A stretch of DNA of 64,000 bases. Source: Diplonema japonicum (Eukaryota > Protista > Euglenozoa: Diplonemea). The position numbers were made by a program, and so were the translations under genes. The stretch lies in contig OZ025648.1 in assembly GCA_964019335.1 (NCBI GenBank), positions 868,001 to 932,000 on the forward strand, written 5' to 3'. Under the pieces are notes generated by a model. The model ran no database searches. It was not told where the DNA came from and was given only the letters and a program-made list of their open reading frames with translations. Shown here one piece after another: positions 1-64,000 of this stretch (position 1 is its first letter; every line of letters starts with the position of its first letter).

Positions 1-534
1 CCTCATGCAGCTTGACACGAACTCGTATGGATGAAAACAAAAAAAAAAACAAACAAAAAAAAAAAGGTACGGTGTTGCAATGGCGGGCAGTATCACCCAC
101 CCGCAGTTGGCCCCCAGTGAGTCATTTGCGACCCTGATCCCGTTGACGGTGAACCCGGCGAGTGCGGATAAAAAGGGGGAGCAGCATCTTAAGGTGGCGT
201 TGAAGACGTCAGCAGGTGTTGGTTTCGGTCAGGCGATATGCCCATTGGATTTCATATGCCTGCCCGGAAGCGGTCTGAGCAAGGAAGACTTTCTCTCTGT
301 GTGGAAGGGGATCCAAGACGAGAAGCAGTTCGCACTCAACACCAACGTGCAGGCGACCGTCGACTCCGCCCTGCGCGGTGCGGGGTACAACTTCATAACC
401 TGCCGATCGGACCCTTCCACTGATGGCCTCAACGCTATGCAAGATCACTACTACTACAGTGTCTGCACGCTGACGGGGCATCAAATTGTTTTCGAAGTTG
501 CTTTCAGCTCGCTCTCGCACGCTTGCATGGTATG

Positions 535-572
<38 letters not shown>

Positions 573-646
573 TTTCGATCCGTTCGCAAGCATCCAACTA
601 CTCCGAGCTTGTTCAACAGCACATCCTTGGGCTGCAGATTGTGTGA
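1..646 (+). CDS. AP-1/AP-2 complex beta-adaptin, C-terminal appendage (5'-partial)
   Basis: Spliced translation LMQLDTNS/YGVAMAGSITHPQLAPSESFATLIPL...FLSVWKGI...HACM/VSIRSQASNYSELVQQHILGLQIV* resembles the beta-adaptin appendage (QFNKNSFG...LxPG...FLxxWKxI). Introns 25-66 and 530-571; TGA ends 646. Confidence 0.75.
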
Positions 647-1138
647 ATTTGAAAAGAAAAAAAGGGGGGGGGGAAAGGGAGAGGGTATATATATAAAAAA
701 GGATTCGTGGGAAGGGTTTTTTTTTTTTTTTTTTCCCCTTTCTCTTTTCTTTTTTTTTAAAAGTAATCTGGTATGAAATAGATCCCCCCCCCCCCCCATT
801 TGGTGGGACCCTGTCTTTTTTTTTTCTTTCTTTCTTTTTTTTTAAAAAAAAAACTCTACACGCAATTTCTTTTTAAAGAAAAGGATTTCTGAGGGGAAAA
901 AAAAAAAGCAACACAAATCCTTTGTTCGGGATGGGGAGGGGTAGCCGCCATTAGGCGTTGTTATAAAAAGAAATTACTCTATCGATGTGTTTTTTTCTTC
1001 TTCTTTTCCTTCTTCTTTTTTTTTTCCAGTGTCTTTGTGCCCATAACCCCCCATTTTTTTTTTTTTTTCCCCCAGCTTGCTATTTATTGGATTTTTGTTT
1101 TGGGGAATAACAACGCACACAAATCTAGAGAGACTCCA

Positions 1139-1180
<42 letters not shown>

Positions 1181-1545
1181 ATGTTGCCCCGAATGGACAC
1201 GCTTTTTGTCCTTTCCCTGTGGGTTATTGGGGTTGTGAGTAACACAGGTGTTATGCTGGAGTCGGAGGGCGCGAAATTTCTGTCTAATAACAACACCCCT
1301 ATTACAAACAGCACCCCTTTTGCAACCCCTTCTGAAGATGGCGGGGATGACAGTGGGATGTCGATGGGTGTAAAGGTATGCCCCCCCCCCCACCCCACCC
1401 CCACGATCTCGTCACACAGGTGGTGATATTCCTGATAACGTATTTCCTCGCAATCGGCATGGGCATAGGAGGGGTCAAGGGCTACCGCCACGCACAGGGC
1501 GATAGCGAAACTGGCATGAAGAAATGGTTTTCCTTCGCGAAATAG
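1181..1545 (+). CDS. small type I membrane protein (signal peptide, S/T/D-rich stalk, TM, short tail)
   Basis: ATG after A-tract. Removing intron 1376-1419 (GTATG...CAG) joins ...MSMGVK to hydrophobic VVIFLITYFLAIGMGIGGV and then TAG at 1545. Confidence 0.6.
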
Positions 1546-1722
1546 ATACATCTTTTTTTTTTTTTTTTTTTTTTTTTAAGGGTGGTCCTCGAGTGGGATT
1601 TGCCCTTAAACATCGCCTTTTTTTTATCCTTCCTTTCTTTCCTCCTTTTTTTTTTTCTTTCCTTTCCTCTTTCCCCTCCCCCCTCCCCTAATTCCCATAC
1701 ACACTCCAGGACAAAAAAAAAA

Positions 1723-2551
1723 ATGTCCCGTCTTGCTCGCAAACTGGAAGCGTTAAAGTGCCCCTACACCTGGTCTGATGAAAACATCACTATTGGTAAG
1801 ATACGAGAGATGGTAATTTGGCTTGAAGACACGAAAATCAGGTGGCTCCCTGTCGAGGAAAGAGCGGGGCTGAGGACGGACGACGAGCGAGAATGGCTGC
1901 AAGCGTTCCTGAGATACTGCCAAGAGATTGGCTACACGAAGTCTTTCGGGATAGGGCTGGGTCTGGACTACGCCTCGGAACCGTCGTTTAGACAGTGTTT
2001 AGATTGGGTGGTGGGGAAGGCTGTGAGGTTCAGCTTTACAGACAACCATTCCAAATTCAACGAGGGACACGAAAAGTACAGAAGCATGGGGATGTGCAAT
2101 GTGACGAAAATTCAAGAAAGTGCAGGCGATGAGGATATTCAAAAATATGATGTTTCCGACACGGAGGGAATGACAGAAATTTGTACACGGGTTCTTAACA
2201 GCTTGAAGCTCCCTGAAGATACCGATCTTGAAACAGGGCTTTTCACCATTGCAAGGCTGTGCAACGATGCGTGTTCTTTCCTTGACCACAATCGGCCCAC
2301 CGCCCCTCCTTCTGTTGACGAAATGCTTAGTCACCTTCCCACAGAGCACGCCAAGAACCCAAAACTTGAAAAAATCTTGAAGCTGCTCCGCACGCTCTTC
2401 GTCTCTGACGCGAGAGAGCTCCAAAACAGAATATCTGAAATTATCTGCGAGCTGCAAGGGGTTACACACAATATTAAAACAGACGTCAGGTATGTAAAGA
2501 ATAATAATCACGTTACTTTCTCTTTACAGCGCCGGGGTTGTAGGGAGTTAA
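1723..2551 (+). CDS. RTRAF: RNA transcription, translation and transport factor (C14orf166/CGI-99, RLL-motif; tRNA-ligase complex subunit)
   Basis: RKLEALKC..., VIWLEDTKIRW..EERAGLR and C-terminal RELQNRISEII.ELQ....KTD match the family. Intron 2490-2529 gives KTDVSAGVVGS*, like human KTDHRLGKVGR*. Confidence 0.85.
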
Positions 2552-2847
2552 ATGGAGGGGGGGGGGGGGGGGGGGGGGGAATCTTGCACTTCTTCATCTC
2601 TCTCTTTGCAAAACGAACTTTTTTTGGGGGGTATTATGTTTTTTTTTACTTATTAGGAATATCGGAATTAAAAAAAGAAAAAGAGGGGGGGGAAAAAAAA
2701 CACCATGTCAGAAAACAGACAGTGTTGTGGACATTATGTTTGATGGTTTTTTCTTTCGCATCCCCCCCCCCCCCCCCCCCCACCTTGAACCACAAAGTAT
2801 AAAAACGAAGAGGAAGGGGGTTGGGGGAGAGGGCAAAACCCTGCAAA

Positions 2848-3558
2848 ATGCCTCATGTACTTGTGCCCATTGAGGATTTAGCAAGCGTGCAGGACTCGAA
2901 TGGAGCTGTACAGCAATGGCTGGATAGAGGGGCCTCAGCAACGCCTTCTGAAAAGAACAACAATGACACGAATAAAATGTTGGAACGGCACTTCACAACA
3001 GTGTGCAGGAGGAAGGAAAAGCTTGTGAAGGAAAAGGTGAGAAGGGTGAACGGCGTCAAGGTCATCGGCGGGCCGATAGACATCCTCGACCGATCCGGTA
3101 CCGCCACCAGCAGCTCACAGAAGTCAAAAAAAATCCGGTTGAGAGAAGGAGTCGCGAGGACAACCGGAGTCGAAGATGTAAGCTTCCCAACAACAGACGG
3201 GACACAAAGCCCCCTACCCCCCGTTTCAAAAAGACAGTCCCCTTCACCACCTTGCGATTTATGGTTTGATTTCACGTATCTTGACGATGCTGAATCGTCA
3301 ATTCCACCGAAACTGGTTCAATCATCACGGCCGCAGTGGAATTCCACTACTATTATTCATAGTGGGGTGCGGGGGGCGCTTCGCGCCCCCCGCATCGCTC
3401 CACTCCCTAAACACACCATCTCGTCTTCTCAAACAATTACCAACGCGCAACAATGGATGACCTTCAGGCAAACGCATGATAGTGCCGCGCAATCACTGAA
3501 CCTGCTAGCATCGGCGGTTACTGTGATGAGAAAACAAACAAAGTTGGGGAGCAGATAA
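2848..3558 (+). CDS. hypothetical protein
   Basis: Homopolymer-free open frame between spacer tracts; no recognised domain. Confidence 0.6.
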   Translation: MPHVLVPIEDLASVQDSNGAVQQWLDRGASATPSEKNNNDTNKMLERHFTTVCRRKEKLVKEKVRRVNGVKVIGGPIDILDRSGTATSSSQKSKKIRLREGVARTTGVEDVSFPTTDGTQSPLPPVSKRQSPSPPCDLWFDFTYLDDAESSIPPKLVQSSRPQWNSTTIIHSGVRGALRAPRIAPLPKHTISSSQTITNAQQWMTFRQTHDSAAQSLNLLASAVTVMRKQTKLGSR

Positions 3559-3630
3559 ACTTTTTCTTTTCCAAGAAAAAAAAAAAGGTTTTTTTTTCAT
3601 CCCTGCCTCAAATAACAAGTATAGTAAGAA

Positions 3631-4242
3631 ATGCTCCGCTGGACTGGCGGTACGCGTGCAGAGCTTTCCAAAAGGCACGCCTTGGACAGCTTGGTTAACG
3701 ACAAACAGGTTGGCATGGGAAGGGCCCTGCGTGTTGAGGTTGTCGAACCCATAGAAGCCGCTTCGAGCAATGGGAGGTCGCTGAACAGAAACGGGTCGAG
3801 GAAGAGGAAGGAAGAGAATCTCGACATTCTGTCGATGTTCCCACCTAAGCCGAAGAAGCGCAAGCACCAAGTGCTGAAGCCTATCAGGAGCAACGCCGAG
3901 GAAGATATGTGTGAAGGGCCAATAACAGCCTTCCGCGAGGCTATCAGCTTGATCAAAGGTAGAAAGCCATCGAGGAAACAGGAAACCAACGCCGACTTAC
4001 AGTTCGGCTCAAACATCTACCACACACCAGGGATGAAGGCCTCGAACCCTGTCTCGCCTTCTTCTTTGTCCCTAGCCTCGTGGGAAACAACGCCACCATC
4101 TTTGTCCCCTGCCGCCCCGCAGTACATGACTGGTACTACAGATGACGGACTTATTGATAGACTTATCACAAATATACCAAGCATGCAGGACAGCAGCTCC
4201 GACCCACCGTCGCGTCCTGTTTCGCCTGACTGGTTTTGTTGA
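3631..4242 (+). CDS. hypothetical protein (basic, NLS-like PKPKKRKH)
   Basis: 203-aa ORF with coding-like composition between T-rich spacers. Confidence 0.6.
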   Translation: MLRWTGGTRAELSKRHALDSLVNDKQVGMGRALRVEVVEPIEAASSNGRSLNRNGSRKRKEENLDILSMFPPKPKKRKHQVLKPIRSNAEEDMCEGPITAFREAISLIKGRKPSRKQETNADLQFGSNIYHTPGMKASNPVSPSSLSLASWETTPPSLSPAAPQYMTGTTDDGLIDRLITNIPSMQDSSSDPPSRPVSPDWFC

Positions 4243-4359
4243 GCTATCGAACGGTGTAATTACTTATGCCATCAATCTTCCATTATTTTCTTTTTATTCT
4301 CTTTCTTTTATTGGGGGCTTTTTTTTTGTTCTTTCACAGTGGGCCCTCCGGGTGGCAAG

Positions 4360-7300
4360 ATGTCGCAAGACGATGAGATGGAGGAAGAGGTGTACCCCAT
4401 CAACCTCGACATCGTGCGGTTCAGCTTGCACGCCTTCCACAACACTTTTAAGACTGACATGTCCAACGTGGACGCCATGTCTAGGACAATCATGCAGAAG
4501 GACTACCCTCGAGAGTCATGGAAGAGGGCCTTCAAGATGTTGTGCGGCATGAACGAGGACGCTGATCTGGAAAACTGGTCTGACCTGGGGTTCTCTGTGG
4601 GCGTGCAGGACTACAGGTTCAGGAACTTCTTCGCAGCCGTAGACCCTGAGCACGTTGATGACATCGAAAAGAATACAAGTCTCGCCTTGGACGAGACCCT
4701 GGACAGCAAAAGGGATATTCTGACGTGCATTGACGAAGTGACAGAAGAGCTTTGCCGGAAGTATCCCCTCGCTGTTTATGAGGACTGGGCAGGGGACTTC
4801 CCTCGGGCTCTTGAGGAGGGGCCTTTCATGGACGAAACCGGCGAAATTGTCAGACAACTCCCCCCTCCACCGCCCCCGCAGGACCCTGTTAAGGAACACG
4901 AACCCGAACCTGAACCTGAACAAGAGGATGAAGAAGAGCCTTACACTGAGACACCCGAGTTAAAACGAAGGTGGCTGCATTACTTCTACGACCTCCCTTC
5001 CGTCGCGTCATCGGGGCCTGCTGACGAGAAGAGAATCGAGTCCCTCTCTGAAGACCCTCGCCCCACCGTCGAGATCCTCACCGAGCTGGCCATTCAATAT
5101 AACGTCCCCGACGATGAGAAGTGGGAATACGAAAAGCGGCTGCGAAACAGCGCGGAGGACATCAAGAACGACTACGAGTTAAGGGTGCAAGAGTTCTTCA
5201 GCACTCACGCCCCCGATGCAAGGTCGCCGGATGCCGTCGCGGGCCACGTAGAGTACGTGATAAAGAATGACCTGTATGACAAGGAGTTCTGGCCTGCACT
5301 TTACTTGAAACACGGAGTGGACCCGAAGAAGGTATGGCCTGGCTCACGGCTACCAGGGGCACCCTTGCCAAGGGCTCCTGACGAGGGTGCTAAGAAGAAG
5401 AAGAAGAACTCGAAATCTTCGAGCTCGTCGTCAAGCTCACACCACACGAAGGAGAGCGTGAAAAAGAGGAAGGACAGCACATTGTCTGCCCGGGGGCATG
5501 CTGCGGCGCCTCTGCCAAGATCACCGCCTCGGAACCCATCTCAGCCACCCTCGCTGCCGCCTTCAGTAGTGCAGCAACCACTGCCCAGGTCGCGTCGTTC
5601 AAGCATGGCCGGTGACAACCTAGACCGCCCGCTTCCCCTATCCCGCAAGAGCAGCGCGGCTTCTCATGCGAGCAAAGCATCTCTCTACAGCACGCTCTGC
5701 ATCCCAGGTGTCTTTGCGTTCCGCTCTTTGAACTTCTCTGATATCAAGAATCCCGAGTCCTTAGAGCGTCTCGAAGCAGCTGCCAAGTGGGACATCTCTA
5801 AAGCCTTCTCGCACGACGACGTGGTCGTCGACAGCATGAAGGGGGCTCCCCTGTGCCTTGAGTTCCATCTGCGCGCGAGCAGCGACAAAGCCAAACACAT
5901 CCACGCCTTTGCAAACGATGCGCTGCAGAAGATGGGGATCACTTTCCCGAGTTTATCACAGGAGTACAGGCAGCTCACAGGAGTCGAGCCCAACATGAAC
6001 ATCGACTACGTGAGGACTGTGGTGCGACCGCCGATTTCTATTGAAGCGCACCAAGAAAACATAAAGCGTGGTGGCAGGGAGGAGTTGAAAGAGAAGCTAG
6101 AGTTCTTCCATGTGAAACACGCACCTGCAGAGGACTTCAAGAACGTGGACGCGCTGATGAAACAGTCGCAACTGGACGAAGAAGGCCTGTTCACAGCTCT
6201 GTATTCGCGATATGGGTTGGGTACGTATGACGGCCGCTACAGCGGTGCCGACTGGAAAGGGCGAGATGCAGGCAGCTCACAGCAGCCAGTGGCCTCGGAC
6301 GACGAGCGGCTGCGCAGGCGCTTGACGGATTTCTACATGACACACAACCCCTCTGAACTGTACAAGGTCGAGCTGGCCATGCAAGCAGGCCTGTCCGAGG
6401 ATGTTCTTTTTGCCCGTTTGCACAAAAGGTACGGAATCATGATGTCTGATGTGCAAACACCCTCTGCTACACCGCCAGTGGTCTCGGCAGCACCTATTAT
6501 GGGGCTGCACCAGACAAACGAGGACATTGCCCGCAAGGAGCGCAGCCTCTTTGAGGAGGCAGCAAACCTCGAAACACGAGAACGCATCCTTTTAGAGCGC
6601 GAACGTGCCATGGAGAGGGCCAACGACGAACGATTGCGGGTGGCACAGACACGTGACGATGCCCTGCGGGACTGGGAACGGCAGCTGCAGGCAAGGGACG
6701 ACAACGTGAGGCAGAGGGAGCAGGCCGCCATGCAGCGGGAAATGGTACTCGAGCAAAGCAAGTACAACCAGCCTCATGAACCGTCAGAGCTATCTGCTTA
6801 CAAGGAAAGGGAGATGCGTTTGGAAGATCGGGAGAACCGGCTACAAACGAGGTGGAGAGACGTAGCCGAGAAGGAGATACATGTTGCAGAGAAGGAAGCT
6901 GTAGTACGTGCGCAACAAGATACACTAGAAAGGGAGCAGCGCAACCTGAAACACTCTCGATCGATTTCGCCCACGCTTGAGCGCTCGAAGGTCTATGAAC
7001 AGGAGGAGAAACTGCGACGCCTGGGGGACAGGCTAGACAAGCAGCTGAAGCAAGTAAAAGAGAAGGAGGAGGAACTTCGGAACAAAGAGTACGCGCTCAT
7101 TGAGAAGGACTCAACGATGAAGATGGTTTCCATGCAGTCGCCGGGTAGGGCTGCTGCGGACAGCATCATCGCCGAGCAGCTGAGGGCACTGGAAGAACGT
7201 GAAAAGGCAATAACCGCAAAGGAGATTGCTCACATAACGTCCACACTACGCAACAGCAATGACAACTCGAAAGAGCAAATGCTGGACGCGCGTGAGAAAC

Positions 7301-8542
7301 AGCTCGACGATCGTGCCACCATGCTAACAAGAAGGGAGAGCGATCTGGAACACGCCACCCTGATGCACGAGGAAGATGTGAAGCTCCGAGAGTCACGGCT
7401 GCAGGATAGAACAATCCGCTTAGAGGCCCGCGAACAAGACCTCATGGAGCAGACAGCAGCGGCAGATGCAAAGGAGCGTAGAATGCTCCTCGGAGAGCAG
7501 AGCGCAGCGATATCACTCAAAACACGAGAATTCGAGGAACGAGCACGCGAGCTCGAGATGAGAGAGCGCCTTTTGCAAAGCAGAGAAACGGCAATAAAAC
7601 AGAAAGAGCAACAGGTATGTCATTACTACCATTATACACTTATCACTTATCTTTGCAGCTCGTTGAGTCGGAGCACGATAAACTAGCCGCGATATCTGCC
7701 GAAATGGCGGCGATGGCAGAACGGGAAAGGCTTCTGACGGCCGGAGAGGACGAGCTGCGGAGGATGAGTTACGAAGACGAAGACAAACGCAAACAGCTGA
7801 TAATGTCACAAGAGGAACTGACGAAAAATGCCAGGAGACTCGAGGAGCGTGAGCGGGACCAGGACAGAAGAGAGGTATGACCCTTTGAAATAATATAAAA
7901 AAAAAAACAAACCGAACAACAAAACAGGCACAACTCGCTACTTCAATAGACGAGGTTGGTAAAAAGGAAATCTTATGCAGAGCAGATGCTGATGAGATCC
8001 GGCGTCTTGAGGAAAGAATTAGAGAACTACAAGTCGATGCCGAAAGGAGACATCAAGGCGTCAGCGTGCAGGAAAGAGAATTGAGGGAACGCGAGGAGAA
8101 GCTGATAATGCAGGAAGCCATGGTCGAGGAACACGAGAGGATACTGAAAAGGAAAACGGAACAGCAAGAGAAGAAGCAACGGCACATGGAAGACATGGAA
8201 GCCTCCTTCAAGCGAAAGGAAGAGCTGGTCGCGCAGACCCTCCGTGAGATCGACAGGAAAGACGAACAAGAAGAGAGGCTGCACCACAGGCTGAGCAGTT
8301 TGAAAGAACGTGAAGACAGGCTGTTAGAACGAGAATCCCGCGTCTACACCGCCACACCCCCTCGTGCCCCCAAGTACTCTCATTACGCCGGTACTATCTC
8401 TCCTACTCGAAAACTCCCTGTTTCTGGTGGGTACACTTCCAGCATACAAGCTGATCTGGACTCGATTAGGGACAGCTTGGCCTCATTGACACCGCGTGAC
8501 GCTCCTTTTTCTGATTTAGTCTCGCCGAGGCTGCGGCATTAG
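4360..8542 (+). CDS. large coiled-coil protein with repeated ~45-aa 'RLxxFYxxHxP...LFxxLxxRYG' domains
   Basis: ATG 4360 follows TTTTCTTTCACAG. Introns 7615-7658 and 7875-7927 join the 4339, 7617 and 8066 ORFs in frame. Long E/R/K/Q heptad region. Confidence 0.8.
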
Positions 8543-8889
8543 AGACGACAACCTATAAGAAAAAAATAGATATGGCCTGTGCCGTCCTAGTTAGATGTCC
8601 CCCTCTTCCCTCGAACTTGGACACGGTTATTATGAACATAATATTTTTTTTTTCTCTTCCTCTTTTCTTTTTTTCTTTCTTTCTTTCTTTCTTTTCTGAA
8701 CTGCTAAAAAAAAAAAAAGAGAATATTAATGTACACTTCCCAATTTGTTCTATTTAGATTCCTCCCCCCCCCCCCCCCCCCGCTCTTCTCCCCCCTCTTT
8801 GTCGTGTATTTCTTTGTTTGTTAAAAAATATTTTTTTCTGACGGTTGTTGAATTCTACCAGAAACAAAGGAAAGGTGGCATGTGATGGA

Positions 8890-11800
8890 ATGAGTTCGCT
8901 TACACGGGAGAAGCCACGGGTGTTCGTGTATGATGAACACGATTCATGGCCGCTCATTGAGGGGCAGGTTGCGAATCCTGCGGAAGGGTTCTACATGGTG
9001 ACGATGCCCAACAACGGTAAGAAGTACAGCATCAAGAGACTGAATTTCAACTTCGACAGCGGGTCAGTACCGAGCCCCGGGACCAAGCCCCACCTACACC
9101 CTTACCTGCACATTAAGGTTATTAATGTAGATATCGTTAGAGACTCGAAAGACCTTCGCACAAAATTAGAAACATGGGTGCATAGCCTTTACGGGGCAGA
9201 ATATCTTGTAATCCTTGTCCACCCTACTCTGGTTCAGCATAGGGAACACACTCCTAAGGAAGCAAAAGGCGGTGTTGTTGAAGCGTTGTTTTCAAAGAAG
9301 AATCCTGTCGATGCTGCCCGGCAAAGGATACAAGACATGGATTCCAAGCTGCGGGAGAAGTTCCGCACATTCTGCTGGGGCACGAGGGAAGCGGCAGAGG
9401 TCCCCACGGAGATACGGAAGCTCGTCTTCGCAACTTTCGACGCAAGACTTCAAAACTGCTTCAGAAACGCGAACGACCTGAAAAAAGACTGGGACAACAA
9501 CCCGAAGCTCTGCCCTTACATCGCCATCATCGACGAGATAGGCATGATCCTTCTACAGTTCGGCATGCGTGACGAAGCAGCCTGCACCTACGGCACACTG
9601 ACAAGGGAACTAGAAGACATGCACTTCCCCAACCCTGTCTTCGGTCTCTCCTTCGGCGACAAGGTCATCGACCCAATGTATGTACCAGACGCGAGTAAGG
9701 TGGCACAGCTGTTCCTGCTAGACCAAACACGGCGGGAGGATATTACATCATCACTGCGATCGGCCTCAGGGCAGCTCAGCGAAGTGGAGGTACGGGTGTT
9801 CATCTTTGTGAGCCAATGCACATGCTGGATGCCACCCAGCAAAAAAACCCCGAAGAAACTAAAGGAGAAATTCGAGCAGTGGCTGCAAGGTTTGGTGGAG
9901 CTCATGGAAAGAAGGAACATCCCTGCCCCGAACATAGAGGCCACCAAGTACACGATACAGATCTCCTTCTCTCAAATGGTCACATCGTGGGAGAGGAAGA
10001 AGCACGCGAGAAGCGATTCTTCACAAATCGACCTTGACCTGTCGGGTACCGTCACAGGTGAGACATCGCCGATACAATGCACGAGCCCCAAAACACAAGA
10101 AGCACCAACGTTTCAAATACACGAACCAGATGCCATCTCCGAAGCGGGCGTCCCTGGCCTAAACAACATGCATCACCTAGCAGCCGGCGGATTGGGAGGA
10201 ACATGGGGAAGCCCTGCACCATCCTCAGGCCAGTCACTGGTCGGAGACACAGCTGCCTTCTTTGACTCAACGAACAGGTACGAGTATACATCGATGAGAC
10301 ACGCTATCGAATGCACGCATATTGAAGTGCTTCTTGAGGCACGGGTCTCGTTCCTGAACCTTGGAAGGTACTTCAACTTAAAGATCCCCCGCAACGTGAC
10401 ACCAGACGACGTAGGGGAGGAGATCTTCACCGACCCGTCCGAGCTTTCCTTCACTGTGCAGGACGAGGGAGCCCCCTTCAACATGGAGGGTCTCAAGAGC
10501 CAGAAGGAGTTCGAGGAACATTACATCGCACTCACATTACACAACATGAGAGGATGCAAAGGCCACCTCATGCGCGGGCTAGAATGGGACGTTGCCCCCG
10601 CACTGGTTTCAAGGGGTTACCTCTCAGTGGCGTACGATCTCATCCGATCGCAAGCCGAGTACTACGCAGCACTGAAATGGGTGGATTTATCTATAAGAGC
10701 GAGAAGACTGGCCTTGGTGTGCCTCGCTGCCATGAAAGATGAGTACTCCACGGCATGGATCTCAACAGCGCTGTCGGTGATCTCAGAGTCGGAAAAAAAA
10801 ATTTGCAAAGAAGAAAAAATTGTACTGTGGAACTCATTGAAAACCAGGTTGGCACACATACCGAAAGGCCACGAGTTCCCTTTGCTGTCTCTTGCACGGA
10901 TAGAATCGATCAAAGTCGTGGAACAAGCAAGGCTTGTGAAGCTCAAAATCCAGTTCAAGATCAACGCGCCTTCCGAAGGTGTCATCGACGACCTCAGCAT
11001 GAAGCTCATGGAAATACCTGCGGTAGACGAGGCCTCTCGAAAATACGCATCGTTCGAAGCATCGCTGTCAGGACTATCCTTCACAGGCAACGAAGAGAGC
11101 CTCGAAGCCACTCTCGTAGGAGAACCCCTCCAACCGGGAGACTACAAAATAACGCTTATGACGATCAGTGTAGAAGGCATGGTGTTGCGACAATCTCTCT
11201 CAGAAGAGGAATGCATACTTATCGACCAGACCCTCATGACAGGAACCGAAGAGGAGTCGAAACTGACTAAAATCACCGATAAAATCACGGTCCATGTTGA
11301 TAAACTAGAACCCCTTGTGAAACTGTCCATAGAAAGAGGCGTTCACCCTGTAGAACACATGTTTGAAGGATCGTGTGAAGCGGCTGTGTTAACCATGAAG
11401 ATCAACGGTGAGCTCCCTGAACTGAAGGAATGGGAAGGGCTGTCGACATCAGAGTCCCCTAAAGGGCTTCCGAGCAAAACCTTCAGCGGAGACGAGTTAG
11501 CCATGACGCACGACAGCTGTGTTACCGCTCCTCAGGTGGTTAGTTTGCCTGACGTGACACCCCCTGATGGCTGTGTCGGGTACCTCACCTTCGACACTCA
11601 GGACGAGCACAATGCTGTCATCGACTACTTCGACACTACTGGCTGTGATGACAAATCGATCCCTTTGATGATCACGTCGCGTGATGGGCACTCCATGTCC
11701 TTTGTACCTCCGGAGGCGGCTGTCCTCTCTTCAGACAGCGTACACACTGTGCCAATAGACGGCCTGCGTTCGACCTTTGCTGTTGTTCCTAAAGACACAG

Positions 11801-12334
11801 CGACCAACACAGCGGGAGGGGAGTGGAAAATCCGGATCCCTGTGAACCCAGTTTTGTGCGGGAGGAAGCTCGGCGTGAGTTTTCTTCACACGCTGCCTCA
11901 GATGGTTGTGGTATGGCAGAAAAAAAAAGGAAAAAAAAAAACACAAAAAAATAGGAGTCCCCTGTCTTGGCATCTACATGCGTTCTCCCGGTTCCTTTCA
12001 CGATGCCGTTTAAGGTCTGCATGCACGCGAGACCGGACGAGACACGAGTTTTTGCCAATGTATGTGAACAAAAAAAAAAAACTTTTTTTTTTTTAAACAA
12101 ACATAAAAGGCAATGTTCGAGAACCAGCTTCCCTTCAAAGTCAGACTTCTCTCCATCGAACCTGTCATGCCCGACAGCGAGCCCTACGGCAGTGTCGGCG
12201 ACAATCGCTACGAGGTGGTGAGGAACAAAACGTGTGCTGGGATCGTACTGGGCCCGAAGGAGGGCTATGCCAAGGCCCTGTCCTTGCAGTGTGGGAAGAA
12301 TGAGGTAGCTAGCAAGATGTGCGAGTATGAAACC

Positions 12335-12370
<36 letters not shown>

Positions 12371-12852
12371 ACAGAGTTGCCATGAGGGTGAAGTATCAGA
12401 GTGCTGAAGAGTCTGATGAGACAAAATCTGTTAACACGTTCGAGACGTTCCCTGTAAGGTGGCTCCCGCCCGTCCCTCCACGTGCTACCGTTTACGTAAC
12501 TATGGCGGACTTTGCGGAGCCGTTGCTTCTCACTAAGACTGTTGCCTTCAACATAACTATTACCCATAACGGTCGACCTGAGGACAGTCCTCTCCACCTT
12601 TGGTCTGTTGTCGTTTTCCCTCTCGACGATTGGTTTGTGGTCGGCCCCTGCAGAAAGCTCATCACATTAACTACCGAATCCCCGACAGTTTCCTTCCCTG
12701 TGCACATGACGCCGATTACCACCGGGAATCTCGGGACCCTCTCGGTCAGGCTCACCTCGCGGACCCAGCATGGAATGAGCTCACTTCCTGACCAAGAAAT
12801 CCCCATCCGGTTGGTACAGTCTCAGGCAAGGGTCATGGTTGTCAATGGATGA
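8890..12852 (+). CDS. TRAPPC10: TRAPP II complex subunit TRAPPC10/Trs130-like
   Basis: N-terminal HPYLHI.....D...K...L.TW and CPYIAIIDEIGMILLQFGMRDEA..Y; C-terminal DWFVVG...VHMTPITTGNL..LSVRL. Introns 11911-11954, 12060-12109, 12325-12374. Confidence 0.7.
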
Positions 12853-13355
12853 ACCGGGACAAAAAAAAAAAAAAAAAATGGGCGCAGGGGGGAGGGTGAA
12901 CGAAAAAAAAAAGGGAAAAAAAAAAAGAAGAAAAAAAAGTGTAGTTTCTCCACAAAAAAGTTTTTTTTTCCCCCTTGTTTTTTTTCTTTCGACATCACGC
13001 CAATCTATACAAAACCCCCAAAAAAGAAAATGAGGCCAATTGACACTTTCGTTCCGTATTTGACGTACATGAGCTTTAGGGTCAAAAAATCAGGTTTTTA
13101 GCAACTCACTACTAGAAGGTGGCTGAAGTGTTGCTCATTACCCTTCTTTGCAACAAGTTAACGTACTCTTTCTTTGGGCACTTCCATCGGATCGCATCTA
13201 TGATATATTCTCCCTCCGAAGTCCGAAACACCGAACCGCAGTTCCACTTGACCCCAGCGGGAAAAAAAAAAAAAAAAAAAAAAAAATATTATTTTAGGAG
13301 AGGGGTTGGGGGGAGGGGACACACACATACCTTTATATAAAAAAAAAAAAAGAAA

Positions 13356-14606
13356 ATGGACCTCCGAGTTGGGTCGAAATTTCGGATAGGCAGAAGGATA
13401 GGAGGGGGATCGTTTGGTGAGATCTACCAAGGGACAAATATACAAACCTTAGAACCGGTGGCGATAAAATTGGAGCCTGTGAAAACAAGGCATCCGCAAC
13501 TGCTGTACGAAAGCAGGCTATACAAGCTGCTGCATCAAGGGCAGCAGGTGATAGGGATCCCGCAAGTTCGGTGGTACGGTGTAGAAGGCGATTTCAACGT
13601 AATGGTGGTGGACCTGTTGGGGCCCTCGCTGGAGGACTGTTTCAACTACTGTGGGAGGTCGCTTTCCACAAAAACCGTGTTGATGCTGGCAGACCAAATG
13701 ATTGCACGGGTGGAATTTTTGCACAACCGCAATTTCTTGCACAGGGACATCAAGCCCGACAACTTCTTAATGGGGCTTGGTAAGAAGTCGCACCACGTCT
13801 ACATGATCGACTTTGGTCTGGCAAAGAAATACCGCGACCCGAAAACCCACCAACACATCCCGTATAAGGACGGAAAGAACTTGACAGGTATATATATTCT
13901 CAGGGAAAAAAAAAAAAAAAAAAAAAAAAAAAAGGAACTGCCCGGTACGCATCAATCAACACGCACACCGGAATAGAACAGTCGAGACGGGACGACCTTG
14001 AGGCAGTGGGGTACATTGTGATGTACTTCCTTAGGGGGCAGCTTCCTTGGCAGGGGCTGAAGGCGCACACAAAGAAGCAGAAGGTAGGAGAACAAAAAAA
14101 AAAATCACAAATAGAAAAAAAAAAAAAAAAAAATCTCCGTAGTATGATCGCATCGCTGAAAAGAAGATGCAGACGTCAATTGCACAGCTGTGTGCGGGGT
14201 ACCCTCAGGAATTCTCCAATTATCTGGTATTTGAGGGAGGGAGGAGGGGGGGAAAAAATTGCAGAATTACGTGCGGTCCCTACGTTTTGACGACAAGCCT
14301 GACTATCCCGTGTTGAGGAGCAGGTTCAAGGAGCTGATGGCGAAGGAGGGCTGTGTCTGTGATTATGTGTTTGATTGGACCATAAAGCGGATACAGGAGT
14401 GTGTCTATGCTGATGAGTCGCAGCGGAGAGACGCAAGGAGAAGGGTATTTTTTTGGGGGAGAGGGAAAAAAAAAAAAAAAAAAAAAAAGTCCCCTGAATC
14501 CACCGTCAACGCCACTCAAGCATCTTCCGAAAAAGAAAAAGAGAAAGAGAAAGAAAAGCGTGAAAACGATAATGGGGTTGTCGTGCAGCCGGTCGGAGCT
14601 GAGTAG
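13356..14606 (+). CDS. CK1: casein kinase 1
   Basis: [36 protein letters not shown]; spliced [37 protein letters not shown]. Introns 13888-13934, 14084-14142, 14227-14264, 14445-14489. Confidence 0.97.
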
Positions 14607-14840
14607 TTTTTTTTCGGGGGGGGGGGGGTGGGGGTAAAGAGAAATTCTCTATCTCCGCCACCCCCTTTTTTTCTTTTTTCTTTTTTTTTTGGTGGACTTT
14701 CGTCTCCCAAAAAAAAAAGAAGGGGAGGAAGAAAAGAAAAAAAAAAAAAAAAAGCATGCTAATGGGGAATAGAATGAAGAAAAAATATTTTTCTTTTCCC
14801 GACGGGTCCAGAAAGCTTTTGACGCCTTCCCAGTTGTCAA

Positions 14841-14874
<34 letters not shown>

Positions 14875-15595
14875 TCCACTTCTGATCTGGAGGTCATGGT
14901 ACTTATAAAAAAGAATTGCATTTCTTTGGGTCATTTTCAACACAAAAAAGAAAATTATCAGAAAGAAGGAGGGGAGGAGGAGGGGGTGAAATTCAAAAAC
15001 TACGTATATGTATGGATATATGGTGGGGAGGGGGAGGTAGTTCTTTTAGTCTTCTTTTTTTTTTTTTTTTTCTTTTCTATTCAACGAGGAACTAGAGTCA
15101 CATGCAAAAAGGGAAAAAAAAAAAGAGAAAAAAAACAATCCCTCTCCTTTTTTTTTAAAATTTTTTATTTGCATATTGTCGCTAGCCAACAAAAGAAAGA
15201 AAACAGAAAAGGGAAAACAAACAAAAAAAAGGGGGGGAAATAGAGCAGGATACGAGGCAACAACAAAAAAAAAAAAAGAAAAAAAAACTAGACAACACTG
15301 AAAGAAGTGTTTTACTCCCTGCTCTCTATGTATTTTTTTTTTCTTTTTCCACATCTTGTGCGATTTCATGATGGGAGGGGGGAAAAAAAGAGGCATTATT
15401 TTTTTCTTCATTTCACCCCCCCCCCCCCCCCCTCTCTCTCTCTCCCTTTCCCTTCCATCTTTTTTTTATATTCACCCCGCAGCGCCCCATCCCATTTCTT
15501 CTTTCTTTTTTTTTGTTGTTATATGCTAACTCTTTTATCTTGTTGTCAAAAACACCCTTTGCTACAAAAAAGAAATAAAAAAAGGGGTGAAAAAC

Positions 15596-18500
15596 ATGTA
15601 CTGTGCAAGCGATATAGGAGGACGGTTGGATGTGGTTCTAAGCAGGCTAGCGGAAGCAGAAGGTGTCAAAAAACTAATATGTTCGAAATGCGGGTACACA
15701 GACAGCGACGTGAAAGAAATCGCAAACCTCCTGGAAACCAACAAACAACTAAGAATTCTAGACTTATCTGAGAACATGCTGTCAGATGAGGGAGGGTGCT
15801 GGCTGGCAGAAAAGTTGAAACGAAACAAAGGCCTCCGCCGCCTCGACTTATCAAGGAACAAATCAATCGGCGACGAAACAGCAAAACGTCTTACCGAAGC
15901 TGCGACAGTCAACGGGACCTTACAAGAGATCAACCTTTCAGGCACGCTCTCATCATCTCAAAACCGTTTCATTCTTCAGCGCACTAGCGAGTTAAACACC
16001 TTCCCTGCCAGACTGAAACGGTACATCACACTTCTCGAAGACGCAGAGTCAAGCGAGCATATCTCAATACACTTAGAATACGATATGCTTGACCCGATGG
16101 TATTTACCGAGAAGGCTGTCGTCCGTCTGGCCGAAGCGATTTCAATGACCAAATTGAAAATCGAAGAATTTGAAGCGGTGAAGTGTTTATCAAGAGTGCA
16201 GCATCTGGGGGTTTTGATAGACGCCTTGCAAGCAACTGTTTGGTTGAAACGCCTTTCGTTGGTTTCAATGAATATCGTAGACGTCACTCAAATCGCACTC
16301 CTCGTTGAAAAATCCGAAAGCCTCGAAACGCTCGATCTCACCGACAACGAGATCCCAAACGCCGGCGCGGAGATTCTTGTAAAATCCGCACAGGAATCCG
16401 ACAGGATCCGAAAAATCATCTTGAAAAAAAACTGCGTCTCGCCAGCATGGTTGTCGCGTGTCTATGCAGCTACTTCATTAAATAGATACCCACCTGGGTT
16501 GAAACGGGTTCTCCCGAAAATCCTAGATAACGACCCAACACTTACATCCCTCGATCTGCCGGGGTCAGAAACGTCAGGGCGTGAAGCAGGTCGGGGCTAC
16601 TTTGACAATTTAGCCGCTGTCATAGCTGCGGAGGCGTTGCAACGTAACACTCACATTACGTCAATAGACTTTTCCAACAACCACATAGGGCCGGAAGGGT
16701 GCCATCCCATTGCAGATATCATCGAAGCAACATCGTGCGTCACCTCTATCGACGTTTCGCGCAACGATTTGCAAGAATCAGGCGCGTCGCGTATCCTCCA
16801 AGCCGTTCTGAAAAGCAACGTCGTTACAATGGTAGACCTGACGAACTGTCCAGGAATCTCTGCAAAAATGCTGGAGAACATCTCACAAGCTTGTTTGTTG
16901 AACAGACTTCCTTTGAAGCTGAAAAAACTCGTTTCAAAGCTGTCCATCACAAGCTCGCAGTACGACCGGTCGATATCCCGGCTGGACTTCGATTCGGAGG
17001 AAAAGCCTTTATCAGACGAAGGCGCTGCAATGCTGTGCAGTGTATTGAAAGGAAACGCTTCTGTCGAAGTGCTGAACATCTCGAAGAACAAGATCGGAGA
17101 CCAAGGCGCAGGATGCGTCGCAAAACTGATGCAAGAAAACGACAAGATTAGAACATTGAAGCTCAACGACAACCACATCACACACGACGGTGCGAGCCTC
17201 CTCTTAAGAGCGCTGCGGCACAACAACACTGTGACAGACTTAGATCTGGACGGCAACAAATGCATTCCGTATGATCTCCGCGATGAGATCGATGTGGCCA
17301 TCGATTTGAACAGTTTGGAACCTTCTTTGAAGGAGACCATCACCAGGCTGTCTTCCTCCGACAGGGCGTTAACCATCGTGGACTTAACCCATCTGACCGA
17401 TAAAAACAAACTCACCGATGAGCTGCTTCGTACTTTATCTGACATTCTGATCGGAAACCGGCAGATCACCTCCGTGCTCCTCGACGGGAACCTCATCACT
17501 GATATCGGTGTTGGGTATTTATCACGTTGGCTTTGTGCAGCCGAAGGCGGTCTCACAAAGCTCTCCATTTCCAATAACAATTTGGGCCCCGAGTCCGGAT
17601 CTATGTTGAGGGAAGCCTTGCTCGCACCGGAGAGCCCGGTTGTAACGGAACTTGACTTAAGCGGGAACAACCTGCAAGCAACAGGCGGCAAAGCTATCTG
17701 CAGTTTGGTGAGAGAAAAAGATTCTTTGATCCATGTGAACATCTCAAACAACAAAACCCCAGAGGCCACAGTCAACTTGGTACGATACGGCACGACACTC
17801 AACAAACAAAAGCCGGATTTGAAGCGCAAGGTGCTGGACATGTTAGACAACGACCCAACTGTGGGCGAGGTGGATATAAGTGGTATTTCAGACCCAAGCC
17901 TGCATGAAGCAGTGGTGGCTGGGCTGAAGGCCTCGAGCCACGTTGTGAAACTAATTGCAACACGGTGCAACCTGAACGCGTCTCAGTTAGAACAGTACCA
18001 CACAGGAGTGGAGTCACATCCTTCTTTGACAGTCCTCGACATTCGAGAGAATGAACTACTTACCGATGCGGACGTGGAGGGTCTTGCTCAGATCATTGAA
18101 GTCACGAACTCGTCGCTTCGAGAGGTCTATGTGGACGGCCCGACGATCTCTGACAAAATGCCGCGCCGTCTTCACCTCGCCACACGGATCGCGTCGCTCC
18201 CTAGCATAGTCTCTGAGGCGCTTCTCAGCGCTCGTTCTGACGAATCTGGGATGGTCAACTTGAATTTCCCATTTGTCGCAGAGTGCGACGGTGACACCGT
18301 CTGCTCCTTGCTGGACTACTGCCTCGACGGCAATACACATGTCAAGTGTGTCGATCTATCGGGTGTTGGCGTCACCGATACAGGGGCTGGTCTTCTTGCA
18401 GACATACTTCGCAAGTCTCACGTCCTCGAAGGCATTCACGTCAGGGAAAACCCCATCAGCGTGATGGGCCTTCAAGAGATCGTGAAAGGTGTCTGGGAAA

Positions 18501-18997
18501 GCTCCACTGTAAAAGAGATCTTAATAGATGGAATCGATGGTTTAAGCGGGAAGCTGGAAGGGTCCGACGACGGGATGCTAGCGGAGGCCTTAAGAGGGCG
18601 GCTGAAAACGAAGCTGGAAGAGAATCAACGTAATTTTTTGAAACCGAGGATCACACCTGAGTTCAGGAACGAGAGGGTTGCAACGAACCCGCTCACGGAG
18701 TACAGAACAAAAGCGTATCTTGAACGGGCTCAGAACAAGATAATGAACGATGCACTGCGGGGATACGTTCCTTACAGCAAGCCTATCCCTAAGCCGATAT
18801 CTGTTAGCACAGCCGCTCCCTCTCCAAAGAACATTGGCTCTCCTGCTTCCAACCTTGGCTCTCCTGCTGCCAACCTTGGCAGCCCGAACCCTTCCAAGCT
18901 GAAGGGATCGTACCGCAATGCCGGAAGCTTCAACCGCGCGGTTTCCTTTGGCGATACACAAAGTGTGAAATCGAAGCAGAGTGCAAGATTCTCTTAG
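15596..18997 (+). CDS. large ribonuclease-inhibitor-like leucine-rich repeat protein (intronless)
   Basis: Many LxxLxLxxNxIxDxGa repeats arranged in larger modules linked by LN..P..LK.....I..NDPT. Confidence 0.9.
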   Translation: MYCASDIGGRLDVVLSRLAEAEGVKKLICSKCGYTDSDVKEIANLLETNKQLRILDLSENMLSDEGGCWLAEKLKRNKGLRRLDLSRNKSIGDETAKRLTEAATVNGTLQEINLSGTLSSSQNRFILQRTSELNTFPARLKRYITLLEDAESSEHISIHLEYDMLDPMVFTEKAVVRLAEAISMTKLKIEEFEAVKCLSRVQHLGVLIDALQATVWLKRLSLVSMNIVDVTQIALLVEKSESLETLDLTDNEIPNAGAEILVKSAQESDRIRKIILKKNCVSPAWLSRVYAATSLNRYPPGLKRVLPKILDNDPTLTSLDLPGSETSGREAGRGYFDNLAAVIAAEALQRNTHITSIDFSNNHIGPEGCHPIADIIEATSCVTSIDVSRNDLQESGASRILQAVLKSNVVTMVDLTNCPGISAKMLENISQACLLNRLPLKLKKLVSKLSITSSQYDRSISRLDFDSEEKPLSDEGAAMLCSVLKGNASVEVLNISKNKIGDQGAGCVAKLMQENDKIRTLKLNDNHITHDGASLLLRALRHNNTVTDLDLDGNKCIPYDLRDEIDVAIDLNSLEPSLKETITRLSSSDRALTIVDLTHLTDKNKLTDELLRTLSDILIGNRQITSVLLDGNLITDIGVGYLSRWLCAAEGGLTKLSISNNNLGPESGSMLREALLAPESPVVTELDLSGNNLQATGGKAICSLVREKDSLIHVNISNNKTPEATVNLVRYGTTLNKQKPDLKRKVLDMLDNDPTVGEVDISGISDPSLHEAVVAGLKASSHVVKLIATRCNLNASQLEQYHTGVESHPSLTVLDIRENELLTDADVEGLAQIIEVTNSSLREVYVDGPTISDKMPRRLHLATRIASLPSIVSEALLSARSDESGMVNLNFPFVAECDGDTVCSLLDYCLDGNTHVKCVDLSGVGVTDTGAGLLADILRKSHVLEGIHVRENPISVMGLQEIVKGVWESSTVKEILIDGIDGLSGKLEGSDDGMLAEALRGRLKTKLEENQRNFLKPRITPEFRNERVATNPLTEYRTKAYLERAQNKIMNDALRGYVPYSKPIPKPISVSTAAPSPKNIGSPASNLGSPAANLGSPNPSKLKGSYRNAGSFNRAVSFGDTQSVKSKQSARFS

Positions 18998-19087
18998 AGA
19001 TCTCATTTACATGGGACCATATTTTTTTTTTTCTCTTTTTTTGACGGGTTTTTAACGCTTCTAAATACCCCTCACAGGGCTGTCCCC

Positions 19088-21877
19088 ATGTCAGGGAAAA
19101 ATGCCGGTAGGCCACCTTCATATAAATTAGAAGCGCAGTTGGATGATCAAGTATGGGAGGACAGGAGAAAGAGCCAGCAGTCAGTAGAACCAGAGGGGCC
19201 ACCACGGGAAGAAGATTCGGGAGAGGAATATGACGATCTCCTTACGGATCGGAGGAAGAAGAACAACAAGAGGGACACGAGAAGGTTGACCATCCAGTTG
19301 AAAAAGAAACTGTGCATCACGAAGGAAGAGGTGCCGTCTTTCTGGGCAGAGAAGGAGGCGGCAGCGGTGAAGAACGGCGGCAAGCTGCGTCCAAGGTTTT
19401 CGACCGACCCCCACATCCACACGTTTACAAAGGACGAGCTGACTTCGATGGCGAAACACAACGAGAGCATCGACTCCCGCCACCCCCACAGCCTAGCATA
19501 CCGAAAATTCTTGTCCGAACGAAGCCCTGTCAAACCCTTTGCTAAATGGATGATATTCATAATAATAGGCATAACGATAGGTCTAATCGGGTTCCTCATG
19601 TTTCAGTGCATAGGGTACCTCTCCCAACACCGCCGAGACCTACTCACGTCTATCTACCGCAGCGCTCGCCGTGACGGCACTGTGGAACATTATTTCGCAG
19701 CGTACGCTGCATGGGTTGGAACGGGGGTCGCGCTTGCTTTCATCTCAATGTTGTTGGTAAAATGGTGCCCCCCTGCGGGTGGGAGCGGAGTAACCGACGT
19801 GATGGCGTACCTGAACGGCGTCTTTTTCAGGAAAGTGTTCAATATTAAAACATTGCTCGCAAAGTCGATCTCGTGTATATCTGCGGTCTCGTCTGGGCTC
19901 CCTGTCGGCCCCGAAGGCCCCATGATCCACATCGGCGCGATAGTAGGCGCGGGGATAGGAAGCGGGCGGTCGAAAACCCTGAAATTCAGTTTCAACAAAC
20001 TGTTTTCGCACATCAGAAACCCGAGAGACCACCGGGATTGCATTACAGCCGGCGCGGCAGCAGGAGTGGCAGTTGCGTTCGGCGCACCAATTGGAGGGCT
20101 TCTGTTCGTGATGGAAGAGGTCGCAACGCACTGGCATGCTCAGCTAACCCCTTTGATCTTCATGTGTTCGCTCGTCGCGGCATTCACATACGGCCTGCTT
20201 GCATCGCAGTACGACGGGTGGGAGCTTCGGCATGAAACAGCCTTTGGAGGGCTGATCGACGAGGCGACTATTTTGTTCAACTCCTACTCAGACAGGCATA
20301 TGTACTCACGAGACATTGTCGAATCGTCCATTATTGGTGCTGTGACAGGTGCCTTGGCAGTTTTGTTCACAAAGTTGAACATGTACTTTGCAGAGAAACG
20401 ACTTCGGTACGAGCCTGCTTTTAAGATGGTGGAACCGGTTTTGGTTTTGATCATTTATCTGAGCATTTGTTTCGCGTGTCCTGGGTTTCTGCCGTGTACT
20501 GATCTTCCTGAGCCGGATAATTCTACGATATCAGATGAGAACGGGACAGCGCAGTATGAAGAGATCGAGAGGTTGTACCTTACCTCGCCGTGTCATGAAA
20601 ATGATAAGTTCAGCAGTGCGGCTTCGCTATTCTGGAATCCGGGTGAGAGTGTGATAAAACTGTTGTTTCGAAAGCACTCCCCGTTTGACATCCCTACCAT
20701 GGCGTTCTTTCTTGTCGTGTACTTCTCTTTCTCGTGTTACTGTTGCGGGATGCAAATATCCAGCGGGATCGTGATCCCCATGCTTGTCACGGGGGGCACC
20801 GTGGGGCGGCTTTTTGGCCGTTTTATCCACAACGTTATCGACAGCACGCAGCATGAGGGCGTGTACGCTATAATAGGTGCCGCGGGGTACTTTGCAGGGG
20901 TGTCGCGGCTCACGGTGAGCTTGGCGGTCATCATGATCGAGTTGACGAATGAGAAACGGATTTTACTGCCGATCATGTGCAGCGTGATGGTCGCAAAGAT
21001 GGTCGGGGACAGGTTCTCACACTCGCTGTACCACGCTTTGTTGCAGGTATTTGTTGTGGTGGGGCAAAAAAAAAAAAAAAAAAAGCTCCGGGCAGTCCCA
21101 TTCTTAGATGTGAACGAGATGGAGGGAATGCACAACAGACATGGTGCATGTTTTCGTATGTAATTTTGAAAAAAAAAAAAAAAAATCACATTTTTAGGAG
21201 CGATGGATATCTGTAAGAAACAAATAGTGGTGCTGAAGGCGAGCGAGACGATTGAGAGCTTGCAGTCGGCTCTGCTGGCCTGCCCGCATCAGGGCTTCCC
21301 CGTGGTGGATGATGAAAACAGATTTTTGGGGATGATAACAAGACAGCAGCTGCACCCGTTAGTTTGGAACCTCCAAGAGGGGATCCGGACAGGAGAGATG
21401 CAAGAGGCTACATGGAGCAGACTAGCCTTGATAGAAGAGGAGCGGTTTGTGAATAACGATCTTGTGTGCGACACTGATAGCTGCGAGCTAGAGACGTTTC
21501 GCAACACCGATATTGATCTTCTTGAACACACCGACACGTCTGCCCTTACTGTTCATGGTTCTGTCAGTGCAACGGTGGCCCAGCAGCTCTTCACCTCAAT
21601 GGGCTTGCGGCACTTGCCTGTCATCAACGAGAAGGGTATCATCATGGGGATGATTACGCGGAAGGATTTACTCGCTTGTAGACTTGAGAAATCCATGTTG
21701 AAATCTTTGCTGAAAGTCGATCAAGATTTCCCCGCAGAAACTGCCTTGCATCTCGACTCCGATGTAGAAGACTGGGAAGTGTTTGAGTGGGTATGCCGGA
21801 GGAAAAAAAAAAGAAAAAGAAAAAAAAAAAAAACACACACACACACACAACAGAAAGAAAAAGAATCTTTCATTTAG
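19088..21877 (+). CDS. CLC family Cl-/H+ antiporter (CLC-6/7-like) with CBS pair
   Basis: GSGVTD, GPEGPMIH (gating Glu kept), FGAPIGGLLFVMEE, SLY; CBS motifs HQGFPVVD and GLRHLPV...GMITRKDL. Introns 21047-21085, 21156-21197, 21791-21853. Confidence 0.93.
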
Positions 21878-22322
21878 GTTGGAGATATCCCCCTTTTTTT
21901 TTGTGCTTATTTTCCTTAATAATGCGAATGGAAAAAAAAAAAGTGGGAGGGGAGGGAGGGGTGTGTGCTTCGATCAACAAGAAAGAAAAAGAGAATAAAA
22001 AAGGGGGGGGGGAACGTGGGGAAATGTGCGTTTTTGTATACGTTATGTATAACGTTAACAACAAAAAATTGGGTGGGGGGGGGGAGAACCTCTCCCATAA
22101 AACTTTACCACAGGCCTTATTCACGAGCTTTTTTTTATAAAAAAAAAAAATGAAAAGTTATTGTGGTTTTCTGTTCCTTTTTTCTTCTTCTTCTTTTTTT
22201 TTTTTTCTTTTTTTTTTTTCGCTCTTGCAGTACATAAAATTACGATTGTTTCTTTACCAACGATTCTAAAGCTACAGTTTCTGTACTTTATTGGTGGTGG
22301 GGATAACATGGAAATATAAGAA

Positions 22323-22594
22323 GTACATCAGATGTGTTGTTCGCTGTTGACCTCCCCGAGTGGAAGAACGTAACGCAGATGCTCAGGGTGACGAACAGGC
22401 AGCAAACTGCACGAGCGCAGAATCTTGGTTACCCGGGACGCCCCGGCTAGGGTTGAGCACACCGCACGCATTAAGGACACGACGCGGAACGCAGAAGAAG
22501 CTACTGCTCGGCAGAGGAGCGCCCCCTGTAATCAAGTAGGTAGTTCGTGCTTCATTGCACTTAACGCCACCTAGTGTTGCAATCAAAGCCCCAT
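22323..22594 (+). repeat. interspersed repeat family C, copy 1 (retroposon-like 3' end with T tail)
   Basis: Shares GTACATCAGATGTGTTGTTCGCTGTT, CACACCGCACGCAT, AACGCAGAAGAAGCTAC and CAATCAAAGC..CATTT with 22937-23195. Confidence 0.8.
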
Positions 22595-22901
22595 TTCTTT
22601 TTTTTTTTTTTTTTTCTTCTTTAACTTCTCAGCCAGCAGCCCTTTGCGCAACAGTATGGTGCGCAACTCTTCTCTATTTGTCCTGCACTGATCCCTTTAG
22701 GCAAAAGCCGAGGACAACACTCTTTGATAATACAGGGGGCCCTCCTTTTCTTTTTTCTCCTTTCTTTCCTCTTCTCTTCCCACTCACTGCTCGATGAATA
22801 GACATGGGGTAGAGAGAAAGAGAGCGGAAAAAAGAAGAAAGAATAGGAGAGGAGAAAAGGACATCCGTGATGTGTCAAAAAAAAAGAAAAAAAAGGAAAA
22901 C

Positions 22902-22933
<32 letters not shown>

Positions 22934-22936
22934 CTG

Positions 22937-23195
22937 GTACATCAGATGTGTTGTTCGCTGTTTGACCTCCTCGTCGGTCATCACCGGTAGCGCCCGAGTA
23001 GAAGGGAACGTATTACAGATACTCTGACGAACTGTTCGAGTCTAGAACCTTGATTGCCCGGGGGGGTTGAGTTGCACACCGCACGCATATAAAACGCAGA
23101 AGAAGCTACGGCTCGGCCGAGGTGCGCCCCCCCTTCTTGCTACGTTTCACACTCAACGCTAACTAGCGTTTTGTTGGATTCAATCAAAGCTGCAT
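22937..23195 (+). repeat. interspersed repeat family C, copy 2
   Basis: Colinear diverged copy of 22323-22594, flanked on both sides by T-tracts. Confidence 0.8.
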
Positions 23196-23227
23196 TTTTT
23201 TTTTTTTTTTTTTGTTTTGTTTTTGTT

Positions 23228-23710
23228 CTGAGTGCCCTGAAATGGGCCAAGGATGGAGGGCAAGTGTCCAAGGCGGAGCTTGCTGTCGACTTCATAGCAA
23301 CGGAGAGAATCCACATGGGTGGTGAAGACCTGGCATGCTAGGCTAGGAAAATCGGAAGAATCCTCAACGTCCTGGACAGGGCACACAGAACAGGAACTGG
23401 GAACCTGATTCCAGCAGAAACTAAGAAGTCAGTACACTCACTGCGTACCCTGGGGCTCCACAGCCATTCCATCATTGGATACTCCACTCGTCCAGTCTTC
23501 GCGTCCCCGAAGGCAACCCACCCGATCCTAGAGGAGCAACTGCGAACGCATTGCATCCTCAACAACTCGCTAGTTGGTTTCACGCCCAAGCTGCTGATGA
23601 GATACTACGACGGGCATAAGGCACTACCACGACAGAAGGGATCAAACACTAGATGAGTTGATTGTCGTTAGGCAATCCTGTCACATACTGCAGGTTCCCT
23701 TCAAAGACAT
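23228..23710 (+). mobile_element. 5'-truncated non-LTR retroelement-like fragment, family B (ORF C-terminus plus 3' UTR)
   Basis: Reads LKWAKDGGQVSKAELAVDFIATE...*...SLRTLG...IGYSTRPVF with one stop, homologous to the LRWYDG...VTTMELAIDY frame at ~45090-45180. Its last 42 nt recur at 51502 and 59029. Confidence 0.65.
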
Positions 23711-23872
23711 CTTTTTTGTTTTGTTTGTTTCCTTATTTCTTATTTCATGATTCGCGTGTACAACCCTTTTTTTTTTTTTTTTTTTTTTTGATTCTAAAAA
23801 CTACGAGTTTTATTCAGTTTTTTTTTTCCCCCCTCTTCTACCAATCAAAAAAAAAGAGGGAAGGGGGAAAAA

Positions 23873-26596
23873 ATGCTTACACCCTTATTAGCTGTAATGG
23901 TATGGGGTCTCGTTGACCAGGGGCTGAGAGACAACCCTATAGTGGGAGAATTCAAGCCGACGTACCTGGATGGATTGTGGAAGGCGACGAGCAATAAAGG
24001 AACCACGATGGAGGGAACGGTTCCAGGCGACATTCTTACAGATCTGCAAAACGCAGGGCTGATAGACGACCCACTGTTCGGAAACAACTTCAGGAAGAAC
24101 GAAAGATGGACGACAGAAACATGGACATACAGTAGAAACTTCACCCTCACGCAAGAAGACCTCGAGCGAGAACCCCTCCTCGTTTTCGACGGCATCAAGA
24201 TGTCCGCCTCAATAACTCTAAATGGGATCAAATTGGGGCAAGCCAAAGACCAGTTCCTGAGATACGAATTCCACCTCAGCACCATAGGCCGTACCGGCGT
24301 GAACACATTAGAAGTCACCTTTGATGGTGCCGAACTCGACGGGCGATGGATGGCCTGCACAGGGGGATGGGATTGGGCACCTTACTCAGGCACCACTAAC
24401 CAAGGCGCTGACACCTTCTCCTACGGGATCTGGAAATCCGTATATTTTGTGCTTGTTGGGCAAGCTGCCATCACCCACGTTTCTCCGCACACGTTCTACA
24501 ATGGTGTCTACCCTGTTGGCCCGCTTACCGACTCTTCGCACGGTGGGTTCACTGTCTCAGTTCGTGTGCATACTTTATCTATGTCACGCTTCCCCAAAGC
24601 GACCCTCTCCGTTTCCGGGTGGGGTAAGTTCAACTCTACTACCATTGTGTTGCCCAAATCCAACACTACACATACAATCAACCTCACTGCTCCAGCAGGG
24701 TCTGTGAATCTCTGGTGGCCCAATGGGATGGGTGCCCGTCCCATGTACAACGTGACCGTTGTTCTTGAAGTACCCGGGCAGACCATGACCGCCACGCGCC
24801 AGATCGGTTTCCGCACGATCGCCCTCGTGACTGGCAACGACACAAACCCTGCGTACGTGAAGCAGAGCAAGGACGCAGACGGTACCAACAGAGGGTTCGG
24901 GATGCTCATCAGGGTGAACGGTGCTGTGATGTTCAACAGGGGCGGGAACATGATCCCCATGGAAGAGATGGAGGGCAGGCAGTCACACGCAATGTACAGA
25001 CAGCTTGTTCTGTCGGCAGCGTCAGCAGGGATGAACACCTTCCGTGTGTGGGGTGGGGGGATCTTCTATCCGGATAGCTTCTACGACATGTGCGATGCGG
25101 AGGGCATTGTGCTGTACCACGACATGATGTACGCACAAGCAGGGCATTCCCCCAAGGTCACCGCAACACAGGACGCTGAACTCCGCCACCAGATGCGAAG
25201 GCTGTCGCACCACCCGTCCATCATCATGTATGATGGCTGCAATGAGTGCCATGTGGTGATCGGGACTTCTACTGGTATCTACGCTACATTCGTGATGACG
25301 GTCGTTGTGGAAGAGGACATGAGCAGAATCGTGTGGCCGTCGTGTCCTGCCAATGGGTGGCAAACAGGTGTTCACAGGCTGACCTCGTTGCCCAATGGGT
25401 CACCCCTGGGCCTTGACCCTGTCATGGTAGGGGAGGAAGAGTCTGATATCGAGACCCATGGTCCTTATCAGCACAGCAACATCTTCCAAACCATCAACAT
25501 GGGCCCCTTCACCAACACCACCATCACTGTCCCGCCCATCATCGTGGAGGGAAGCAACGGGCCGCAGTATCCGAACGTCTTCGCGTCCGAGTTCGGAACG
25601 GTCGTCATGTCATCCTTTGAATCCATGTCCGTTACCCTGGACCCGGCCAACTGGGCTCTCCATGGCGGCGCACCTGAAGGACAATGTGGTGATTCTGGTG
25701 AAGAACACAACAAGTGTACGGGTGACAACCCGATGCAGCAGCGGAACTACGGATGCGACAATTTAATTGTGAAGCATTTCGGGGAGGCGATGGCTGGCAG
25801 TGCGTTGAACAAAACAGGCACGGCAGCGTTCCAAGGACAGCTGTACCTGTGCGCGTTGGGGCAGGCCTTGGACATGAAGGCGAACATCGAACAGCGCCGT
25901 GCAACGAACCAGTTCGGGATCATCGTGTGGCAGCTGAACGAAATCTGGCCTACTGGCGGGTGGGGATCGCTTGAGTACGGAACACCTGTCAAAGGGCAAG
26001 TCATAGGAGGGAGGTGGAAGACACTGCACTACTTCTACGAGTCGATTCTGTTCAAGGATGTCATCGTTGCGTGTGGTAGTGAGAGGTGCTACGCGAAGAA
26101 CAACGGACCCGACACTCTAGAGGCCTCTGTTACCCTCGAGGCAGTGGGGCTGGCGAACGGTTCCCTCACAGTTGTGTTTCAAAAGTACTACGACCTGCCG
26201 CCTAACGGTGGCGCAGTATACTTCACAGCCCCTAAAATCGATGTACTTAACGAAATCTTGTATGGTACTGTGAAGGGTCCTAGCAATCTTGTGCTTGCAT
26301 CAAATGTAATGCCGCTTGTGTACAGCAGTCAACTCCGCTTGTTGCCTGCTGACGTGCGCCGATCAGCCATCACACCTTTGCCGAATGGTGAGTTCTCTTT
26401 CATGGTGCATACTGATCGTGTCGCGCTCTACGTGACCTTCACCACCTTGGCCTCCGGACGCTTCTCGAAAAATGCCTTCCTCCTCCTACCCAACGAGACT
26501 GCAAGTGTCGTTTTCATTCCGTTCGTTCCTGACCAGGAGCAGATTTTGACTGCCTCTTTGCGTATGGAGGATCTCTCGCAGTACACGAGGAGGTAG
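23873..26596 (+). CDS. MANBA: beta-mannosidase, glycoside hydrolase family 2 (secreted/lysosomal)
   Basis: Signal peptide; TVPGD, GWDWAP, GIWKSV, WWPNGMG..P.Y, GMNTFRVWGGG, GCNE (acid/base), SEFG (nucleophile), WQLNEIWP. Confidence 0.9.
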   Translation: MLTPLLAVMVWGLVDQGLRDNPIVGEFKPTYLDGLWKATSNKGTTMEGTVPGDILTDLQNAGLIDDPLFGNNFRKNERWTTETWTYSRNFTLTQEDLEREPLLVFDGIKMSASITLNGIKLGQAKDQFLRYEFHLSTIGRTGVNTLEVTFDGAELDGRWMACTGGWDWAPYSGTTNQGADTFSYGIWKSVYFVLVGQAAITHVSPHTFYNGVYPVGPLTDSSHGGFTVSVRVHTLSMSRFPKATLSVSGWGKFNSTTIVLPKSNTTHTINLTAPAGSVNLWWPNGMGARPMYNVTVVLEVPGQTMTATRQIGFRTIALVTGNDTNPAYVKQSKDADGTNRGFGMLIRVNGAVMFNRGGNMIPMEEMEGRQSHAMYRQLVLSAASAGMNTFRVWGGGIFYPDSFYDMCDAEGIVLYHDMMYAQAGHSPKVTATQDAELRHQMRRLSHHPSIIMYDGCNECHVVIGTSTGIYATFVMTVVVEEDMSRIVWPSCPANGWQTGVHRLTSLPNGSPLGLDPVMVGEEESDIETHGPYQHSNIFQTINMGPFTNTTITVPPIIVEGSNGPQYPNVFASEFGTVVMSSFESMSVTLDPANWALHGGAPEGQCGDSGEEHNKCTGDNPMQQRNYGCDNLIVKHFGEAMAGSALNKTGTAAFQGQLYLCALGQALDMKANIEQRRATNQFGIIVWQLNEIWPTGGWGSLEYGTPVKGQVIGGRWKTLHYFYESILFKDVIVACGSERCYAKNNGPDTLEASVTLEAVGLANGSLTVVFQKYYDLPPNGGAVYFTAPKIDVLNEILYGTVKGPSNLVLASNVMPLVYSSQLRLLPADVRRSAITPLPNGEFSFMVHTDRVALYVTFTTLASGRFSKNAFLLLPNETASVVFIPFVPDQEQILTASLRMEDLSQYTRR

Positions 26597-26903
26597 AAGG
26601 AGAAAGAAAGAAAAGAAGGAAACAAAAAAAAAAAGTGAATGTGTGCGCCAACGTTTTAACAATTTTATCTCTTGTTTCTCATGCTTACTATACATTTCGC
26701 TCCCCCCCCCCCCACCCCCCCTCCGTGACGAGAAGAAAAAAAAATGCTGCTATTTATTAAGCAGTCTCTTGTGTCTTTCCTTTCCAACTTTCCTTTTTCT
26801 TGTTTTTTGTTTCCCTTTCATTTCAAAATGAAATTTTCCCTCTCCAACATGGCAAAAACAAAACAAAAAAAAAGGAGAAGGGGGGGGGGGGGGGGGAAAG
26901 GAA

Positions 26904-27575
26904 ATGTTCAACCCAGGCCCGTTCTGGGGGCTCGCGCAGCAAGAGGTTCCGGACAACGAACTGTTTTCAGAGCTGGGGTTGGGGACAAAAACAAAGGAAG
27001 TGGGGGTGCTGCCGCATGATTTTCGCGTGACTGCTGTACTGACAGAGCTGGGGGACTACAGGAAGCATCAGGCAACATTGCGGTCCAAACATTATGCAGC
27101 ACTGCACTTACAGGCAGTGACGAGGGGATGGCTGGCACGAAAGAGGTATCAGAGCCACAAGCGACAGCTTGCGATGTTGCTGGGCCAGCTGAAGAACGAC
27201 AGAGAGAGCGACGCGGCAACTTCATGCCAGAGAATAATCAGGGGCTTTCTTGCCCGCTCTCAGCTGTGGCGGTTGAGGCAGGACGCTGAACGGAAACGTG
27301 ACGACGATTCGAAGAAACGCAAAAAAGGAGGGAAAAAGGGTAAGAAACTCCCTCAAAACATACCCCCGGACCTCCCCCACGTGGAGCGCCTGCTCCTTAT
27401 CGACGAGGCCTTCCTGAACGGATGGGACTGCTGGACAGACGCAACTAATAAAGATATGAAAAAAGTGGAGGACGCCCGGAAGCTAGACGAATGCATCAAA
27501 ATATGGGAAAAGCAAAAAGGAAGCCACGACAAAGTCCTCCTGAGAATGCTCGAAATCGCACACAAAATGCGGTGA
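26904..27575 (+). CDS. IQ-motif (calmodulin-binding) protein
   Basis: Two IQ motifs: LQAVTRGWLARK and CQRIIRGFLARS. Confidence 0.75.
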   Translation: MFNPGPFWGLAQQEVPDNELFSELGLGTKTKEVGVLPHDFRVTAVLTELGDYRKHQATLRSKHYAALHLQAVTRGWLARKRYQSHKRQLAMLLGQLKNDRESDAATSCQRIIRGFLARSQLWRLRQDAERKRDDDSKKRKKGGKKGKKLPQNIPPDLPHVERLLLIDEAFLNGWDCWTDATNKDMKKVEDARKLDECIKIWEKQKGSHDKVLLRMLEIAHKMR

Positions 27576-27746
27576 GGAAGAAGAACGAATAAAAAAGAGG
27601 AAAAAAAACCATTTACACTTTTTTACTACTAATATTTTCGGGGGAGGGGTCTCCCCCCTTTCCCCATCACAGTGAATATATTTTTTTTTTAAAACGCCTC
27701 ATTTCTTACAAAAAAAAAAAAAAAAAAAAAAACAGGAGAAACCCCC

Positions 27747-30700
27747 ATGGCAGCACCATACACACACGACGAGCTTGCAGAATGGTCATGGGACTCCATG
27801 CACCGTGAGAAGATACTGAAGGGAGTGGGTAAGGAAGTAGCCCTTGTCGACACAGAACGGTTGGTAGAAACGCTTAAAAACGAGGATAAGTCCGAAGACG
27901 TGCTCCGAGTAATGTTCGGTGCTGCCGTGCACTGCGGCGATCGCAAAAGACAGGCATTCTTCGAGGAGCTAGTAGAGTCGTCGGGACGAGAAGTCATCAT
28001 GAACACCTTTTACAAAGGAACGCCTTCAGTAAAAAACCTCGTGAAGAAAATCTTCTCGCTCGGGGTGACGAGTTCTGTGGTGTTCTTGACACACAGCGAA
28101 GAAAAGGGTCTTCTAGGCGTCTTGGGACTCCCACAGCCGGCTACAGACGTCATTCTAAGAGTCCCCGAAGAACTCCCTGATCTCCTCGACTCCTTTCTAA
28201 CCTCAGAGTCGGCTGTGGACGCGAAAAGAATGCTTCTTGTAATCCAAAAGAAGATTTCTCACGACGGGGGGTGGAAACAAGGCCAGGACACGTCCAAGAT
28301 CAAGGCCATCTTGGACTCATTAAAAACAGTTCAAGAAGCTGTGTATTCAACAACGGTAGCATGTCTTATGTTAATGCCGCAAGAAACGGTTCTTAATCTG
28401 TTTCTGTCGGAGACCACGCTTCCAGAAGCCCTCACAAGGCGTCTTTGCAGGTTCATTACACCGCAGGCAGCCAATGCGACCTTTCAACTCGCCACATTCG
28501 TATGTGGAATCTCCGTCAAAGCCCACACCGCGTGGGTGGAGGACTGCAGCTTGGTCCATGTTGGTCTCGAAGTAAAACGCACGCGGTTCCAGACAACAAA
28601 CCTGTTCAACCCCTTGAAGTATCTACGCCATCTGGCAGGGTCTTTGAAGTGGATTATGGACACGCTTACATTCGTAACCGACCCCGACCGCCTCCTGTCT
28701 CTCCTGACCGACATGCAGTGTTCTATTAAGCTGAACAGCAGCGATGTGGTGGAGAGTATTATTCTGAAAGATGGGTTGGCGATGCTTAGAAAGCTGTTTG
28801 TTAAACACGCCATACTCCGGTACCCCGTTGTGGAGGTCGTCTGCGAGCTGGTGACGAGAACGCGTCCCGCCGACCACGGGTTTCTAGCCAAGGAGATGTT
28901 CAAGACGAAGATCTTCAACGATTGCTTTTCGTTCATCAGCCCGAAGATTTTAAAGTCGCTCCCAGACGCCCACAACCTTGAGGAGATGATGAGAAAATGT
29001 GTCACCATCGTGCAGTTCGTCACTAAAGGGTCGCCTGACGCGGCTGATGAGGTTGTCCAGCCTCTGAAAGTCGAATCTCTTCTCGAAGCACATCAAGTGT
29101 TCCCGTTCTGCGGGGAACTGAGCAGCATGTTGACAAATCTCTCCCCTCTTCTCCCGGAGGAGGCAACCGTTGAGGAACTGCTGTTGTCCCTCGATCAGAT
29201 TACCGCCGACACACAGTTCTCCTCCGTTGCGGTCCGGGTCAAAGGCATTCCAAACTGGTCTCAAGAATTCTTGCCTGCTTGCGGGATATCCCTCTGCCTG
29301 GAACTTCTTATGGCAAAGCCTTCCCTGACCCTGCCTTCTCTACTTCTGATAAACGACTGTCTTTCAGAGCTCTCTGACGACTTAGTTGCCAGACAAGAAT
29401 CAGCGCTTGAGATCTACAACTCAACCGTGCTGCCGTTTATCATAGCAAGCTGGAGGGAAAGCAAGAAGAAGTCCCCTGTCGCTGTGTTGGCTTGCGATTT
29501 GGTGGAGTTCTGCCTCCTCAACGACCCGACGCGTGATAAGAGGATCTTGAAAAGCATGGAGAGTGAGCTTCCTATGATGGTGTATGGCATGTATAAGGAC
29601 CCTGATGAGAAGCGGGAGTTGAAGGCGCTGTTGGACCCCACCGTAGAACAAATCATGGAAATCAATTTAACCGAATGGAACTGGCCGCAAGCGGCGGCTG
29701 TCTTCAAGAAAAACCATGACAAGGAGACTTTCGTCAACGCGGCAATGGAGCACAACCTGTGGGGAAAGGTGACCGATTTTATTGTGCGGAACGAACACAC
29801 AGTGTCCGAGCAATGGGTGTGTTTGGACCTGATCCCTTGCGGGGACATACTCGCAGCGACACCGCCGGATAAATGCAGAAAGATCAGCGAAAGAGCCTTC
29901 GAGCAAACGCACTCCTCCTCTGCAAGGCTCGTTCTGAAAATCATGAAACAGCTACCGGAGGAAGAATTCGTTCCGATATGCGACAGCGCTGAGGGTTCAC
30001 ACTTACTGTGCACAGCACTAGAGGTGTTCATATATGGTACGCACGGTGTGGCAGACCCCGTGTGGCGGGAACTCCTCGCGGTTCTTATCGGCGGCTCCGA
30101 GGAAATCGAAAATGTGATGTGGTCCGTCGGCTCGCTTCCCGTATTAAACGCTTTCCTAACGCTGGAGAACGATCCCGAGGCAAACGGGGAGCATACCAAA
30201 CAGCTCTACCTCATCGCGGCTGCACACTGCGAGTCATCAACAGAGAAGCGTGATGCCGTGGACTCATTAGGCCTCCTCGATCGAGGGCTGAAGTCCACCG
30301 CATCGTTAGAATCATTAACATTAATCACATCACTACGAAGCCCCAAGATACACTCCGTGTGGAATAGACGGATAGAAGAGCACAATGTGTTAACAACACT
30401 GTCGAGGCTCTTCACTATAGGAAGCTCGTTGCCCGACACAGTTAAGTACGTGACCATTTGCTACAGACTGGCTGATGCGGTTGTCAAGCCCGAGCTGTTC
30501 CTCCCTATTGTGGAGGTCATGGATGAGATCTTGTCCGTGATCGAGTCTGCAAAGTACCGGTACTCATATCTCGTGATAAGTGGTATTGTTGACACTGTTT
30601 CCACGCTCCCCAAGGATATCGTGGGCACGAACCCTATCCTCGAACACTTCAAGTTCTTCATCAAAACAAAACCACCTCAGATCCCTATCCGGATTATCTC

Positions 30701-31007
30701 CACTATGGTGAACATCCTTTCAGGTACAGGGTTTGAAATACCACCGTCTGTCGAGTCGCTTCCAAGTCAAGACGAAGAAGAATCCATTATCGATTCACCG
30801 AAAAGCCTGGAGGTTCCTATAATACCCAAGGATTGGAAAGGGATGAGCGAGGTGGAGTACCTGACACAAACAAAAACATTCAAACTGTACGACCTCATGA
30901 CAAGACGATTGCTGGAACGACGCCCTACGTGCGACCGGAACACCGTCCCGCTTGTCAAGGAGCTGCTCGTCATGCTGGAAGAACTGGAGGAGGAACAGGG
31001 TTATTGA
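27747..31007 (+). CDS. alpha-solenoid (ARM/HEAT-like) protein with C-terminal D/D (RIIa/Dpy-30-like) motif
   Basis: 1086-aa Leu-rich helical ORF; C-terminal EYLTQTKTFKLYDLMTRRLLERRP. Confidence 0.7.
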   Translation: MAAPYTHDELAEWSWDSMHREKILKGVGKEVALVDTERLVETLKNEDKSEDVLRVMFGAAVHCGDRKRQAFFEELVESSGREVIMNTFYKGTPSVKNLVKKIFSLGVTSSVVFLTHSEEKGLLGVLGLPQPATDVILRVPEELPDLLDSFLTSESAVDAKRMLLVIQKKISHDGGWKQGQDTSKIKAILDSLKTVQEAVYSTTVACLMLMPQETVLNLFLSETTLPEALTRRLCRFITPQAANATFQLATFVCGISVKAHTAWVEDCSLVHVGLEVKRTRFQTTNLFNPLKYLRHLAGSLKWIMDTLTFVTDPDRLLSLLTDMQCSIKLNSSDVVESIILKDGLAMLRKLFVKHAILRYPVVEVVCELVTRTRPADHGFLAKEMFKTKIFNDCFSFISPKILKSLPDAHNLEEMMRKCVTIVQFVTKGSPDAADEVVQPLKVESLLEAHQVFPFCGELSSMLTNLSPLLPEEATVEELLLSLDQITADTQFSSVAVRVKGIPNWSQEFLPACGISLCLELLMAKPSLTLPSLLLINDCLSELSDDLVARQESALEIYNSTVLPFIIASWRESKKKSPVAVLACDLVEFCLLNDPTRDKRILKSMESELPMMVYGMYKDPDEKRELKALLDPTVEQIMEINLTEWNWPQAAAVFKKNHDKETFVNAAMEHNLWGKVTDFIVRNEHTVSEQWVCLDLIPCGDILAATPPDKCRKISERAFEQTHSSSARLVLKIMKQLPEEEFVPICDSAEGSHLLCTALEVFIYGTHGVADPVWRELLAVLIGGSEEIENVMWSVGSLPVLNAFLTLENDPEANGEHTKQLYLIAAAHCESSTEKRDAVDSLGLLDRGLKSTASLESLTLITSLRSPKIHSVWNRRIEEHNVLTTLSRLFTIGSSLPDTVKYVTICYRLADAVVKPELFLPIVEVMDEILSVIESAKYRYSYLVISGIVDTVSTLPKDIVGTNPILEHFKFFIKTKPPQIPIRIISTMVNILSGTGFEIPPSVESLPSQDEEESIIDSPKSLEVPIIPKDWKGMSEVEYLTQTKTFKLYDLMTRRLLERRPTCDRNTVPLVKELLVMLEELEEEQGY

Positions 31008-31164
31008 AGAATCTTTTTTTTTTCTTACGAAAAAAAAAAAACCCCCCGTGTGAATAAATAGTAGAGTCTGTCCAAAAAAAACCAAAAAAAAAAAAACTAC
31101 GCACAAAAAAAAGAAAACTACGGGGGATGCACAATATAAAAAAAAATAAAAATACACCGCTGCC

Positions 31165-31783
31165 ATGTTCACACAGCGCAAAAGCATTGTTGGGCAGCTG
31201 TCGCTGATTCCACCCGATGCAAAATTCAGGAGGTCCATCATACCTAGGGAAGACGTGACAGTCAGGCCGACTATGGAAAAATGTGTAGGTGATCTAAGGG
31301 GGAGGGGGGACACGTGCCCAATGTGCGATATGTGCAAAGGAGATGCAAAGTACTGCATAGAAACAGGGCGACCCCATGCGGCCACAGCCTGCTTAGCGTG
31401 CGGGAACCCAGTCGAACAAACGCCTTTCTGCGGCGCGACTGGCCTTCCTCACAACGCGAGCGACTGCAAATCACGCACCCTGCCGTTCCCGTCACAGTCT
31501 TGCCACCCCCTCCCTTCGTCTCAGAGCTCTGTCGTTATTGCTTATTTGCAGTCTCTTTACAGCGTAGAAACCTTTCTCTCAAATGAGATCGCCTCGATCG
31601 TGCAAAGCATGTTGGAAACCCACGGCCTTCCGGTCGTGGTCCCCATCCCTGAGAAGTGGATGGCCTCCGACGACATCGACAAGCTTCGAGCAATGGTCAA
31701 AGCACATCAATGCACAAATAGCTATTGTACTACCAACAAAGGTTATATCTTTGTGATATCTTACAGGACACACACACACTTAA
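31165..31783 (+). CDS. Cys/His zinc-finger-like protein (two C-x2-C...[FY]C-x2-TG-x-PH units); 3' end uncertain
   Basis: CDMCKGDAKYCIETGRPH and CLACGNPVEQTPFCGATGLPH. It ends either via a 25-nt intron (31742-31766, TAA 31783) or runs on in frame into the GT8 gene. Confidence 0.5.
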
Positions 31784-31809
31784 AAAAAAAAAAAAAAAAA
31801 AAAGAGGAA

Positions 31810-32874
31810 ATGATCGACAAACGAGTCATCGCTGCCCTGTTGGGCGGCATAGCAATCACGATACTTTTAAAGCAGTCATCGAGGGAAATCGACGAGGGGC
31901 GGGCAAGCGAGCTGAAAGGATTGATGAAATTTAAGAAAGAAGGTAACCACACACACACACCCTCCATCCCCCCTACTTATAACAAACACAACTTTCTTTT
32001 TTTTTCTTCAAACAGAAAATGAAGTAGACGACGCCCCACGGATAAAGATCAAAGCATGCTTGAACGACGCGACCGTTGCGCATAAGGTCTGGGTGAAAAA
32101 CAAAACAAAAAAAAAAAAAAAAAAAAACCACAGATCACCCTGTGGACCATGTTAATCCCACAAGGGGAGAAGAGGGGTTATGTCGATGCAGCGAAAAAAC
32201 TACTGAAATCCGCGAAAAGACACAGCAACGTAGAGTTCGACGCCATGCTATTGGAATTGAAGGAGAAACCCCTTACAGACGACATGAAGGACGAGCTCAA
32301 AGCGGAAGGGTGGGGGATTTGCGTGGTGAATAGGTTGCCGCCTCCTGACGAGGAGGCTACCTTCAAGCACTTTCGCGACCAATTCACAAAATTTGCTCTC
32401 TGGGAAATGGCGGAGCTCGACACCATTCTCTACCTAGACGCCGACACCTACATCGTGGGCGACATAACGCCCCTCCTGACTACAAAACTGGAAGGGAAAA
32501 AAATGGGCGCCGGTCGGGATTTCATGAAAAACCGAGGTGGCTGGGTGGATACCTTCAACATGGGTGTTTTCCTCATACACCCCAACACCGCTGACTACAA
32601 CGAACTGATTACATATCACCGTGGGGACCGTCCTCTTGAATACAACAAGCATTGGTCAGAGCAGGCCTTCCTCAACGCTCTCTGGAAGGACAAATGGTAC
32701 GATCTTGGTTTCGAGCACAACGCCAACCTTGCGCTCTACACCGAGGACCCTGCCTTCTGGAAATCCCGTCAAAACCATATTCGGGTGGTACACTACACCA
32801 TGAGAAAGCCTTGGAAGAATTGTCAAAAAAGCCCTTACTACGAAATCTGCAAATGGTGGTTGGAAGAGCGTTAA
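31810..32874 (+). CDS. glycosyltransferase family 8 (glycogenin-like), type II membrane
   Basis: N-terminal TM; FTKFALW, YLDAD, FNMGVF, EQAFLN, VVHYT..KPW. Introns 31943-32015 and 32087-32133 keep the frame. Confidence 0.85.
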
Positions 32875-33110
32875 GAAAAAGAAAAGAAGAAAAAAATCAT
32901 TTACAATTTTTTTTTAAAGTATATGCGGCACAGACTCTTTATTAGATAAAAGGTTGTGCCCCGTAGTGCAGCACTGACAGAAGGGGGGGGAGGGGGGAAA
33001 AAAAAGAAAGATTAAAATCTCGCCGTATTTTTTTTTTTTTGTGTTTTTTGTGTTTTTTTTTTTGGTGGAAGGGAGGGGAGGGCCTTAACTCTCCTTCACA
33101 CATTTTCACT

Positions 33111-33142
<32 letters not shown>

Positions 33143-33145
<3 letters not shown>

Positions 33146-33360
33146 GGCTTGAGGTGGTACAATGGTAAGAAGAAAACGTCATGACAATGGAACTTGCTGT
33201 AGATTATGAGCAGACCACCTGCCGGTCACTCACAGGCCCCCTCGACAGGAGACTTCCCCTCGAGCCAAATAGCACGGCTCCATGTAATATTTCTCTCCCA
33301 GATGCCGTCCATCTCGCGATAGCGGTGAGCACCCCCCATGCACACTGAAATTTTATCGAG
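33143..33360 (+). mobile_element. family A retroelement fragment, internally deleted copy of 45102-45563
   Basis: Colinear match to 45102-45563 with a near-identical terminus GTGAGCACCCCC(C)ATGCACACTGAAATTTTATCGAG plus T tail. Confidence 0.8.
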
Positions 33361-33572
33361 TTTTTCTTTTCTTTTTTTCTTTTTTTTTTTTTTTCTTTAA
33401 ACGTCGCTCAGGGGGGTATTTTTTTTTTCTCTTTTTTGTTTCTTGGTAAAATTAGGTGGACACGGGAAAAGGAAAAAAAAGAGGGGGGGAAATAATTCTT
33501 CTTTTTTTTTTATTCTTTTGAAAAAAGAGACCTATCAATTCAATTCAAAAGAAAAGGAGGTAAAAAAGAAAA

Positions 33573-34376
33573 ATGGAAGCCCTCATCAGCTTTGCCTCAG
33601 GTGCGATGTACGGGCTGACATCAGTTATTGTAGGGCAGCCTTTGGACACAGTGAAGACGACGATGCAAGCGTTGCCGACGCACAGCAAACGGTCGATTTT
33701 GGGGACCGCGAGTGACATCGTGAAGGAAGGCGGCCCGCTGGGGCTGTGGCGTGGGGGCATCCCTCCGGTCCTGGGTGGCGCTTTCTTCAGAAGCTGCCAG
33801 TTCGGCGCTTACAACAACTCGTTGAGGCTATTGAGGGACTCAAACCTGCCCCAAACCAGAATTTTTATGATCGACTACCAAGTTGTGATCGCTGGGATGT
33901 GCGGCGGCTTCGGGCGAGGCCTAGCAGAAGGGCCCTTTGACTACGTAAAAGTCCGACAGCAGGTCAAGGGGTCGTGGAGCTTCCGGGAGGCTTACAAAGG
34001 GACCGCCATCACTATGACAAGGAACATATTCTTGTTTGCCATCTTCGCCTTCAACATAGACATGTCGAAGCAATTCACAAACGGCGAAGGGTTCTCACCC
34101 TTCATGACCGGCGCTATTTGTGCCAACGGTGCATGGCTTGCCATATGGCCCTTAGACGTTATCAAATCACGAGCCCAGTCGGGCCTACACGAAGGTAAAT
34201 CAGCCATGCAGCACCTCATGGAGGCCTCCCGCACAAGGGCTCTTTATCGCGGCCTCCTCCCCGGGCTTGCACGCTCTACCCTTGCAAACGGTTCTGCTAT
34301 GGTGGTTTACAAGAAGACCACTCAGCTTCTTGAGGATCTTGCTGGTATCGAGAAAAAAGATGCCTCCGCTATTTGA
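33573..34376 (+). CDS. mitochondrial carrier (SLC25) protein
   Basis: Three PxDxxKxxxQ signatures: PLDTVKTTMQ, PFDYVKVRQQ, PLDVIKSRAQ. Confidence 0.93.
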   Translation: MEALISFASGAMYGLTSVIVGQPLDTVKTTMQALPTHSKRSILGTASDIVKEGGPLGLWRGGIPPVLGGAFFRSCQFGAYNNSLRLLRDSNLPQTRIFMIDYQVVIAGMCGGFGRGLAEGPFDYVKVRQQVKGSWSFREAYKGTAITMTRNIFLFAIFAFNIDMSKQFTNGEGFSPFMTGAICANGAWLAIWPLDVIKSRAQSGLHEGKSAMQHLMEASRTRALYRGLLPGLARSTLANGSAMVVYKKTTQLLEDLAGIEKKDASAI

Positions 34377-34669
34377 GAAGCAGGGGGAAAGAGGGGAAGG
34401 GCGGCAAGGTTTCCAAAAAATGATACCCAGACAACGAGAAATAGGGAGGGGGAAGGGGAGGAACGAAATCACTGTGTTTTTTGTTTTAATGTCTCTTTTT
34501 TTTTTTTCTTCTTCTTCTCTTCATTCTTCGTCACGCTGCTACTTTTTTTATTATTCGCGAAACAATTTCTTGGTACACCCCCTTCCTTCCTCCTCACTCT
34601 TCTTTCTTGTCGTGGGATATAGCTATGAAGAAGGAACCGGGGGGAAAAGAAAAAAAAAAAAAAAAAGGG

Positions 34670-34703
<34 letters not shown>

Positions 34704-34776
34704 TCCCCCAATTTCTTTTTGAAACAACACTCCTTTTTTTTTTTTAACAACCTACCAGGGGAGGGGCATCTGAACC

Positions 34777-36029
34777 ATGCAAAAGCGAGGTAAGAAAGAG
34801 AAGGATGAGGTGGTGAAGCCGAAGGTGGAGAAGACGGTGAACCTCACTTTGGACGACCTTCCTGACCCGAGCGAGCTGAAGATGAAGGAGAGCACCCTAC
34901 AGATAATGATCATTTTCCTGGTCCTCGGAATGCTTTACATTGTGGCCTTCTGTCTGAGGCTGTTTTCAGTGTTGAGATACGAGAGTATTATTCACGAGTT
35001 CGATCCCCACTTCAACTTCCGTGCAACGAAAACACTTGTATATGATGGTGTGGAGGCGTTCTACAACTGGTTCGACACTCTGGTGTGGTACCCACTCGGA
35101 AGATGGGTAGGCCACACGGTGTACCCAGGTCTTATGTTGACGTCGGGAGCGATCTACCATACTCTTCATTTTTTCCATTTCCCCATTGACATTAGGAATG
35201 TGTGTGTGTTTCTCGCACCGCTCTTTGCAGGGAACACAGCGCTGGTAACGTACATCCTCACGAAGGACTGTTGGGACTCCGGTGCGGGGTTGATCGCTGC
35301 TGCATTTGTTGCCATTGTCCCCGGGTACATCAGTCGTTCAGTTGCAGGGTCATACGACAATGAAGCCATTGCTATTTTCGCCATCATCAACACCTTCATG
35401 GGCTTTGTCAAATCTGTGAAAACCGGATCAATGAAATGGGCGGCGTACTCCGCTGTTGCGTACTGCTACATGGTTCATGCTTGGGGTGGGTACATTTATA
35501 TCATCAACCTGCTTCCCGTGTATGTGTACGGGATGGTGCTTATCGGGAGGTACTCCCACAGGTTGTATGTTGCTTACTCCACATTCTATGTTCTTGGAAC
35601 GTTGTTCTCTCTGCTTGTTCCTTTCGTCGGTTTCGCTGCTGTATTCTCGAACACGCACATGGCCGCTCCCATCGTCTTCGCGCTGCTTCAGTTCCACAAC
35701 ATTATGGGTTTCTTGAGGATGCATTTGGGTGACAAGTTGGCGTTGTTCTTCAAGAAGATGGTGTCGTTCCTTGCGTCGGGTGCGATAGCAATCTTCGCCG
35801 CGTGTCTCGCGCTTGGTGTGGTGGACATCACCAAGACGGGGCGTTTCTTTTACATGTTGAACCCCGCGGCGAACACCATCCCGATCATCGCGTCGATCAG
35901 CGAGCACCAGGCCACACCGTGGTCATCGTTCTTCTTCGATTTGTCGTTCCTCGTGCTTCTTATGCCCGTTGGGATGTACTTCTGCTTCAGAGAGTGGACC
36001 GACGGCGCGGTATGCCTAATTAACAAAAG

Positions 36030-36074
<45 letters not shown>

Positions 36075-37091
36075 TCTTCCTGCTGACGTACGGTATCACC
36101 GCTACGTACTTCGGGTGTGTCATGACCCGTTTGATCTTGGTGCTGGCGCCGGTAGCGTGCATGTTGGCTGCAATTGCTGTCTCGCGTACACTGTCATTGT
36201 TCATGAGGGATGCGCAGCGTGGGTCAAAGCAGGACAGGAACGCGGTGAGCAACGCGGCGAGCAAAACCGTCGCATGGTGTGTCACGATGCTGTTCGGGTT
36301 CCTGTTCCTGTTCTACGTGGTGCACTGCACGTGGATCACGTCGGAGGCGTACAGCTCCCCTTCTATCATCCTTCAGGCCAACGGCGCCAACGGCCAGCGT
36401 GTCATCTTCGACGACTACAGAGAAGGTTACTTCTGGCTTCAAACAAACACAGCCGAAGACGCTAAAATCATGTCGTGGTGGGACTACGGGTACCAGATGG
36501 CCTCCATGTCCAACAGGACAACGCTTGTCGACAACAACACGTGGAACAACACACACATCGCCACTGTAGGTCGATGCCTCGCATCTAGTGAGGAGGACTG
36601 TTACAGAATCATGAAGAAGCTTGATGTCGACTACGTCCTAGTCGTCTTCGGTGGGTTCATCGGATACTCCTCAGATGACATCAACAAGTTCCTGTGGCCC
36701 ATCCGAATTGGTGGATCAGTCTATCCTATGATTAAGGAGAAGGATTATCTGAATGATCACGGGGAGTACAGGGTATGGTGTTTGGAGAGGGGGGTTTTAA
36801 AAAATCTTTTGTAGGTTGATGCTGGGGCGTCGAAGCGTATGATGAACAGCATGATGTACAAGATGTGTTATCACCGTTTTGGAGAGGTACAGACCTCGTA
36901 CCAGCACCCTACGGGTTTCGACCGTGTTAGAAACGCGGTTATCGGGAGAAAGGACTTCAAGTTGAGCAAGATCCAGGTTTGTGGAAAAAATTGGGGAAAA
37001 GATTTTTAAAAAAAATAAACAGGAAGCCTTCACCACTGAGCACTGGATGGTCCGTATTTACCGTGTTAAGAAGGAGCCCAACAGGGGCTAG
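34777..37091 (+). CDS. STT3: oligosaccharyltransferase catalytic subunit STT3
   Basis: IIHEFDP, WYPLGR, SRSVAGSYDNE, SISEHQ, WWDYGYQ, DNNTWN, DINKFLW, EAFTTEHWMVRIY. Introns 36010-36073, 36773-36814, 36977-37022. Confidence 0.97.
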
Positions 37092-37567
37092 AAAGATTTG
37101 CCCCCCCCCCCCCTTTTTTTCTCTTCCCCCCCCTTTTTTTCTTTTTTTTTGAATTTTTTTAAATTAAAAAAGGAGTTGAAAAAAAAAAAGTGTATTTTTT
37201 TTCTTTCTTTTTTCCCTCACAAAGTTCTTCTTGAACTTTTTTTTTTTTTTTCCACTTCTCTGCGCTGCTTTTTTTTTTTCCTTTTTCCTTTTTTTTTTTC
37301 CTTTTTTTTTCTTCCACTTTCTACAAAAAAAAAGAAAACTCCGCGAAAAATCCACGATCTCTTCTTACCCCCCCCCCCCCCCCCATTGTAGGGAGAACGA
37401 TGAATACCGAACGTTGAATTTAAAAAAAAAGAAGAAAAAAAATTAAAAGGGGAGATAACATAAAAAAAAAGCAGAAAGAGACTTCTTTTTTTTCTCTTTT
37501 CTTTTTCCAGTGTCTTTTTTTTTTTTTTTTCTCTACAAAAAAAAACCCCCCCTTCTCAAGCCCATTC

Positions 37568-38041
37568 ATGGATCTACTGCAAGACTACAGCTCCGACGAC
37601 GAAGCACCGGCAACATATGTGTTTTGTGCAGCCGCGTTAAACAAGGAAAGCGTCGATAGAATAAAAGAAATTGCTGGTGATGCTACAGATGTAAGCACCG
37701 AACTCCACATGACGATAAAATACTGGGGCACCTTGAAAGCCTGCGGTGACCAGTTCACACCCAACACACCCGTCGTCATGGAAGCAAAAGCCCTCATAAC
37801 TGTCCCAGACAAGAAGCTCACCATCCTTGAAGTCACCACTACCGAAAAAATCTATGATGGGAGGATACCCCACATCACACTTCACTGCGAGGACAAATGC
37901 AAACCGGGTTTTTCAAACTGGGTACTAAAGGGCCTCTCAACCGACTTCTCCTACACATCGGTAAAAGGCTCTACATACGCAGTAGAGTACTGCAAGCTAG
38001 ATGGAGTGAACCTCACAGGAAACATAAAACTGTTCAAATAA
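37568..38041 (+). CDS. 2H phosphoesterase (2',3'-cyclic phosphodiesterase-like)
   Basis: Paired HxT motifs LHMTI and PHITL, followed by KPGFSN, reminiscent of the CPD domain of fungal tRNA ligase. Confidence 0.7.
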   Translation: MDLLQDYSSDDEAPATYVFCAAALNKESVDRIKEIAGDATDVSTELHMTIKYWGTLKACGDQFTPNTPVVMEAKALITVPDKKLTILEVTTTEKIYDGRIPHITLHCEDKCKPGFSNWVLKGLSTDFSYTSVKGSTYAVEYCKLDGVNLTGNIKLFK

Positions 38042-38064
38042 ATTTTAAAAAAAAAAAAAAGAAA

Positions 38065-39075
38065 ATGGACTTACCACCGCCTCCAGAACTCGGCAAAGCC
38101 GGCGACACTGCAGCCTACCGTGTGGAGGCAGATGTTGCAAGGGACAAGATTAACGTGGCAAGAGCAACAGATGGGAAATACAATGAAGCTCTCGACGCCG
38201 TTAAACGGGTTGAAGAGAAAATAGGAAAAGAAGAGGAATGGGGTAAACGGGAAGCGGCCCTTCTGGAAAAAATACAAGAGCTGGAAAATATTCGAGACGT
38301 GGAGGGAGAAGACCGGTTCTGGCAGAGGCGTAAACGGATAACAGAGAACCACCTCGACGACGCACGAGTGGAGACCGAACGCGAACGGGAACAACGAGAA
38401 AAATTCCAACACCAAGTGTACCTCGGCGAAGCTGTCGGTACAAAGATGGAGTACCGGATCAAGGAGATCGAGCTCGACAACCAACGCTTACGAAGGGTCA
38501 ACGAACTGCTAAGACGTGACGTGCAAAAGACAAACCAATACCTCCCATTCAGGGAGTACCTTGTCAACCTTTCCGCTCTGCTCAACCAGCACGAATCCAG
38601 CATCTTGTCCCTCACCAGCGAAATGGAAAAACTCACAATACTCCCAACATACTGGGAAGAAAAGGTTCAAGAGAAAAGCGATATCTACTGCGGCAAATGC
38701 AATCTCCGCATTCTCGAGGAACGAAAGGGTTCAGAGTACCCTGTTGCAATGCGCACCCGAGATGGTGGTTCCTTTGGAAACCCTTTGTTCAAGGACGAGG
38801 GGCAGCTTGTGGGTTACTCTCATGAACCTGCGGTGAGGGGAACGGACGTGGTCCCGCAGGCGGGGCGGCCTATGCCCCGCACGGTGTCGCCGACAAGAGT
38901 CCACAGCACCATCCTCCCCTCCCACTCCTCGTACTCTGGGCTGCGGTCCAACAACTTACCTGTTTCGCATGTTGTGCCCACTACCGTGTACCACCCTCAG
39001 TCGCGCTCCATGCACCCCACACCCACGTCGGGTGCTAAGATGCGGTACACCGATAATGGTTGGGTACCTGCTTGA
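38065..39075 (+). CDS. coiled-coil hypothetical protein
   Basis: ATG after A-tract; E/R/K heptad region and P/S/H-rich tail. Confidence 0.7.
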   Translation: MDLPPPPELGKAGDTAAYRVEADVARDKINVARATDGKYNEALDAVKRVEEKIGKEEEWGKREAALLEKIQELENIRDVEGEDRFWQRRKRITENHLDDARVETEREREQREKFQHQVYLGEAVGTKMEYRIKEIELDNQRLRRVNELLRRDVQKTNQYLPFREYLVNLSALLNQHESSILSLTSEMEKLTILPTYWEEKVQEKSDIYCGKCNLRILEERKGSEYPVAMRTRDGGSFGNPLFKDEGQLVGYSHEPAVRGTDVVPQAGRPMPRTVSPTRVHSTILPSHSSYSGLRSNNLPVSHVVPTTVYHPQSRSMHPTPTSGAKMRYTDNGWVPA

Positions 39076-39099
39076 GTTGTATTATAGAAAAAAAAAGTT

Positions 39100-39130
<31 letters not shown>

Positions 39131-39282
39131 GTCGTTATGAACATGTCTTGCCGTTATACGTTCTTTTTTTTTTTTTTTTTTTTTGTGCACCCTCAAGAAA
39201 AAAAAAAAAAAAAAACCTAAAGGGGGCAATCGGCAAGCATCCCACCCCCTCCTACCTACACTGTGGGCGAAGAAAATGAACA

Positions 39283-40731
39283 ATGACGGATCGATATGAA
39301 TGGGATAGGTCGCGATGGGACGGCAGAGAGTCAGATAAAGCGTATCGGCGAACGAAAAGCAACAATGAGGTGCGGGATGCGGTGTGGGGGAAGAACGTGA
39401 GGGACAACGGGAGTCACGAGAGCTGGAGGAGCAGGGAAAGAGAAAGGGAGAGGGATGAGTACTCGTGGAGGGACAGGAGGACAGAGCCCCTGACGGCGAG
39501 GTACGACACCTCACGGCGGAGCAGAACGACGGACGTGGACTCCCACAGGAGGTCCTTTGCAAACTCCCCAAGGTCTGCTTCGGACTTTTCATCATTTCTG
39601 GTGAACGAAATTGCTCTGACTCGCGAGGATAACGCGTGGCTGCAGCGTGAGATCACCGCCACCCGCCGTGACAACATCTACCACCACGACCCTAACATCT
39701 CTACACAGGTTGAGACCTCCCGCAACTACGAGCCTAGCAGGACCTCTAACCGCGAGAGCAACCGTGGCTACTCCCGCAGGGAACCGTACTTTGCGGCAAA
39801 GGCCCCTCCTGCGTCGGTCACTAGCGTCGTGTCATCTGTAAGACAGCACCCGACGCACCGCAGCCACTCCAACTCCCATCCACACGACAGGGAACACGAC
39901 AGACAACAAGAGAGGGAGCGGAAGGGGAACCACTACGGCCCGCTGGTTCACTCGCACCAAGGCCATGAGGGGAACCAAGGGCGGCAAATGCAGAACAATA
40001 ACAACTACAACCACCACCACAACCACAATCACCAGGCTGCCCCGTCTTCCTCTGTGTACAAGCAGCAAAGCGTGAGCCACAGCCACACCCACGAGGTGAT
40101 CCACCGCACCCACCAGACGGCGTCGGTTGTGTCATCGCTTGCAACGATACCCCGCGAGGCGCGTATTGCGGAAAAGGAGCCGTCCATAGCTCCTACAGAG
40201 GACACGCAGACCATGGAGAAGGAGGCTGCAGTGCTTGCGGAGCTGGACAACGATGAAACGGCGCGCACAGGGAGGGAGTCGTCGTCGTGCGGCTCAGCGT
40301 TCAGCGATGACAGTGCCGAGGAGGCAATACGAAAGAGACTAGTCGCAGAGGCATCGGAGCTAGAAGTGCTGGAAAAAGAAAACTCAAGAAAGCAAGCCGA
40401 ACAAGAGAAGAAGAAGGCTGCTGCGACTAAGGCGGCCTCCATCTTCTCGGCAGTGCTGAGATCTGCGGCACAACGTAGCGGGCAAATGGCCGTTTGCTAC
40501 ATGTGTGGCAAGCAGGTATATCACTCGGGGGGGGGGGAGGAGGGGAGAACGCACCAACAGGTTAACATCACAGAGCACCTGGCACACATTAATGCACACA
40601 ACCACCCTACTAGCAAGGACCACTCGCCCGTTCAGGACCCCCCCGATGCACTGTCCACTCCCACTGAGGTCAGAGAGTACAACGAGGAAGCTATCGGTGT
40701 GTTCTACGCTTACTGGACGGGCAGAGCTTAA
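39283..40731 (+). CDS. hypothetical protein (R/S/H low complexity, coiled coil, C-terminal CxxC...HxxxH)
   Basis: 482-aa ORF; CYMCGK...HLAHINAH. Confidence 0.7.
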   Translation: MTDRYEWDRSRWDGRESDKAYRRTKSNNEVRDAVWGKNVRDNGSHESWRSRERERERDEYSWRDRRTEPLTARYDTSRRSRTTDVDSHRRSFANSPRSASDFSSFLVNEIALTREDNAWLQREITATRRDNIYHHDPNISTQVETSRNYEPSRTSNRESNRGYSRREPYFAAKAPPASVTSVVSSVRQHPTHRSHSNSHPHDREHDRQQERERKGNHYGPLVHSHQGHEGNQGRQMQNNNNYNHHHNHNHQAAPSSSVYKQQSVSHSHTHEVIHRTHQTASVVSSLATIPREARIAEKEPSIAPTEDTQTMEKEAAVLAELDNDETARTGRESSSCGSAFSDDSAEEAIRKRLVAEASELEVLEKENSRKQAEQEKKKAAATKAASIFSAVLRSAAQRSGQMAVCYMCGKQVYHSGGGEEGRTHQQVNITEHLAHINAHNHPTSKDHSPVQDPPDALSTPTEVREYNEEAIGVFYAYWTGRA

Positions 40732-41074
40732 AGGGTTTTCTTCTTTTCTTTTTTACCCCGTCTTCTTTTTTTAGTGTTCCCTTTTTCCTTTTTTTTTTTC
40801 TTTTTTTTTTTAACAATTCACCTATTCACCCCTCTTTTCCTTAACCATAATAAAAAAAAAAAAAAATGAAGAAAAAAAAATAATAATAAAAAGAACCATA
40901 GCACCGGAACAAAATATTCATATACACCCCCCTGTAGTGTCTACTTGTTGCCCCTAATCACCTCTTCCCCTCTTGTTACCCCTGTTTCACAGTCCCCCTG
41001 TTAAAAGTTCCCCCTTTTTTTTCACAATTTTCATACAAGTAGTTTTTAAAAAAAAAGGGGGGAAGATATAAAAA

Positions 41075-42244
41075 ATGCGGCGCACAGACGCGGCAGCACG
41101 CAAGCAATCGGTGAAGAGCCGTAGCATGTCTATCGATTCGATGGCGTCGTCGAAAACTGCAACGTCTTCAGCAGCAAGGAGTGTCGTGGGAAAGCTACGC
41201 GGACGGGGGAAGAAACGCGACGACGACAAGATGAAAGGCATGCTCGCCTTTGTCGAGGAACTTGACAGAGTCAGGACCTGTTACGACGCTGAAATCTTCG
41301 CACTCCGAGAAGCCGGGAACAAAGACGAGAAGCAGATCGCAGATGTCATGGACCAAGTCGTTGAAAAAGTGTACTTACTCAAAAGATCTGAGATGCGAGC
41401 TAACGCAATCCAACAGGACTTTGAAGAGCACCAGTTAAAAGCGAAGCGACAGGAGGACAGATTGCAAGAACAACTTGTCGAGCTTTCTCAAAAACACCAG
41501 AGGGTTCTGGAGAAGTACGACGATCTGACCACAGAGAAGACATCGATGGAGAAAACCATCGAGAATTTGAAATCGGTCATCGCTAACAAGAACAGCGCGA
41601 TCGACAACCTGGAAAGCTCGCTGAGGCTGGCTCAGCACGCTTCGGTAGAAATCGAAGATTCTCTCAAAAAAGCCGTTTGTTTGGCACAACGCGACTGTGT
41701 CGATCTACGTGTGGAACACACACGACAAGAACGCGAGCTCCGGAAAAAATTGGACTGTCTTCAAGAGGAGCTACAATGCGTTATCAATGGCATCGAAAAC
41801 TCCCTCGCTGGTGTCGATAGAAAATATATTGCCGCGGAAGAGATGTCTGTATCACTTGATCTGCTTAAAATTAAATACAGAAATGTGTTGGAGGGTTGCC
41901 GGTTGAAGGCGTCACGATTCTGTGAAAGCCTTATCAACGTGTCCTCTCTTCATAGCAATATTTCCTCGGCGATTAGGAACGAGCTGCTCAAAAAGACGCC
42001 GGAGGGGCTTATCAGTCTCATAGACACCCTCTCTTTCGAGGTAAATGTGAAACAGTACCTTGAGGCCATGTACCCCTGTGCGGAGGAGAAGATTTCCCGT
42101 TACCCACACACACCTTCCGCTGCCATTCTGTTCAGGGACCTCCCCAATCGCCCGCGGTCCGCGCCTACCGCAAAGCTCTCAGGCGGACGGATCGTCGGTT
42201 CTGTGTCTTCGCTTCGGGAAGGTTCGGGAAAGGCGGTACCTTAA
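41075..42244 (+). CDS. coiled-coil hypothetical protein
   Basis: 389-aa ORF with a long heptad pattern. Confidence 0.75.
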   Translation: MRRTDAAARKQSVKSRSMSIDSMASSKTATSSAARSVVGKLRGRGKKRDDDKMKGMLAFVEELDRVRTCYDAEIFALREAGNKDEKQIADVMDQVVEKVYLLKRSEMRANAIQQDFEEHQLKAKRQEDRLQEQLVELSQKHQRVLEKYDDLTTEKTSMEKTIENLKSVIANKNSAIDNLESSLRLAQHASVEIEDSLKKAVCLAQRDCVDLRVEHTRQERELRKKLDCLQEELQCVINGIENSLAGVDRKYIAAEEMSVSLDLLKIKYRNVLEGCRLKASRFCESLINVSSLHSNISSAIRNELLKKTPEGLISLIDTLSFEVNVKQYLEAMYPCAEEKISRYPHTPSAAILFRDLPNRPRSAPTAKLSGGRIVGSVSSLREGSGKAVP

Positions 42245-42280
42245 TACTTTGGAGGCGAAAAAAAAAAAAGAGATTTTCCA

Positions 42281-42317
<37 letters not shown>

Positions 42318-42451
42318 GTTTGTCGTAAAACGTTTCTTTCCTCCCCTTTTTTTTCCTACTCCTGTTGGTTTTTTTTTTTTTAAAAAAAATTTTTTCTTCC
42401 AAAAAACAAAAACAAAAAAAAAGAGGGGGGAAGGGAGGAAAACAAAAAAGA

Positions 42452-44719
42452 ATGAGCACCGCAGCTGCAGCATGTTTCGCTGCCCTGCTCTGCTTTTCCA
42501 GCACCGCTGACGGCAAGGTGATACAAGGGAATCAAGGGATCACGTTGAACGTGACCAACGGCGGGGTGTACAGCGTGAGCGTCGACGGGAAGGTGTGGCT
42601 GGAAACACCCGCGGGCGGGGGCAACCCCATGGGATGGGACAAACAACTCACTATGAACGACATTCAGTTCAGCACAGGGTCCCTGCCAAACCTGGGCGAA
42701 TACCAATCAGCAGAGGTGACATGGAACGCAGCATCATGGAAGGTAATAACAACCTTCTATGTCCTGCAAGAAAAACCAGGCATTCTCTTTAGACAAGCTT
42801 ACCCTGACGGCGCCACCGCTGACACTCCAACTGGCTCACCGAATTCCCTAGATTATGTGGTGTCAGGCTTCCCCGAGTTCCAAGTGGGCGGCGGCGAGGT
42901 TCCTTTGAATTATTTAACTTGGAACGGAAACCAACTATTCGAGTCGAACATCTCACGATGGACCAAGGGGGTGTTCTACGGTGGGGTACAAGGCGGCTCG
43001 CCTCTATGCTTTTACAACGAATCAGCCTCTGCCATGACCCTCGGCCCGTACGACCACTTCATGACCTCCATCCACAGCAACCGACAAAACGGCCAGGTCT
43101 TCACCGCGGGCACATTGTCAACGATTCGAAAAATCCCGCAGAATTTCACGCACGACACGCTTCTTCTCATCGGCAATGGCGTCAAGGAGAGCATGGCACT
43201 GTATGGTGAAGCTCTGCTGAAGCGGACGGGCAAACCCCGACTCAACGCGTACTCCGATTTCATCCTCAGCCACTTGGGGTTCTGGACAGACCACGGATCC
43301 TTCTACTACGGTACGCACGAAGGGTACCAGAACATGGAAGACGCAATTCTCGGAGTAAAATCCGTTGCAAAAGCGAATAACATCCCCATTCAGTATTTCC
43401 AATGGGACGACTGGTGGTTCTGGCAAGGCGGAGGCGACACAGGCGGCATGATACAATGGGAACCGAAACCAGAAGTCTTCCCATCTGGTTTCACAAACTG
43501 GACAGGAACACCACTGTCTTTATATGTTGACGAGTACAACGTGAACACCATTTACCGCCACGCTCCTTACAACTACTCGTTTTTGGTCAGTGCAACTAAC
43601 AGTTTGCCTGTTGACAAGCAGTTCTACGATGACCTCTTCGCGAATGGAACAAAGATCGGGATGAAGATGTTTGAACAGGACTTCCTTTCCTCCATCCTGC
43701 TGACCGATCTGATCACATCAAATGTTGAAGACGGCGAGGCCTGGCTCAATCTCATGGGACAGGCTGCTGAAACCGCTGATGTTTCATTACAATATTGCAT
43801 GATGTACCCTATGCATGCATTGAAGAGTACGGAGGTCAACAAGGTTACCAACGGTCGTGCGTCGCGAGATGCTGTTGGTGCACCGCATCTTCACCTGGTT
43901 CTGGGTATGTCCTCCATCCTGTTAGATTCGGTTGGGATTTTCTCCTCGGCTGACAATGTATGGACAAACACCACGGAGGGGACCCAACCCAAGAGAGCCG
44001 ACCCTCACTATGAAACAGTGATATCAATGCTAATCGGTGGTCCCTATGGGTTTTCCGACCAAGCCGGAGCTGCTGATGCGTCGCTTATATCAACAACGTG
44101 CCGTAGCGATGGTATCCTACTCCGTCCTGACAGGTCGGCTACCACAATGGACATCGCCTTTAAAGTGGGGTTCTCATCTGTTGCCGCTCCGAATATTTGG
44201 TCTACATATAGTGAGGCAGCGGGGTACAGGTGGGTGTACATCTTGGGGCTGAACCTTAAGGATGGTATTGAAATAACTCCTTTGGATTTAAGTTACGACT
44301 CTGAACAGTCTTGGGTTGTGTATGATTACTGGAAGGGTCCTCAGTCCGGGCTTTCTGTTGTGACTGCTGAGAAGAATTTTACGTTTCCTGCTTGCCCTGA
44401 GCCTTCTAACCCGCCTCTTCCTACATTGGGAAGCGCATATTTCATTGCCGCGCCTGTTCTCTCTAACAATTGGGTGTATCTTGGTGAACGGAAGGTTGCC
44501 GCTGCTTCCTCGCGTCGCGTGCACGGATTGGTTTCTACGGCGTCTGATCTTTCGGTGGTTCTTCTTGCAGCTCCTTCAGAGGCGATTACAGCCTCGGTGA
44601 GGACACCTACTGGTACGGTTGTAAGCAAAAGCTGCACTGCTCTGCGTGAGACGTGCCCTGGTGCAGACTGTGCTGTCACCTTCCATTTCGACGTGAATGG
44701 CCAGGCGACTTGTTCATAG
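42452..44719 (+). CDS. secreted putative glycoside hydrolase (GH27/31/36-like TIM barrel; family unassigned)
   Basis: Signal peptide MSTAAAACFAALLCFSSTADG; IPIQYFQWDDWW, W.P....FPSG, FEQDFL, QYCM, RASRD, GPYGFSD, CRSDG.LLRPD. Confidence 0.6.
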   Translation: MSTAAAACFAALLCFSSTADGKVIQGNQGITLNVTNGGVYSVSVDGKVWLETPAGGGNPMGWDKQLTMNDIQFSTGSLPNLGEYQSAEVTWNAASWKVITTFYVLQEKPGILFRQAYPDGATADTPTGSPNSLDYVVSGFPEFQVGGGEVPLNYLTWNGNQLFESNISRWTKGVFYGGVQGGSPLCFYNESASAMTLGPYDHFMTSIHSNRQNGQVFTAGTLSTIRKIPQNFTHDTLLLIGNGVKESMALYGEALLKRTGKPRLNAYSDFILSHLGFWTDHGSFYYGTHEGYQNMEDAILGVKSVAKANNIPIQYFQWDDWWFWQGGGDTGGMIQWEPKPEVFPSGFTNWTGTPLSLYVDEYNVNTIYRHAPYNYSFLVSATNSLPVDKQFYDDLFANGTKIGMKMFEQDFLSSILLTDLITSNVEDGEAWLNLMGQAAETADVSLQYCMMYPMHALKSTEVNKVTNGRASRDAVGAPHLHLVLGMSSILLDSVGIFSSADNVWTNTTEGTQPKRADPHYETVISMLIGGPYGFSDQAGAADASLISTTCRSDGILLRPDRSATTMDIAFKVGFSSVAAPNIWSTYSEAAGYRWVYILGLNLKDGIEITPLDLSYDSEQSWVVYDYWKGPQSGLSVVTAEKNFTFPACPEPSNPPLPTLGSAYFIAAPVLSNNWVYLGERKVAAASSRRVHGLVSTASDLSVVLLAAPSEAITASVRTPTGTVVSKSCTALRETCPGADCAVTFHFDVNGQATCS

Positions 44720-44802
44720 ATGACAATCTTTAAAAAAAAAAAGAAAGAAGGGGCAAAACAGAAAAAAACCCATATATTTTTGCAGTGTTTATTGTGTTTT
44801 CT

Positions 44803-44833
<31 letters not shown>

Positions 44834-45563
44834 CCCACAGCCCTTCACGGGATAGTCCCAAGAGGAGCCGACAAAGCAGGGAAAGAACGTGCCAGGATGG
44901 TGCAACAATACCTCCTGAAAGTAGTGACAGTCCGTGACGCCAGAGCAGCGGAAAAAAGCAAGAGAGTGCTCACCTCCAACCCTTGGGATGAGGTAACGAC
45001 AGGGGGGGCAACATGATGTTCCGACGGAAGCGTTGCTGAAGGCGAACGGGGCGTCAGGCGCGGTCCTGACCTTTCATTTGAAGAACGTCCTCAAGTGGCT
45101 AAGAGGCCTACGATGGTACGATGGTAAGAAGAAAACTTCCGTCACTACAATGGAACTCGCCATAGACTATGAGCAGACCACCCGCCGGGCACTCATAGGT
45201 CCCCTCGACGATCAAGACCTGCTCACGGAGAAGGCCGCAAGGATGCGATACATCTTGGGTCGCATCCAGAAATGCTCAGCACGCTGTGGAAGGTCAGCCT
45301 TCCCCGCCAACGCGGGTGCATACCCTTCGACATCTTGGGGGCCCGACGGCACACGGCTACGACAGGAGACCACTCTTCTCCTCGAGCCAAACCCCCCCCT
45401 ACCTAGCACGACTCCAAGCAATGTTTCTCGCCCAGATGTCGTCCATCTCATCGCGACAAACAGCCACCGCAGGCACCAGACAGCAACCGCAGAACGGTGA
45501 CCGATTAGTGTGAATTTCTACCTGAACAGTGAGCACCCCCATGCACACTGAAATTTTATCGAG
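44834..45563 (+). mobile_element. 5'-truncated non-LTR retroelement-like fragment, family A
   Basis: Disrupted frame LHGIVP...MVQQYLLKVV..R...NPW...LKWLRGLRWYDG...VTTMELAIDYEQTT; second copy at 33143-33360; T-tracts on both sides. Confidence 0.7.
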
Positions 45564-45641
45564 TTTTTTTTTTTTTGTTCTTCAACGTTTTTTTTTTTTT
45601 TTTTTTTTTTTTTTTTGTTTTTGTTTTTGTTTTTGTTTTCC

Positions 45642-45686
45642 CGCCCCCTGTAATCAAGTAGACAGTTCTTGTTGAAGGGCGCCATT
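45642..45686 (+). repeat. family C fragment
   Basis: CGCCCCCTGTAATCAAGTAG..AGTTC.TG matches ~22520-22550. Confidence 0.6.
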
Positions 45687-45807
45687 CTTTTATCTCGTGA
45701 TAAAAAAAATATTTTCTTTTTTTTTTTCTTTTTTCATTTCAAAGACAATAACCCTACCAAAAAAAAAAAAAAAAGTGGGGGAAAAAAAAAAGGGGTGTGG
45801 GGAGGGC

Positions 45808-48698
45808 ATGAACCCCGAAAGCCCGCGGAGCCCCGGCAGGATGTCCCCACGACGACCAAGCGTGAAGTCCGTCTTCTGGAAAGTGGTGGTTTTAATGATA
45901 CTGTTTTTAGGATGCAGCCTGACCGTGGGCTTGCACGCCACGGGCGTGATAGGAAACGTCTACCGGGTAACAGTAGTAGGCGTGGGCACAATGGAGTATC
46001 AAGGAAATCCTAGTTTCGTCAGGGAGCTAGTAGGGAACCACAGCAACCCAGGCATAGGGTATCTTAAGAAGCAGTCGATGCTGACCCCGCCGTATCGGAT
46101 AGAAGTGGAATGGGTTTTGGTATATGCATCGAACCTGAATGTCAACGTGAAAAAGCTCCCGAAATCTGTAATGGGCGTGACTATAAAGGCCCTTCAGCCC
46201 CCTGGGATGGTAAGTTACACAGAACTCGCAAACTTCGGATCTGAGTTCACCTCTCAAAGGACAACGCATATAATGCTGTTATCGCTGACGCACTCCCCAT
46301 CGCAGGGACTCATCAAACATCTCCTCAAACCTCACTTGGACCACGTGGACATAGGTGTCACAGGGTGTACCATCACCACCAAGGACACTGTCGGTGTCCC
46401 GAAGGTAGTTGAGCATGGTCTTATCGTCGGTAACGGGTGGTCCGACACCACGTGGAAAGCACATCTCCTCAGGCAATATTCAGGATTCACACCGATCGAC
46501 CACCGTGTCAGTGATATCTCTGAAGTGGTCGCTGTCAGTCCTTACTGCATGTTCACAGACATGGTGTTGTGGACTGCCTTGAAAGGCCTTCGAAAACTAT
46601 CATCCGGAATACAGGAACAACTTGCATTGGGCATCCTCCCGAAAGATTTCACATTCAAACAAACGATCTACCTCAAGAAGAAGGTCCTCGCGCTAGGTGC
46701 CCTCTCGGTCTCAATCCCTATCAAGAACGACGTCACGCTTAAGCAGAAGAAGACCAGGGCATCTGCGGAGAACGCGCTTGCAGACGCGGTGAACCTGTTG
46801 GAAACCATAGAAGGAAAAGGCTTCTACGACAAGGCGGAAAAACTTACTCTTCTTGACGAAGATCTAAAGCGGCACGGCAGGTCCGGTCATGAACAGCTGG
46901 ACGCTTTGCTGACAGAAATCAAACCTCTTATATTAAAGATGAAGGACCTGCACATGTCCGGTGTGACGGGATCGCAAGAGGAAGGGGGTTGGGATATGTC
47001 CCTTCGGTTACGCCAGCGTGACTTGAAGGTGCTTGTGGTACCAACAACAGCTGAGGTGCTGCGGGGAAACTTGCCGCCGACCATGCTGCCTGTTGGGGGG
47101 AACGAGTCTGTTCCATTCTCCCCACCTTCGCACGTTATAGACGGGACCTTCGCGAAGATATGGGGAAACATCATCGGGAAGTTCTGGCCCGGGAACATGG
47201 ACGCGCATGTCATTAACGATGAGTCGGGGACCGGCGCACAGCGCAAGCTCCCGCAGTCTTCAATGCGTGTTATCTGGCAGAGCTTTTGCTGCCATTGCTG
47301 TGGGTATGAATGTGGGAAGAAAGAAAGAGAAGAAAAAAAACCCCCCCTCAGATTCTCCAACGAAATCTTACACCTCGTTTTTCCCCTGCAGCGGAAACAC
47401 GCAGTCGACCTCATCCCTTCCCCAGACTGTTTCTGTCAGGTATTTTCATTTTTTTTTTTTTTGAAAAAAAAAAAAGAAATCCACATTTTACAGGGCTACC
47501 CCAGCGCAGTTCTGGACAGTCTGTCTAGGATGCACCTTCCGAAACCTTTAATGGAAAGGCCTGTCAACCACGAGGACATCGTGATATGGGTGAGCCACAC
47601 GGATCCAGGGAGCTATTTGACGGGGGACTTGGAGAGGAAGAAACCTACTTACGTCGTGGGTATGACTACCACCACCCAACAAAGAAAAAAAAAACCCCCT
47701 CCCCCTCAGGAAGGAGCATGTACGAGTTCACAAAAATACCAGGAAGGTGGGTGAACGAGTGCAGGGACAACGCAGACGAGATTTGGGTACCATCGTCCTT
47801 TGTGAGGGATGTCTGGGTGGACAATGGTGTGGCTGAGGATAAGGTTGTTCTCATCCCGGAAGCAATTGACGTGTACTTCTTCGACCCTGATGTGGCAGGG
47901 AAGGTGTCGATACCTTTCCCGCAGAAGTGGAAACACTACGACTCGATTCCCGGGAGGCTCAGACAACAACACACATTCAAATTCCTGTCCCATTTCAAAT
48001 GGGAGGACCGCAAAGGCTGGGACATCCTCATTGAAGCTTACTTCTCGTCTTTTTCCCGAGCCGAAAATGTAACGCTTGTCATTCTGACACACATATGGTT
48101 CCCAGGTCCACCAGAGACACATGGCGACGCCACCAATCACACATTTGTGAAGGAAAAAATCGAAGATTATGCGAAAAAACACATGAACAGGGAACCGAGT
48201 ACATTGCCGCACTTTGTTATCATTACTAGCAGGCTGTCGGAGGAGGATGTGGCTGCGCTGTACAACACCATGGACGGGTTTGTCCTTCCCACTAAAGGGG
48301 AGGGTTGGGGGTTGCCTCCTTTGCAAGCTATGTCCATTGGGATACCTACTGCAACTACGAATTGGTCTGGGTCGGTGGACTTTCTCGATCCGAAACATTC
48401 TTTTCCCATTCCCATCGATAAGCTTGAAGAGCTCCCAACCGACTCTGTCTACGGCTACGTTTCTGGTAAGCTGTGGGCAAGGCCTTCTCTGTACGAAACC
48501 TCCAGAATCATGAAGTACATGGCCAACCCTGCCAACAAACTTGAAATGAAGGAAATTGGCCATCGTGCTCGAGCACACGTTGTCAAGCACTACAGTGAAG
48601 AAGCGGTTGCGGAAATCGTGTCGAACAGAATCACAACCATCAAAGGAATTATTCTGAACGGGCAGGTGCCTAGAAGGCATCCGAGGAACTGGGGGTGA
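45808..48698 (+). CDS. type II membrane glycosyltransferase: degenerate GT2-like region plus C-terminal GT4 domain
   Basis: TM near N-terminus; GT4 motifs GRSMYE, ADEIWVPS, FKFLSHFKWEDRKGWDIL, LPTKGEGWGLP..QAM. Introns 47304-47351, 47440-47493, 47660-47709. Confidence 0.8.
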
Positions 48699-49900
48699 AC
48701 CACCTTTTTTTTTTTTTTTTTTTTTTTTTCTTTTTTGAGAAGAGAAAAAAAAAGAAGGGAAAAAAAAAAAGGGAAGAACAGCCATGCGTGGTTTTTTTTT
48801 TTTTTTTGTGTTTGTTTGTTTGTAGTGTTGCGTTTTCTTCTTCTTTTTTTTCCCCCCTCCCTTTTAGCCCCTCGCCACCAACCCCTTTTTTCTTGTTTTA
48901 CTTGATTCGATAAAGAGGGGGAACTTGGGGGGTGGGGAGGAAGAAAAAAAAAAATAAAGAAATGGGTGTATTAAAACACTCTCGTTTTCTTTTCTTTTTT
49001 TTTTTTTGTTTTCTTTTTTTTTTCCCCAGGCCTTGAAGAAAAAAAGAAAAAGAAAAAAAAAGAACTGGTGAGCCGTTACTCTTTTAATGTGGCAGTGCCG
49101 AAGGGGAGGAAACGAAAAGAAGCCATAATATGGTAAGACTTGTCGTTTTTTTTTTTCTTTTTTTTTCCCGCCGAAGTTTCTAGGTCTCAGGCTGCCATTA
49201 ATAGCAGCCTAATTGATAACAATGGAAGCAAGGGAGGTGAATCAGTGATGGGTCTTTAAAAAAAAAAAAAAAATAATAATACATAATACCGTAAATCCGA
49301 TTTGCATTTCCTTAACAAGGTTCATGAGTGATTACATGCTGAAATAAAGTTTGATTTTTTTTTTTTTTTGTTTGTTTAGTTTCTTTCTTCTTTTTTTTCT
49401 TTTTTTTTTTTTTTTTTTCCTTGAACGGGAGTGGAAGGGGTTAAAGATCAAGCACTATCAATTACGTTGAGGCAATTGAACAACGTGGCTGCAAAAAAAA
49501 AAAAAAAAAAAAGCTTTATTTTGTTTTCCTTTTCTTTTTTCTTTTTTTTTTTCTTTTCTTCATTTCTCCTTCAACCCTCATCCCTTGCTGTGTAGGTATA
49601 AAAATAAATTTTAAAGGGTTGGGCGCAAGCGAAAAAAAAAAAACAAAAAAAAATTCCGTTTTTTTTTTTCTTCTTTTTTTTTTTTTCAGATTTCTGGGCA
49701 GCAAGAAACCAAGGGTCTTCGGGACCTTGGTCTCTCAAGGTGTATGACGACACCTCCCCTTTAAAGCGAGTCAATTCCTTTTTTTTCTTTTTTTTTTCCC
49801 CCTAGGCATTTCCACATAAACTTGTATCGCTAAAAAGAAAAAAAAAAACCCCCCTTACATAGAGGAAGCGTGGAATCGAAAAAAAAAAAAAGAAAAAAAA

Positions 49901-51187
49901 ATGAACCATCTCTCAATGTTCCTCCTGTTTCTCACCCACGCAGCAGCGCAAACAAACCAAGAAACAAAATACACACCCACAACGATGAAAATAGCCTTCG
50001 GAAGCTGCAACCGACCCCACGAACCTACCAACATCTGGCCAAGGGTGGGCAGCTACGCCCCCGACACATGGGTGTGGCTAGGCGACAACGTCTACCTCGA
50101 CGATAAAAAAAGAGGTTTTTACGGACTGGACGAGGCGAAACTGATATACAAAAGCATGCAAGAAAAACCAGAATATGTGAATGCAATGAGCAAAGTACGC
50201 AATGTCATAGGCACTTGGGACGACCACGACCTTGGGAAGAATAACATGGGCGCAGATTTCAAACACAAGAATGACACAAAAAAACTGCTTCTGAATTTTC
50301 TAAAAATGTCGGAGTCGGATCTGGCAATAAAAAACGGCGGTGTTTTCCACAAAAAGATTGTTGAGACGAACGGGAAGAAAACCGCGTTCGTCATGACAGA
50401 CGCACGATGGTACAAAACCGAAACCCAACTACTCGGCGAACCTCAGTGGGAATGGCTGAAAAACATTTTCCTCCACGAGTCATACGACCTCATAGTACTG
50501 GCCTCATCCATACAGGTAACCGCAGACTGGGGAAGCAGTTTTCCAATCCTCAAAAGGTTGGAACGTTGGGGGGACTACCCAGAAGAGCTTTCTAGGCTCA
50601 TCGAGTACATTGAAAAAAGCAATTCCCCAACAGTAATATTATCAGGCGACGTTCACTACGGTGATATTGCCACAATGGGCCCAGGGTGTGTGCTCAATGG
50701 GGTTGAGTTGAACAAGAAACTTGTTGAAGCTACTTCTAGTGGGATCACACATAGTGTGATGAATCACATCCAACCGTCGTTTTTATGGAAGAAAATCGTT
50801 AATCGGGTCGATATCACCCCGCTTGCTTTTTCTATGGAGAGGCGTCGGGACATTCTGCTGGACAAAAACTGGGGGACTATCGACGTGTCCTTTTTGCCTC
50901 ACGGTGTCAGCGTTAACATCTCAATCCACGATGAAACACGGCCCCGGCTCAACTTCGTCCATACCTTTCATTCTTCAGTCTTAGGTGGTGGCAACGGTAC
51001 AGCTTCGTCTGGGTTACCGTGGTGTCCTGTTGAGGCGACGCATCCTGCGGCTCATCCCTGGGCGTCGATGGCCATTGGAGTGCTGGTGTACTTGTTTGTA
51101 AACTCTGTGCTGTTTCTGTTGCCTGTTTTGCTGTGCTTCAAGCTGCTGTGGAGGGCCGTCAAAATGCCCAAGGAAAAAGAAGAATGA
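49901..51187 (+). CDS. phoD: PhoD-like alkaline phosphatase (signal peptide, C-terminal TM)
   Basis: IAFGSC, WLGDNVYLD, WDDHD, LGEPQWEWL, LSGDVH. Confidence 0.9.
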   Translation: MNHLSMFLLFLTHAAAQTNQETKYTPTTMKIAFGSCNRPHEPTNIWPRVGSYAPDTWVWLGDNVYLDDKKRGFYGLDEAKLIYKSMQEKPEYVNAMSKVRNVIGTWDDHDLGKNNMGADFKHKNDTKKLLLNFLKMSESDLAIKNGGVFHKKIVETNGKKTAFVMTDARWYKTETQLLGEPQWEWLKNIFLHESYDLIVLASSIQVTADWGSSFPILKRLERWGDYPEELSRLIEYIEKSNSPTVILSGDVHYGDIATMGPGCVLNGVELNKKLVEATSSGITHSVMNHIQPSFLWKKIVNRVDITPLAFSMERRRDILLDKNWGTIDVSFLPHGVSVNISIHDETRPRLNFVHTFHSSVLGGGNGTASSGLPWCPVEATHPAAHPWASMAIGVLVYLFVNSVLFLLPVLLCFKLLWRAVKMPKEKEE

Positions 51188-51223
51188 TGTTGTAACCGTT
51201 TGCGAACGAGCAAAGAATAACTC

Positions 51224-51256
<33 letters not shown>

Positions 51257-51290
51257 CCAACGAACTACTTCGTTCCTATCATAGTGAATA
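51257..51290 (+). repeat. short repeat family D (T-tract embedded)
   Basis: AAC(T/C)ACTTCGT(T)TCCTATCAT(A/T)GTGA also occurs at 57850-57875; both copies are followed by T runs. Confidence 0.55.
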
Positions 51291-51501
51291 TTTTTTTTTT
51301 TTTTTTTTTTTCCTTTTTTTTTAAAGACCCCCTTCCCCTTTTCGGAGGAAAACAAAAAAGCAGGAAGTCTTTTTTTTTTTTTTTAGAATTGTGAAAAGAG
51401 AAGAAAAAAAGAGGAGGAAAAAAAAAAAAAAGACTTCTTCTTTTGCTTGTTATTCCATACGAGGGCTCTCTTCTCTCTTTCCCCCCTTCCTTTTTTTTTT
51501 T

Positions 51502-51543
51502 TAGGCGATCCTGTCACATACTGCAGGTTCCCTTCAAAGACAT
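51502..51543 (+). repeat. family B 3'-terminus-only copy
   Basis: 41/42 identical to 23669-23710; embedded in a T-tract. Confidence 0.85.
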
Positions 51544-51775
51544 TTTTTTTTTTTTTTCTATCCGCATTCTTTCAATTGTCTTTTTTTTTATTATTATTAT
51601 TATCTAACCTCGATTTTTTTTTTCTTTTGCAGAAAAAAAAAACTTGTTCTTTCTATTACCCTTTGCCAACCTGGTGCTACGGATATCCAGTAAAGACATG
51701 CTGAATCAATTTTGCACAGGAGAGGAGGAGGAAGGGAGAAGGAAGAAGGGGGAAACAGAATAAAAGGAGGGGAAA

Positions 51776-52150
51776 ATGAGCGAAATGCCAGAAATTGAAG
51801 CACCGAAAATAGAAGCAGAAGACAAGCCCGTCAGCGTCTCGACCTTCGTTCAGGATTTGCTGGGGAAGGAGGTGGTTGTAAAGGTGAATATTGGTATGTG
51901 GGAAAGAAGGGGAATAATCATAATAGGGTCTGAGTACAAAGGCACACTGTCGTGCCTGGATGGTTTAATGAACATTGTGCTGCAGAATGTGGAGGAACAC
52001 GCTGGTGGCCGGGTAAAAAAAACCTACAAAAACGCCTTTATAAGAGGCAACAACGGTACGGGAAAAAAAAAACCTTCTAAAAAAAAAAAAAAAATCCTTC
52101 CATCCACAGTACTTTACATATCTGTTGCGAAAAGTAAGTTGTTAAAGTAG
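51776..52150 (+). CDS. LSM6: U6 snRNA-associated Sm-like protein LSm6
   Basis: Spliced GKEVVVKVNIG/SEYKGTLSCLDGLMNIVL...AFIRGNN/VLYIS. Introns 51894-51926 and 52056-52109. Confidence 0.85.
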   Translation: MSEMPEIEAPKIEAEDKPVSVSTFVQDLLGKEVVVKVNIGMWERRGIIIIGSEYKGTLSCLDGLMNIVLQNVEEHAGGRVKKTYKNAFIRGNNGTGKKKPSKKKKKILPSTVLYISVAKSKLLK

Positions 52151-52302
52151 TGTTTTTTTTTTTTTTTTATTATTATTCTCCGTAATCATGTTGGTATTAC
52201 CACCACCCCACCTTTTTTTTTCCCCCAAAAAAAAAAGATTTTTATCAAGGTTGGGGGTGAGAAGGGAGAGAGAGAGAGAAAAAAAGGGGGTGAAGAAATA
52301 AA

Positions 52303-55236
52303 ATGAGCTTCATAAAAAAGCTCATAAAGCCCAAGAAAAAGAAGAAGAAAGATGAAGCGGTTTTGACACAGTTTATAGAAAGGACGTTTCTGTTGCAAGT
52401 TCCGGTTGGCTTCGACACCGAGAAGCTAGAAGAAAAACTGGCAAAGGTGGGAAGCGAGGAAACGATGATGGCACTGAACTGCACCACGCTGCAGTCCCTG
52501 GGAGAGTTCCAGCAAATGAAGTTCGAAGACGGACAACGACCAGAAGACCTGGGCATGCTGATGAAAGTCTGCCTTCAAATCCACAAATGGCTCAGTTCCT
52601 CCCCTTCAGCCCTCGCGGTCATTGTAACAAATTTCGGTCCTGCCGACCCTGCTGCCCTCATATGCGGCTGTCTCATGTACTATATGCATCCCTCTGCCTT
52701 TGGCGGTTCGCCGATCGAAAAGCTTCGTGACAACAACGTTGTGTCCTTCTTCCCTTCTACCTCGCGGTATGTGAAGTGGTTCGGTTTCACCCTGCAAGGC
52801 ATCCACCTGCATACCGATCGTATGCTTCTTCAACGAATTGTCATCAAGAAAGCGGGCGATCTAACATACGACAATTTTGCCCTCTCAATCACCGACCCGA
52901 AAAGCAACCCCCTCTACCACACTAGGGATCCCGACATCTTCCAGTTGGACGATTCCATTGATATAAAACTCGATAAGTGCTCGATTTTCGGTGATTTTGA
53001 AATATCGTATGTAGTATACCTGACTGAGGAGGAGCCTCCTCGGACGGAGTGCAAGCTCAGATACGCGTTTTCAACATTTTTCCTGTCCCTCCCTGAAGGC
53101 GCCGACACCATTGCTCATGCCGTGCCACGGGATGAGCTCGACTACACCTCCACCAGCAAGATGGTTGATCCCGGCCTCACCATGACCCTTCACTTTCAGA
53201 AGTCCCCTGTAGACGAGGCCATCGCGGAAGACACCATTCTCATTGATGATGTGAGCCGAATAGTCACCCACGCTCCTAGCACCAATGCCGGGTACGACCT
53301 TACTATTAACATAAACGGGTCGCCTGACGCTACTGCCAAAGGGTCCGTGGAGCAGACACAGGATTATGAGTACGTTGCTTTAAAGCTTTCCGAGGATACG
53401 CCTTATAACACGCTCGTTAAGGAGTTTAAGGAGTCTATTAAGGAGAAGGCGAATACTAGTTTTGACTCCTTTCCGCAGCATAAGCTCAATGATGATACGA
53501 CTGCCAACGAGCTTGATGGATTCTTTCATGAGTCGCCCTGTACACCTCTCTCGCCGACCGGTTTTGGTGCTTCTCCGCCGCCTCCGCCTATGGCAGTGGG
53601 ACCCCCAAAACTTGGAGTGATGCCCCCGCCCCCGCCCCCACCCCCTCCCGGGGCACCTCCTCGAGCTCCTCCGCCTCCTGGTGCCCCGGCACCCCCGCCT
53701 CCTCCGCCCGGTAAGGGAGCACCCCCCCCGCCTCCCCCCGGAGGCGGCCTCGCGCCTCGCCCTCCTCCGCCTCCTCCTGGAAAAGGTGTACCTCCACCCC
53801 CTCCAGCTGGAGGAATCCCTCCTCCCCCTCCGCCGCCTGGAAAAGGTGGCCCTCCACCACCTCCCGGTGCCCCTGGCGCGCCGCCCCCGCCTCCACCTAT
53901 GTTCGGGAGTGCTGCAAAACAGGTTACGAAAGCTCTGCACTGGAAAAAGGTTCAGGTGAACATCGCAGCAGGCTCCGTGTGGGAGAGCATCTCCGAGAGG
54001 AGCAAAAAGGACTCCGCCATCAACCTGGACAACCTGAAGGAGATGTTCAAAAAGGAAAGCACCGCGAAGAAAGCGCAGGAGAAGAAACAAAACACGAAGA
54101 AGCAGTCGACAGCCATCTCGGGCAAGAGGTTAAACAACCTGGGCATCGTGCTGAAGGCGGTGAAGGTACACAAAAAAAAAACCCCCCCTCTCCCTTCAAA
54201 AAGAAAAAAAAAACCCACCCTCCAGCTATCGCCTGAACAGATAAGGGACGCACTGCTGCAGTGCAATCAAGAAACGATGACGCAGGGCGTGTTGGAACAG
54301 ATGTACCCAATCATACCAGACGAGGAGGAGGTAAAGGGAGTGATGAAGGAGGTGGGGTCGGATGTAGAATGGACCATCATGCATGTATGTTACTTCCTTT
54401 CTTGCTTCACAACCTTCCATCAGGAGTACGTCCACATCATGGCACGGGACGTCCCTGACATGAAGGAGCGCATCCTGCTGTGGCTCTTCACATACGAGTT
54501 CAAAGAAGCGATGGACACCACACTGTTCGACATCGAGAGGCTGCAGACCGCACTGGACCTCCTGCTTCTTGAAAAAAGCAAGTTTTTGGACGTTCTAGCT
54601 GCCGTGCTTGCTGTGGGTAATACACTGAATGAGGGGACTTCGAAAGGTGCTGCTATAGGATTCTCTGTAGGCGACTTGGACAAGGTATGGGGCACTGGGG
54701 AATGCATTATAACAGCTATGTGCGTTGCGGGCCACAGACGGTTCCACTCTGCTCGAGTTTTTTGTGAAGAATATCGTCGAAAACTCGCCTGAGCTGCTTG
54801 GTTTTGTTGAAGAGCTTGCGCCGCTTGCGGCGGCACTCAACGTGCCCCTCTCCATGGTGCAGCAGGAGGTCGGGAAGCTGGCGGCGAGATTCAAGAAAAT
54901 AGACTCGAAGGTGTCGGGAGAGGATGCCTTCTCGATGATGCTCAAAGGGTTCAAAGACAGAAACGCTGCCAATGTGGCCAAGCTTGTCTCGTCAAGAGAA
55001 ATCGTAAGCAAAAAAGTCCGGAAGCTGGCCGATCATTTTGGAGAGGTGTGGCGGAAAAAAAAAAAAAAAAAAAAAAAAAAACACAGACGGCGGCTCAGTT
55101 CGACGAGACACAGTTTTTTTCACACATCAACACGTTTCGGTTGGCGTTTCAGAAAACCTTGAACGCGCACAAAGAACGGGAAGCTCGGAAAAAAAAGCAG
55201 AAAAAAGAAGAGCTCCAGCAGGCAAGCCGTCCTTGA
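52303..55236 (+). CDS. formin with N-terminal PTEN-like/C2 region, FH1 and FH2
   Basis: PSTSRYVKWF and IFGDF (PTEN/C2-like); polyproline FH1; KALHWKKV, KRLNNLGIVL, VLAVGNTLN...GF, TLLEF. Introns 54166-54225, 54385-54423, 54685-54715, 55046-55086. Confidence 0.9.
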
Positions 55237-55348
55237 ACAGAAAGAAGAACAAAAAAATTTTAAAAAAAGAGTTTTGACCCCCTCTTTTTCTATCCTCTTA
55301 TTCCGACTCTCTTCTTCTCATTTCCTGGAATCGCTTTTTTTGAGTGGG

Positions 55349-55385
<37 letters not shown>

Positions 55386-55391
<6 letters not shown>

Positions 55392-55891
55392 TTAATTCGA
55401 GCCGGGTTTTCAAGGGTGGGAGTGAAAATAATATTTCACTTTATATCACGCTCAACATTATATTCACTCCCAGCTTATAGAGAAATAAGGCCCAGGAGTG
55501 ACATAATGTACAGGAGTGATCTAATGTTACATTATGTCACTCCTAGAAACACAGAAAACTATGGGAAGAAAGCCTAAGGCGATGGGGAGGATTACACGTC
55601 TCAGGGGTGCTAGTCAGTCTGCTCAACCCATCCCAGAATCAAGATTCTGCAGTGGGCCCCCGCATCCACCATACATGCAACCTCAGATGGTTCCGGCGGT
55701 AGCGATGCACAGGATAAGCCTCGACATCAACATTAATGTTAAGACTGACGAGAACTGGTAACTTGAAATCCCCCTTGTAGCTTGTAATACCTAACCTTTT
55801 TTGCTGCCTCTCAGTTTTGATTTCTTCTTGTAACCTGTGCCCTGCACCTGTAACTTCCCACCCTTTCAAACCCGGCTCTTATTAAATAAAA
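55386..55891. mobile_element. non-autonomous TIR/foldback element (~37-bp imperfect TIRs, internal hairpins)
   Basis: TTTTATTTAATTCGAGCCGGGTTTTCAAGGGTGGGAG ... CTTCCCACCCTTTCAAACCCGGCTCTTATTAAATAAAA; internal 17-bp perfect IR AGGAGTGACATAATGTA/TACATTATGTCACTCCT. Confidence 0.7.
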
Positions 55892-55896
55892 CAACA

Positions 55897-56051
55897 TATT
55901 AAATGAAAATAAGTGCATTATTTCACTTGTGGTGGCGGGTTTAACTCGAAATTATTACTACACTCGCTACGCTCGTGAAGTAATTCGGATCTCTCTCGTT
56001 AAACCCCCTGCCACCACGCGTGAAATAATGCAATCTTATTTTCATTTAATA
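55897..56051. mobile_element. palindromic foldback element (~50-bp arms)
   Basis: TATTAAATGAAAATAAG-TGCATTATTTCAC..GTGGTGGC-GGGTTTAAC is mirrored at 55998-56051; centre ACTCGCTACGCTCGTGA. Confidence 0.75.
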
Positions 56052-56633
56052 AATAGTTATTCTCTAACTGAACAAGTGGAATAAGAGGGGAAGGTAGAGG
56101 GTGTCAGGATATTTTTCTTTTTTTTTTTTTGCCACGGTGTTTTTCTCGAAGCCGTGTGCTGTGTAAATTACAACACCACCCTCCCCCCATTCTGTCATTC
56201 TTTCTCCGTTTCTCTACCCCTGTTTAAATAGTTAGTTGCATTGGCCAGACAGAAAAAGAAGAAGAAGAAGAAGAAGAAGAAGAAGACCTTAATCTCCACC
56301 CCCAAACCACACTATTACGCGGGCAAGTGCCGGTTTTTTTTCTCTTTTTTTTTCTCTTTTTTATTCCTGGAGAAGAAAAAAAAGGGGGGAGAGAAGAAAA
56401 GAAGAAGAGAGAAAAAGACACCCCCGGTTTTTTTTTCCCCCCATCTATACCTTCTTCTTTTTTTTTTCTTCAAACAAATGCCATACATTTTTTTTTCTCC
56501 ATGCGTTACGGGTTGTGTCTTGGTTCCCCCCCCTACCCCTCCTCTTCTATCCAATCACACTAGGACACAGGGTTCAAGAAAAAAAAGGGGAGAAAAAAAA
56601 AAAAAAAAACCGGGGTTCAAATTTGTGTATGTG

Positions 56634-56890
56634 ATGTCTTGGATCAAGCATGTCGATGACTCAACTGGGAGAGAGTATTGGTACAGTCAGGAAACCTTTG
56701 AAAGCAGGTGGACGGACCCAGAGGAGGTCTGTGAAGTGAAAGAGGACAAGGTGGGAGAGGAGAGCGACGAGGAAAAAGCCGAGTACTTATTCACAAAGTA
56801 CGACGAAGACGAAGATGGGAAATGGCTGGAGGCGGAGGTCACGAAAGCGGTCCCATCGTTGAACCAAGAAGCTTACGAGATGGTATAAAC

Positions 56891-56937
<47 letters not shown>

Positions 56938-57149
56938 AGCGTTGCTCGCATCTTAAAGTCCCGTCTTCTGAAGGCTGGACGCGCCAAGATGTAATTGACA
57001 TGTATATGAATGAACCAGGCCGCCGTTCACTCAAATCTGATTACAAGTCAGCCAAGCAAGAGAAGATCCCAGAGGCGGTGATGATCGCAGCTGGTGCAGC
57101 GCCACCCCCTATTGTTGTGGATTCTTTCCCCCCACCACAGACCCGGCAG

Positions 57150-57181
<32 letters not shown>

Positions 57182-57555
57182 CCCTCTCTCAATTTTTACA
57201 GAATTTGATGATAAGCGGGTCCACACGAGCGCCGGCGAAGAGAAAAATGAATTCTAAAAAGAAGAAGTCAAGCAAGGATGTGCTGGAGACCCCGCTCAAA
57301 GAAGATTTGACGTGCTCCGAGGAACTCATCAACTATTATGACGCTCTTCTGCTTCAGAATTTCGTGCAGCAAGAGCAACTCAAGCACATCACCCTGTCGG
57401 CTCTCACACAAGCGAGCATGGCACACTGCCACCCCCACCCCCACCCCCAGCAGATTGATCAGTGCAAAAGAAAATTTAAGAAACAATCAATGCCGGCTCC
57501 AACTATAGCCGCCTTGGCAGCATCTGATCATGCTATCGTCCCCCTCGCACCGTGA
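56634..57555 (+). CDS. WW-domain and EF-hand-like protein
   Basis: WIKHVDDSTGREYWYSQETFESRWTDP; LFTKYDEDEDGKWLEAEV. Introns 56883-56939 and 57150-57201 join three ORFs in frame. Confidence 0.75.
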
Positions 57556-57559
57556 AGGG

Positions 57560-57592
<33 letters not shown>

Positions 57593-57671
57593 TTCCCACA
57601 CATACCCCTTGCCTTCCCCCACGCTTTTTATCTCTTTAATTGACACACCTTGCAGAATTTTTTTTTTTCTT

Positions 57672-57805
57672 TTAGGATTTTTAGGATTGGGGGTGGAAAG
57701 TCCACCCTACAGTTAACGTGCGCACCGTCACGTGCGCACCGCCCGCTCCAGGGACTTGGTGTTTCACTGGGCTCTGCAGTACAAAAACCCTTTAAAGAAT
57801 CCTAA
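57672..57805. repeat. small TIR-bounded element (MITE-like)
   Basis: TTAGGATTTTTA...TAAAGAATCCTAA; internal GGGTGGA-AAG-TCCACCC hairpin and a tandem ACGTGCGCACCG x2. Confidence 0.45.
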
Positions 57806-58910
57806 GAAACTTGGGCTTTTTTTTTTCTTTTTTTTGGTGGGCCGTTGTTAACCACTTCGTTTCCTATCATTGTGATTTTTTTTTTTTAATTCTTTTTTGC
57901 CAATACTAAAAATCCTAGCCTAAAATTCTTTTTCGGTTGCAAGGCATTCATGCATTTTCTAGTCGAAAAAGCAGTCTTTTTTTTTTTCTTCTTCTTCTTT
58001 TTTTCTTCTCTCTTGCATCATGGAGGTGAAACGTTAAAAAGAAAGTTTTGATGGGGGGGAGGACCCCCCCTTCGTATGATGCACATCCTTACTCGGCACA
58101 AAAAAAGAAATAAAAGTCTATGAACAATGAGCCATAAATGTACCCCTGATTACGGGGCAATTGACTCTAGAAAAAAAAATACCCCCCCCTTGTTTATATT
58201 TCTATTGCAATGCTTGCTGCTACCACTACTTGAATCTGTATTCAGTTGCAAACAAAATAACGAAAACACACAAAAAAAACAAAACAAAAAAAAAATACAA
58301 AGCGAAACAGAAGGAAAAAAAATGAGAACTGTCATTTGTGCCGGGTAAGGAATATTTTCCACTTTTTTTTTTGAATTCTTTCAACGTAACGAACAAACGG
58401 GACCTAACTTCTTTTTTCTTTTTTAAAGAAGAGAAAAAGAATGGGGGGGAGGGGGGAGGGGGCTTTAAGTATTTTAAGTGCAGTGCCAAAAAAGAATGGG
58501 GGGGAGGGGAGTGAAAAAAAAACTCGTGGGGAGTTGAGGACTGATCAGGGATGTGCAGCGGGCCAGAAGATACAAGCTGGTTGTGAATTCTGCATTTTTT
58601 TTTTCTTTTCTTTTTTCTTTTTTTCCACGACGTGTGTTTTTGCAGTCGTTATTGTGAATATTCGTTAAGGATGGGAAAGAAAAGAAGGAAAAAGAAAAGA
58701 AGAAGGGGGGGGGGAACACCGAGACGGGGAAGCGATCAGCTAGTTTAACTTGACACTGACTGGGAGAGAGGTAATGAGCACACAGCCATCTCTGCTTTGC
58801 CACGGGGGTATCATGGGGGATTCTCTTTGGCGGCAGGCAAGGGGTAGGAAGACCTCACCTCTCCTTAATTCCATTATTTATTTATTTTCTCTCGCCTTGG
58901 TGTGGTTTTT

Positions 58911-59017
58911 ACTGTATATGTAAAAAAAAACAAAAAATCACCGGAAGGAAAAATGTCCGAAAGCCCTGGCCGACTGGATGATTTTTCCTTCCGGTAATTT
59001 TTTTTTCGTTTTACAGT
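58911..59017. repeat. palindromic foldback element
   Basis: AAAAAATCACCGGAAGGAAAAAT / ATTTTTCCTTCCGGTAATTTTTT (22/23 complementary); outer ACTGTA/TACAGT. Confidence 0.7.
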
Positions 59018-59028
59018 TTTTTTTTTTA

Positions 59029-59065
59029 AGGCGTCCTGCCACATACCGCAGGTACCCTTAAATGT

Positions 59066-59068
<3 letters not shown>
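59029..59068 (+). repeat. family B 3'-terminus-only copy (diverged)
   Basis: AGGCGTCCTGCCACATACCGCAGGTACCCTT vs AGGCGATCCTGTCACATACTGCAGGTTCCCTT; long T tail. Confidence 0.7.
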
Positions 59069-59100
<32 letters not shown>

Positions 59101-59111
59101 CTCTAACTTAA

Positions 59112-59285
59112 CCTGTTGCACACAGCGCCTCATCATGGATTACAAAGTGGGCATAACCAGTACTCATGCCTACTGAGTTCGAAACTTAGGCTTGTCAAGG
59201 AGGCAAACCCGTTCCATGGAATGCTCCGTGCTACCACCTCGCCCAAAATTACCCTTCAGAGACGAAGGCTGCAGTGTGCATCAGG
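59112..59285. mobile_element. piggyBac-type MITE
   Basis: TTAA on both sides (59108-59111, 59286-59289); ends CCTGTTGCACACAGC / GCAGTGTGCATCAGG form imperfect TIRs starting CC. Confidence 0.7.
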
Positions 59286-60249
59286 TTAAAAGAAAAGGAT
59301 ATGGGGGTGGGTGGGGTGGGTACTTTTTTCTGTTTTATTTACAACCATTAACGTTTTCGTGCTTTTACCGGGCCCTGACTTCAATTTTGGGTGATAAAAA
59401 ACACAAATTGGTTATCGACTAGGATTCCCCCCCCTTTTTTTTTCTTTTGTTTCCACCGCGGGTTTTCGTTCACTTTTTCAGAAAACACCGCTCCCCTTCC
59501 ACTCCAAGGTATCTCTCGATGTGCCAGCTTGGAGTTTGAGAACCACTGTTTCCCAGGACTTGCATCAGGCTTTTCGCAATTCGAAAAACCTTGTTCTTTC
59601 ACTTATGGGCCGAAAAATGGCCCGGTCTTGTTCCTCAGTGAATGCAGGAGCATGCATTCTATTGCAGAACAGCGTGTGCATAGTTTACTGTAAACGGTGG
59701 GTTCAAACTTGGAGTCACCGGAGATTATCAACCCCTTTGAGGAATTACTGAAAACGTTGTGTCCCCTTTTCTTTTAAATGCTTTCCTTCTTCTTCTTTCC
59801 TTCCCCCCCCATCCAACACAAGCAGGTTTGACATAAGGTTACTCCTGTGAATCTGGTTAAAAACTCCCCCAAAGTAATTTGCATGAAAACTAACAACAAA
59901 AAGAGAAAAAAAGGAGACTACAGCATGCTTTGTGCCAGCAAACCAAGGACTTCAACACGGGACCTAATTCGCCAATTTAATTTCCGCTTGGAGGGCCTGT
60001 GGCGCAGCTACTAAATTCGGATACAATAGCCAACACAAACCTAGCGCATGCTGGTACAGCGATCCTTTGCTCCTCACCAGATCCTTTCCCATGTGAAAAC
60101 AGAAGAGTTTCTAAGGCTTTTTTTTTTTGTTGAGTTTTTTTTTTTCTTTTAAACCCTCATTTCTTTTCCCCACTTCTTTACTACACTATTTTAGTCTGCA
60201 AACGACGCCTATGTTGGATTCGCCATCTGCACCCCCTATCCTTTCGTCA

Positions 60250-60321
60250 GCGGTTTTCGTATAGTGGTTAGTACACTTCGTTGTGGCCGAAGAAACCCGA
60301 GTTCGATTCTCGGAAGCCGCT
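60250..60321 (+). tRNA. trnH-GUG: tRNA-His (GTG), intronless
   Basis: Full cloverleaf: acceptor GCGGTTT/AAGCCGC, D arm GTAT..GTAC, anticodon arm CTTCG-TTGTGGC-CGAAG, T arm CCGAG-TTCGATT-CTCGG; T6 follows. Confidence 0.95.
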
Positions 60322-60323
60322 AG

Positions 60324-60329
60324 TTTTTT
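60324..60329 (+). terminator. RNA polymerase III terminator
   Basis: TTTTTT two nt after the tRNA discriminator base. Confidence 0.7.
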
Positions 60330-60350
60330 CATTTAAAAAACCCCCCAGGA

Positions 60351-61994
60351 ATGGTGAAAAATGCACCAGCAGAAAATGCTGTCTCCGTGAGAGCAGGTGT
60401 CACAGTGGTGCCTCCGGGAAATATTCCCTCACCACCCGAAGGTCTAGGGGAATGTGTGAGTTCTCGCGATGCGTTATGGGAACATGTATTCGTATTGGCC
60501 CCCAAGTTAGTGAGGTTTAATAAGAGGAATATGGATGGCATCAGGCATCCGAGGCGATGCCACAAGACATGGGGCGAGCAGTTTTACCCAAGTAAGAGTT
60601 TGAATAAAGAAGTAGAGGGTGGTGAGGACCGAACACGGTGGGCGATTGTGGGAGAGGAACATGCAAAGGCGTTGACAGAAGAACATTCTCGTTTGAAAAG
60701 CGAGATCATGGAATCATTTGAATTCATGACGATATGCAAAAGATGGTGGGTGCGACTCTCGAACGACGTGGATGCAACTTTAGCGGAGAGCTTCGTGCTC
60801 TCGAAGCTAGGGTATTGTTATATTGAAACACGCATGCTGTTTGAATTGTGCGGACCTGTTTCTGTACTGGAGTCTATTGATGCCATGGAGGCAGACTTCC
60901 TCCATGATCGAGACCACACTGACGGCGTAGCGTTTGACCGATACTGCCATTCTCTCTTTGAAGTCATCGACACTTGGACTTCTACCACTGCCCCTGAAGA
61001 GTACATCGCACTTCTTGCCGACCTCTACCTTCGTGTCTTCGAGGAGGATCCCTTGAATGAACTGGACGAAGAGGTCATTGCTCTCCAAAAAGTCGTTGTT
61101 CTCACCGAAGCGGGGCAGCGCAAAAAGATAGCCGAGTGGGAAATGAACCGGCTTGAAAAAAGCTCGAAACGGCACCTACAAACTCAAACTTTGAAAGGGA
61201 CATTGGCGCCCGTGACATCTCCGCTCGATTCCCCATTGGAACGCGTCAAAATGGTGCCCAAAGGACAGAAAAAAGGAATTGCTGGTTTGCTGCCAACGTC
61301 GCCTCAACACAAACCTATCTTTCCAGAATTGGGCGACACAATGTCAAGTGCAGTGAGCAGAGCCACCCTCACACCTGTGGTCCCTTCGTTGCAGCTGTTC
61401 AGTTTGGCAACACCGCCGCAGAAATTAGAAAGACGAGCGTCCCAATCTTTAAGAAGGGGTTCGGTTCTCCGCATGGCCAGTGTGTCCTCATCGACGGGAA
61501 AAGCAATTACCGCAATTAATGGTGTGGCCAAGGAACCGTCTTATGCTGTGTCGGTGCATGAACAGCAAGAAGAAGTTGTATCGCTCCCAATGGTAGACGA
61601 TGAGTTTAAAGACGCGTTTTTCGAACCTTCTCCCCCGTCCAGCTCGGCTCCTAGCGAGTCAACGCGGGTTAAAAAGCACAACGAAGATGTTGAAGCAGCG
61701 CAGATTGCTGTTACAAGGCGAAATGTGTCTCAAAAGAATAAGCCCCGTACACTACCGGTTAAACGTCTTCGAGGCGCTTGGCGGCCTCCTCCATTTATCA
61801 AAGCTGGCCAAGCCAGCTCCAATTGCGAAACTTCCCCCCACGTTACATTGCCTCACAAACTTGGCGGTGTGGGCACCTTCTATTTAGGACGAAAGAAGGT
61901 ACGAAGTTCTGTCAAGGTAATTCCATATGCGACATACCCCCCTGCTGCTGCTGAGCCCGCTTACCCGGACACAATTGGGGATACTTTTAGTTAG
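60351..61994 (+). CDS. hypothetical protein with EF-hand-like segment
   Basis: 547-aa ORF; DFLHDRDHTDGVAFDRYCHSLFEVIDTW; disordered S/P-rich C-terminus. Confidence 0.7.
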   Translation: MVKNAPAENAVSVRAGVTVVPPGNIPSPPEGLGECVSSRDALWEHVFVLAPKLVRFNKRNMDGIRHPRRCHKTWGEQFYPSKSLNKEVEGGEDRTRWAIVGEEHAKALTEEHSRLKSEIMESFEFMTICKRWWVRLSNDVDATLAESFVLSKLGYCYIETRMLFELCGPVSVLESIDAMEADFLHDRDHTDGVAFDRYCHSLFEVIDTWTSTTAPEEYIALLADLYLRVFEEDPLNELDEEVIALQKVVVLTEAGQRKKIAEWEMNRLEKSSKRHLQTQTLKGTLAPVTSPLDSPLERVKMVPKGQKKGIAGLLPTSPQHKPIFPELGDTMSSAVSRATLTPVVPSLQLFSLATPPQKLERRASQSLRRGSVLRMASVSSSTGKAITAINGVAKEPSYAVSVHEQQEEVVSLPMVDDEFKDAFFEPSPPSSSAPSESTRVKKHNEDVEAAQIAVTRRNVSQKNKPRTLPVKRLRGAWRPPPFIKAGQASSNCETSPHVTLPHKLGGVGTFYLGRKKVRSSVKVIPYATYPPAAAEPAYPDTIGDTFS

Positions 61995-62116
61995 TTTTTT
62001 CTTTTTTTTTTTTATGTGTTTTGAAACACTGAAAAATTCTCACCCGTCAAAAGCAAAAAAAACAAAAAAAAACAAAAACAAAAGGAGAAGAAAAAAAAAA
62101 AAGGAAAATAAAGGAA

Positions 62117-63751
62117 ATGGAAGTGCTGTTATTAGCGATGCTTGTTGTAGGGGTGTCCGCTGAGGACGCGTGTTGGGAGGAAAAGAAAAATATGTACATG
62201 TCGTGTTTCGCCGCGGATGACGACACCCAAGGGAGCTTGGACGAGATGCAGAAGAAGTGCATTGATCTGGAAGACGCTTGCTTGGGTGTGACCTGCTCGA
62301 AAGAACAAAAGTGCAGCATGAGACACCACCGCAGGGAGGGCTGTGAGGGAGGCAAGTTCTTAGACGAATCGAAGGTGGAGGAGACCACGTACGTGAAGGT
62401 CTGCAAAGTCAACGAGCACAAGTGGGACATATACCCCCACAAAGTATGTCATTATGTCAAAAACCCTTAAACCAAAACTAAAACCAGTACATCCCATGCT
62501 ACGCCAAAGATGACCAGGAAGTAGGTGAACTTCTTGAGAGGAAGATCCGTTGCTCTGAGATGGGCGATGAATGCGTGGGTGTGACATGCGGCTCGAAGGA
62601 CGGTGGCACCACCACCTTCAACTGCACCGTCCGCGACCACACAGCAGGCTGCAAGGGTGGTCTTGCCGACCCCCTCGCTGACTCGGAGGATGAGGTCTCG
62701 TTCGTCATGGTATGTTGAAACAACCAAAAAAAAAATTATATTTCTTAGGACCCCATTGTGTTCCCCACCACCATACCCGCCACTAACGCACCTCCTATTG
62801 GCGAGTCCTGCCGTTTTGAGGTTCACGACAAGTCCTCCTTCACCTGCAACCCTCCCGATGTTAACGCCAAGAGGATGACCCTAAAGGAGGCGCAGCAGCA
62901 GTGTGTTACCATGAAGGACCCTCAGCAAGGGGGGTTTTGCAACGGTGTTGAGTGCACATCATGGGATGGCGAGCTTGAGACATGCCTCCCGCACATGCAC
63001 TGCGTTGCGGAGGGTCAGCAGATGCTGAAGGTCAGCACAAGCGTGGTCCACATTAAGAAGTGTTCCGACGGGAAATTTTGCACCGACCCGTGCAACGCCA
63101 AGGAAGAGTTCAAAAACCACGTATGCGAGAACGACTGCGACTGTGGAGGCGTCAGGTACTGCTCTGAGTCTGGGTACTGCAAAAACCCCACGGGTCTCTC
63201 ACCATTCGAGGAGCTGTGCATCACGGACCATGATTGCATCTTCGAGAAGCACACAAACAAGTACATGAAGTGTGAAGCCTCCGCTTCCACTGGTAAGGAC
63301 AAGATGACTCTTGAAGAGGCTCAGAAAGTATGCAAAGAGATGAAAGGCCTCTGCGCTGCCGTCACTTGCGTAAAGAATGAGTGTTCTCTGCGTAACCACA
63401 TGTTGGACACGTGTAACGAGCCGCATGGTCTTTTCTTCAACCAAGGTGAGGACACCTATCTGAAATGCTGTGGACCTGAGAAGGAGAAGCGGTGCCCTGG
63501 AGGAACTAGCAGCGGGTCCAGCAATGGCCACACGGGTTTTTTGGTTTTCTTGGTGATTTGTCTCATTGCTGGTGTGGCTGTGCTTGCCTACTGGAACCGC
63601 CAGATGGCCAAGGACTACATAGCCCCAAACACCTTTAATGCTGTTCCTCAGGACGAGGAGGTGTGTACTTTTTTTTTTTTCTCACTTCCACAAAATATGA
63701 CAGGCTGACAACAACTGGGTGATTGATGACACTAAGGAAGACGACGAGTAG
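62117..63751 (+). CDS. Cys-rich type I surface protein with four internal repeats
   Basis: Signal peptide, four C...[KM]Y..C...L.E....C......C.[GA]V.C units, TM FLVFLVICLIAGVAVLAYW, acidic tail. Introns 62444-62487, 62710-62748, 63661-63703. Confidence 0.8.
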
Positions 63752-63906
63752 GTAGGGTTATTCTCTCAGAAAAGTTTTTGTCACCCCCCCCCCCCCCTTG
63801 CCCCTCTTCTTTTTTTTTCTTTTCTTTTTGTGTTCTTTCCTTTTATCCGTTGCTTTCTACCCTATCTTCGAATGAGAAAAAAAAAAGAAGAAAAGAGGGA
63901 ACCACC

Positions 63907-64000
63907 ATGCTGTGGCCTCTGGGGGAGGAAAAAGAAAATATTGTGAGCATCACAGAATCCTCAAAGTAAAACGCTGGAAAGAAAAATAGAAAGGGACCAA
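63907..64000 (+). CDS. possible start of next gene (3'-partial)
   Basis: ACCACCATG after T- and A-tracts, as for the other genes; too short to verify. Confidence 0.25.

What the first reader, a model, noticed from the sequence alone, without database searches (positions are those of the whole stretch)
530..571. Minimal poly(A) introns with no pyrimidine tract or branch consensus (e.g. GTATG-A36-G)
Seen: intron 530-571 is GTATG, 36 A, G. Many others are A-tract cores, and seven end directly in ...AAAG (66, 571, 12109, 13934, 14489, 21085, 36073). Lengths are 31-73 nt and 20/35 donors are GTATG. Conserved protein frames (CK1, STT3, CLC) confirm the boundaries. T-tracts instead dominate the intergenic spacers upstream of genes. 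Established: AAG acceptors are rare in most eukaryotes, U2AF normally needs a pyrimidine tract, and kinetoplastid trans-splice acceptors are defined by poly(Y). Inference: a two-code system in which poly(Y)+AG means trans-splice/polyadenylate and a short A-rich GT..AG means cis-splice, with the acceptor defined by distance to the first AG and any A usable as branch point. A few T-rich introns (57150, 63661) are exceptions.
Basis: partly seen in the sequence, partly recalled or inferred. Interest (0 to 1): 0.8.

Follow-up and report, generated by a model that had tools for sequence, protein, structure and literature searches.

The report
A-rich short introns of Diplonema japonicum
These are real, very short introns of the marine protist Diplonema japonicum whose 3' ends are rich in A instead of pyrimidines, a trait published in 2025; they are likely removed by an ordinary spliceosome, and a separate code for cis- versus trans-splicing remains untested.

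Summary
Intron 530-571 is GTATG + 36 A + G. Removing it and intron 25-66 gives 186 of 186 residues identical to a transcript-derived Diplonema japonicum protein. STT3 (720/720) and a formin-like protein (920/920) match likewise, so 9 of my 36 introns are transcript-backed. Lengths are 31-73 nt, 20 of 36 donors are GTATG, 7 of 36 acceptors are AAG, and 0 of 36 have YTRAY. Thakur et al. 2025 (PMC12621601) report these traits genome-wide for this species, and found U2AF1/2.

A strict first-AG rule fails: 4 of 36 introns skip an AG 31-38 nt from the donor, 3 of them independently supported. YAG still wins (29 of 36). Seven of 36 have pyrimidine-rich 3' ends. T-runs are not significantly depleted against size-matched spacer windows (p=0.11), and the 40 nt before start codons are as A-rich as introns (p=0.45). 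No SL-addition data were obtained, so the two-code idea is untested. Likely mechanism: intron definition from a strong donor, any A as branch, and an AG-free zone before the acceptor.

The parts
530..571 (+). Focal intron, GTATG-A36-G (42 nt), last intron of an AP-complex beta-adaptin gene
   Evidence: Spliced product matches the last 186 of 186 residues of transcript-derived P0121; retention gives an in-frame stop
25..66 (+). A-rich intron, AAG acceptor (42 nt)
   Evidence: Same P0121 identity
1376..1419 (+). C-rich intron (44 nt)
   Evidence: Frame only
2490..2529 (+). Intron with pyrimidine-rich 3' end (40 nt)
   Evidence: Frame only
7615..7658 (+). Intron with pyrimidine-rich 3' end (44 nt)
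   Evidence: Frame only
7875..7927 (+). A-rich intron (53 nt)
   Evidence: Frame only
11911..11954 (+). A-rich intron (44 nt)
   Evidence: Frame only
12060..12109 (+). Intron with A12 and T12 runs, AAG acceptor (50 nt)
   Evidence: Frame only
12325..12374 (+). A33 intron (50 nt)
   Evidence: Frame only
13888..13934 (+). CK1 intron 1, AAG acceptor (47 nt)
   Evidence: Frame; the next exon aligns from its first full codon to CK1 residues 176-224
14084..14142 (+). CK1 intron 2 (59 nt); skips a TAG 31 nt from the donor
   Evidence: Flanking exons align to CK1-delta 176-224 and 225-252, contiguous
14227..14264 (+). CK1 intron 3, G-rich (38 nt)
   Evidence: Frame only
14445..14489 (+). CK1 intron 4, AAG acceptor (45 nt)
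   Evidence: Unverified: in frame and stop-free if retained
21047..21085 (+). CLC-like gene intron, AAG acceptor (39 nt)
   Evidence: Unverified: in frame and stop-free if retained
21156..21197 (+). CLC-like gene intron (42 nt)
   Evidence: Frame only; stop on retention
21791..21853 (+). Candidate intron (63 nt)
   Evidence: Unverified: in frame and stop-free if retained
31943..32015 (+). Longest intron (73 nt), pyrimidine-rich 3' end
   Evidence: Frame only
32087..32133 (+). A-rich intron (47 nt)
   Evidence: Frame only
36010..36073 (+). STT3 intron 1, A38 run, AAG acceptor (64 nt)
   Evidence: Spliced protein 720/720 identical to transcript-derived P0001
36773..36814 (+). STT3 intron 2 (42 nt)
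   Evidence: P0001 identity
36977..37022 (+). STT3 intron 3 (46 nt)
   Evidence: P0001 identity
40516..40560 (+). Candidate G-rich intron (45 nt); would skip a GAG at 32 nt
   Evidence: Unverified: in frame and stop-free if retained
47304..47351 (+). Glycosyltransferase intron 1 (48 nt)
   Evidence: Gap-free junction against D. ambulator ortholog P0127
47440..47493 (+). Glycosyltransferase intron 2 (54 nt); T14 run; skips an AAG at 37 nt
   Evidence: Gap-free junction against P0127; the skipped AG would frameshift
47660..47709 (+). Glycosyltransferase intron 3 (50 nt), C-rich 3' end
   Evidence: Gap-free junction against P0127
51894..51926 (+). Sm-like gene intron (33 nt)
   Evidence: Unverified: in frame and stop-free if retained
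52056..52109 (+). Sm-like gene intron (54 nt)
   Evidence: Unverified: in frame and stop-free if retained
54166..54225 (+). Formin-like gene intron 1 (60 nt); skips an AAG at 38 nt
   Evidence: Spliced protein 920/920 identical to transcript-derived P0247
54385..54423 (+). Formin-like gene intron 2 (39 nt), pyrimidine-rich, only 3 A at -30..-10
   Evidence: P0247 identity
54685..54715 (+). Shortest intron (31 nt)
   Evidence: P0247 identity
55046..55086 (+). Formin-like gene intron 4, A27 run (41 nt)
   Evidence: P0247 identity
56883..56939 (+). A45 intron (57 nt)
   Evidence: Frame only; stop on retention
57150..57201 (+). T29 intron (52 nt), best test case for aberrant SL addition
   Evidence: Frame only
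62444..62487 (+). Intron (44 nt)
   Evidence: Frame only
62710..62748 (+). Intron (39 nt)
   Evidence: Frame only; stop on retention
63661..63703 (+). T12 intron (43 nt)
   Evidence: Frame only

Best explanation
These are short GT-AG introns of Diplonema japonicum with A-rich 3' ends, likely removed by the ordinary U2-type spliceosome, which would define each intron across its short length from a strong GTATG-type donor, branch at any convenient A, and join to an AG that follows an AG-free zone. Shown: the introns are absent from transcript-derived proteins (9 of 36 directly); no AG lies closer than 13 nt upstream of any acceptor; G is depleted at -13..-5; YAG is preferred. Inferred: U1/U6 recognition of the donor, intron definition, a consensus-free branch as in trypanosomes, and a weak or dispensable role for U2AF2 on A-tract introns. 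AAG is used when the A-run reaches a G at 39 nt or more from the donor; a short pyrimidine tail plus YAG wins over a closer AAG. The A-tract is likely unstructured, AG-free filler that also supplies branch adenosines, grown by homopolymer slippage; the same filler sits before start codons. Cis versus trans is likely decided mainly by whether a donor lies about 30-70 nt upstream, not by the A-tract itself.
For: Identical transcript-derived proteins: 186/186, 720/720, 920/920, named D. japonicum in EukProt. All 36 are GT-AG. 20 of 36 have no internal AG and in the other 16 the nearest lies 13-44 nt upstream of the acceptor. G is 5 of 324 positions at -13..-5 versus 70 of 538 at -28..-14 (p=2e-10, positions not independent). 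AAG is 7 of 36 where local A frequency (0.56) predicts about 20 (p=1e-5). Pyrimidine share at -10..-4 is 0.04 for AAG, 0.52 for CAG and 0.60 for TAG acceptors. The 40 nt before start codons are 49% A versus 54% in introns (n=26 and 36, p=0.45). PMC12621601: 10,131 D. japonicum introns, 98.33% canonical, median 41 nt, GTATG donors, A most abundant in the tract, YTRAY in 13.9%, U1 and U2AF1/2 found, eight introns checked by RT-PCR. T. brucei has no branch consensus and uses any A (PMC9639853, PMC6597758).
Against: No branch point was mapped, here or in the parts of the paper I read. U2, U2AF and SF1 sequences could not be inspected (no genome held). 23 of 36 introns rest on frame alone and 6 are unverified. 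U2AF2 is retained in the species (PMC12621601), which fits either reading. The strong strand bias (A over T in 28 of 36 introns, against 16 expected) is not explained by neutral slippage alone. The skipped TAG at 31 nt in CK1 needs a soft, not sharp, distance limit.
Confidence: 0.7

Rival explanations
1. Two-code system: poly(Y)+AG marks SL trans-splicing and polyadenylation, and an A-rich tract positively marks cis-splicing, read by a changed U2AF2 or another factor.
For: Runs of 8 or more: introns 29 A vs 5 T, spacers 86 A vs 110 T (Fisher p=9e-6, runs not independent). Spacers are 30-44% T from -320 to -41 before start codons in most 20-nt bins (26% in the farthest bin). In T. brucei, U-tracts under 9 nt trans-splice poorly and purine insertions hurt (PMC9639853). 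E. gracilis shows one shared pattern for introns and outrons (PMC11170887), so a difference here would be notable.
Against: T-run depletion is not significant against size-matched spacer windows (5 vs 8.5, p=0.11). 7 of 36 introns have pyrimidine-rich 3' ends, and one (54385-54423) is transcript-confirmed as cis-spliced. Sequence before start codons is as A-rich as introns. The poly(Y)+AG scan scored the same on the reverse strand.
Confidence: 0.2
2. Pure ruler: the acceptor is the first AG beyond a fixed minimum distance from the donor, whatever its context.
For: Holds for 32 of 36 introns with a 31-nt minimum.
Against: Four introns skip an AG at 31, 32, 37 and 38 nt; three are supported by a transcript-derived protein, an ortholog or CK1 structures. 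A confirmed 31-nt intron lies in the same gene as the skip at 38.
Confidence: 0.05
3. The A-runs are assembly artefacts or the segments are not spliced.
For: Exact homopolymer lengths could not be checked; laid contigs were cut at the run.
Against: Spliced forms match transcript-derived proteins exactly. One contig of a relative has 15 letters where the window has 57, a difference of 42, the intron's length (run X2, RNA by guess only). An independent study reports the same A-rich tract (PMC12621601).
Confidence: 0.02

Closest known systems
Canonical introns of Diplonema japonicum (Thakur et al. 2025, RNA, PMC12621601)
   Same: Species, GT-AG ends, GTATG donor, short length (median 41 nt there, 45 here), A-dominated tract, rare YTRAY (13.9% there, 0 of 36 here).
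   Different: The text I read gives CAG as the typical acceptor and does not discuss AAG acceptors, the AG-free zone or a comparison with SL acceptors (0 hits for 'outron' and 'spliced leader'). Its logos and supplements were not visible to me.
Trypanosoma brucei SL trans-splice acceptors (PMC9639853, PMC6597758)
   Same: No branch consensus; any nearby A is used.
   Different: They need a U-rich tract and prefer the first AG after it; the introns here mostly lack such a tract.
Euglena gracilis conventional introns and outrons (PMC11170887)
   Same: Euglenozoan GT-AG introns with an atypical tract, next to SL trans-splicing.
   Different: The tract is C-rich and shared between introns and outrons; introns average about 500 nt.
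Kinetoplastid cis-introns of PAP1, DBP2B and RBP20 (PMC11613528)
   Same: Cis-introns in a trans-splicing background; no recognisable branch motif.
   Different: Only three genes, and pyrimidine tracts are universally present.
Non-canonical structured introns of hemistasiids and euglenids (PMC12621601)
   Same: Short introns in a diplonemid.
   Different: Those lack GT-AG and pair their G/C-rich ends; these are all GT-AG and A-rich.

Membership tests
U2-type spliceosomal introns | GT...AG ends | tested here: met
   36 of 36; the catalogue was built on this rule, but 9 are fixed by transcript-derived proteins
U2-type spliceosomal introns | Removed from mature mRNA | tested here: met
   9 of 36 by identical transcript-derived proteins; 4 more by homology; 23 not tested this way
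U2-type spliceosomal introns | Conserved extended 5' splice site | tested here: met
   GTATG 20 of 36, GTAT 28 of 36; pairing with this species' U1 not tested
U2-type spliceosomal introns | Branch consensus YTRAY (typical, not universal) | tested here: not met
   0 of 36; 13.9% genome-wide in PMC12621601
U2-type spliceosomal introns | Polypyrimidine tract (typical, not universal) | tested here: not met
   Median pyrimidine share 0.4 at -22..-3; 16 of 36 at or below 0.3; 7 of 36 at or above 0.6
U2-type spliceosomal introns | Lariat formation and dependence on U2/U2AF/SF1 | not testable with these tools
   No reads across lariats; no genome held
D. japonicum A-tract introns (PMC12621601) | Species is D. 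japonicum | tested here: met
   Three spliced proteins identical to EukProt EP01064 entries; relatives 58-87% alike
D. japonicum A-tract introns (PMC12621601) | A most abundant upstream of the acceptor; median about 41 nt; GTATG donor | tested here: met
   A is the top base at all 22 positions from -25 to -4; median 45 nt
Non-canonical euglenozoan introns | Ends other than GT-AG | tested here: not met
   All catalogued introns are GT-AG; end pairing not computed
Two-code cis/trans system (proposed) | SL acceptors are poly(Y) while cis acceptors avoid it | tested here: inconclusive
   No SL sites mapped; proxy tests mixed

The most novel reading that the evidence does not exclude
D. japonicum separates cis- from trans-splicing by tract composition: U2AF2-type pyrimidine recognition serves SL addition only, while cis-introns as simple as GTATG-A36-G splice with no 3' information beyond adenosines and one AG, and are kept A-rich by selection against capture by the spliced leader.
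Probability: 0.2. Interest if true: 0.65.

Novelty: already known. Interest (0 to 1): 0.27.

Why it matters
The A-for-pyrimidine swap at D. japonicum acceptors is in print, so the trait is not new. What stays open is how a spliceosome that keeps U2AF picks a branch point and acceptor inside a pure A-run. Intron 530-571, now backed by a transcript-derived protein, is close to the least informative intron possible (donor, adenosines, AG) and is a clean substrate for that question. If SL acceptors proved to use a different tract, it would show how an intron-rich genome with polycistron-like gene arrays keeps the spliced leader off its cis acceptors.

Tried and rejected
No whole genome is held for the window, so U2, U2AF, SF1 and genome-wide intron counts could not be examined. 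The genome index did not complete, so no orthologous introns from relatives were compared. The run search listed no holder on record as RNA; that is no evidence either way. Reads were laid only on 1-690, for 4 of 7 listed runs, all as contigs; no joint was listed because contigs were cut at the repeats. Contigs of X7, X3 and X4 each end 34 letters past place 522, inside the A-run if collinear: a weak hint only, as the letters were not shown. A scan for the best poly(Y)+AG per spacer was dropped as circular: 23 of 26 spacers scored 0.6 or more, but so did 22 of 27 reverse complements. A metagenome scan with the adaptin gave 80 loci at 55% identity or less, no close relatives. Rfam found only one tRNA. 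A search of earlier scan findings returned nothing. One gene start (39276) was 7 nt off and corrected to 39283; the effect on spacer counts is negligible. Strict first-AG selection and the artefact reading were rejected (see rivals).

Full report
Observation. Positions 530-571 are GTATG, 36 A and G, 42 nt. I annotated 28 plus-strand genes and 36 GT-AG introns in 15 of them. Lengths are 31-73 nt (median 45). Donors are GTATG in 20 of 36. None has YTRAY in the last 50 nt. Cores are 55% A. Against size-matched windows from spacers, A-runs of 8 or more are strongly enriched (23 of 36 vs mean 5.7; 0 of 5000 draws).

The introns are real. Removing 25-66 and 530-571 gives the last 186 of 186 residues of P0121. 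Spliced STT3 equals P0001 at 720 of 720, and the spliced formin-like gene equals P0247 at 920 of 920. All three are Trinity transcript-derived EukProt entries labelled Diplonema japonicum. This fixes 9 introns, including 3 of the 7 AAG acceptors. Three glycosyltransferase junctions align without gaps to a D. ambulator ortholog. The CK1 exons flanking 14084-14142 match contiguous residues 176-224 and 225-252 of solved CK1-delta. The other 23 rest on frame; six of these read through without a stop and are unverified. In laid contigs, one record of run X2 (another organism, RNA by guess) has 15 letters where the window has 57, a 42-letter difference.

What is known. Thakur et al. 2025 (PMC12621601; I read parts 1-4 of 8 of the text, covering introduction, results, discussion and part of the methods, plus term passages; figures and supplements not seen) mapped 10,131 D. 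japonicum introns. The paper has no hit for 'outron', 'spliced leader' or 'SF1'. My searches listed no paper comparing cis and SL acceptors in this species; most subscription papers are outside the library. Valach et al. 2023 (PMC10161547, passages) describe unidirectional gene clusters and near-universal SL addition in D. papillatum; a term search of its 7 supplementary files found nothing on acceptors, and I did not read its intron supplement, which may bear on this. The species' genome note (PMC13598402, passages) has no hit for 'intron'.

Acceptor choice. Twenty of 36 introns contain no internal AG; in the other 16 the nearest lies 13-44 nt upstream of the acceptor. G is nearly absent at -13..-5 (5 of 324 vs 70 of 538 further upstream). 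AAG is used far less than local A content predicts (7 vs about 20 of 36, p=1e-5). Four introns skip an AG lying 31, 32, 37 or 38 nt from the donor, and each skipped AG would frameshift the gene. One skip (54166-54225) is in the same transcript-confirmed gene as a 31-nt intron. So a strict first-AG ruler fails. A softer rule fits: all 7 used AAG sites are 39 nt or more from the donor, the skipped late AAG are at 37 and 38, and CAG/TAG acceptors carry a short pyrimidine tail (0.52 and 0.60 at -10..-4, vs 0.04 for AAG).

Two-code idea. In its favour, A-runs outnumber T-runs 29 to 5 in introns but 86 to 110 in spacers, and T. brucei needs U-tracts of about 9 nt or more for trans-splicing (PMC9639853, passages). 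Against it, T-run depletion in introns is not significant once window size is matched (5 vs 8.5, p=0.11). Seven of 36 introns have pyrimidine-rich 3' ends, one of them transcript-confirmed. The 40 nt before start codons are as A-rich as introns (49% vs 54%, p=0.45). My proxy for SL acceptors failed its reverse-strand control. No SL site was observed. In E. gracilis, introns and outrons share one pattern (PMC11170887, passages). In nematodes the trans-splice target is described as an unpaired 3' splice site (PMC5737717, passages), which offers a simpler rule: a nearby donor makes the acceptor cis.

Mechanism. Shown: short GT-AG introns, removed from mRNA, with an AG-free zone and a YAG preference. 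Inferred: intron definition from a strong donor; branching at any A, as described for trypanosome trans-splicing (PMC9639853, PMC6597758, passages; no branch motif in kinetoplastid introns, PMC11613528, passages); the A-tract as filler rather than code. I put this at 0.7, the two-code system at 0.2.

Verdict. A real feature, already known for this species. Interest is modest; the remaining value is a near-minimal, transcript-backed intron and a sharp, untested question about cis versus trans acceptor choice.

Noticed in passing
window 22255-22293: A 39-nt spliced-leader-like sequence, 36 of 39 identical by my comparison to the 'Euglenozoa 14' SL consensus printed in PMC3795323. It is followed by GTGGTG and then by an element whose second copy (22937) lacks the SL; both end in poly(T). 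Possibly a retroposed SL-capped RNA or an SL RNA variant; Rfam gave no match.
   Followed up: partly
window 23677 and 51510; a diverged copy near 59030: Short dispersed repeat of about 45 nt ending in poly(T); two exact copies of a 34-nt core.
   Followed up: no
window about 33160-33360 and 45120-45570: Two related non-coding segments ending in poly(T), seen by eye; possibly a degenerate retroposon family.
   Followed up: no
window 60250-60321: A tRNA gene on the plus strand inside the gene array.
   Followed up: no
window 57150-57201: The T29 intron is followed by an ATG 6 nt after its AG, so the same AG could serve as an SL acceptor for a shorter product; no transcript evidence either way.
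   Followed up: no
whole window: All 28 annotated genes are on the plus strand; homopolymer runs of 10 or more are frequent (73 A, 79 T, 9 C, 8 G). One spacer is only 23 nt (38042-38064), too short to hold its own processing signals.
   Followed up: partly

Follow-up and report, generated by a model that had tools for sequence, protein, structure and literature searches.

Intron-poor eukaryotes usually retain their introns towards the 5' ends of genes (Fink 1987; Mourier & Jeffares 2003, as summarised in Zhu & Niu 2013, PMC3652778). The same summary presents a self-primed reverse transcription (RT) model together with "extraordinarily large exons" (Feiber et al. 2002; Niu, Hou & Li 2005), and internal intron loss has been described in fungi (Nielsen et al. 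2004, PMC532390; Sharpton et al. 2008, PMC2395259). For the diplonemid Diplonema japonicum, 10,131 RNA-supported introns are known, with a median length of 41 nt, a G/GTATG donor, an A-rich tract and a CAG acceptor (Thakur et al. 2025, RNA 31:1826, PMC12621601), and the splice profile of 51 introns from our own models agrees with this description. Intron placement along genes was not analysed in that study, in the genome note (PMC13598402) or in the D. papillatum genome paper and its supplements. Here we show that intron density in D. japonicum genes is a 3'-anchored gradient. Our literature search found no published account of such a 3' pile-up, which runs opposite to what other intron-poor eukaryotes show and appears to be unreported.

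Introns in the 64-kb window

We analysed a 64,000-nt window of D. japonicum nuclear DNA (GCA_964019335.1, contig OZ025648.1, 868,001-932,000, forward strand), in which all genes lie on the + strand, long first exons measure 1.2-3.3 kb and introns are ~40-60 nt long with the form GTATG...A-rich...AG. Gene models from an independent dynamic-programming (DP) model, supplemented with three in-frame introns from a motif scan or homology, yielded 32 introns in 13 genes (Table 1), slightly fewer than the 35 counted in an earlier sequence-only reading; the gene finder may miss introns flanked by very short first or last exons. That reading had placed every intron within ~1.4 kb of the stop codon. All 32 introns obey this limit, the greatest distance from intron start to stop being 1,395 nt of genomic sequence (GT4 intron 1), but it is broken elsewhere by dyneins, EF2 and a 5.9-kb gene. 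Six of its seven pairs of first-exon length and distance from first intron to stop were reproduced identically (3255/928, 3021/942, 1959/831, 1496/1395, 1233/1082 and 532/719); the exception was formin, given as 1863/1071, for which our model has a first exon of 2,082 nt and a stop 852 nt from the first intron. The single RTRAF intron indeed lies 22 coding nt ahead of the stop in the DP model, and ~15 kb of the 44.7 kb of coding sequence (CDS), all of it >1.5 kb from a stop, is intron-free, as the reading had also claimed for regions far from stops.

Evidence from RNA contigs, a transcript-derived protein and a protein alignment confirmed eleven of the introns, together with two long intron-free first exons and one spliced-leader (SL) junction. 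The comparison with assembled RNA contigs covered one 6-kb piece of the window, where the loose end of a contig shows the SL tail joining the TRAPPC10-like transcript at 8874, right ahead of the ATG. The STT3 model translates into an exact match of the 720-aa transcript-derived protein P0121.

Table 1. Introns and long first exons in the window (positions within the window)
Feature	Position	Strand	Evidence and remarks
Intron, 5'-partial gene ending 646	25..66	+	DP model; GTATGG..AG, 42 nt
Intron, 5'-partial gene ending 646	530..571	+	DP model; GTATGA and A-run; stop 117 nt downstream
Intron, small gene 1193-1545 (LSM6 in the sequence-only reading)	1376..1419	+	DP model; low gene score
Sole intron, RTRAF/RLL gene 1723-2551	2490..2529	+	Pfam RLL on exon 1; DP model
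Intron-free first exon (3,255 nt), "4360" coiled-coil gene	4360..7614	+	Uninterrupted ORF; no credible in-frame intron candidate
4360 gene intron 1	7615..7658	+	Sequence read; DP model
4360 gene intron 2	7875..7927	+	Sequence read; DP model
Intron-free first exon (3,021 nt), TRAPPC10-like gene	8890..11910	+	RNA contigs colinear, 9267-9418 uncovered
TRAPPC10 intron 1	11911..11954	+	Spliced out in RNA contig X2 record 11
TRAPPC10 intron 2	12060..12109	+	Spliced out in RNA contig X2 record 11
TRAPPC10 intron 3	12325..12374	+	Spliced out in RNA contig X2 record 11
CK1 intron 1 (LTG/TARY)	13888..13934	+	RNA contig X7 record 25; frame check
CK1 intron 2	14084..14142	+	RNA contig X7 record 25
CK1 intron 3	14227..14264	+	Joint present in RNA contigs X1, X2, X7
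CK1 intron 4, in-frame, stop-free	14445..14489	+	45 nt absent from RNA contig X7 record 25; undetectable by ORF logic
Intron-free first exon (1,959 nt), CLC channel gene	19088..21046	+	Pfam Voltage_CLC; ORFs P0001/P0003 of two other genomes stop there too
CLC intron 1, in-frame, stop-free	21047..21085	+	13-residue gap vs D. papillatum P0002, transcripts P0004/P0005; splice scores
CLC intron 2	21156..21197	+	Frame shift links CBS-domain exon; DP model
CLC intron 3, in-frame, predicted only	21791..21853	+	DP model
Intron 1, gene 31165-32874	31943..32015	+	DP model; GTAACC donor
Intron 2, gene 31165-32874	32087..32133	+	DP model; weak donor, uncertain boundary
STT3 first exon (1,233 nt)	34777..36009	+	Identical to residues 1-411 of P0121
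STT3 intron 1	36010..36073	+	Joined model equals P0121 exactly
STT3 intron 2	36773..36814	+	Joined model equals P0121; position retained in P0123
STT3 intron 3	36977..37022	+	Joined model equals P0121; GTTTGT donor
GT4 glycosyltransferase intron 1, in-frame	47304..47351	+	Motif scan; earlier DP runs
GT4 intron 2	47440..47493	+	DP model
GT4 intron 3	47660..47709	+	DP model
Formin intron 1, in-frame, predicted	54385..54423	+	Motif scan
Formin intron 2	54685..54715	+	DP model
Formin intron 3	55004..55086	+	DP model; 3' end of gene provisional
Intron 1, gene 56634-57555	56883..56939	+	DP model
Intron 2, gene 56634-57555	57150..57201	+	DP model
Cys-rich gene intron 1	62444..62487	+	DP model
Cys-rich gene intron 2	62710..62748	+	DP model
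Cys-rich gene intron 3	63661..63703	+	DP model; weak donor, least certain

The bias could be produced by intron calling if long first exons concealed in-frame introns or if short 5' exons were missed. Splice signals are low in information and in-frame, stop-free introns are real (CK1 intron 4 and CLC intron 1), but comparison with the RNA contigs and P0121 established colinearity and correct starts for the first exons of TRAPPC10 and STT3, and a candidate scan returned only 8 in-frame candidates against 4 in the out-of-frame control, with the convincing ones all in the 3' part. Hidden introns, a possibility that the earlier reading had itself raised, thus do not fill the long 5' exons. Moreover, an intron of ~45 nt in most cases disrupts the frame or contains a stop, so that ORFs of 3,000-4,600 codons cannot conceal many of them. 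We consider an artefact highly improbable.

A 3'-anchored gradient beyond the window

We further extended the analysis to a sample of 264 kb and to four gene families. The 264 kb contained 82 genes and 62 introns (~0.76 per gene), with introns in 25 of the 82 genes (~30%); 49 of the 62 lay in the 3' half of their genes (deciles of relative position: 4, 1, 1, 5, 2, 9, 10, 7, 14, 9). The 3' skew was present, though weaker, in the 200 kb drawn from four other chromosomes (gene-level Wilcoxon test on mean relative intron position, P = 0.005 for the window, 0.025 for the independent 200 kb and 2.5e-4 combined). In genes of at least 2 kb, the zone 250-1000 nt past the ATG held no introns and the matched zone 250-1000 nt ahead of the stop held 15; counted by gene, this was 0 versus 8 genes (P = 0.008).

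Similar results were obtained in long genes. Among 24 dynein heavy-chain genes of ~13 kb each, in which reading-frame breaks (n = 26) served as a proxy for introns, break density fell with rising distance from the stop (0.65, 0.14, 0.14, 0.08 and 0.005 per kb), that is, ~0.65/kb within 0.9 kb of the stop, ~0.1/kb from 0.9 to 5 kb and 0.005/kb beyond. Fourteen of the 26 breaks were within 300 aa of the C-terminus, the final 7% of the gene (P = 2e-10). Nine of the 24 genes were single ORFs, and the most upstream break lay in the 3' half in 14 of the 15 interrupted ones, among them genes with terminal introns downstream of ORFs of 4,000-4,600 codons. HECT ligase genes likewise had ORFs of 916-3,585 aa, then breaks inside the terminal 300-aa domain. 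Introns per gene reached a plateau of ~1.2-1.3 once the CDS exceeded 2 kb (~1.1 in the 13-kb dyneins), and overall density was ~0.6-0.8/kb within ~1 kb of the stop, ~5-fold less between 1 and 5 kb from it and near zero beyond.

These results bear out two claims of the sequence-only reading, namely that the bias is opposite to the usual 5' bias and that absolute 3' distance fits better than relative position, with introns lying in the last 2-35% of the 13-kb dyneins and reaching mid-gene in the 1.6-2-kb CCT, HSP70 and CK1 genes. The bias is a steep gradient with exceptions and a long tail, not an absolute limit; the window displays it cleanly because no intron-bearing gene there falls in the tail.

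Exceptions and possible splicing constraints

Ten of the 26 dynein breaks lay >1.4 kb from the C-terminus, and the 5.9-kb gene had introns 1.4-2.2 kb from its stop. EF2 carried introns 65 and 192 nt past the ATG, ~2.5 kb from the stop, whose removal restores the canonical EF2 N-terminus. Some HSP70 paralogues carried start-proximal introns (with introns at model position 77), and one C2 gene had an intron 65-250 nt past the ATG, as in EF2 and the HSP70 paralogues. Thus, some highly expressed genes contain a small separate class of introns at most ~250 nt from the start codon.

The earlier reading had proposed that cis-splicing works only near the 3' end. If the cis-spliceosome were efficient only near the cleavage or downstream trans-splicing site, upstream introns could not persist, and the window on its own agrees with this; however, it is contradicted by the start-proximal introns of EF2, HSP70 and C2 and by dynein introns 3-5 kb upstream of stops, which leaves such a mechanistic limit scarcely credible. 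The same two sets of introns conflict with another proposal made there, namely that selection removes 5' introns competing with SL trans-splicing.

In a broader form of selection, 3' introns would be retained for a benefit to export, 3'-end formation or regulation within polycistronic units, while body introns would be purged to avoid SL trans-splicing or premature polyadenylation at their 3' splice sites. Cis-introns have A-rich tracts and trans-splice acceptors follow long T/C tracts (also Thakur et al. 2025, PMC12621601), which suggests pressure to distinguish both. The persistence of 5'-proximal introns in the highly expressed EF2 and HSP70 is in line with this explanation, as are kinetoplastids, where two of three retained introns have a long first exon with the domain sequence on one side and a second exon of low complexity on the other (PMC11613528). 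However, a 3'-end role needs one intron rather than two to four clustered in the last 700 nt, ~70% of genes and the nine uninterrupted dyneins do without any, introns adjoining the SL acceptor occur, and a smooth distance dependence is not predicted. We therefore regard selection as quite improbable.

Intron age, gain and loss

We then compared intron positions among orthologues. The first CLC intron, with its ~650-codon first exon, is common to two genomes only 51-56% identical, and across the two genes examined, CLC and STT3, positions are common to genomes 51-86% identical; by this comparison, the examined introns are old and not a recent burst. STT3 intron 1, present in D. japonicum as well as in three other genomes, is precisely absent, in one case seen at protein resolution, from P0123 of a related genome, with flanking residues intact. 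P0123 keeps intron 2, and in the STT3 tree it falls within intron-bearing lineages (moderate support, 82/89). The orthologue comparison that the earlier reading had suggested for separating ancestral retention from gain returned an upstream intron lost and a downstream one retained, and loss is the simplest reading of this only polymorphic position. By this one gene family and a moderately supported tree, loss may proceed from the 5' side, upstream introns before downstream ones. A C2 paralogue pair differs by one extra intron at the 5' end, which is compatible with upstream-first loss.

Alternatively, introns could have been gained by reverse splicing into mRNA, followed by poly(A)-primed RT and recombination (an RT-mediated gain model of Cohen, Shen & Carmel 2012, as cited in PMC11613528). 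Since such RT is poorly processive, gains would pile up within ~1 kb of the 3' end; the length scale equals that of 3'-primed cDNA, and the gradient would be explained without a new type of template. No intron positions common to hemistasiids and P. papillatum were found (Thakur et al. 2025, PMC12621601), so diplonemid introns may be largely lineage-specific, and the C2 pair does differ by an additional intron. That intron, however, is 5' and not 3', and both the old CLC and STT3 positions and the simplest reading of the polymorphic one argue against gain. Among 66 introns, no families of similar sequence were found (four low-complexity pairs), nor were introns at the same positions in paralogues similar in sequence, and phase 0 predominates (42 of 66), as also noted for introns taken as ancestral (Kostygov et al., PMC11613528). 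Gain of this kind is unlikely. Introner-type or burst gain was not supported either, given the absence of similar-intron families among the 66 and, in the two genes examined, CLC and STT3 positions that are neither lineage-specific nor young.

The reading we favour, with chances that we put at nearly even, is that template-mediated loss may have removed introns precisely, proceeding from the 5' side and usually halting before the 3' end, and left the gradient as its footprint. Such loss would draw on copies of SL-capped transcripts that have a complete, spliced 5' end but no spliced 3' end. They could derive from nascent or incompletely processed RNA, either directly or by way of reverse transcription, or from internally or self-primed cDNA that never reaches the last kilobase, although tests of the self-primed variant in other organisms did not support it (Zhu & Niu 2013, PMC3652778). 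Loss templated by RNA with its 3' introns still unspliced had been among the mechanisms proposed in the earlier reading; it remains viable and would predict the polarity observed in STT3. If gene conversion used such copies, introns of the gene body would be erased and the last ones spared; introns very near the 5' end would also be spared, since the SL is not encoded at the locus and they would therefore have no homologous flank. Several dyneins have a lone intron 3-5 kb from the stop, then ~1,000 intron-free codons and a terminal cluster, for which a single 5'-to-3' conversion step would be insufficient.

Comparison with known systems

Like the classical 5'-biased genomes, D. japonicum is intron-poor and combines strong position dependence with very long intron-free exons and one precise loss; unlike them, it keeps introns mainly in the last kilobase or so, start-adjacent ones being a minority. 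The self-primed RT model, as summarised in PMC3652778, predicts cDNA without the 3' end and hence 3'-most introns kept beside huge exons, as here. It was put forward for scattered cases, and a genome-wide gradient scaled with distance is not known to have been described, whereas the D. japonicum gradient is genome-wide, as far as the 264-kb sample and four families extend, and scaled with distance. In fungi (PMC532390, PMC2395259), body introns were lost and end-proximal ones kept, which resembles the two retention zones of D. japonicum; however, the surviving fungal introns are not 3'-heavy, and the genes, unlike those of D. japonicum, are neither SL trans-spliced nor polycistronic.

Gene models and intron content of the window

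The window (contig C1, G000:C1:868001-932000) belongs to an assembly of 62.5 Mb in 132 contigs, and all of its long ORFs lie on the + strand. Genes named by Pfam encode RTRAF/RLL, an LRR protein, a CLC channel, a GH2 mannosidase, STT3, a GT4 glycosyltransferase, PhoD and a formin. A tRNA-His (GTG) gene also sits within the protein-coding array, on the gene strand. We modelled genes by exon chaining, combining codon log-odds with splice-site weight matrices (PWM) and allowing introns of 28-110 nt. This PWM model replaced earlier versions of the gene finder, in which neighbouring genes were fused via long false introns or short exons were missed; A-rich content was dropped as an intron score because intergenic DNA is equally A/T-rich. 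The finder recovered all seven RNA-confirmed introns and called only 2 introns on the antisense strands of 264 kb. Together with three in-frame introns from motif scan or homology, it gave 32 introns in 13 genes, each starting at most 1,395 nt before its own stop. The sequence-only reading had counted 35 introns, all within about 1.4 kb of the stop; the positional claim thus holds for all 32, and the gap in number probably lies mostly at the provisionally modelled 3′ end of the formin gene. The exon lengths and intron-to-stop distances given in that reading for the 4360 gene (coiled-coil), TRAPPC10, CLC, GT4, STT3 and CK1 were reproduced to the nucleotide.

Direct support came from a 6-kb stretch (8800-14700) compared with assembled public contigs, namely RNA of the same strain (X7), RNA of two relatives (X1 and X2) and DNA (X3). 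These contigs confirmed three introns in TRAPPC10 and four in CK1, and the 3-kb first exon of TRAPPC10 was colinear with RNA except for 152 uncovered nt. A spliced-leader (SL) tail was joined at 8874, a few bases 5′ of the TRAPPC10 ATG, and the gene therefore has no hidden 5′ exon; a homologue search with this first exon at E ≤ 1e-10 found none. For STT3, a EukProt transcript-derived protein was 100% identical to the window gene, and in a local comparison the translation of our three-intron model (one intron with a GTTTGT donor) equalled the 720-aa protein (P0121) exactly, start included.

The introns are tiny (median ~47 nt in our set, n = 51) and take the form G|GTATG, A-rich body, (C)AG|G, which agrees with the published account of 10,131 D. 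japonicum introns (median 41 nt, GTATG donor, A-rich tract; Thakur et al. 2025, PMC12621601). Throughout the window, long T/C-rich tracts precede trans-splice acceptors and cis-introns carry A-runs instead of a polypyrimidine tract (e.g., 8640-8840 vs 11911-12374), a contrast that may be the cell's means of separating cis from trans 3′ splice sites. Within a 2-kb stretch without genes, the 3′ part of the SL (ACAGTTTCTGTACTTTATTG) recurs letter for letter with GT directly after it, and a ~30-nt segment beside this copy is repeated 600 nt downstream. Either the copy marks an SL-RNA gene or it was left behind by an SL-headed element; no SL-RNA family was identified in the window with Rfam.

Introns concealed within open reading frames

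Some introns are multiples of three and stop-free, so that an ORF reads them as lysine-rich or low-complexity insertions; such introns will be annotated as coding sequence by mistake. CK1 intron 4 is of this kind and is confirmed by RNA. In CLC, alignment with a D. papillatum protein and two transcript proteins revealed a 13-residue insertion in the genomic reading only, which on this alignment is an in-frame intron; our finder had read through it, and the sequence-only reading had placed it correctly. That reading had also named in-frame introns throughout the long first exons as an observation that would speak against a 3′ bias. A scan of all exons returned 8 in-frame candidates vs 4 expected from an out-of-frame control, and the four convincing ones lay in the 3′ parts of genes in every case. 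There can be few of them in ORFs thousands of codons long, since an intron of 45 nt will in most cases disrupt the reading frame or bring in a stop codon.

Coordinates of in-frame introns and of other sequence features (window positions unless a contig or fetched stretch, L00x, is named)
Feature	Location	Strand	Support or remark
Multiple-of-3, stop-free intron (CK1 intron 4)	14445-14489	+	RNA
Multiple-of-3, stop-free intron (CLC)	21047-21085	+	homologues
Multiple-of-3, stop-free intron, predicted	21791-21853	+	gene model
Multiple-of-3, stop-free intron, predicted	47304-47351	+	models/motif scan
Multiple-of-3, stop-free intron, predicted	54385-54423	+	motif scan
Copy of SL 3′ part	22255-22295		exact copy
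Repeated ~30-nt segment	near 22325 and 22935		
tRNA-His (GTG)	60249-60322	+	
Tandem paralogues (L004-L005)	C2 window 8535-10775, 12267-14380		
Partial tandem copy of EF2 3′ end	L016:7414-7625 (C12 window)	minus	
STT3 paralogue (L001)	G000:C5:750775-751959		
STT3 paralogue (L003)	G000:C48:53173-54378		
8-base telomere-like repeat	L009:4314-4603 (C7, ~204.3 kb)		abuts 200-N gap

Intron positions in the window and in an independent sample

Because introns cluster by gene, genes were the unit of testing. Relative intron position averaged 0.73 in the window, with values above 0.5 in 10 of 11 genes (Wilcoxon, p = 0.005). An independent sample of 200 kb (4 × 50 kb from chromosomes C2, C7, C12 and C17) kept the 3′ skew in weaker form (mean 0.64, 10/14 genes, p = 0.025), and the combined 264 kb, with 82 complete genes and 62 introns, placed 49 of the 62 in the 3′ half (p = 2.5e-4). 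Among genes of at least 2 kb, no intron fell 250-1000 nt after the ATG vs 15 (in 8 genes) in the mirror zone before the stop (p = 0.008). [quoted passage not shown]

Several genes of the independent sample carry introns outside the 3′-terminal zone. EF2 has introns 65 and 192 nt after the ATG, and joining the exons there restores the canonical N-terminus of EF2. In a gene of 5.9 kb, four introns lie 1.4-2.2 kb before the stop, and one further gene has an intron 1.7 kb from its stop. Two tandem paralogues on C2 have five 3′ intron positions in common, occupied by introns without sequence similarity, and differ solely in one copy's extra 5′ intron, 216 nt after the ATG.

About 1.2 kb downstream of its stop, the EF2 3′ end is partly duplicated in tandem, two EF2 introns included almost unchanged; the copy resembles the repeated gene ends reported for D. 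papillatum (PMC10161547). On C7, an array of the 8-base telomere-like repeat, (GCAAACCC)n, adjoins a gap of 200 N inside a chromosome-scale scaffold, and this site is an internal scaffold join.

Frame interruptions in large and small gene families

The wider evidence comprises the 264-kb sample and four gene families. For a test free of gene models, we located Pfam matches in the species' own genome and measured the length of the open frame around each match. Dynein heavy chains were scanned with four domains marking the start, first third, last sixth and end, which gave 24 usable genes of ~13 kb on 21 contigs; the dynein-like loci C6, C8:599053, C4 and C16:488335 were excluded for incomplete data, and upstream breaks occurred in two of these four. 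Nine of the 24 dyneins are single ORFs (3,711-4,648 codons). The other 15 encode their N-terminal domains in one giant ORF (2,316-4,607 codons) and break late, the most upstream break falling in the 3′ half in 14 of them; in ten dyneins the last 300-residue domain is in two to four pieces with ~40 nt between them. With distances estimated from ORF lengths and model coordinates, break density was 0.65/kb in the last 0.9 kb, then 0.14, 0.14 and 0.08/kb out to 5 kb, and 0.005/kb beyond, and the last 7% of the gene held 14 of 26 breaks (p = 2e-10).

HECT ligases, whose catalytic domain is always C-terminal, agreed with the dyneins: ORFs of 916, 1,003, 1,585, 1,621 and 3,585 codons precede frame breaks that lie within that last domain, and three further ORFs (3,931-4,312 codons) are unbroken. 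In the CCT and HSP70 genes (1.6-2 kb), breaks extend to mid-gene; the first 150-190 codons are break-free in most CCT genes, and in some HSP70 paralogues the frame is broken around codon 80. The dyneins, the HECT ligases, the short families and the length plateau together therefore describe a 3′-anchored gradient scaled in nucleotides, plus a small 5′-proximal class, with very few introns in the parts of the gene body remote from the 3′ end. The limit of ~1.4 kb proposed from sequence alone describes the window (maximum 1,395 nt) and does not hold as a limit elsewhere, as introns in EF2 and the 5.9-kb gene, the 1.7-kb case and 10 of the 26 dynein breaks lie beyond it.

Intron age and the probable polarity of loss

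Exon structures of D. papillatum and other diplonemids were inferred only from the ends of ORFs called on unannotated ENA assemblies. For CLC, ORFs of 687 and 725 aa in two genomes (51-56% identical) track the D. japonicum first exon and diverge from it directly past the intron 1 donor (LL[Q/E/D]|V); these common ends indicate that intron 1 and the ~650-codon first exon are old. For STT3, ORFs from three other genomes stop where D. japonicum has intron 1. The ORF of a fourth genome (P0123, 84% identical) continues across this position, its sequence conserved there, and terminates precisely at the position of intron 2. In a tree of STT3 first exons, P0123 groups with D. japonicum and P0122, and the intron-bearing P0124 and P0125 fall outside (support 82/89). 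The simplest reading of this single case is a precise loss of the upstream STT3 intron in P0123 with the downstream one kept. Two more STT3 paralogues occur in the D. japonicum assembly; the copy on C5 has a 747-codon open frame without a break, vs three introns in the window copy. No similarity families were found among intron sequences, and 42 of 66 introns are in phase 0.

Models of intron loss

Precise template-mediated loss that started 5′ and stopped short of the 3′ end is the leading candidate explanation, since it would account for the gradient and its scale, for the near-absence of introns from the gene body, for the start-adjacent introns and for the one loss observed. A model of 3′-biased intron gain and a selective one are less likely alternatives. 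Two explanations proposed in the sequence-only reading, that cis-splicing works only near the 3′ end and that 5′ introns were selected against for competing with SL trans-splicing, are contradicted by introns found beside the SL acceptor and by others that lie 3-5 kb ahead of stops. Isolated upstream introns in some dyneins show that loss was not a single clean step.

Under template-mediated loss, one plausible template would be SL-capped transcripts with the last introns still unspliced, in line with the nascent-RNA route suggested from the sequence; this is plausible in a polycistronic system, in which processing at the 5′ end precedes cleavage at the 3′ end by a long interval. Another candidate would be cDNA whose synthesis starts from an internal primer or from a folded-back poly(A) tail, as in the self-primed reverse-transcription model (Feiber 2002 and Niu 2005, as summarised in PMC3652778). 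We consider it rather unlikely that the dominant route in this polycistronic, SL trans-splicing genome was repair or conversion templated by chromatin-tethered transcripts, SL-capped and spliced upstream and unspliced near the cleavage site. If true, the ~1-kb decay length of the gradient would preserve, like a fossil, the product of splicing lag and polymerase speed, and the gradient would report on natural RNA-templated DNA repair across the whole genome.

Significance and comparison with known systems

The 5′ bias of surviving introns is the chief comparative argument for the standard loss model, in which poly(A)-primed cDNA is the template. A free-living eukaryote with a strong, distance-scaled bias in the opposite direction is a natural counter-example and makes a long-standing question testable, namely what kind of nucleic acid serves as the template for intron loss and from which end it acts. 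With genomes and transcriptomes already available for several diplonemids, losses and gains can be counted by position. The finding also has practical weight: because diplonemids combine huge first exons, clustered 40-nt A-rich introns, tiny terminal exons and lysine-rich-looking, in-frame stop-free introns, gene finders trained on other eukaryotes will mis-model their genes.

Literature searches found no report of a 3′ intron bias, and no positional analysis of introns was found in the D. japonicum intron paper (PMC12621601), the genome note (PMC13598402), the D. papillatum genome paper with its supplements or the kinetoplastid survey (PMC11613528). In kinetoplastids, two of the three introns lie between a long first exon that encodes domains and a second exon of low complexity (Kostygov et al., PMC11613528), a layout that may be related to the D. 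japonicum pattern. Internal intron loss in fungi and the self-primed model provide partial precedents. Intron-poor eukaryotes offer the nearest known parallel in their 5′ intron bias, the polarity of which is reversed in D. japonicum.
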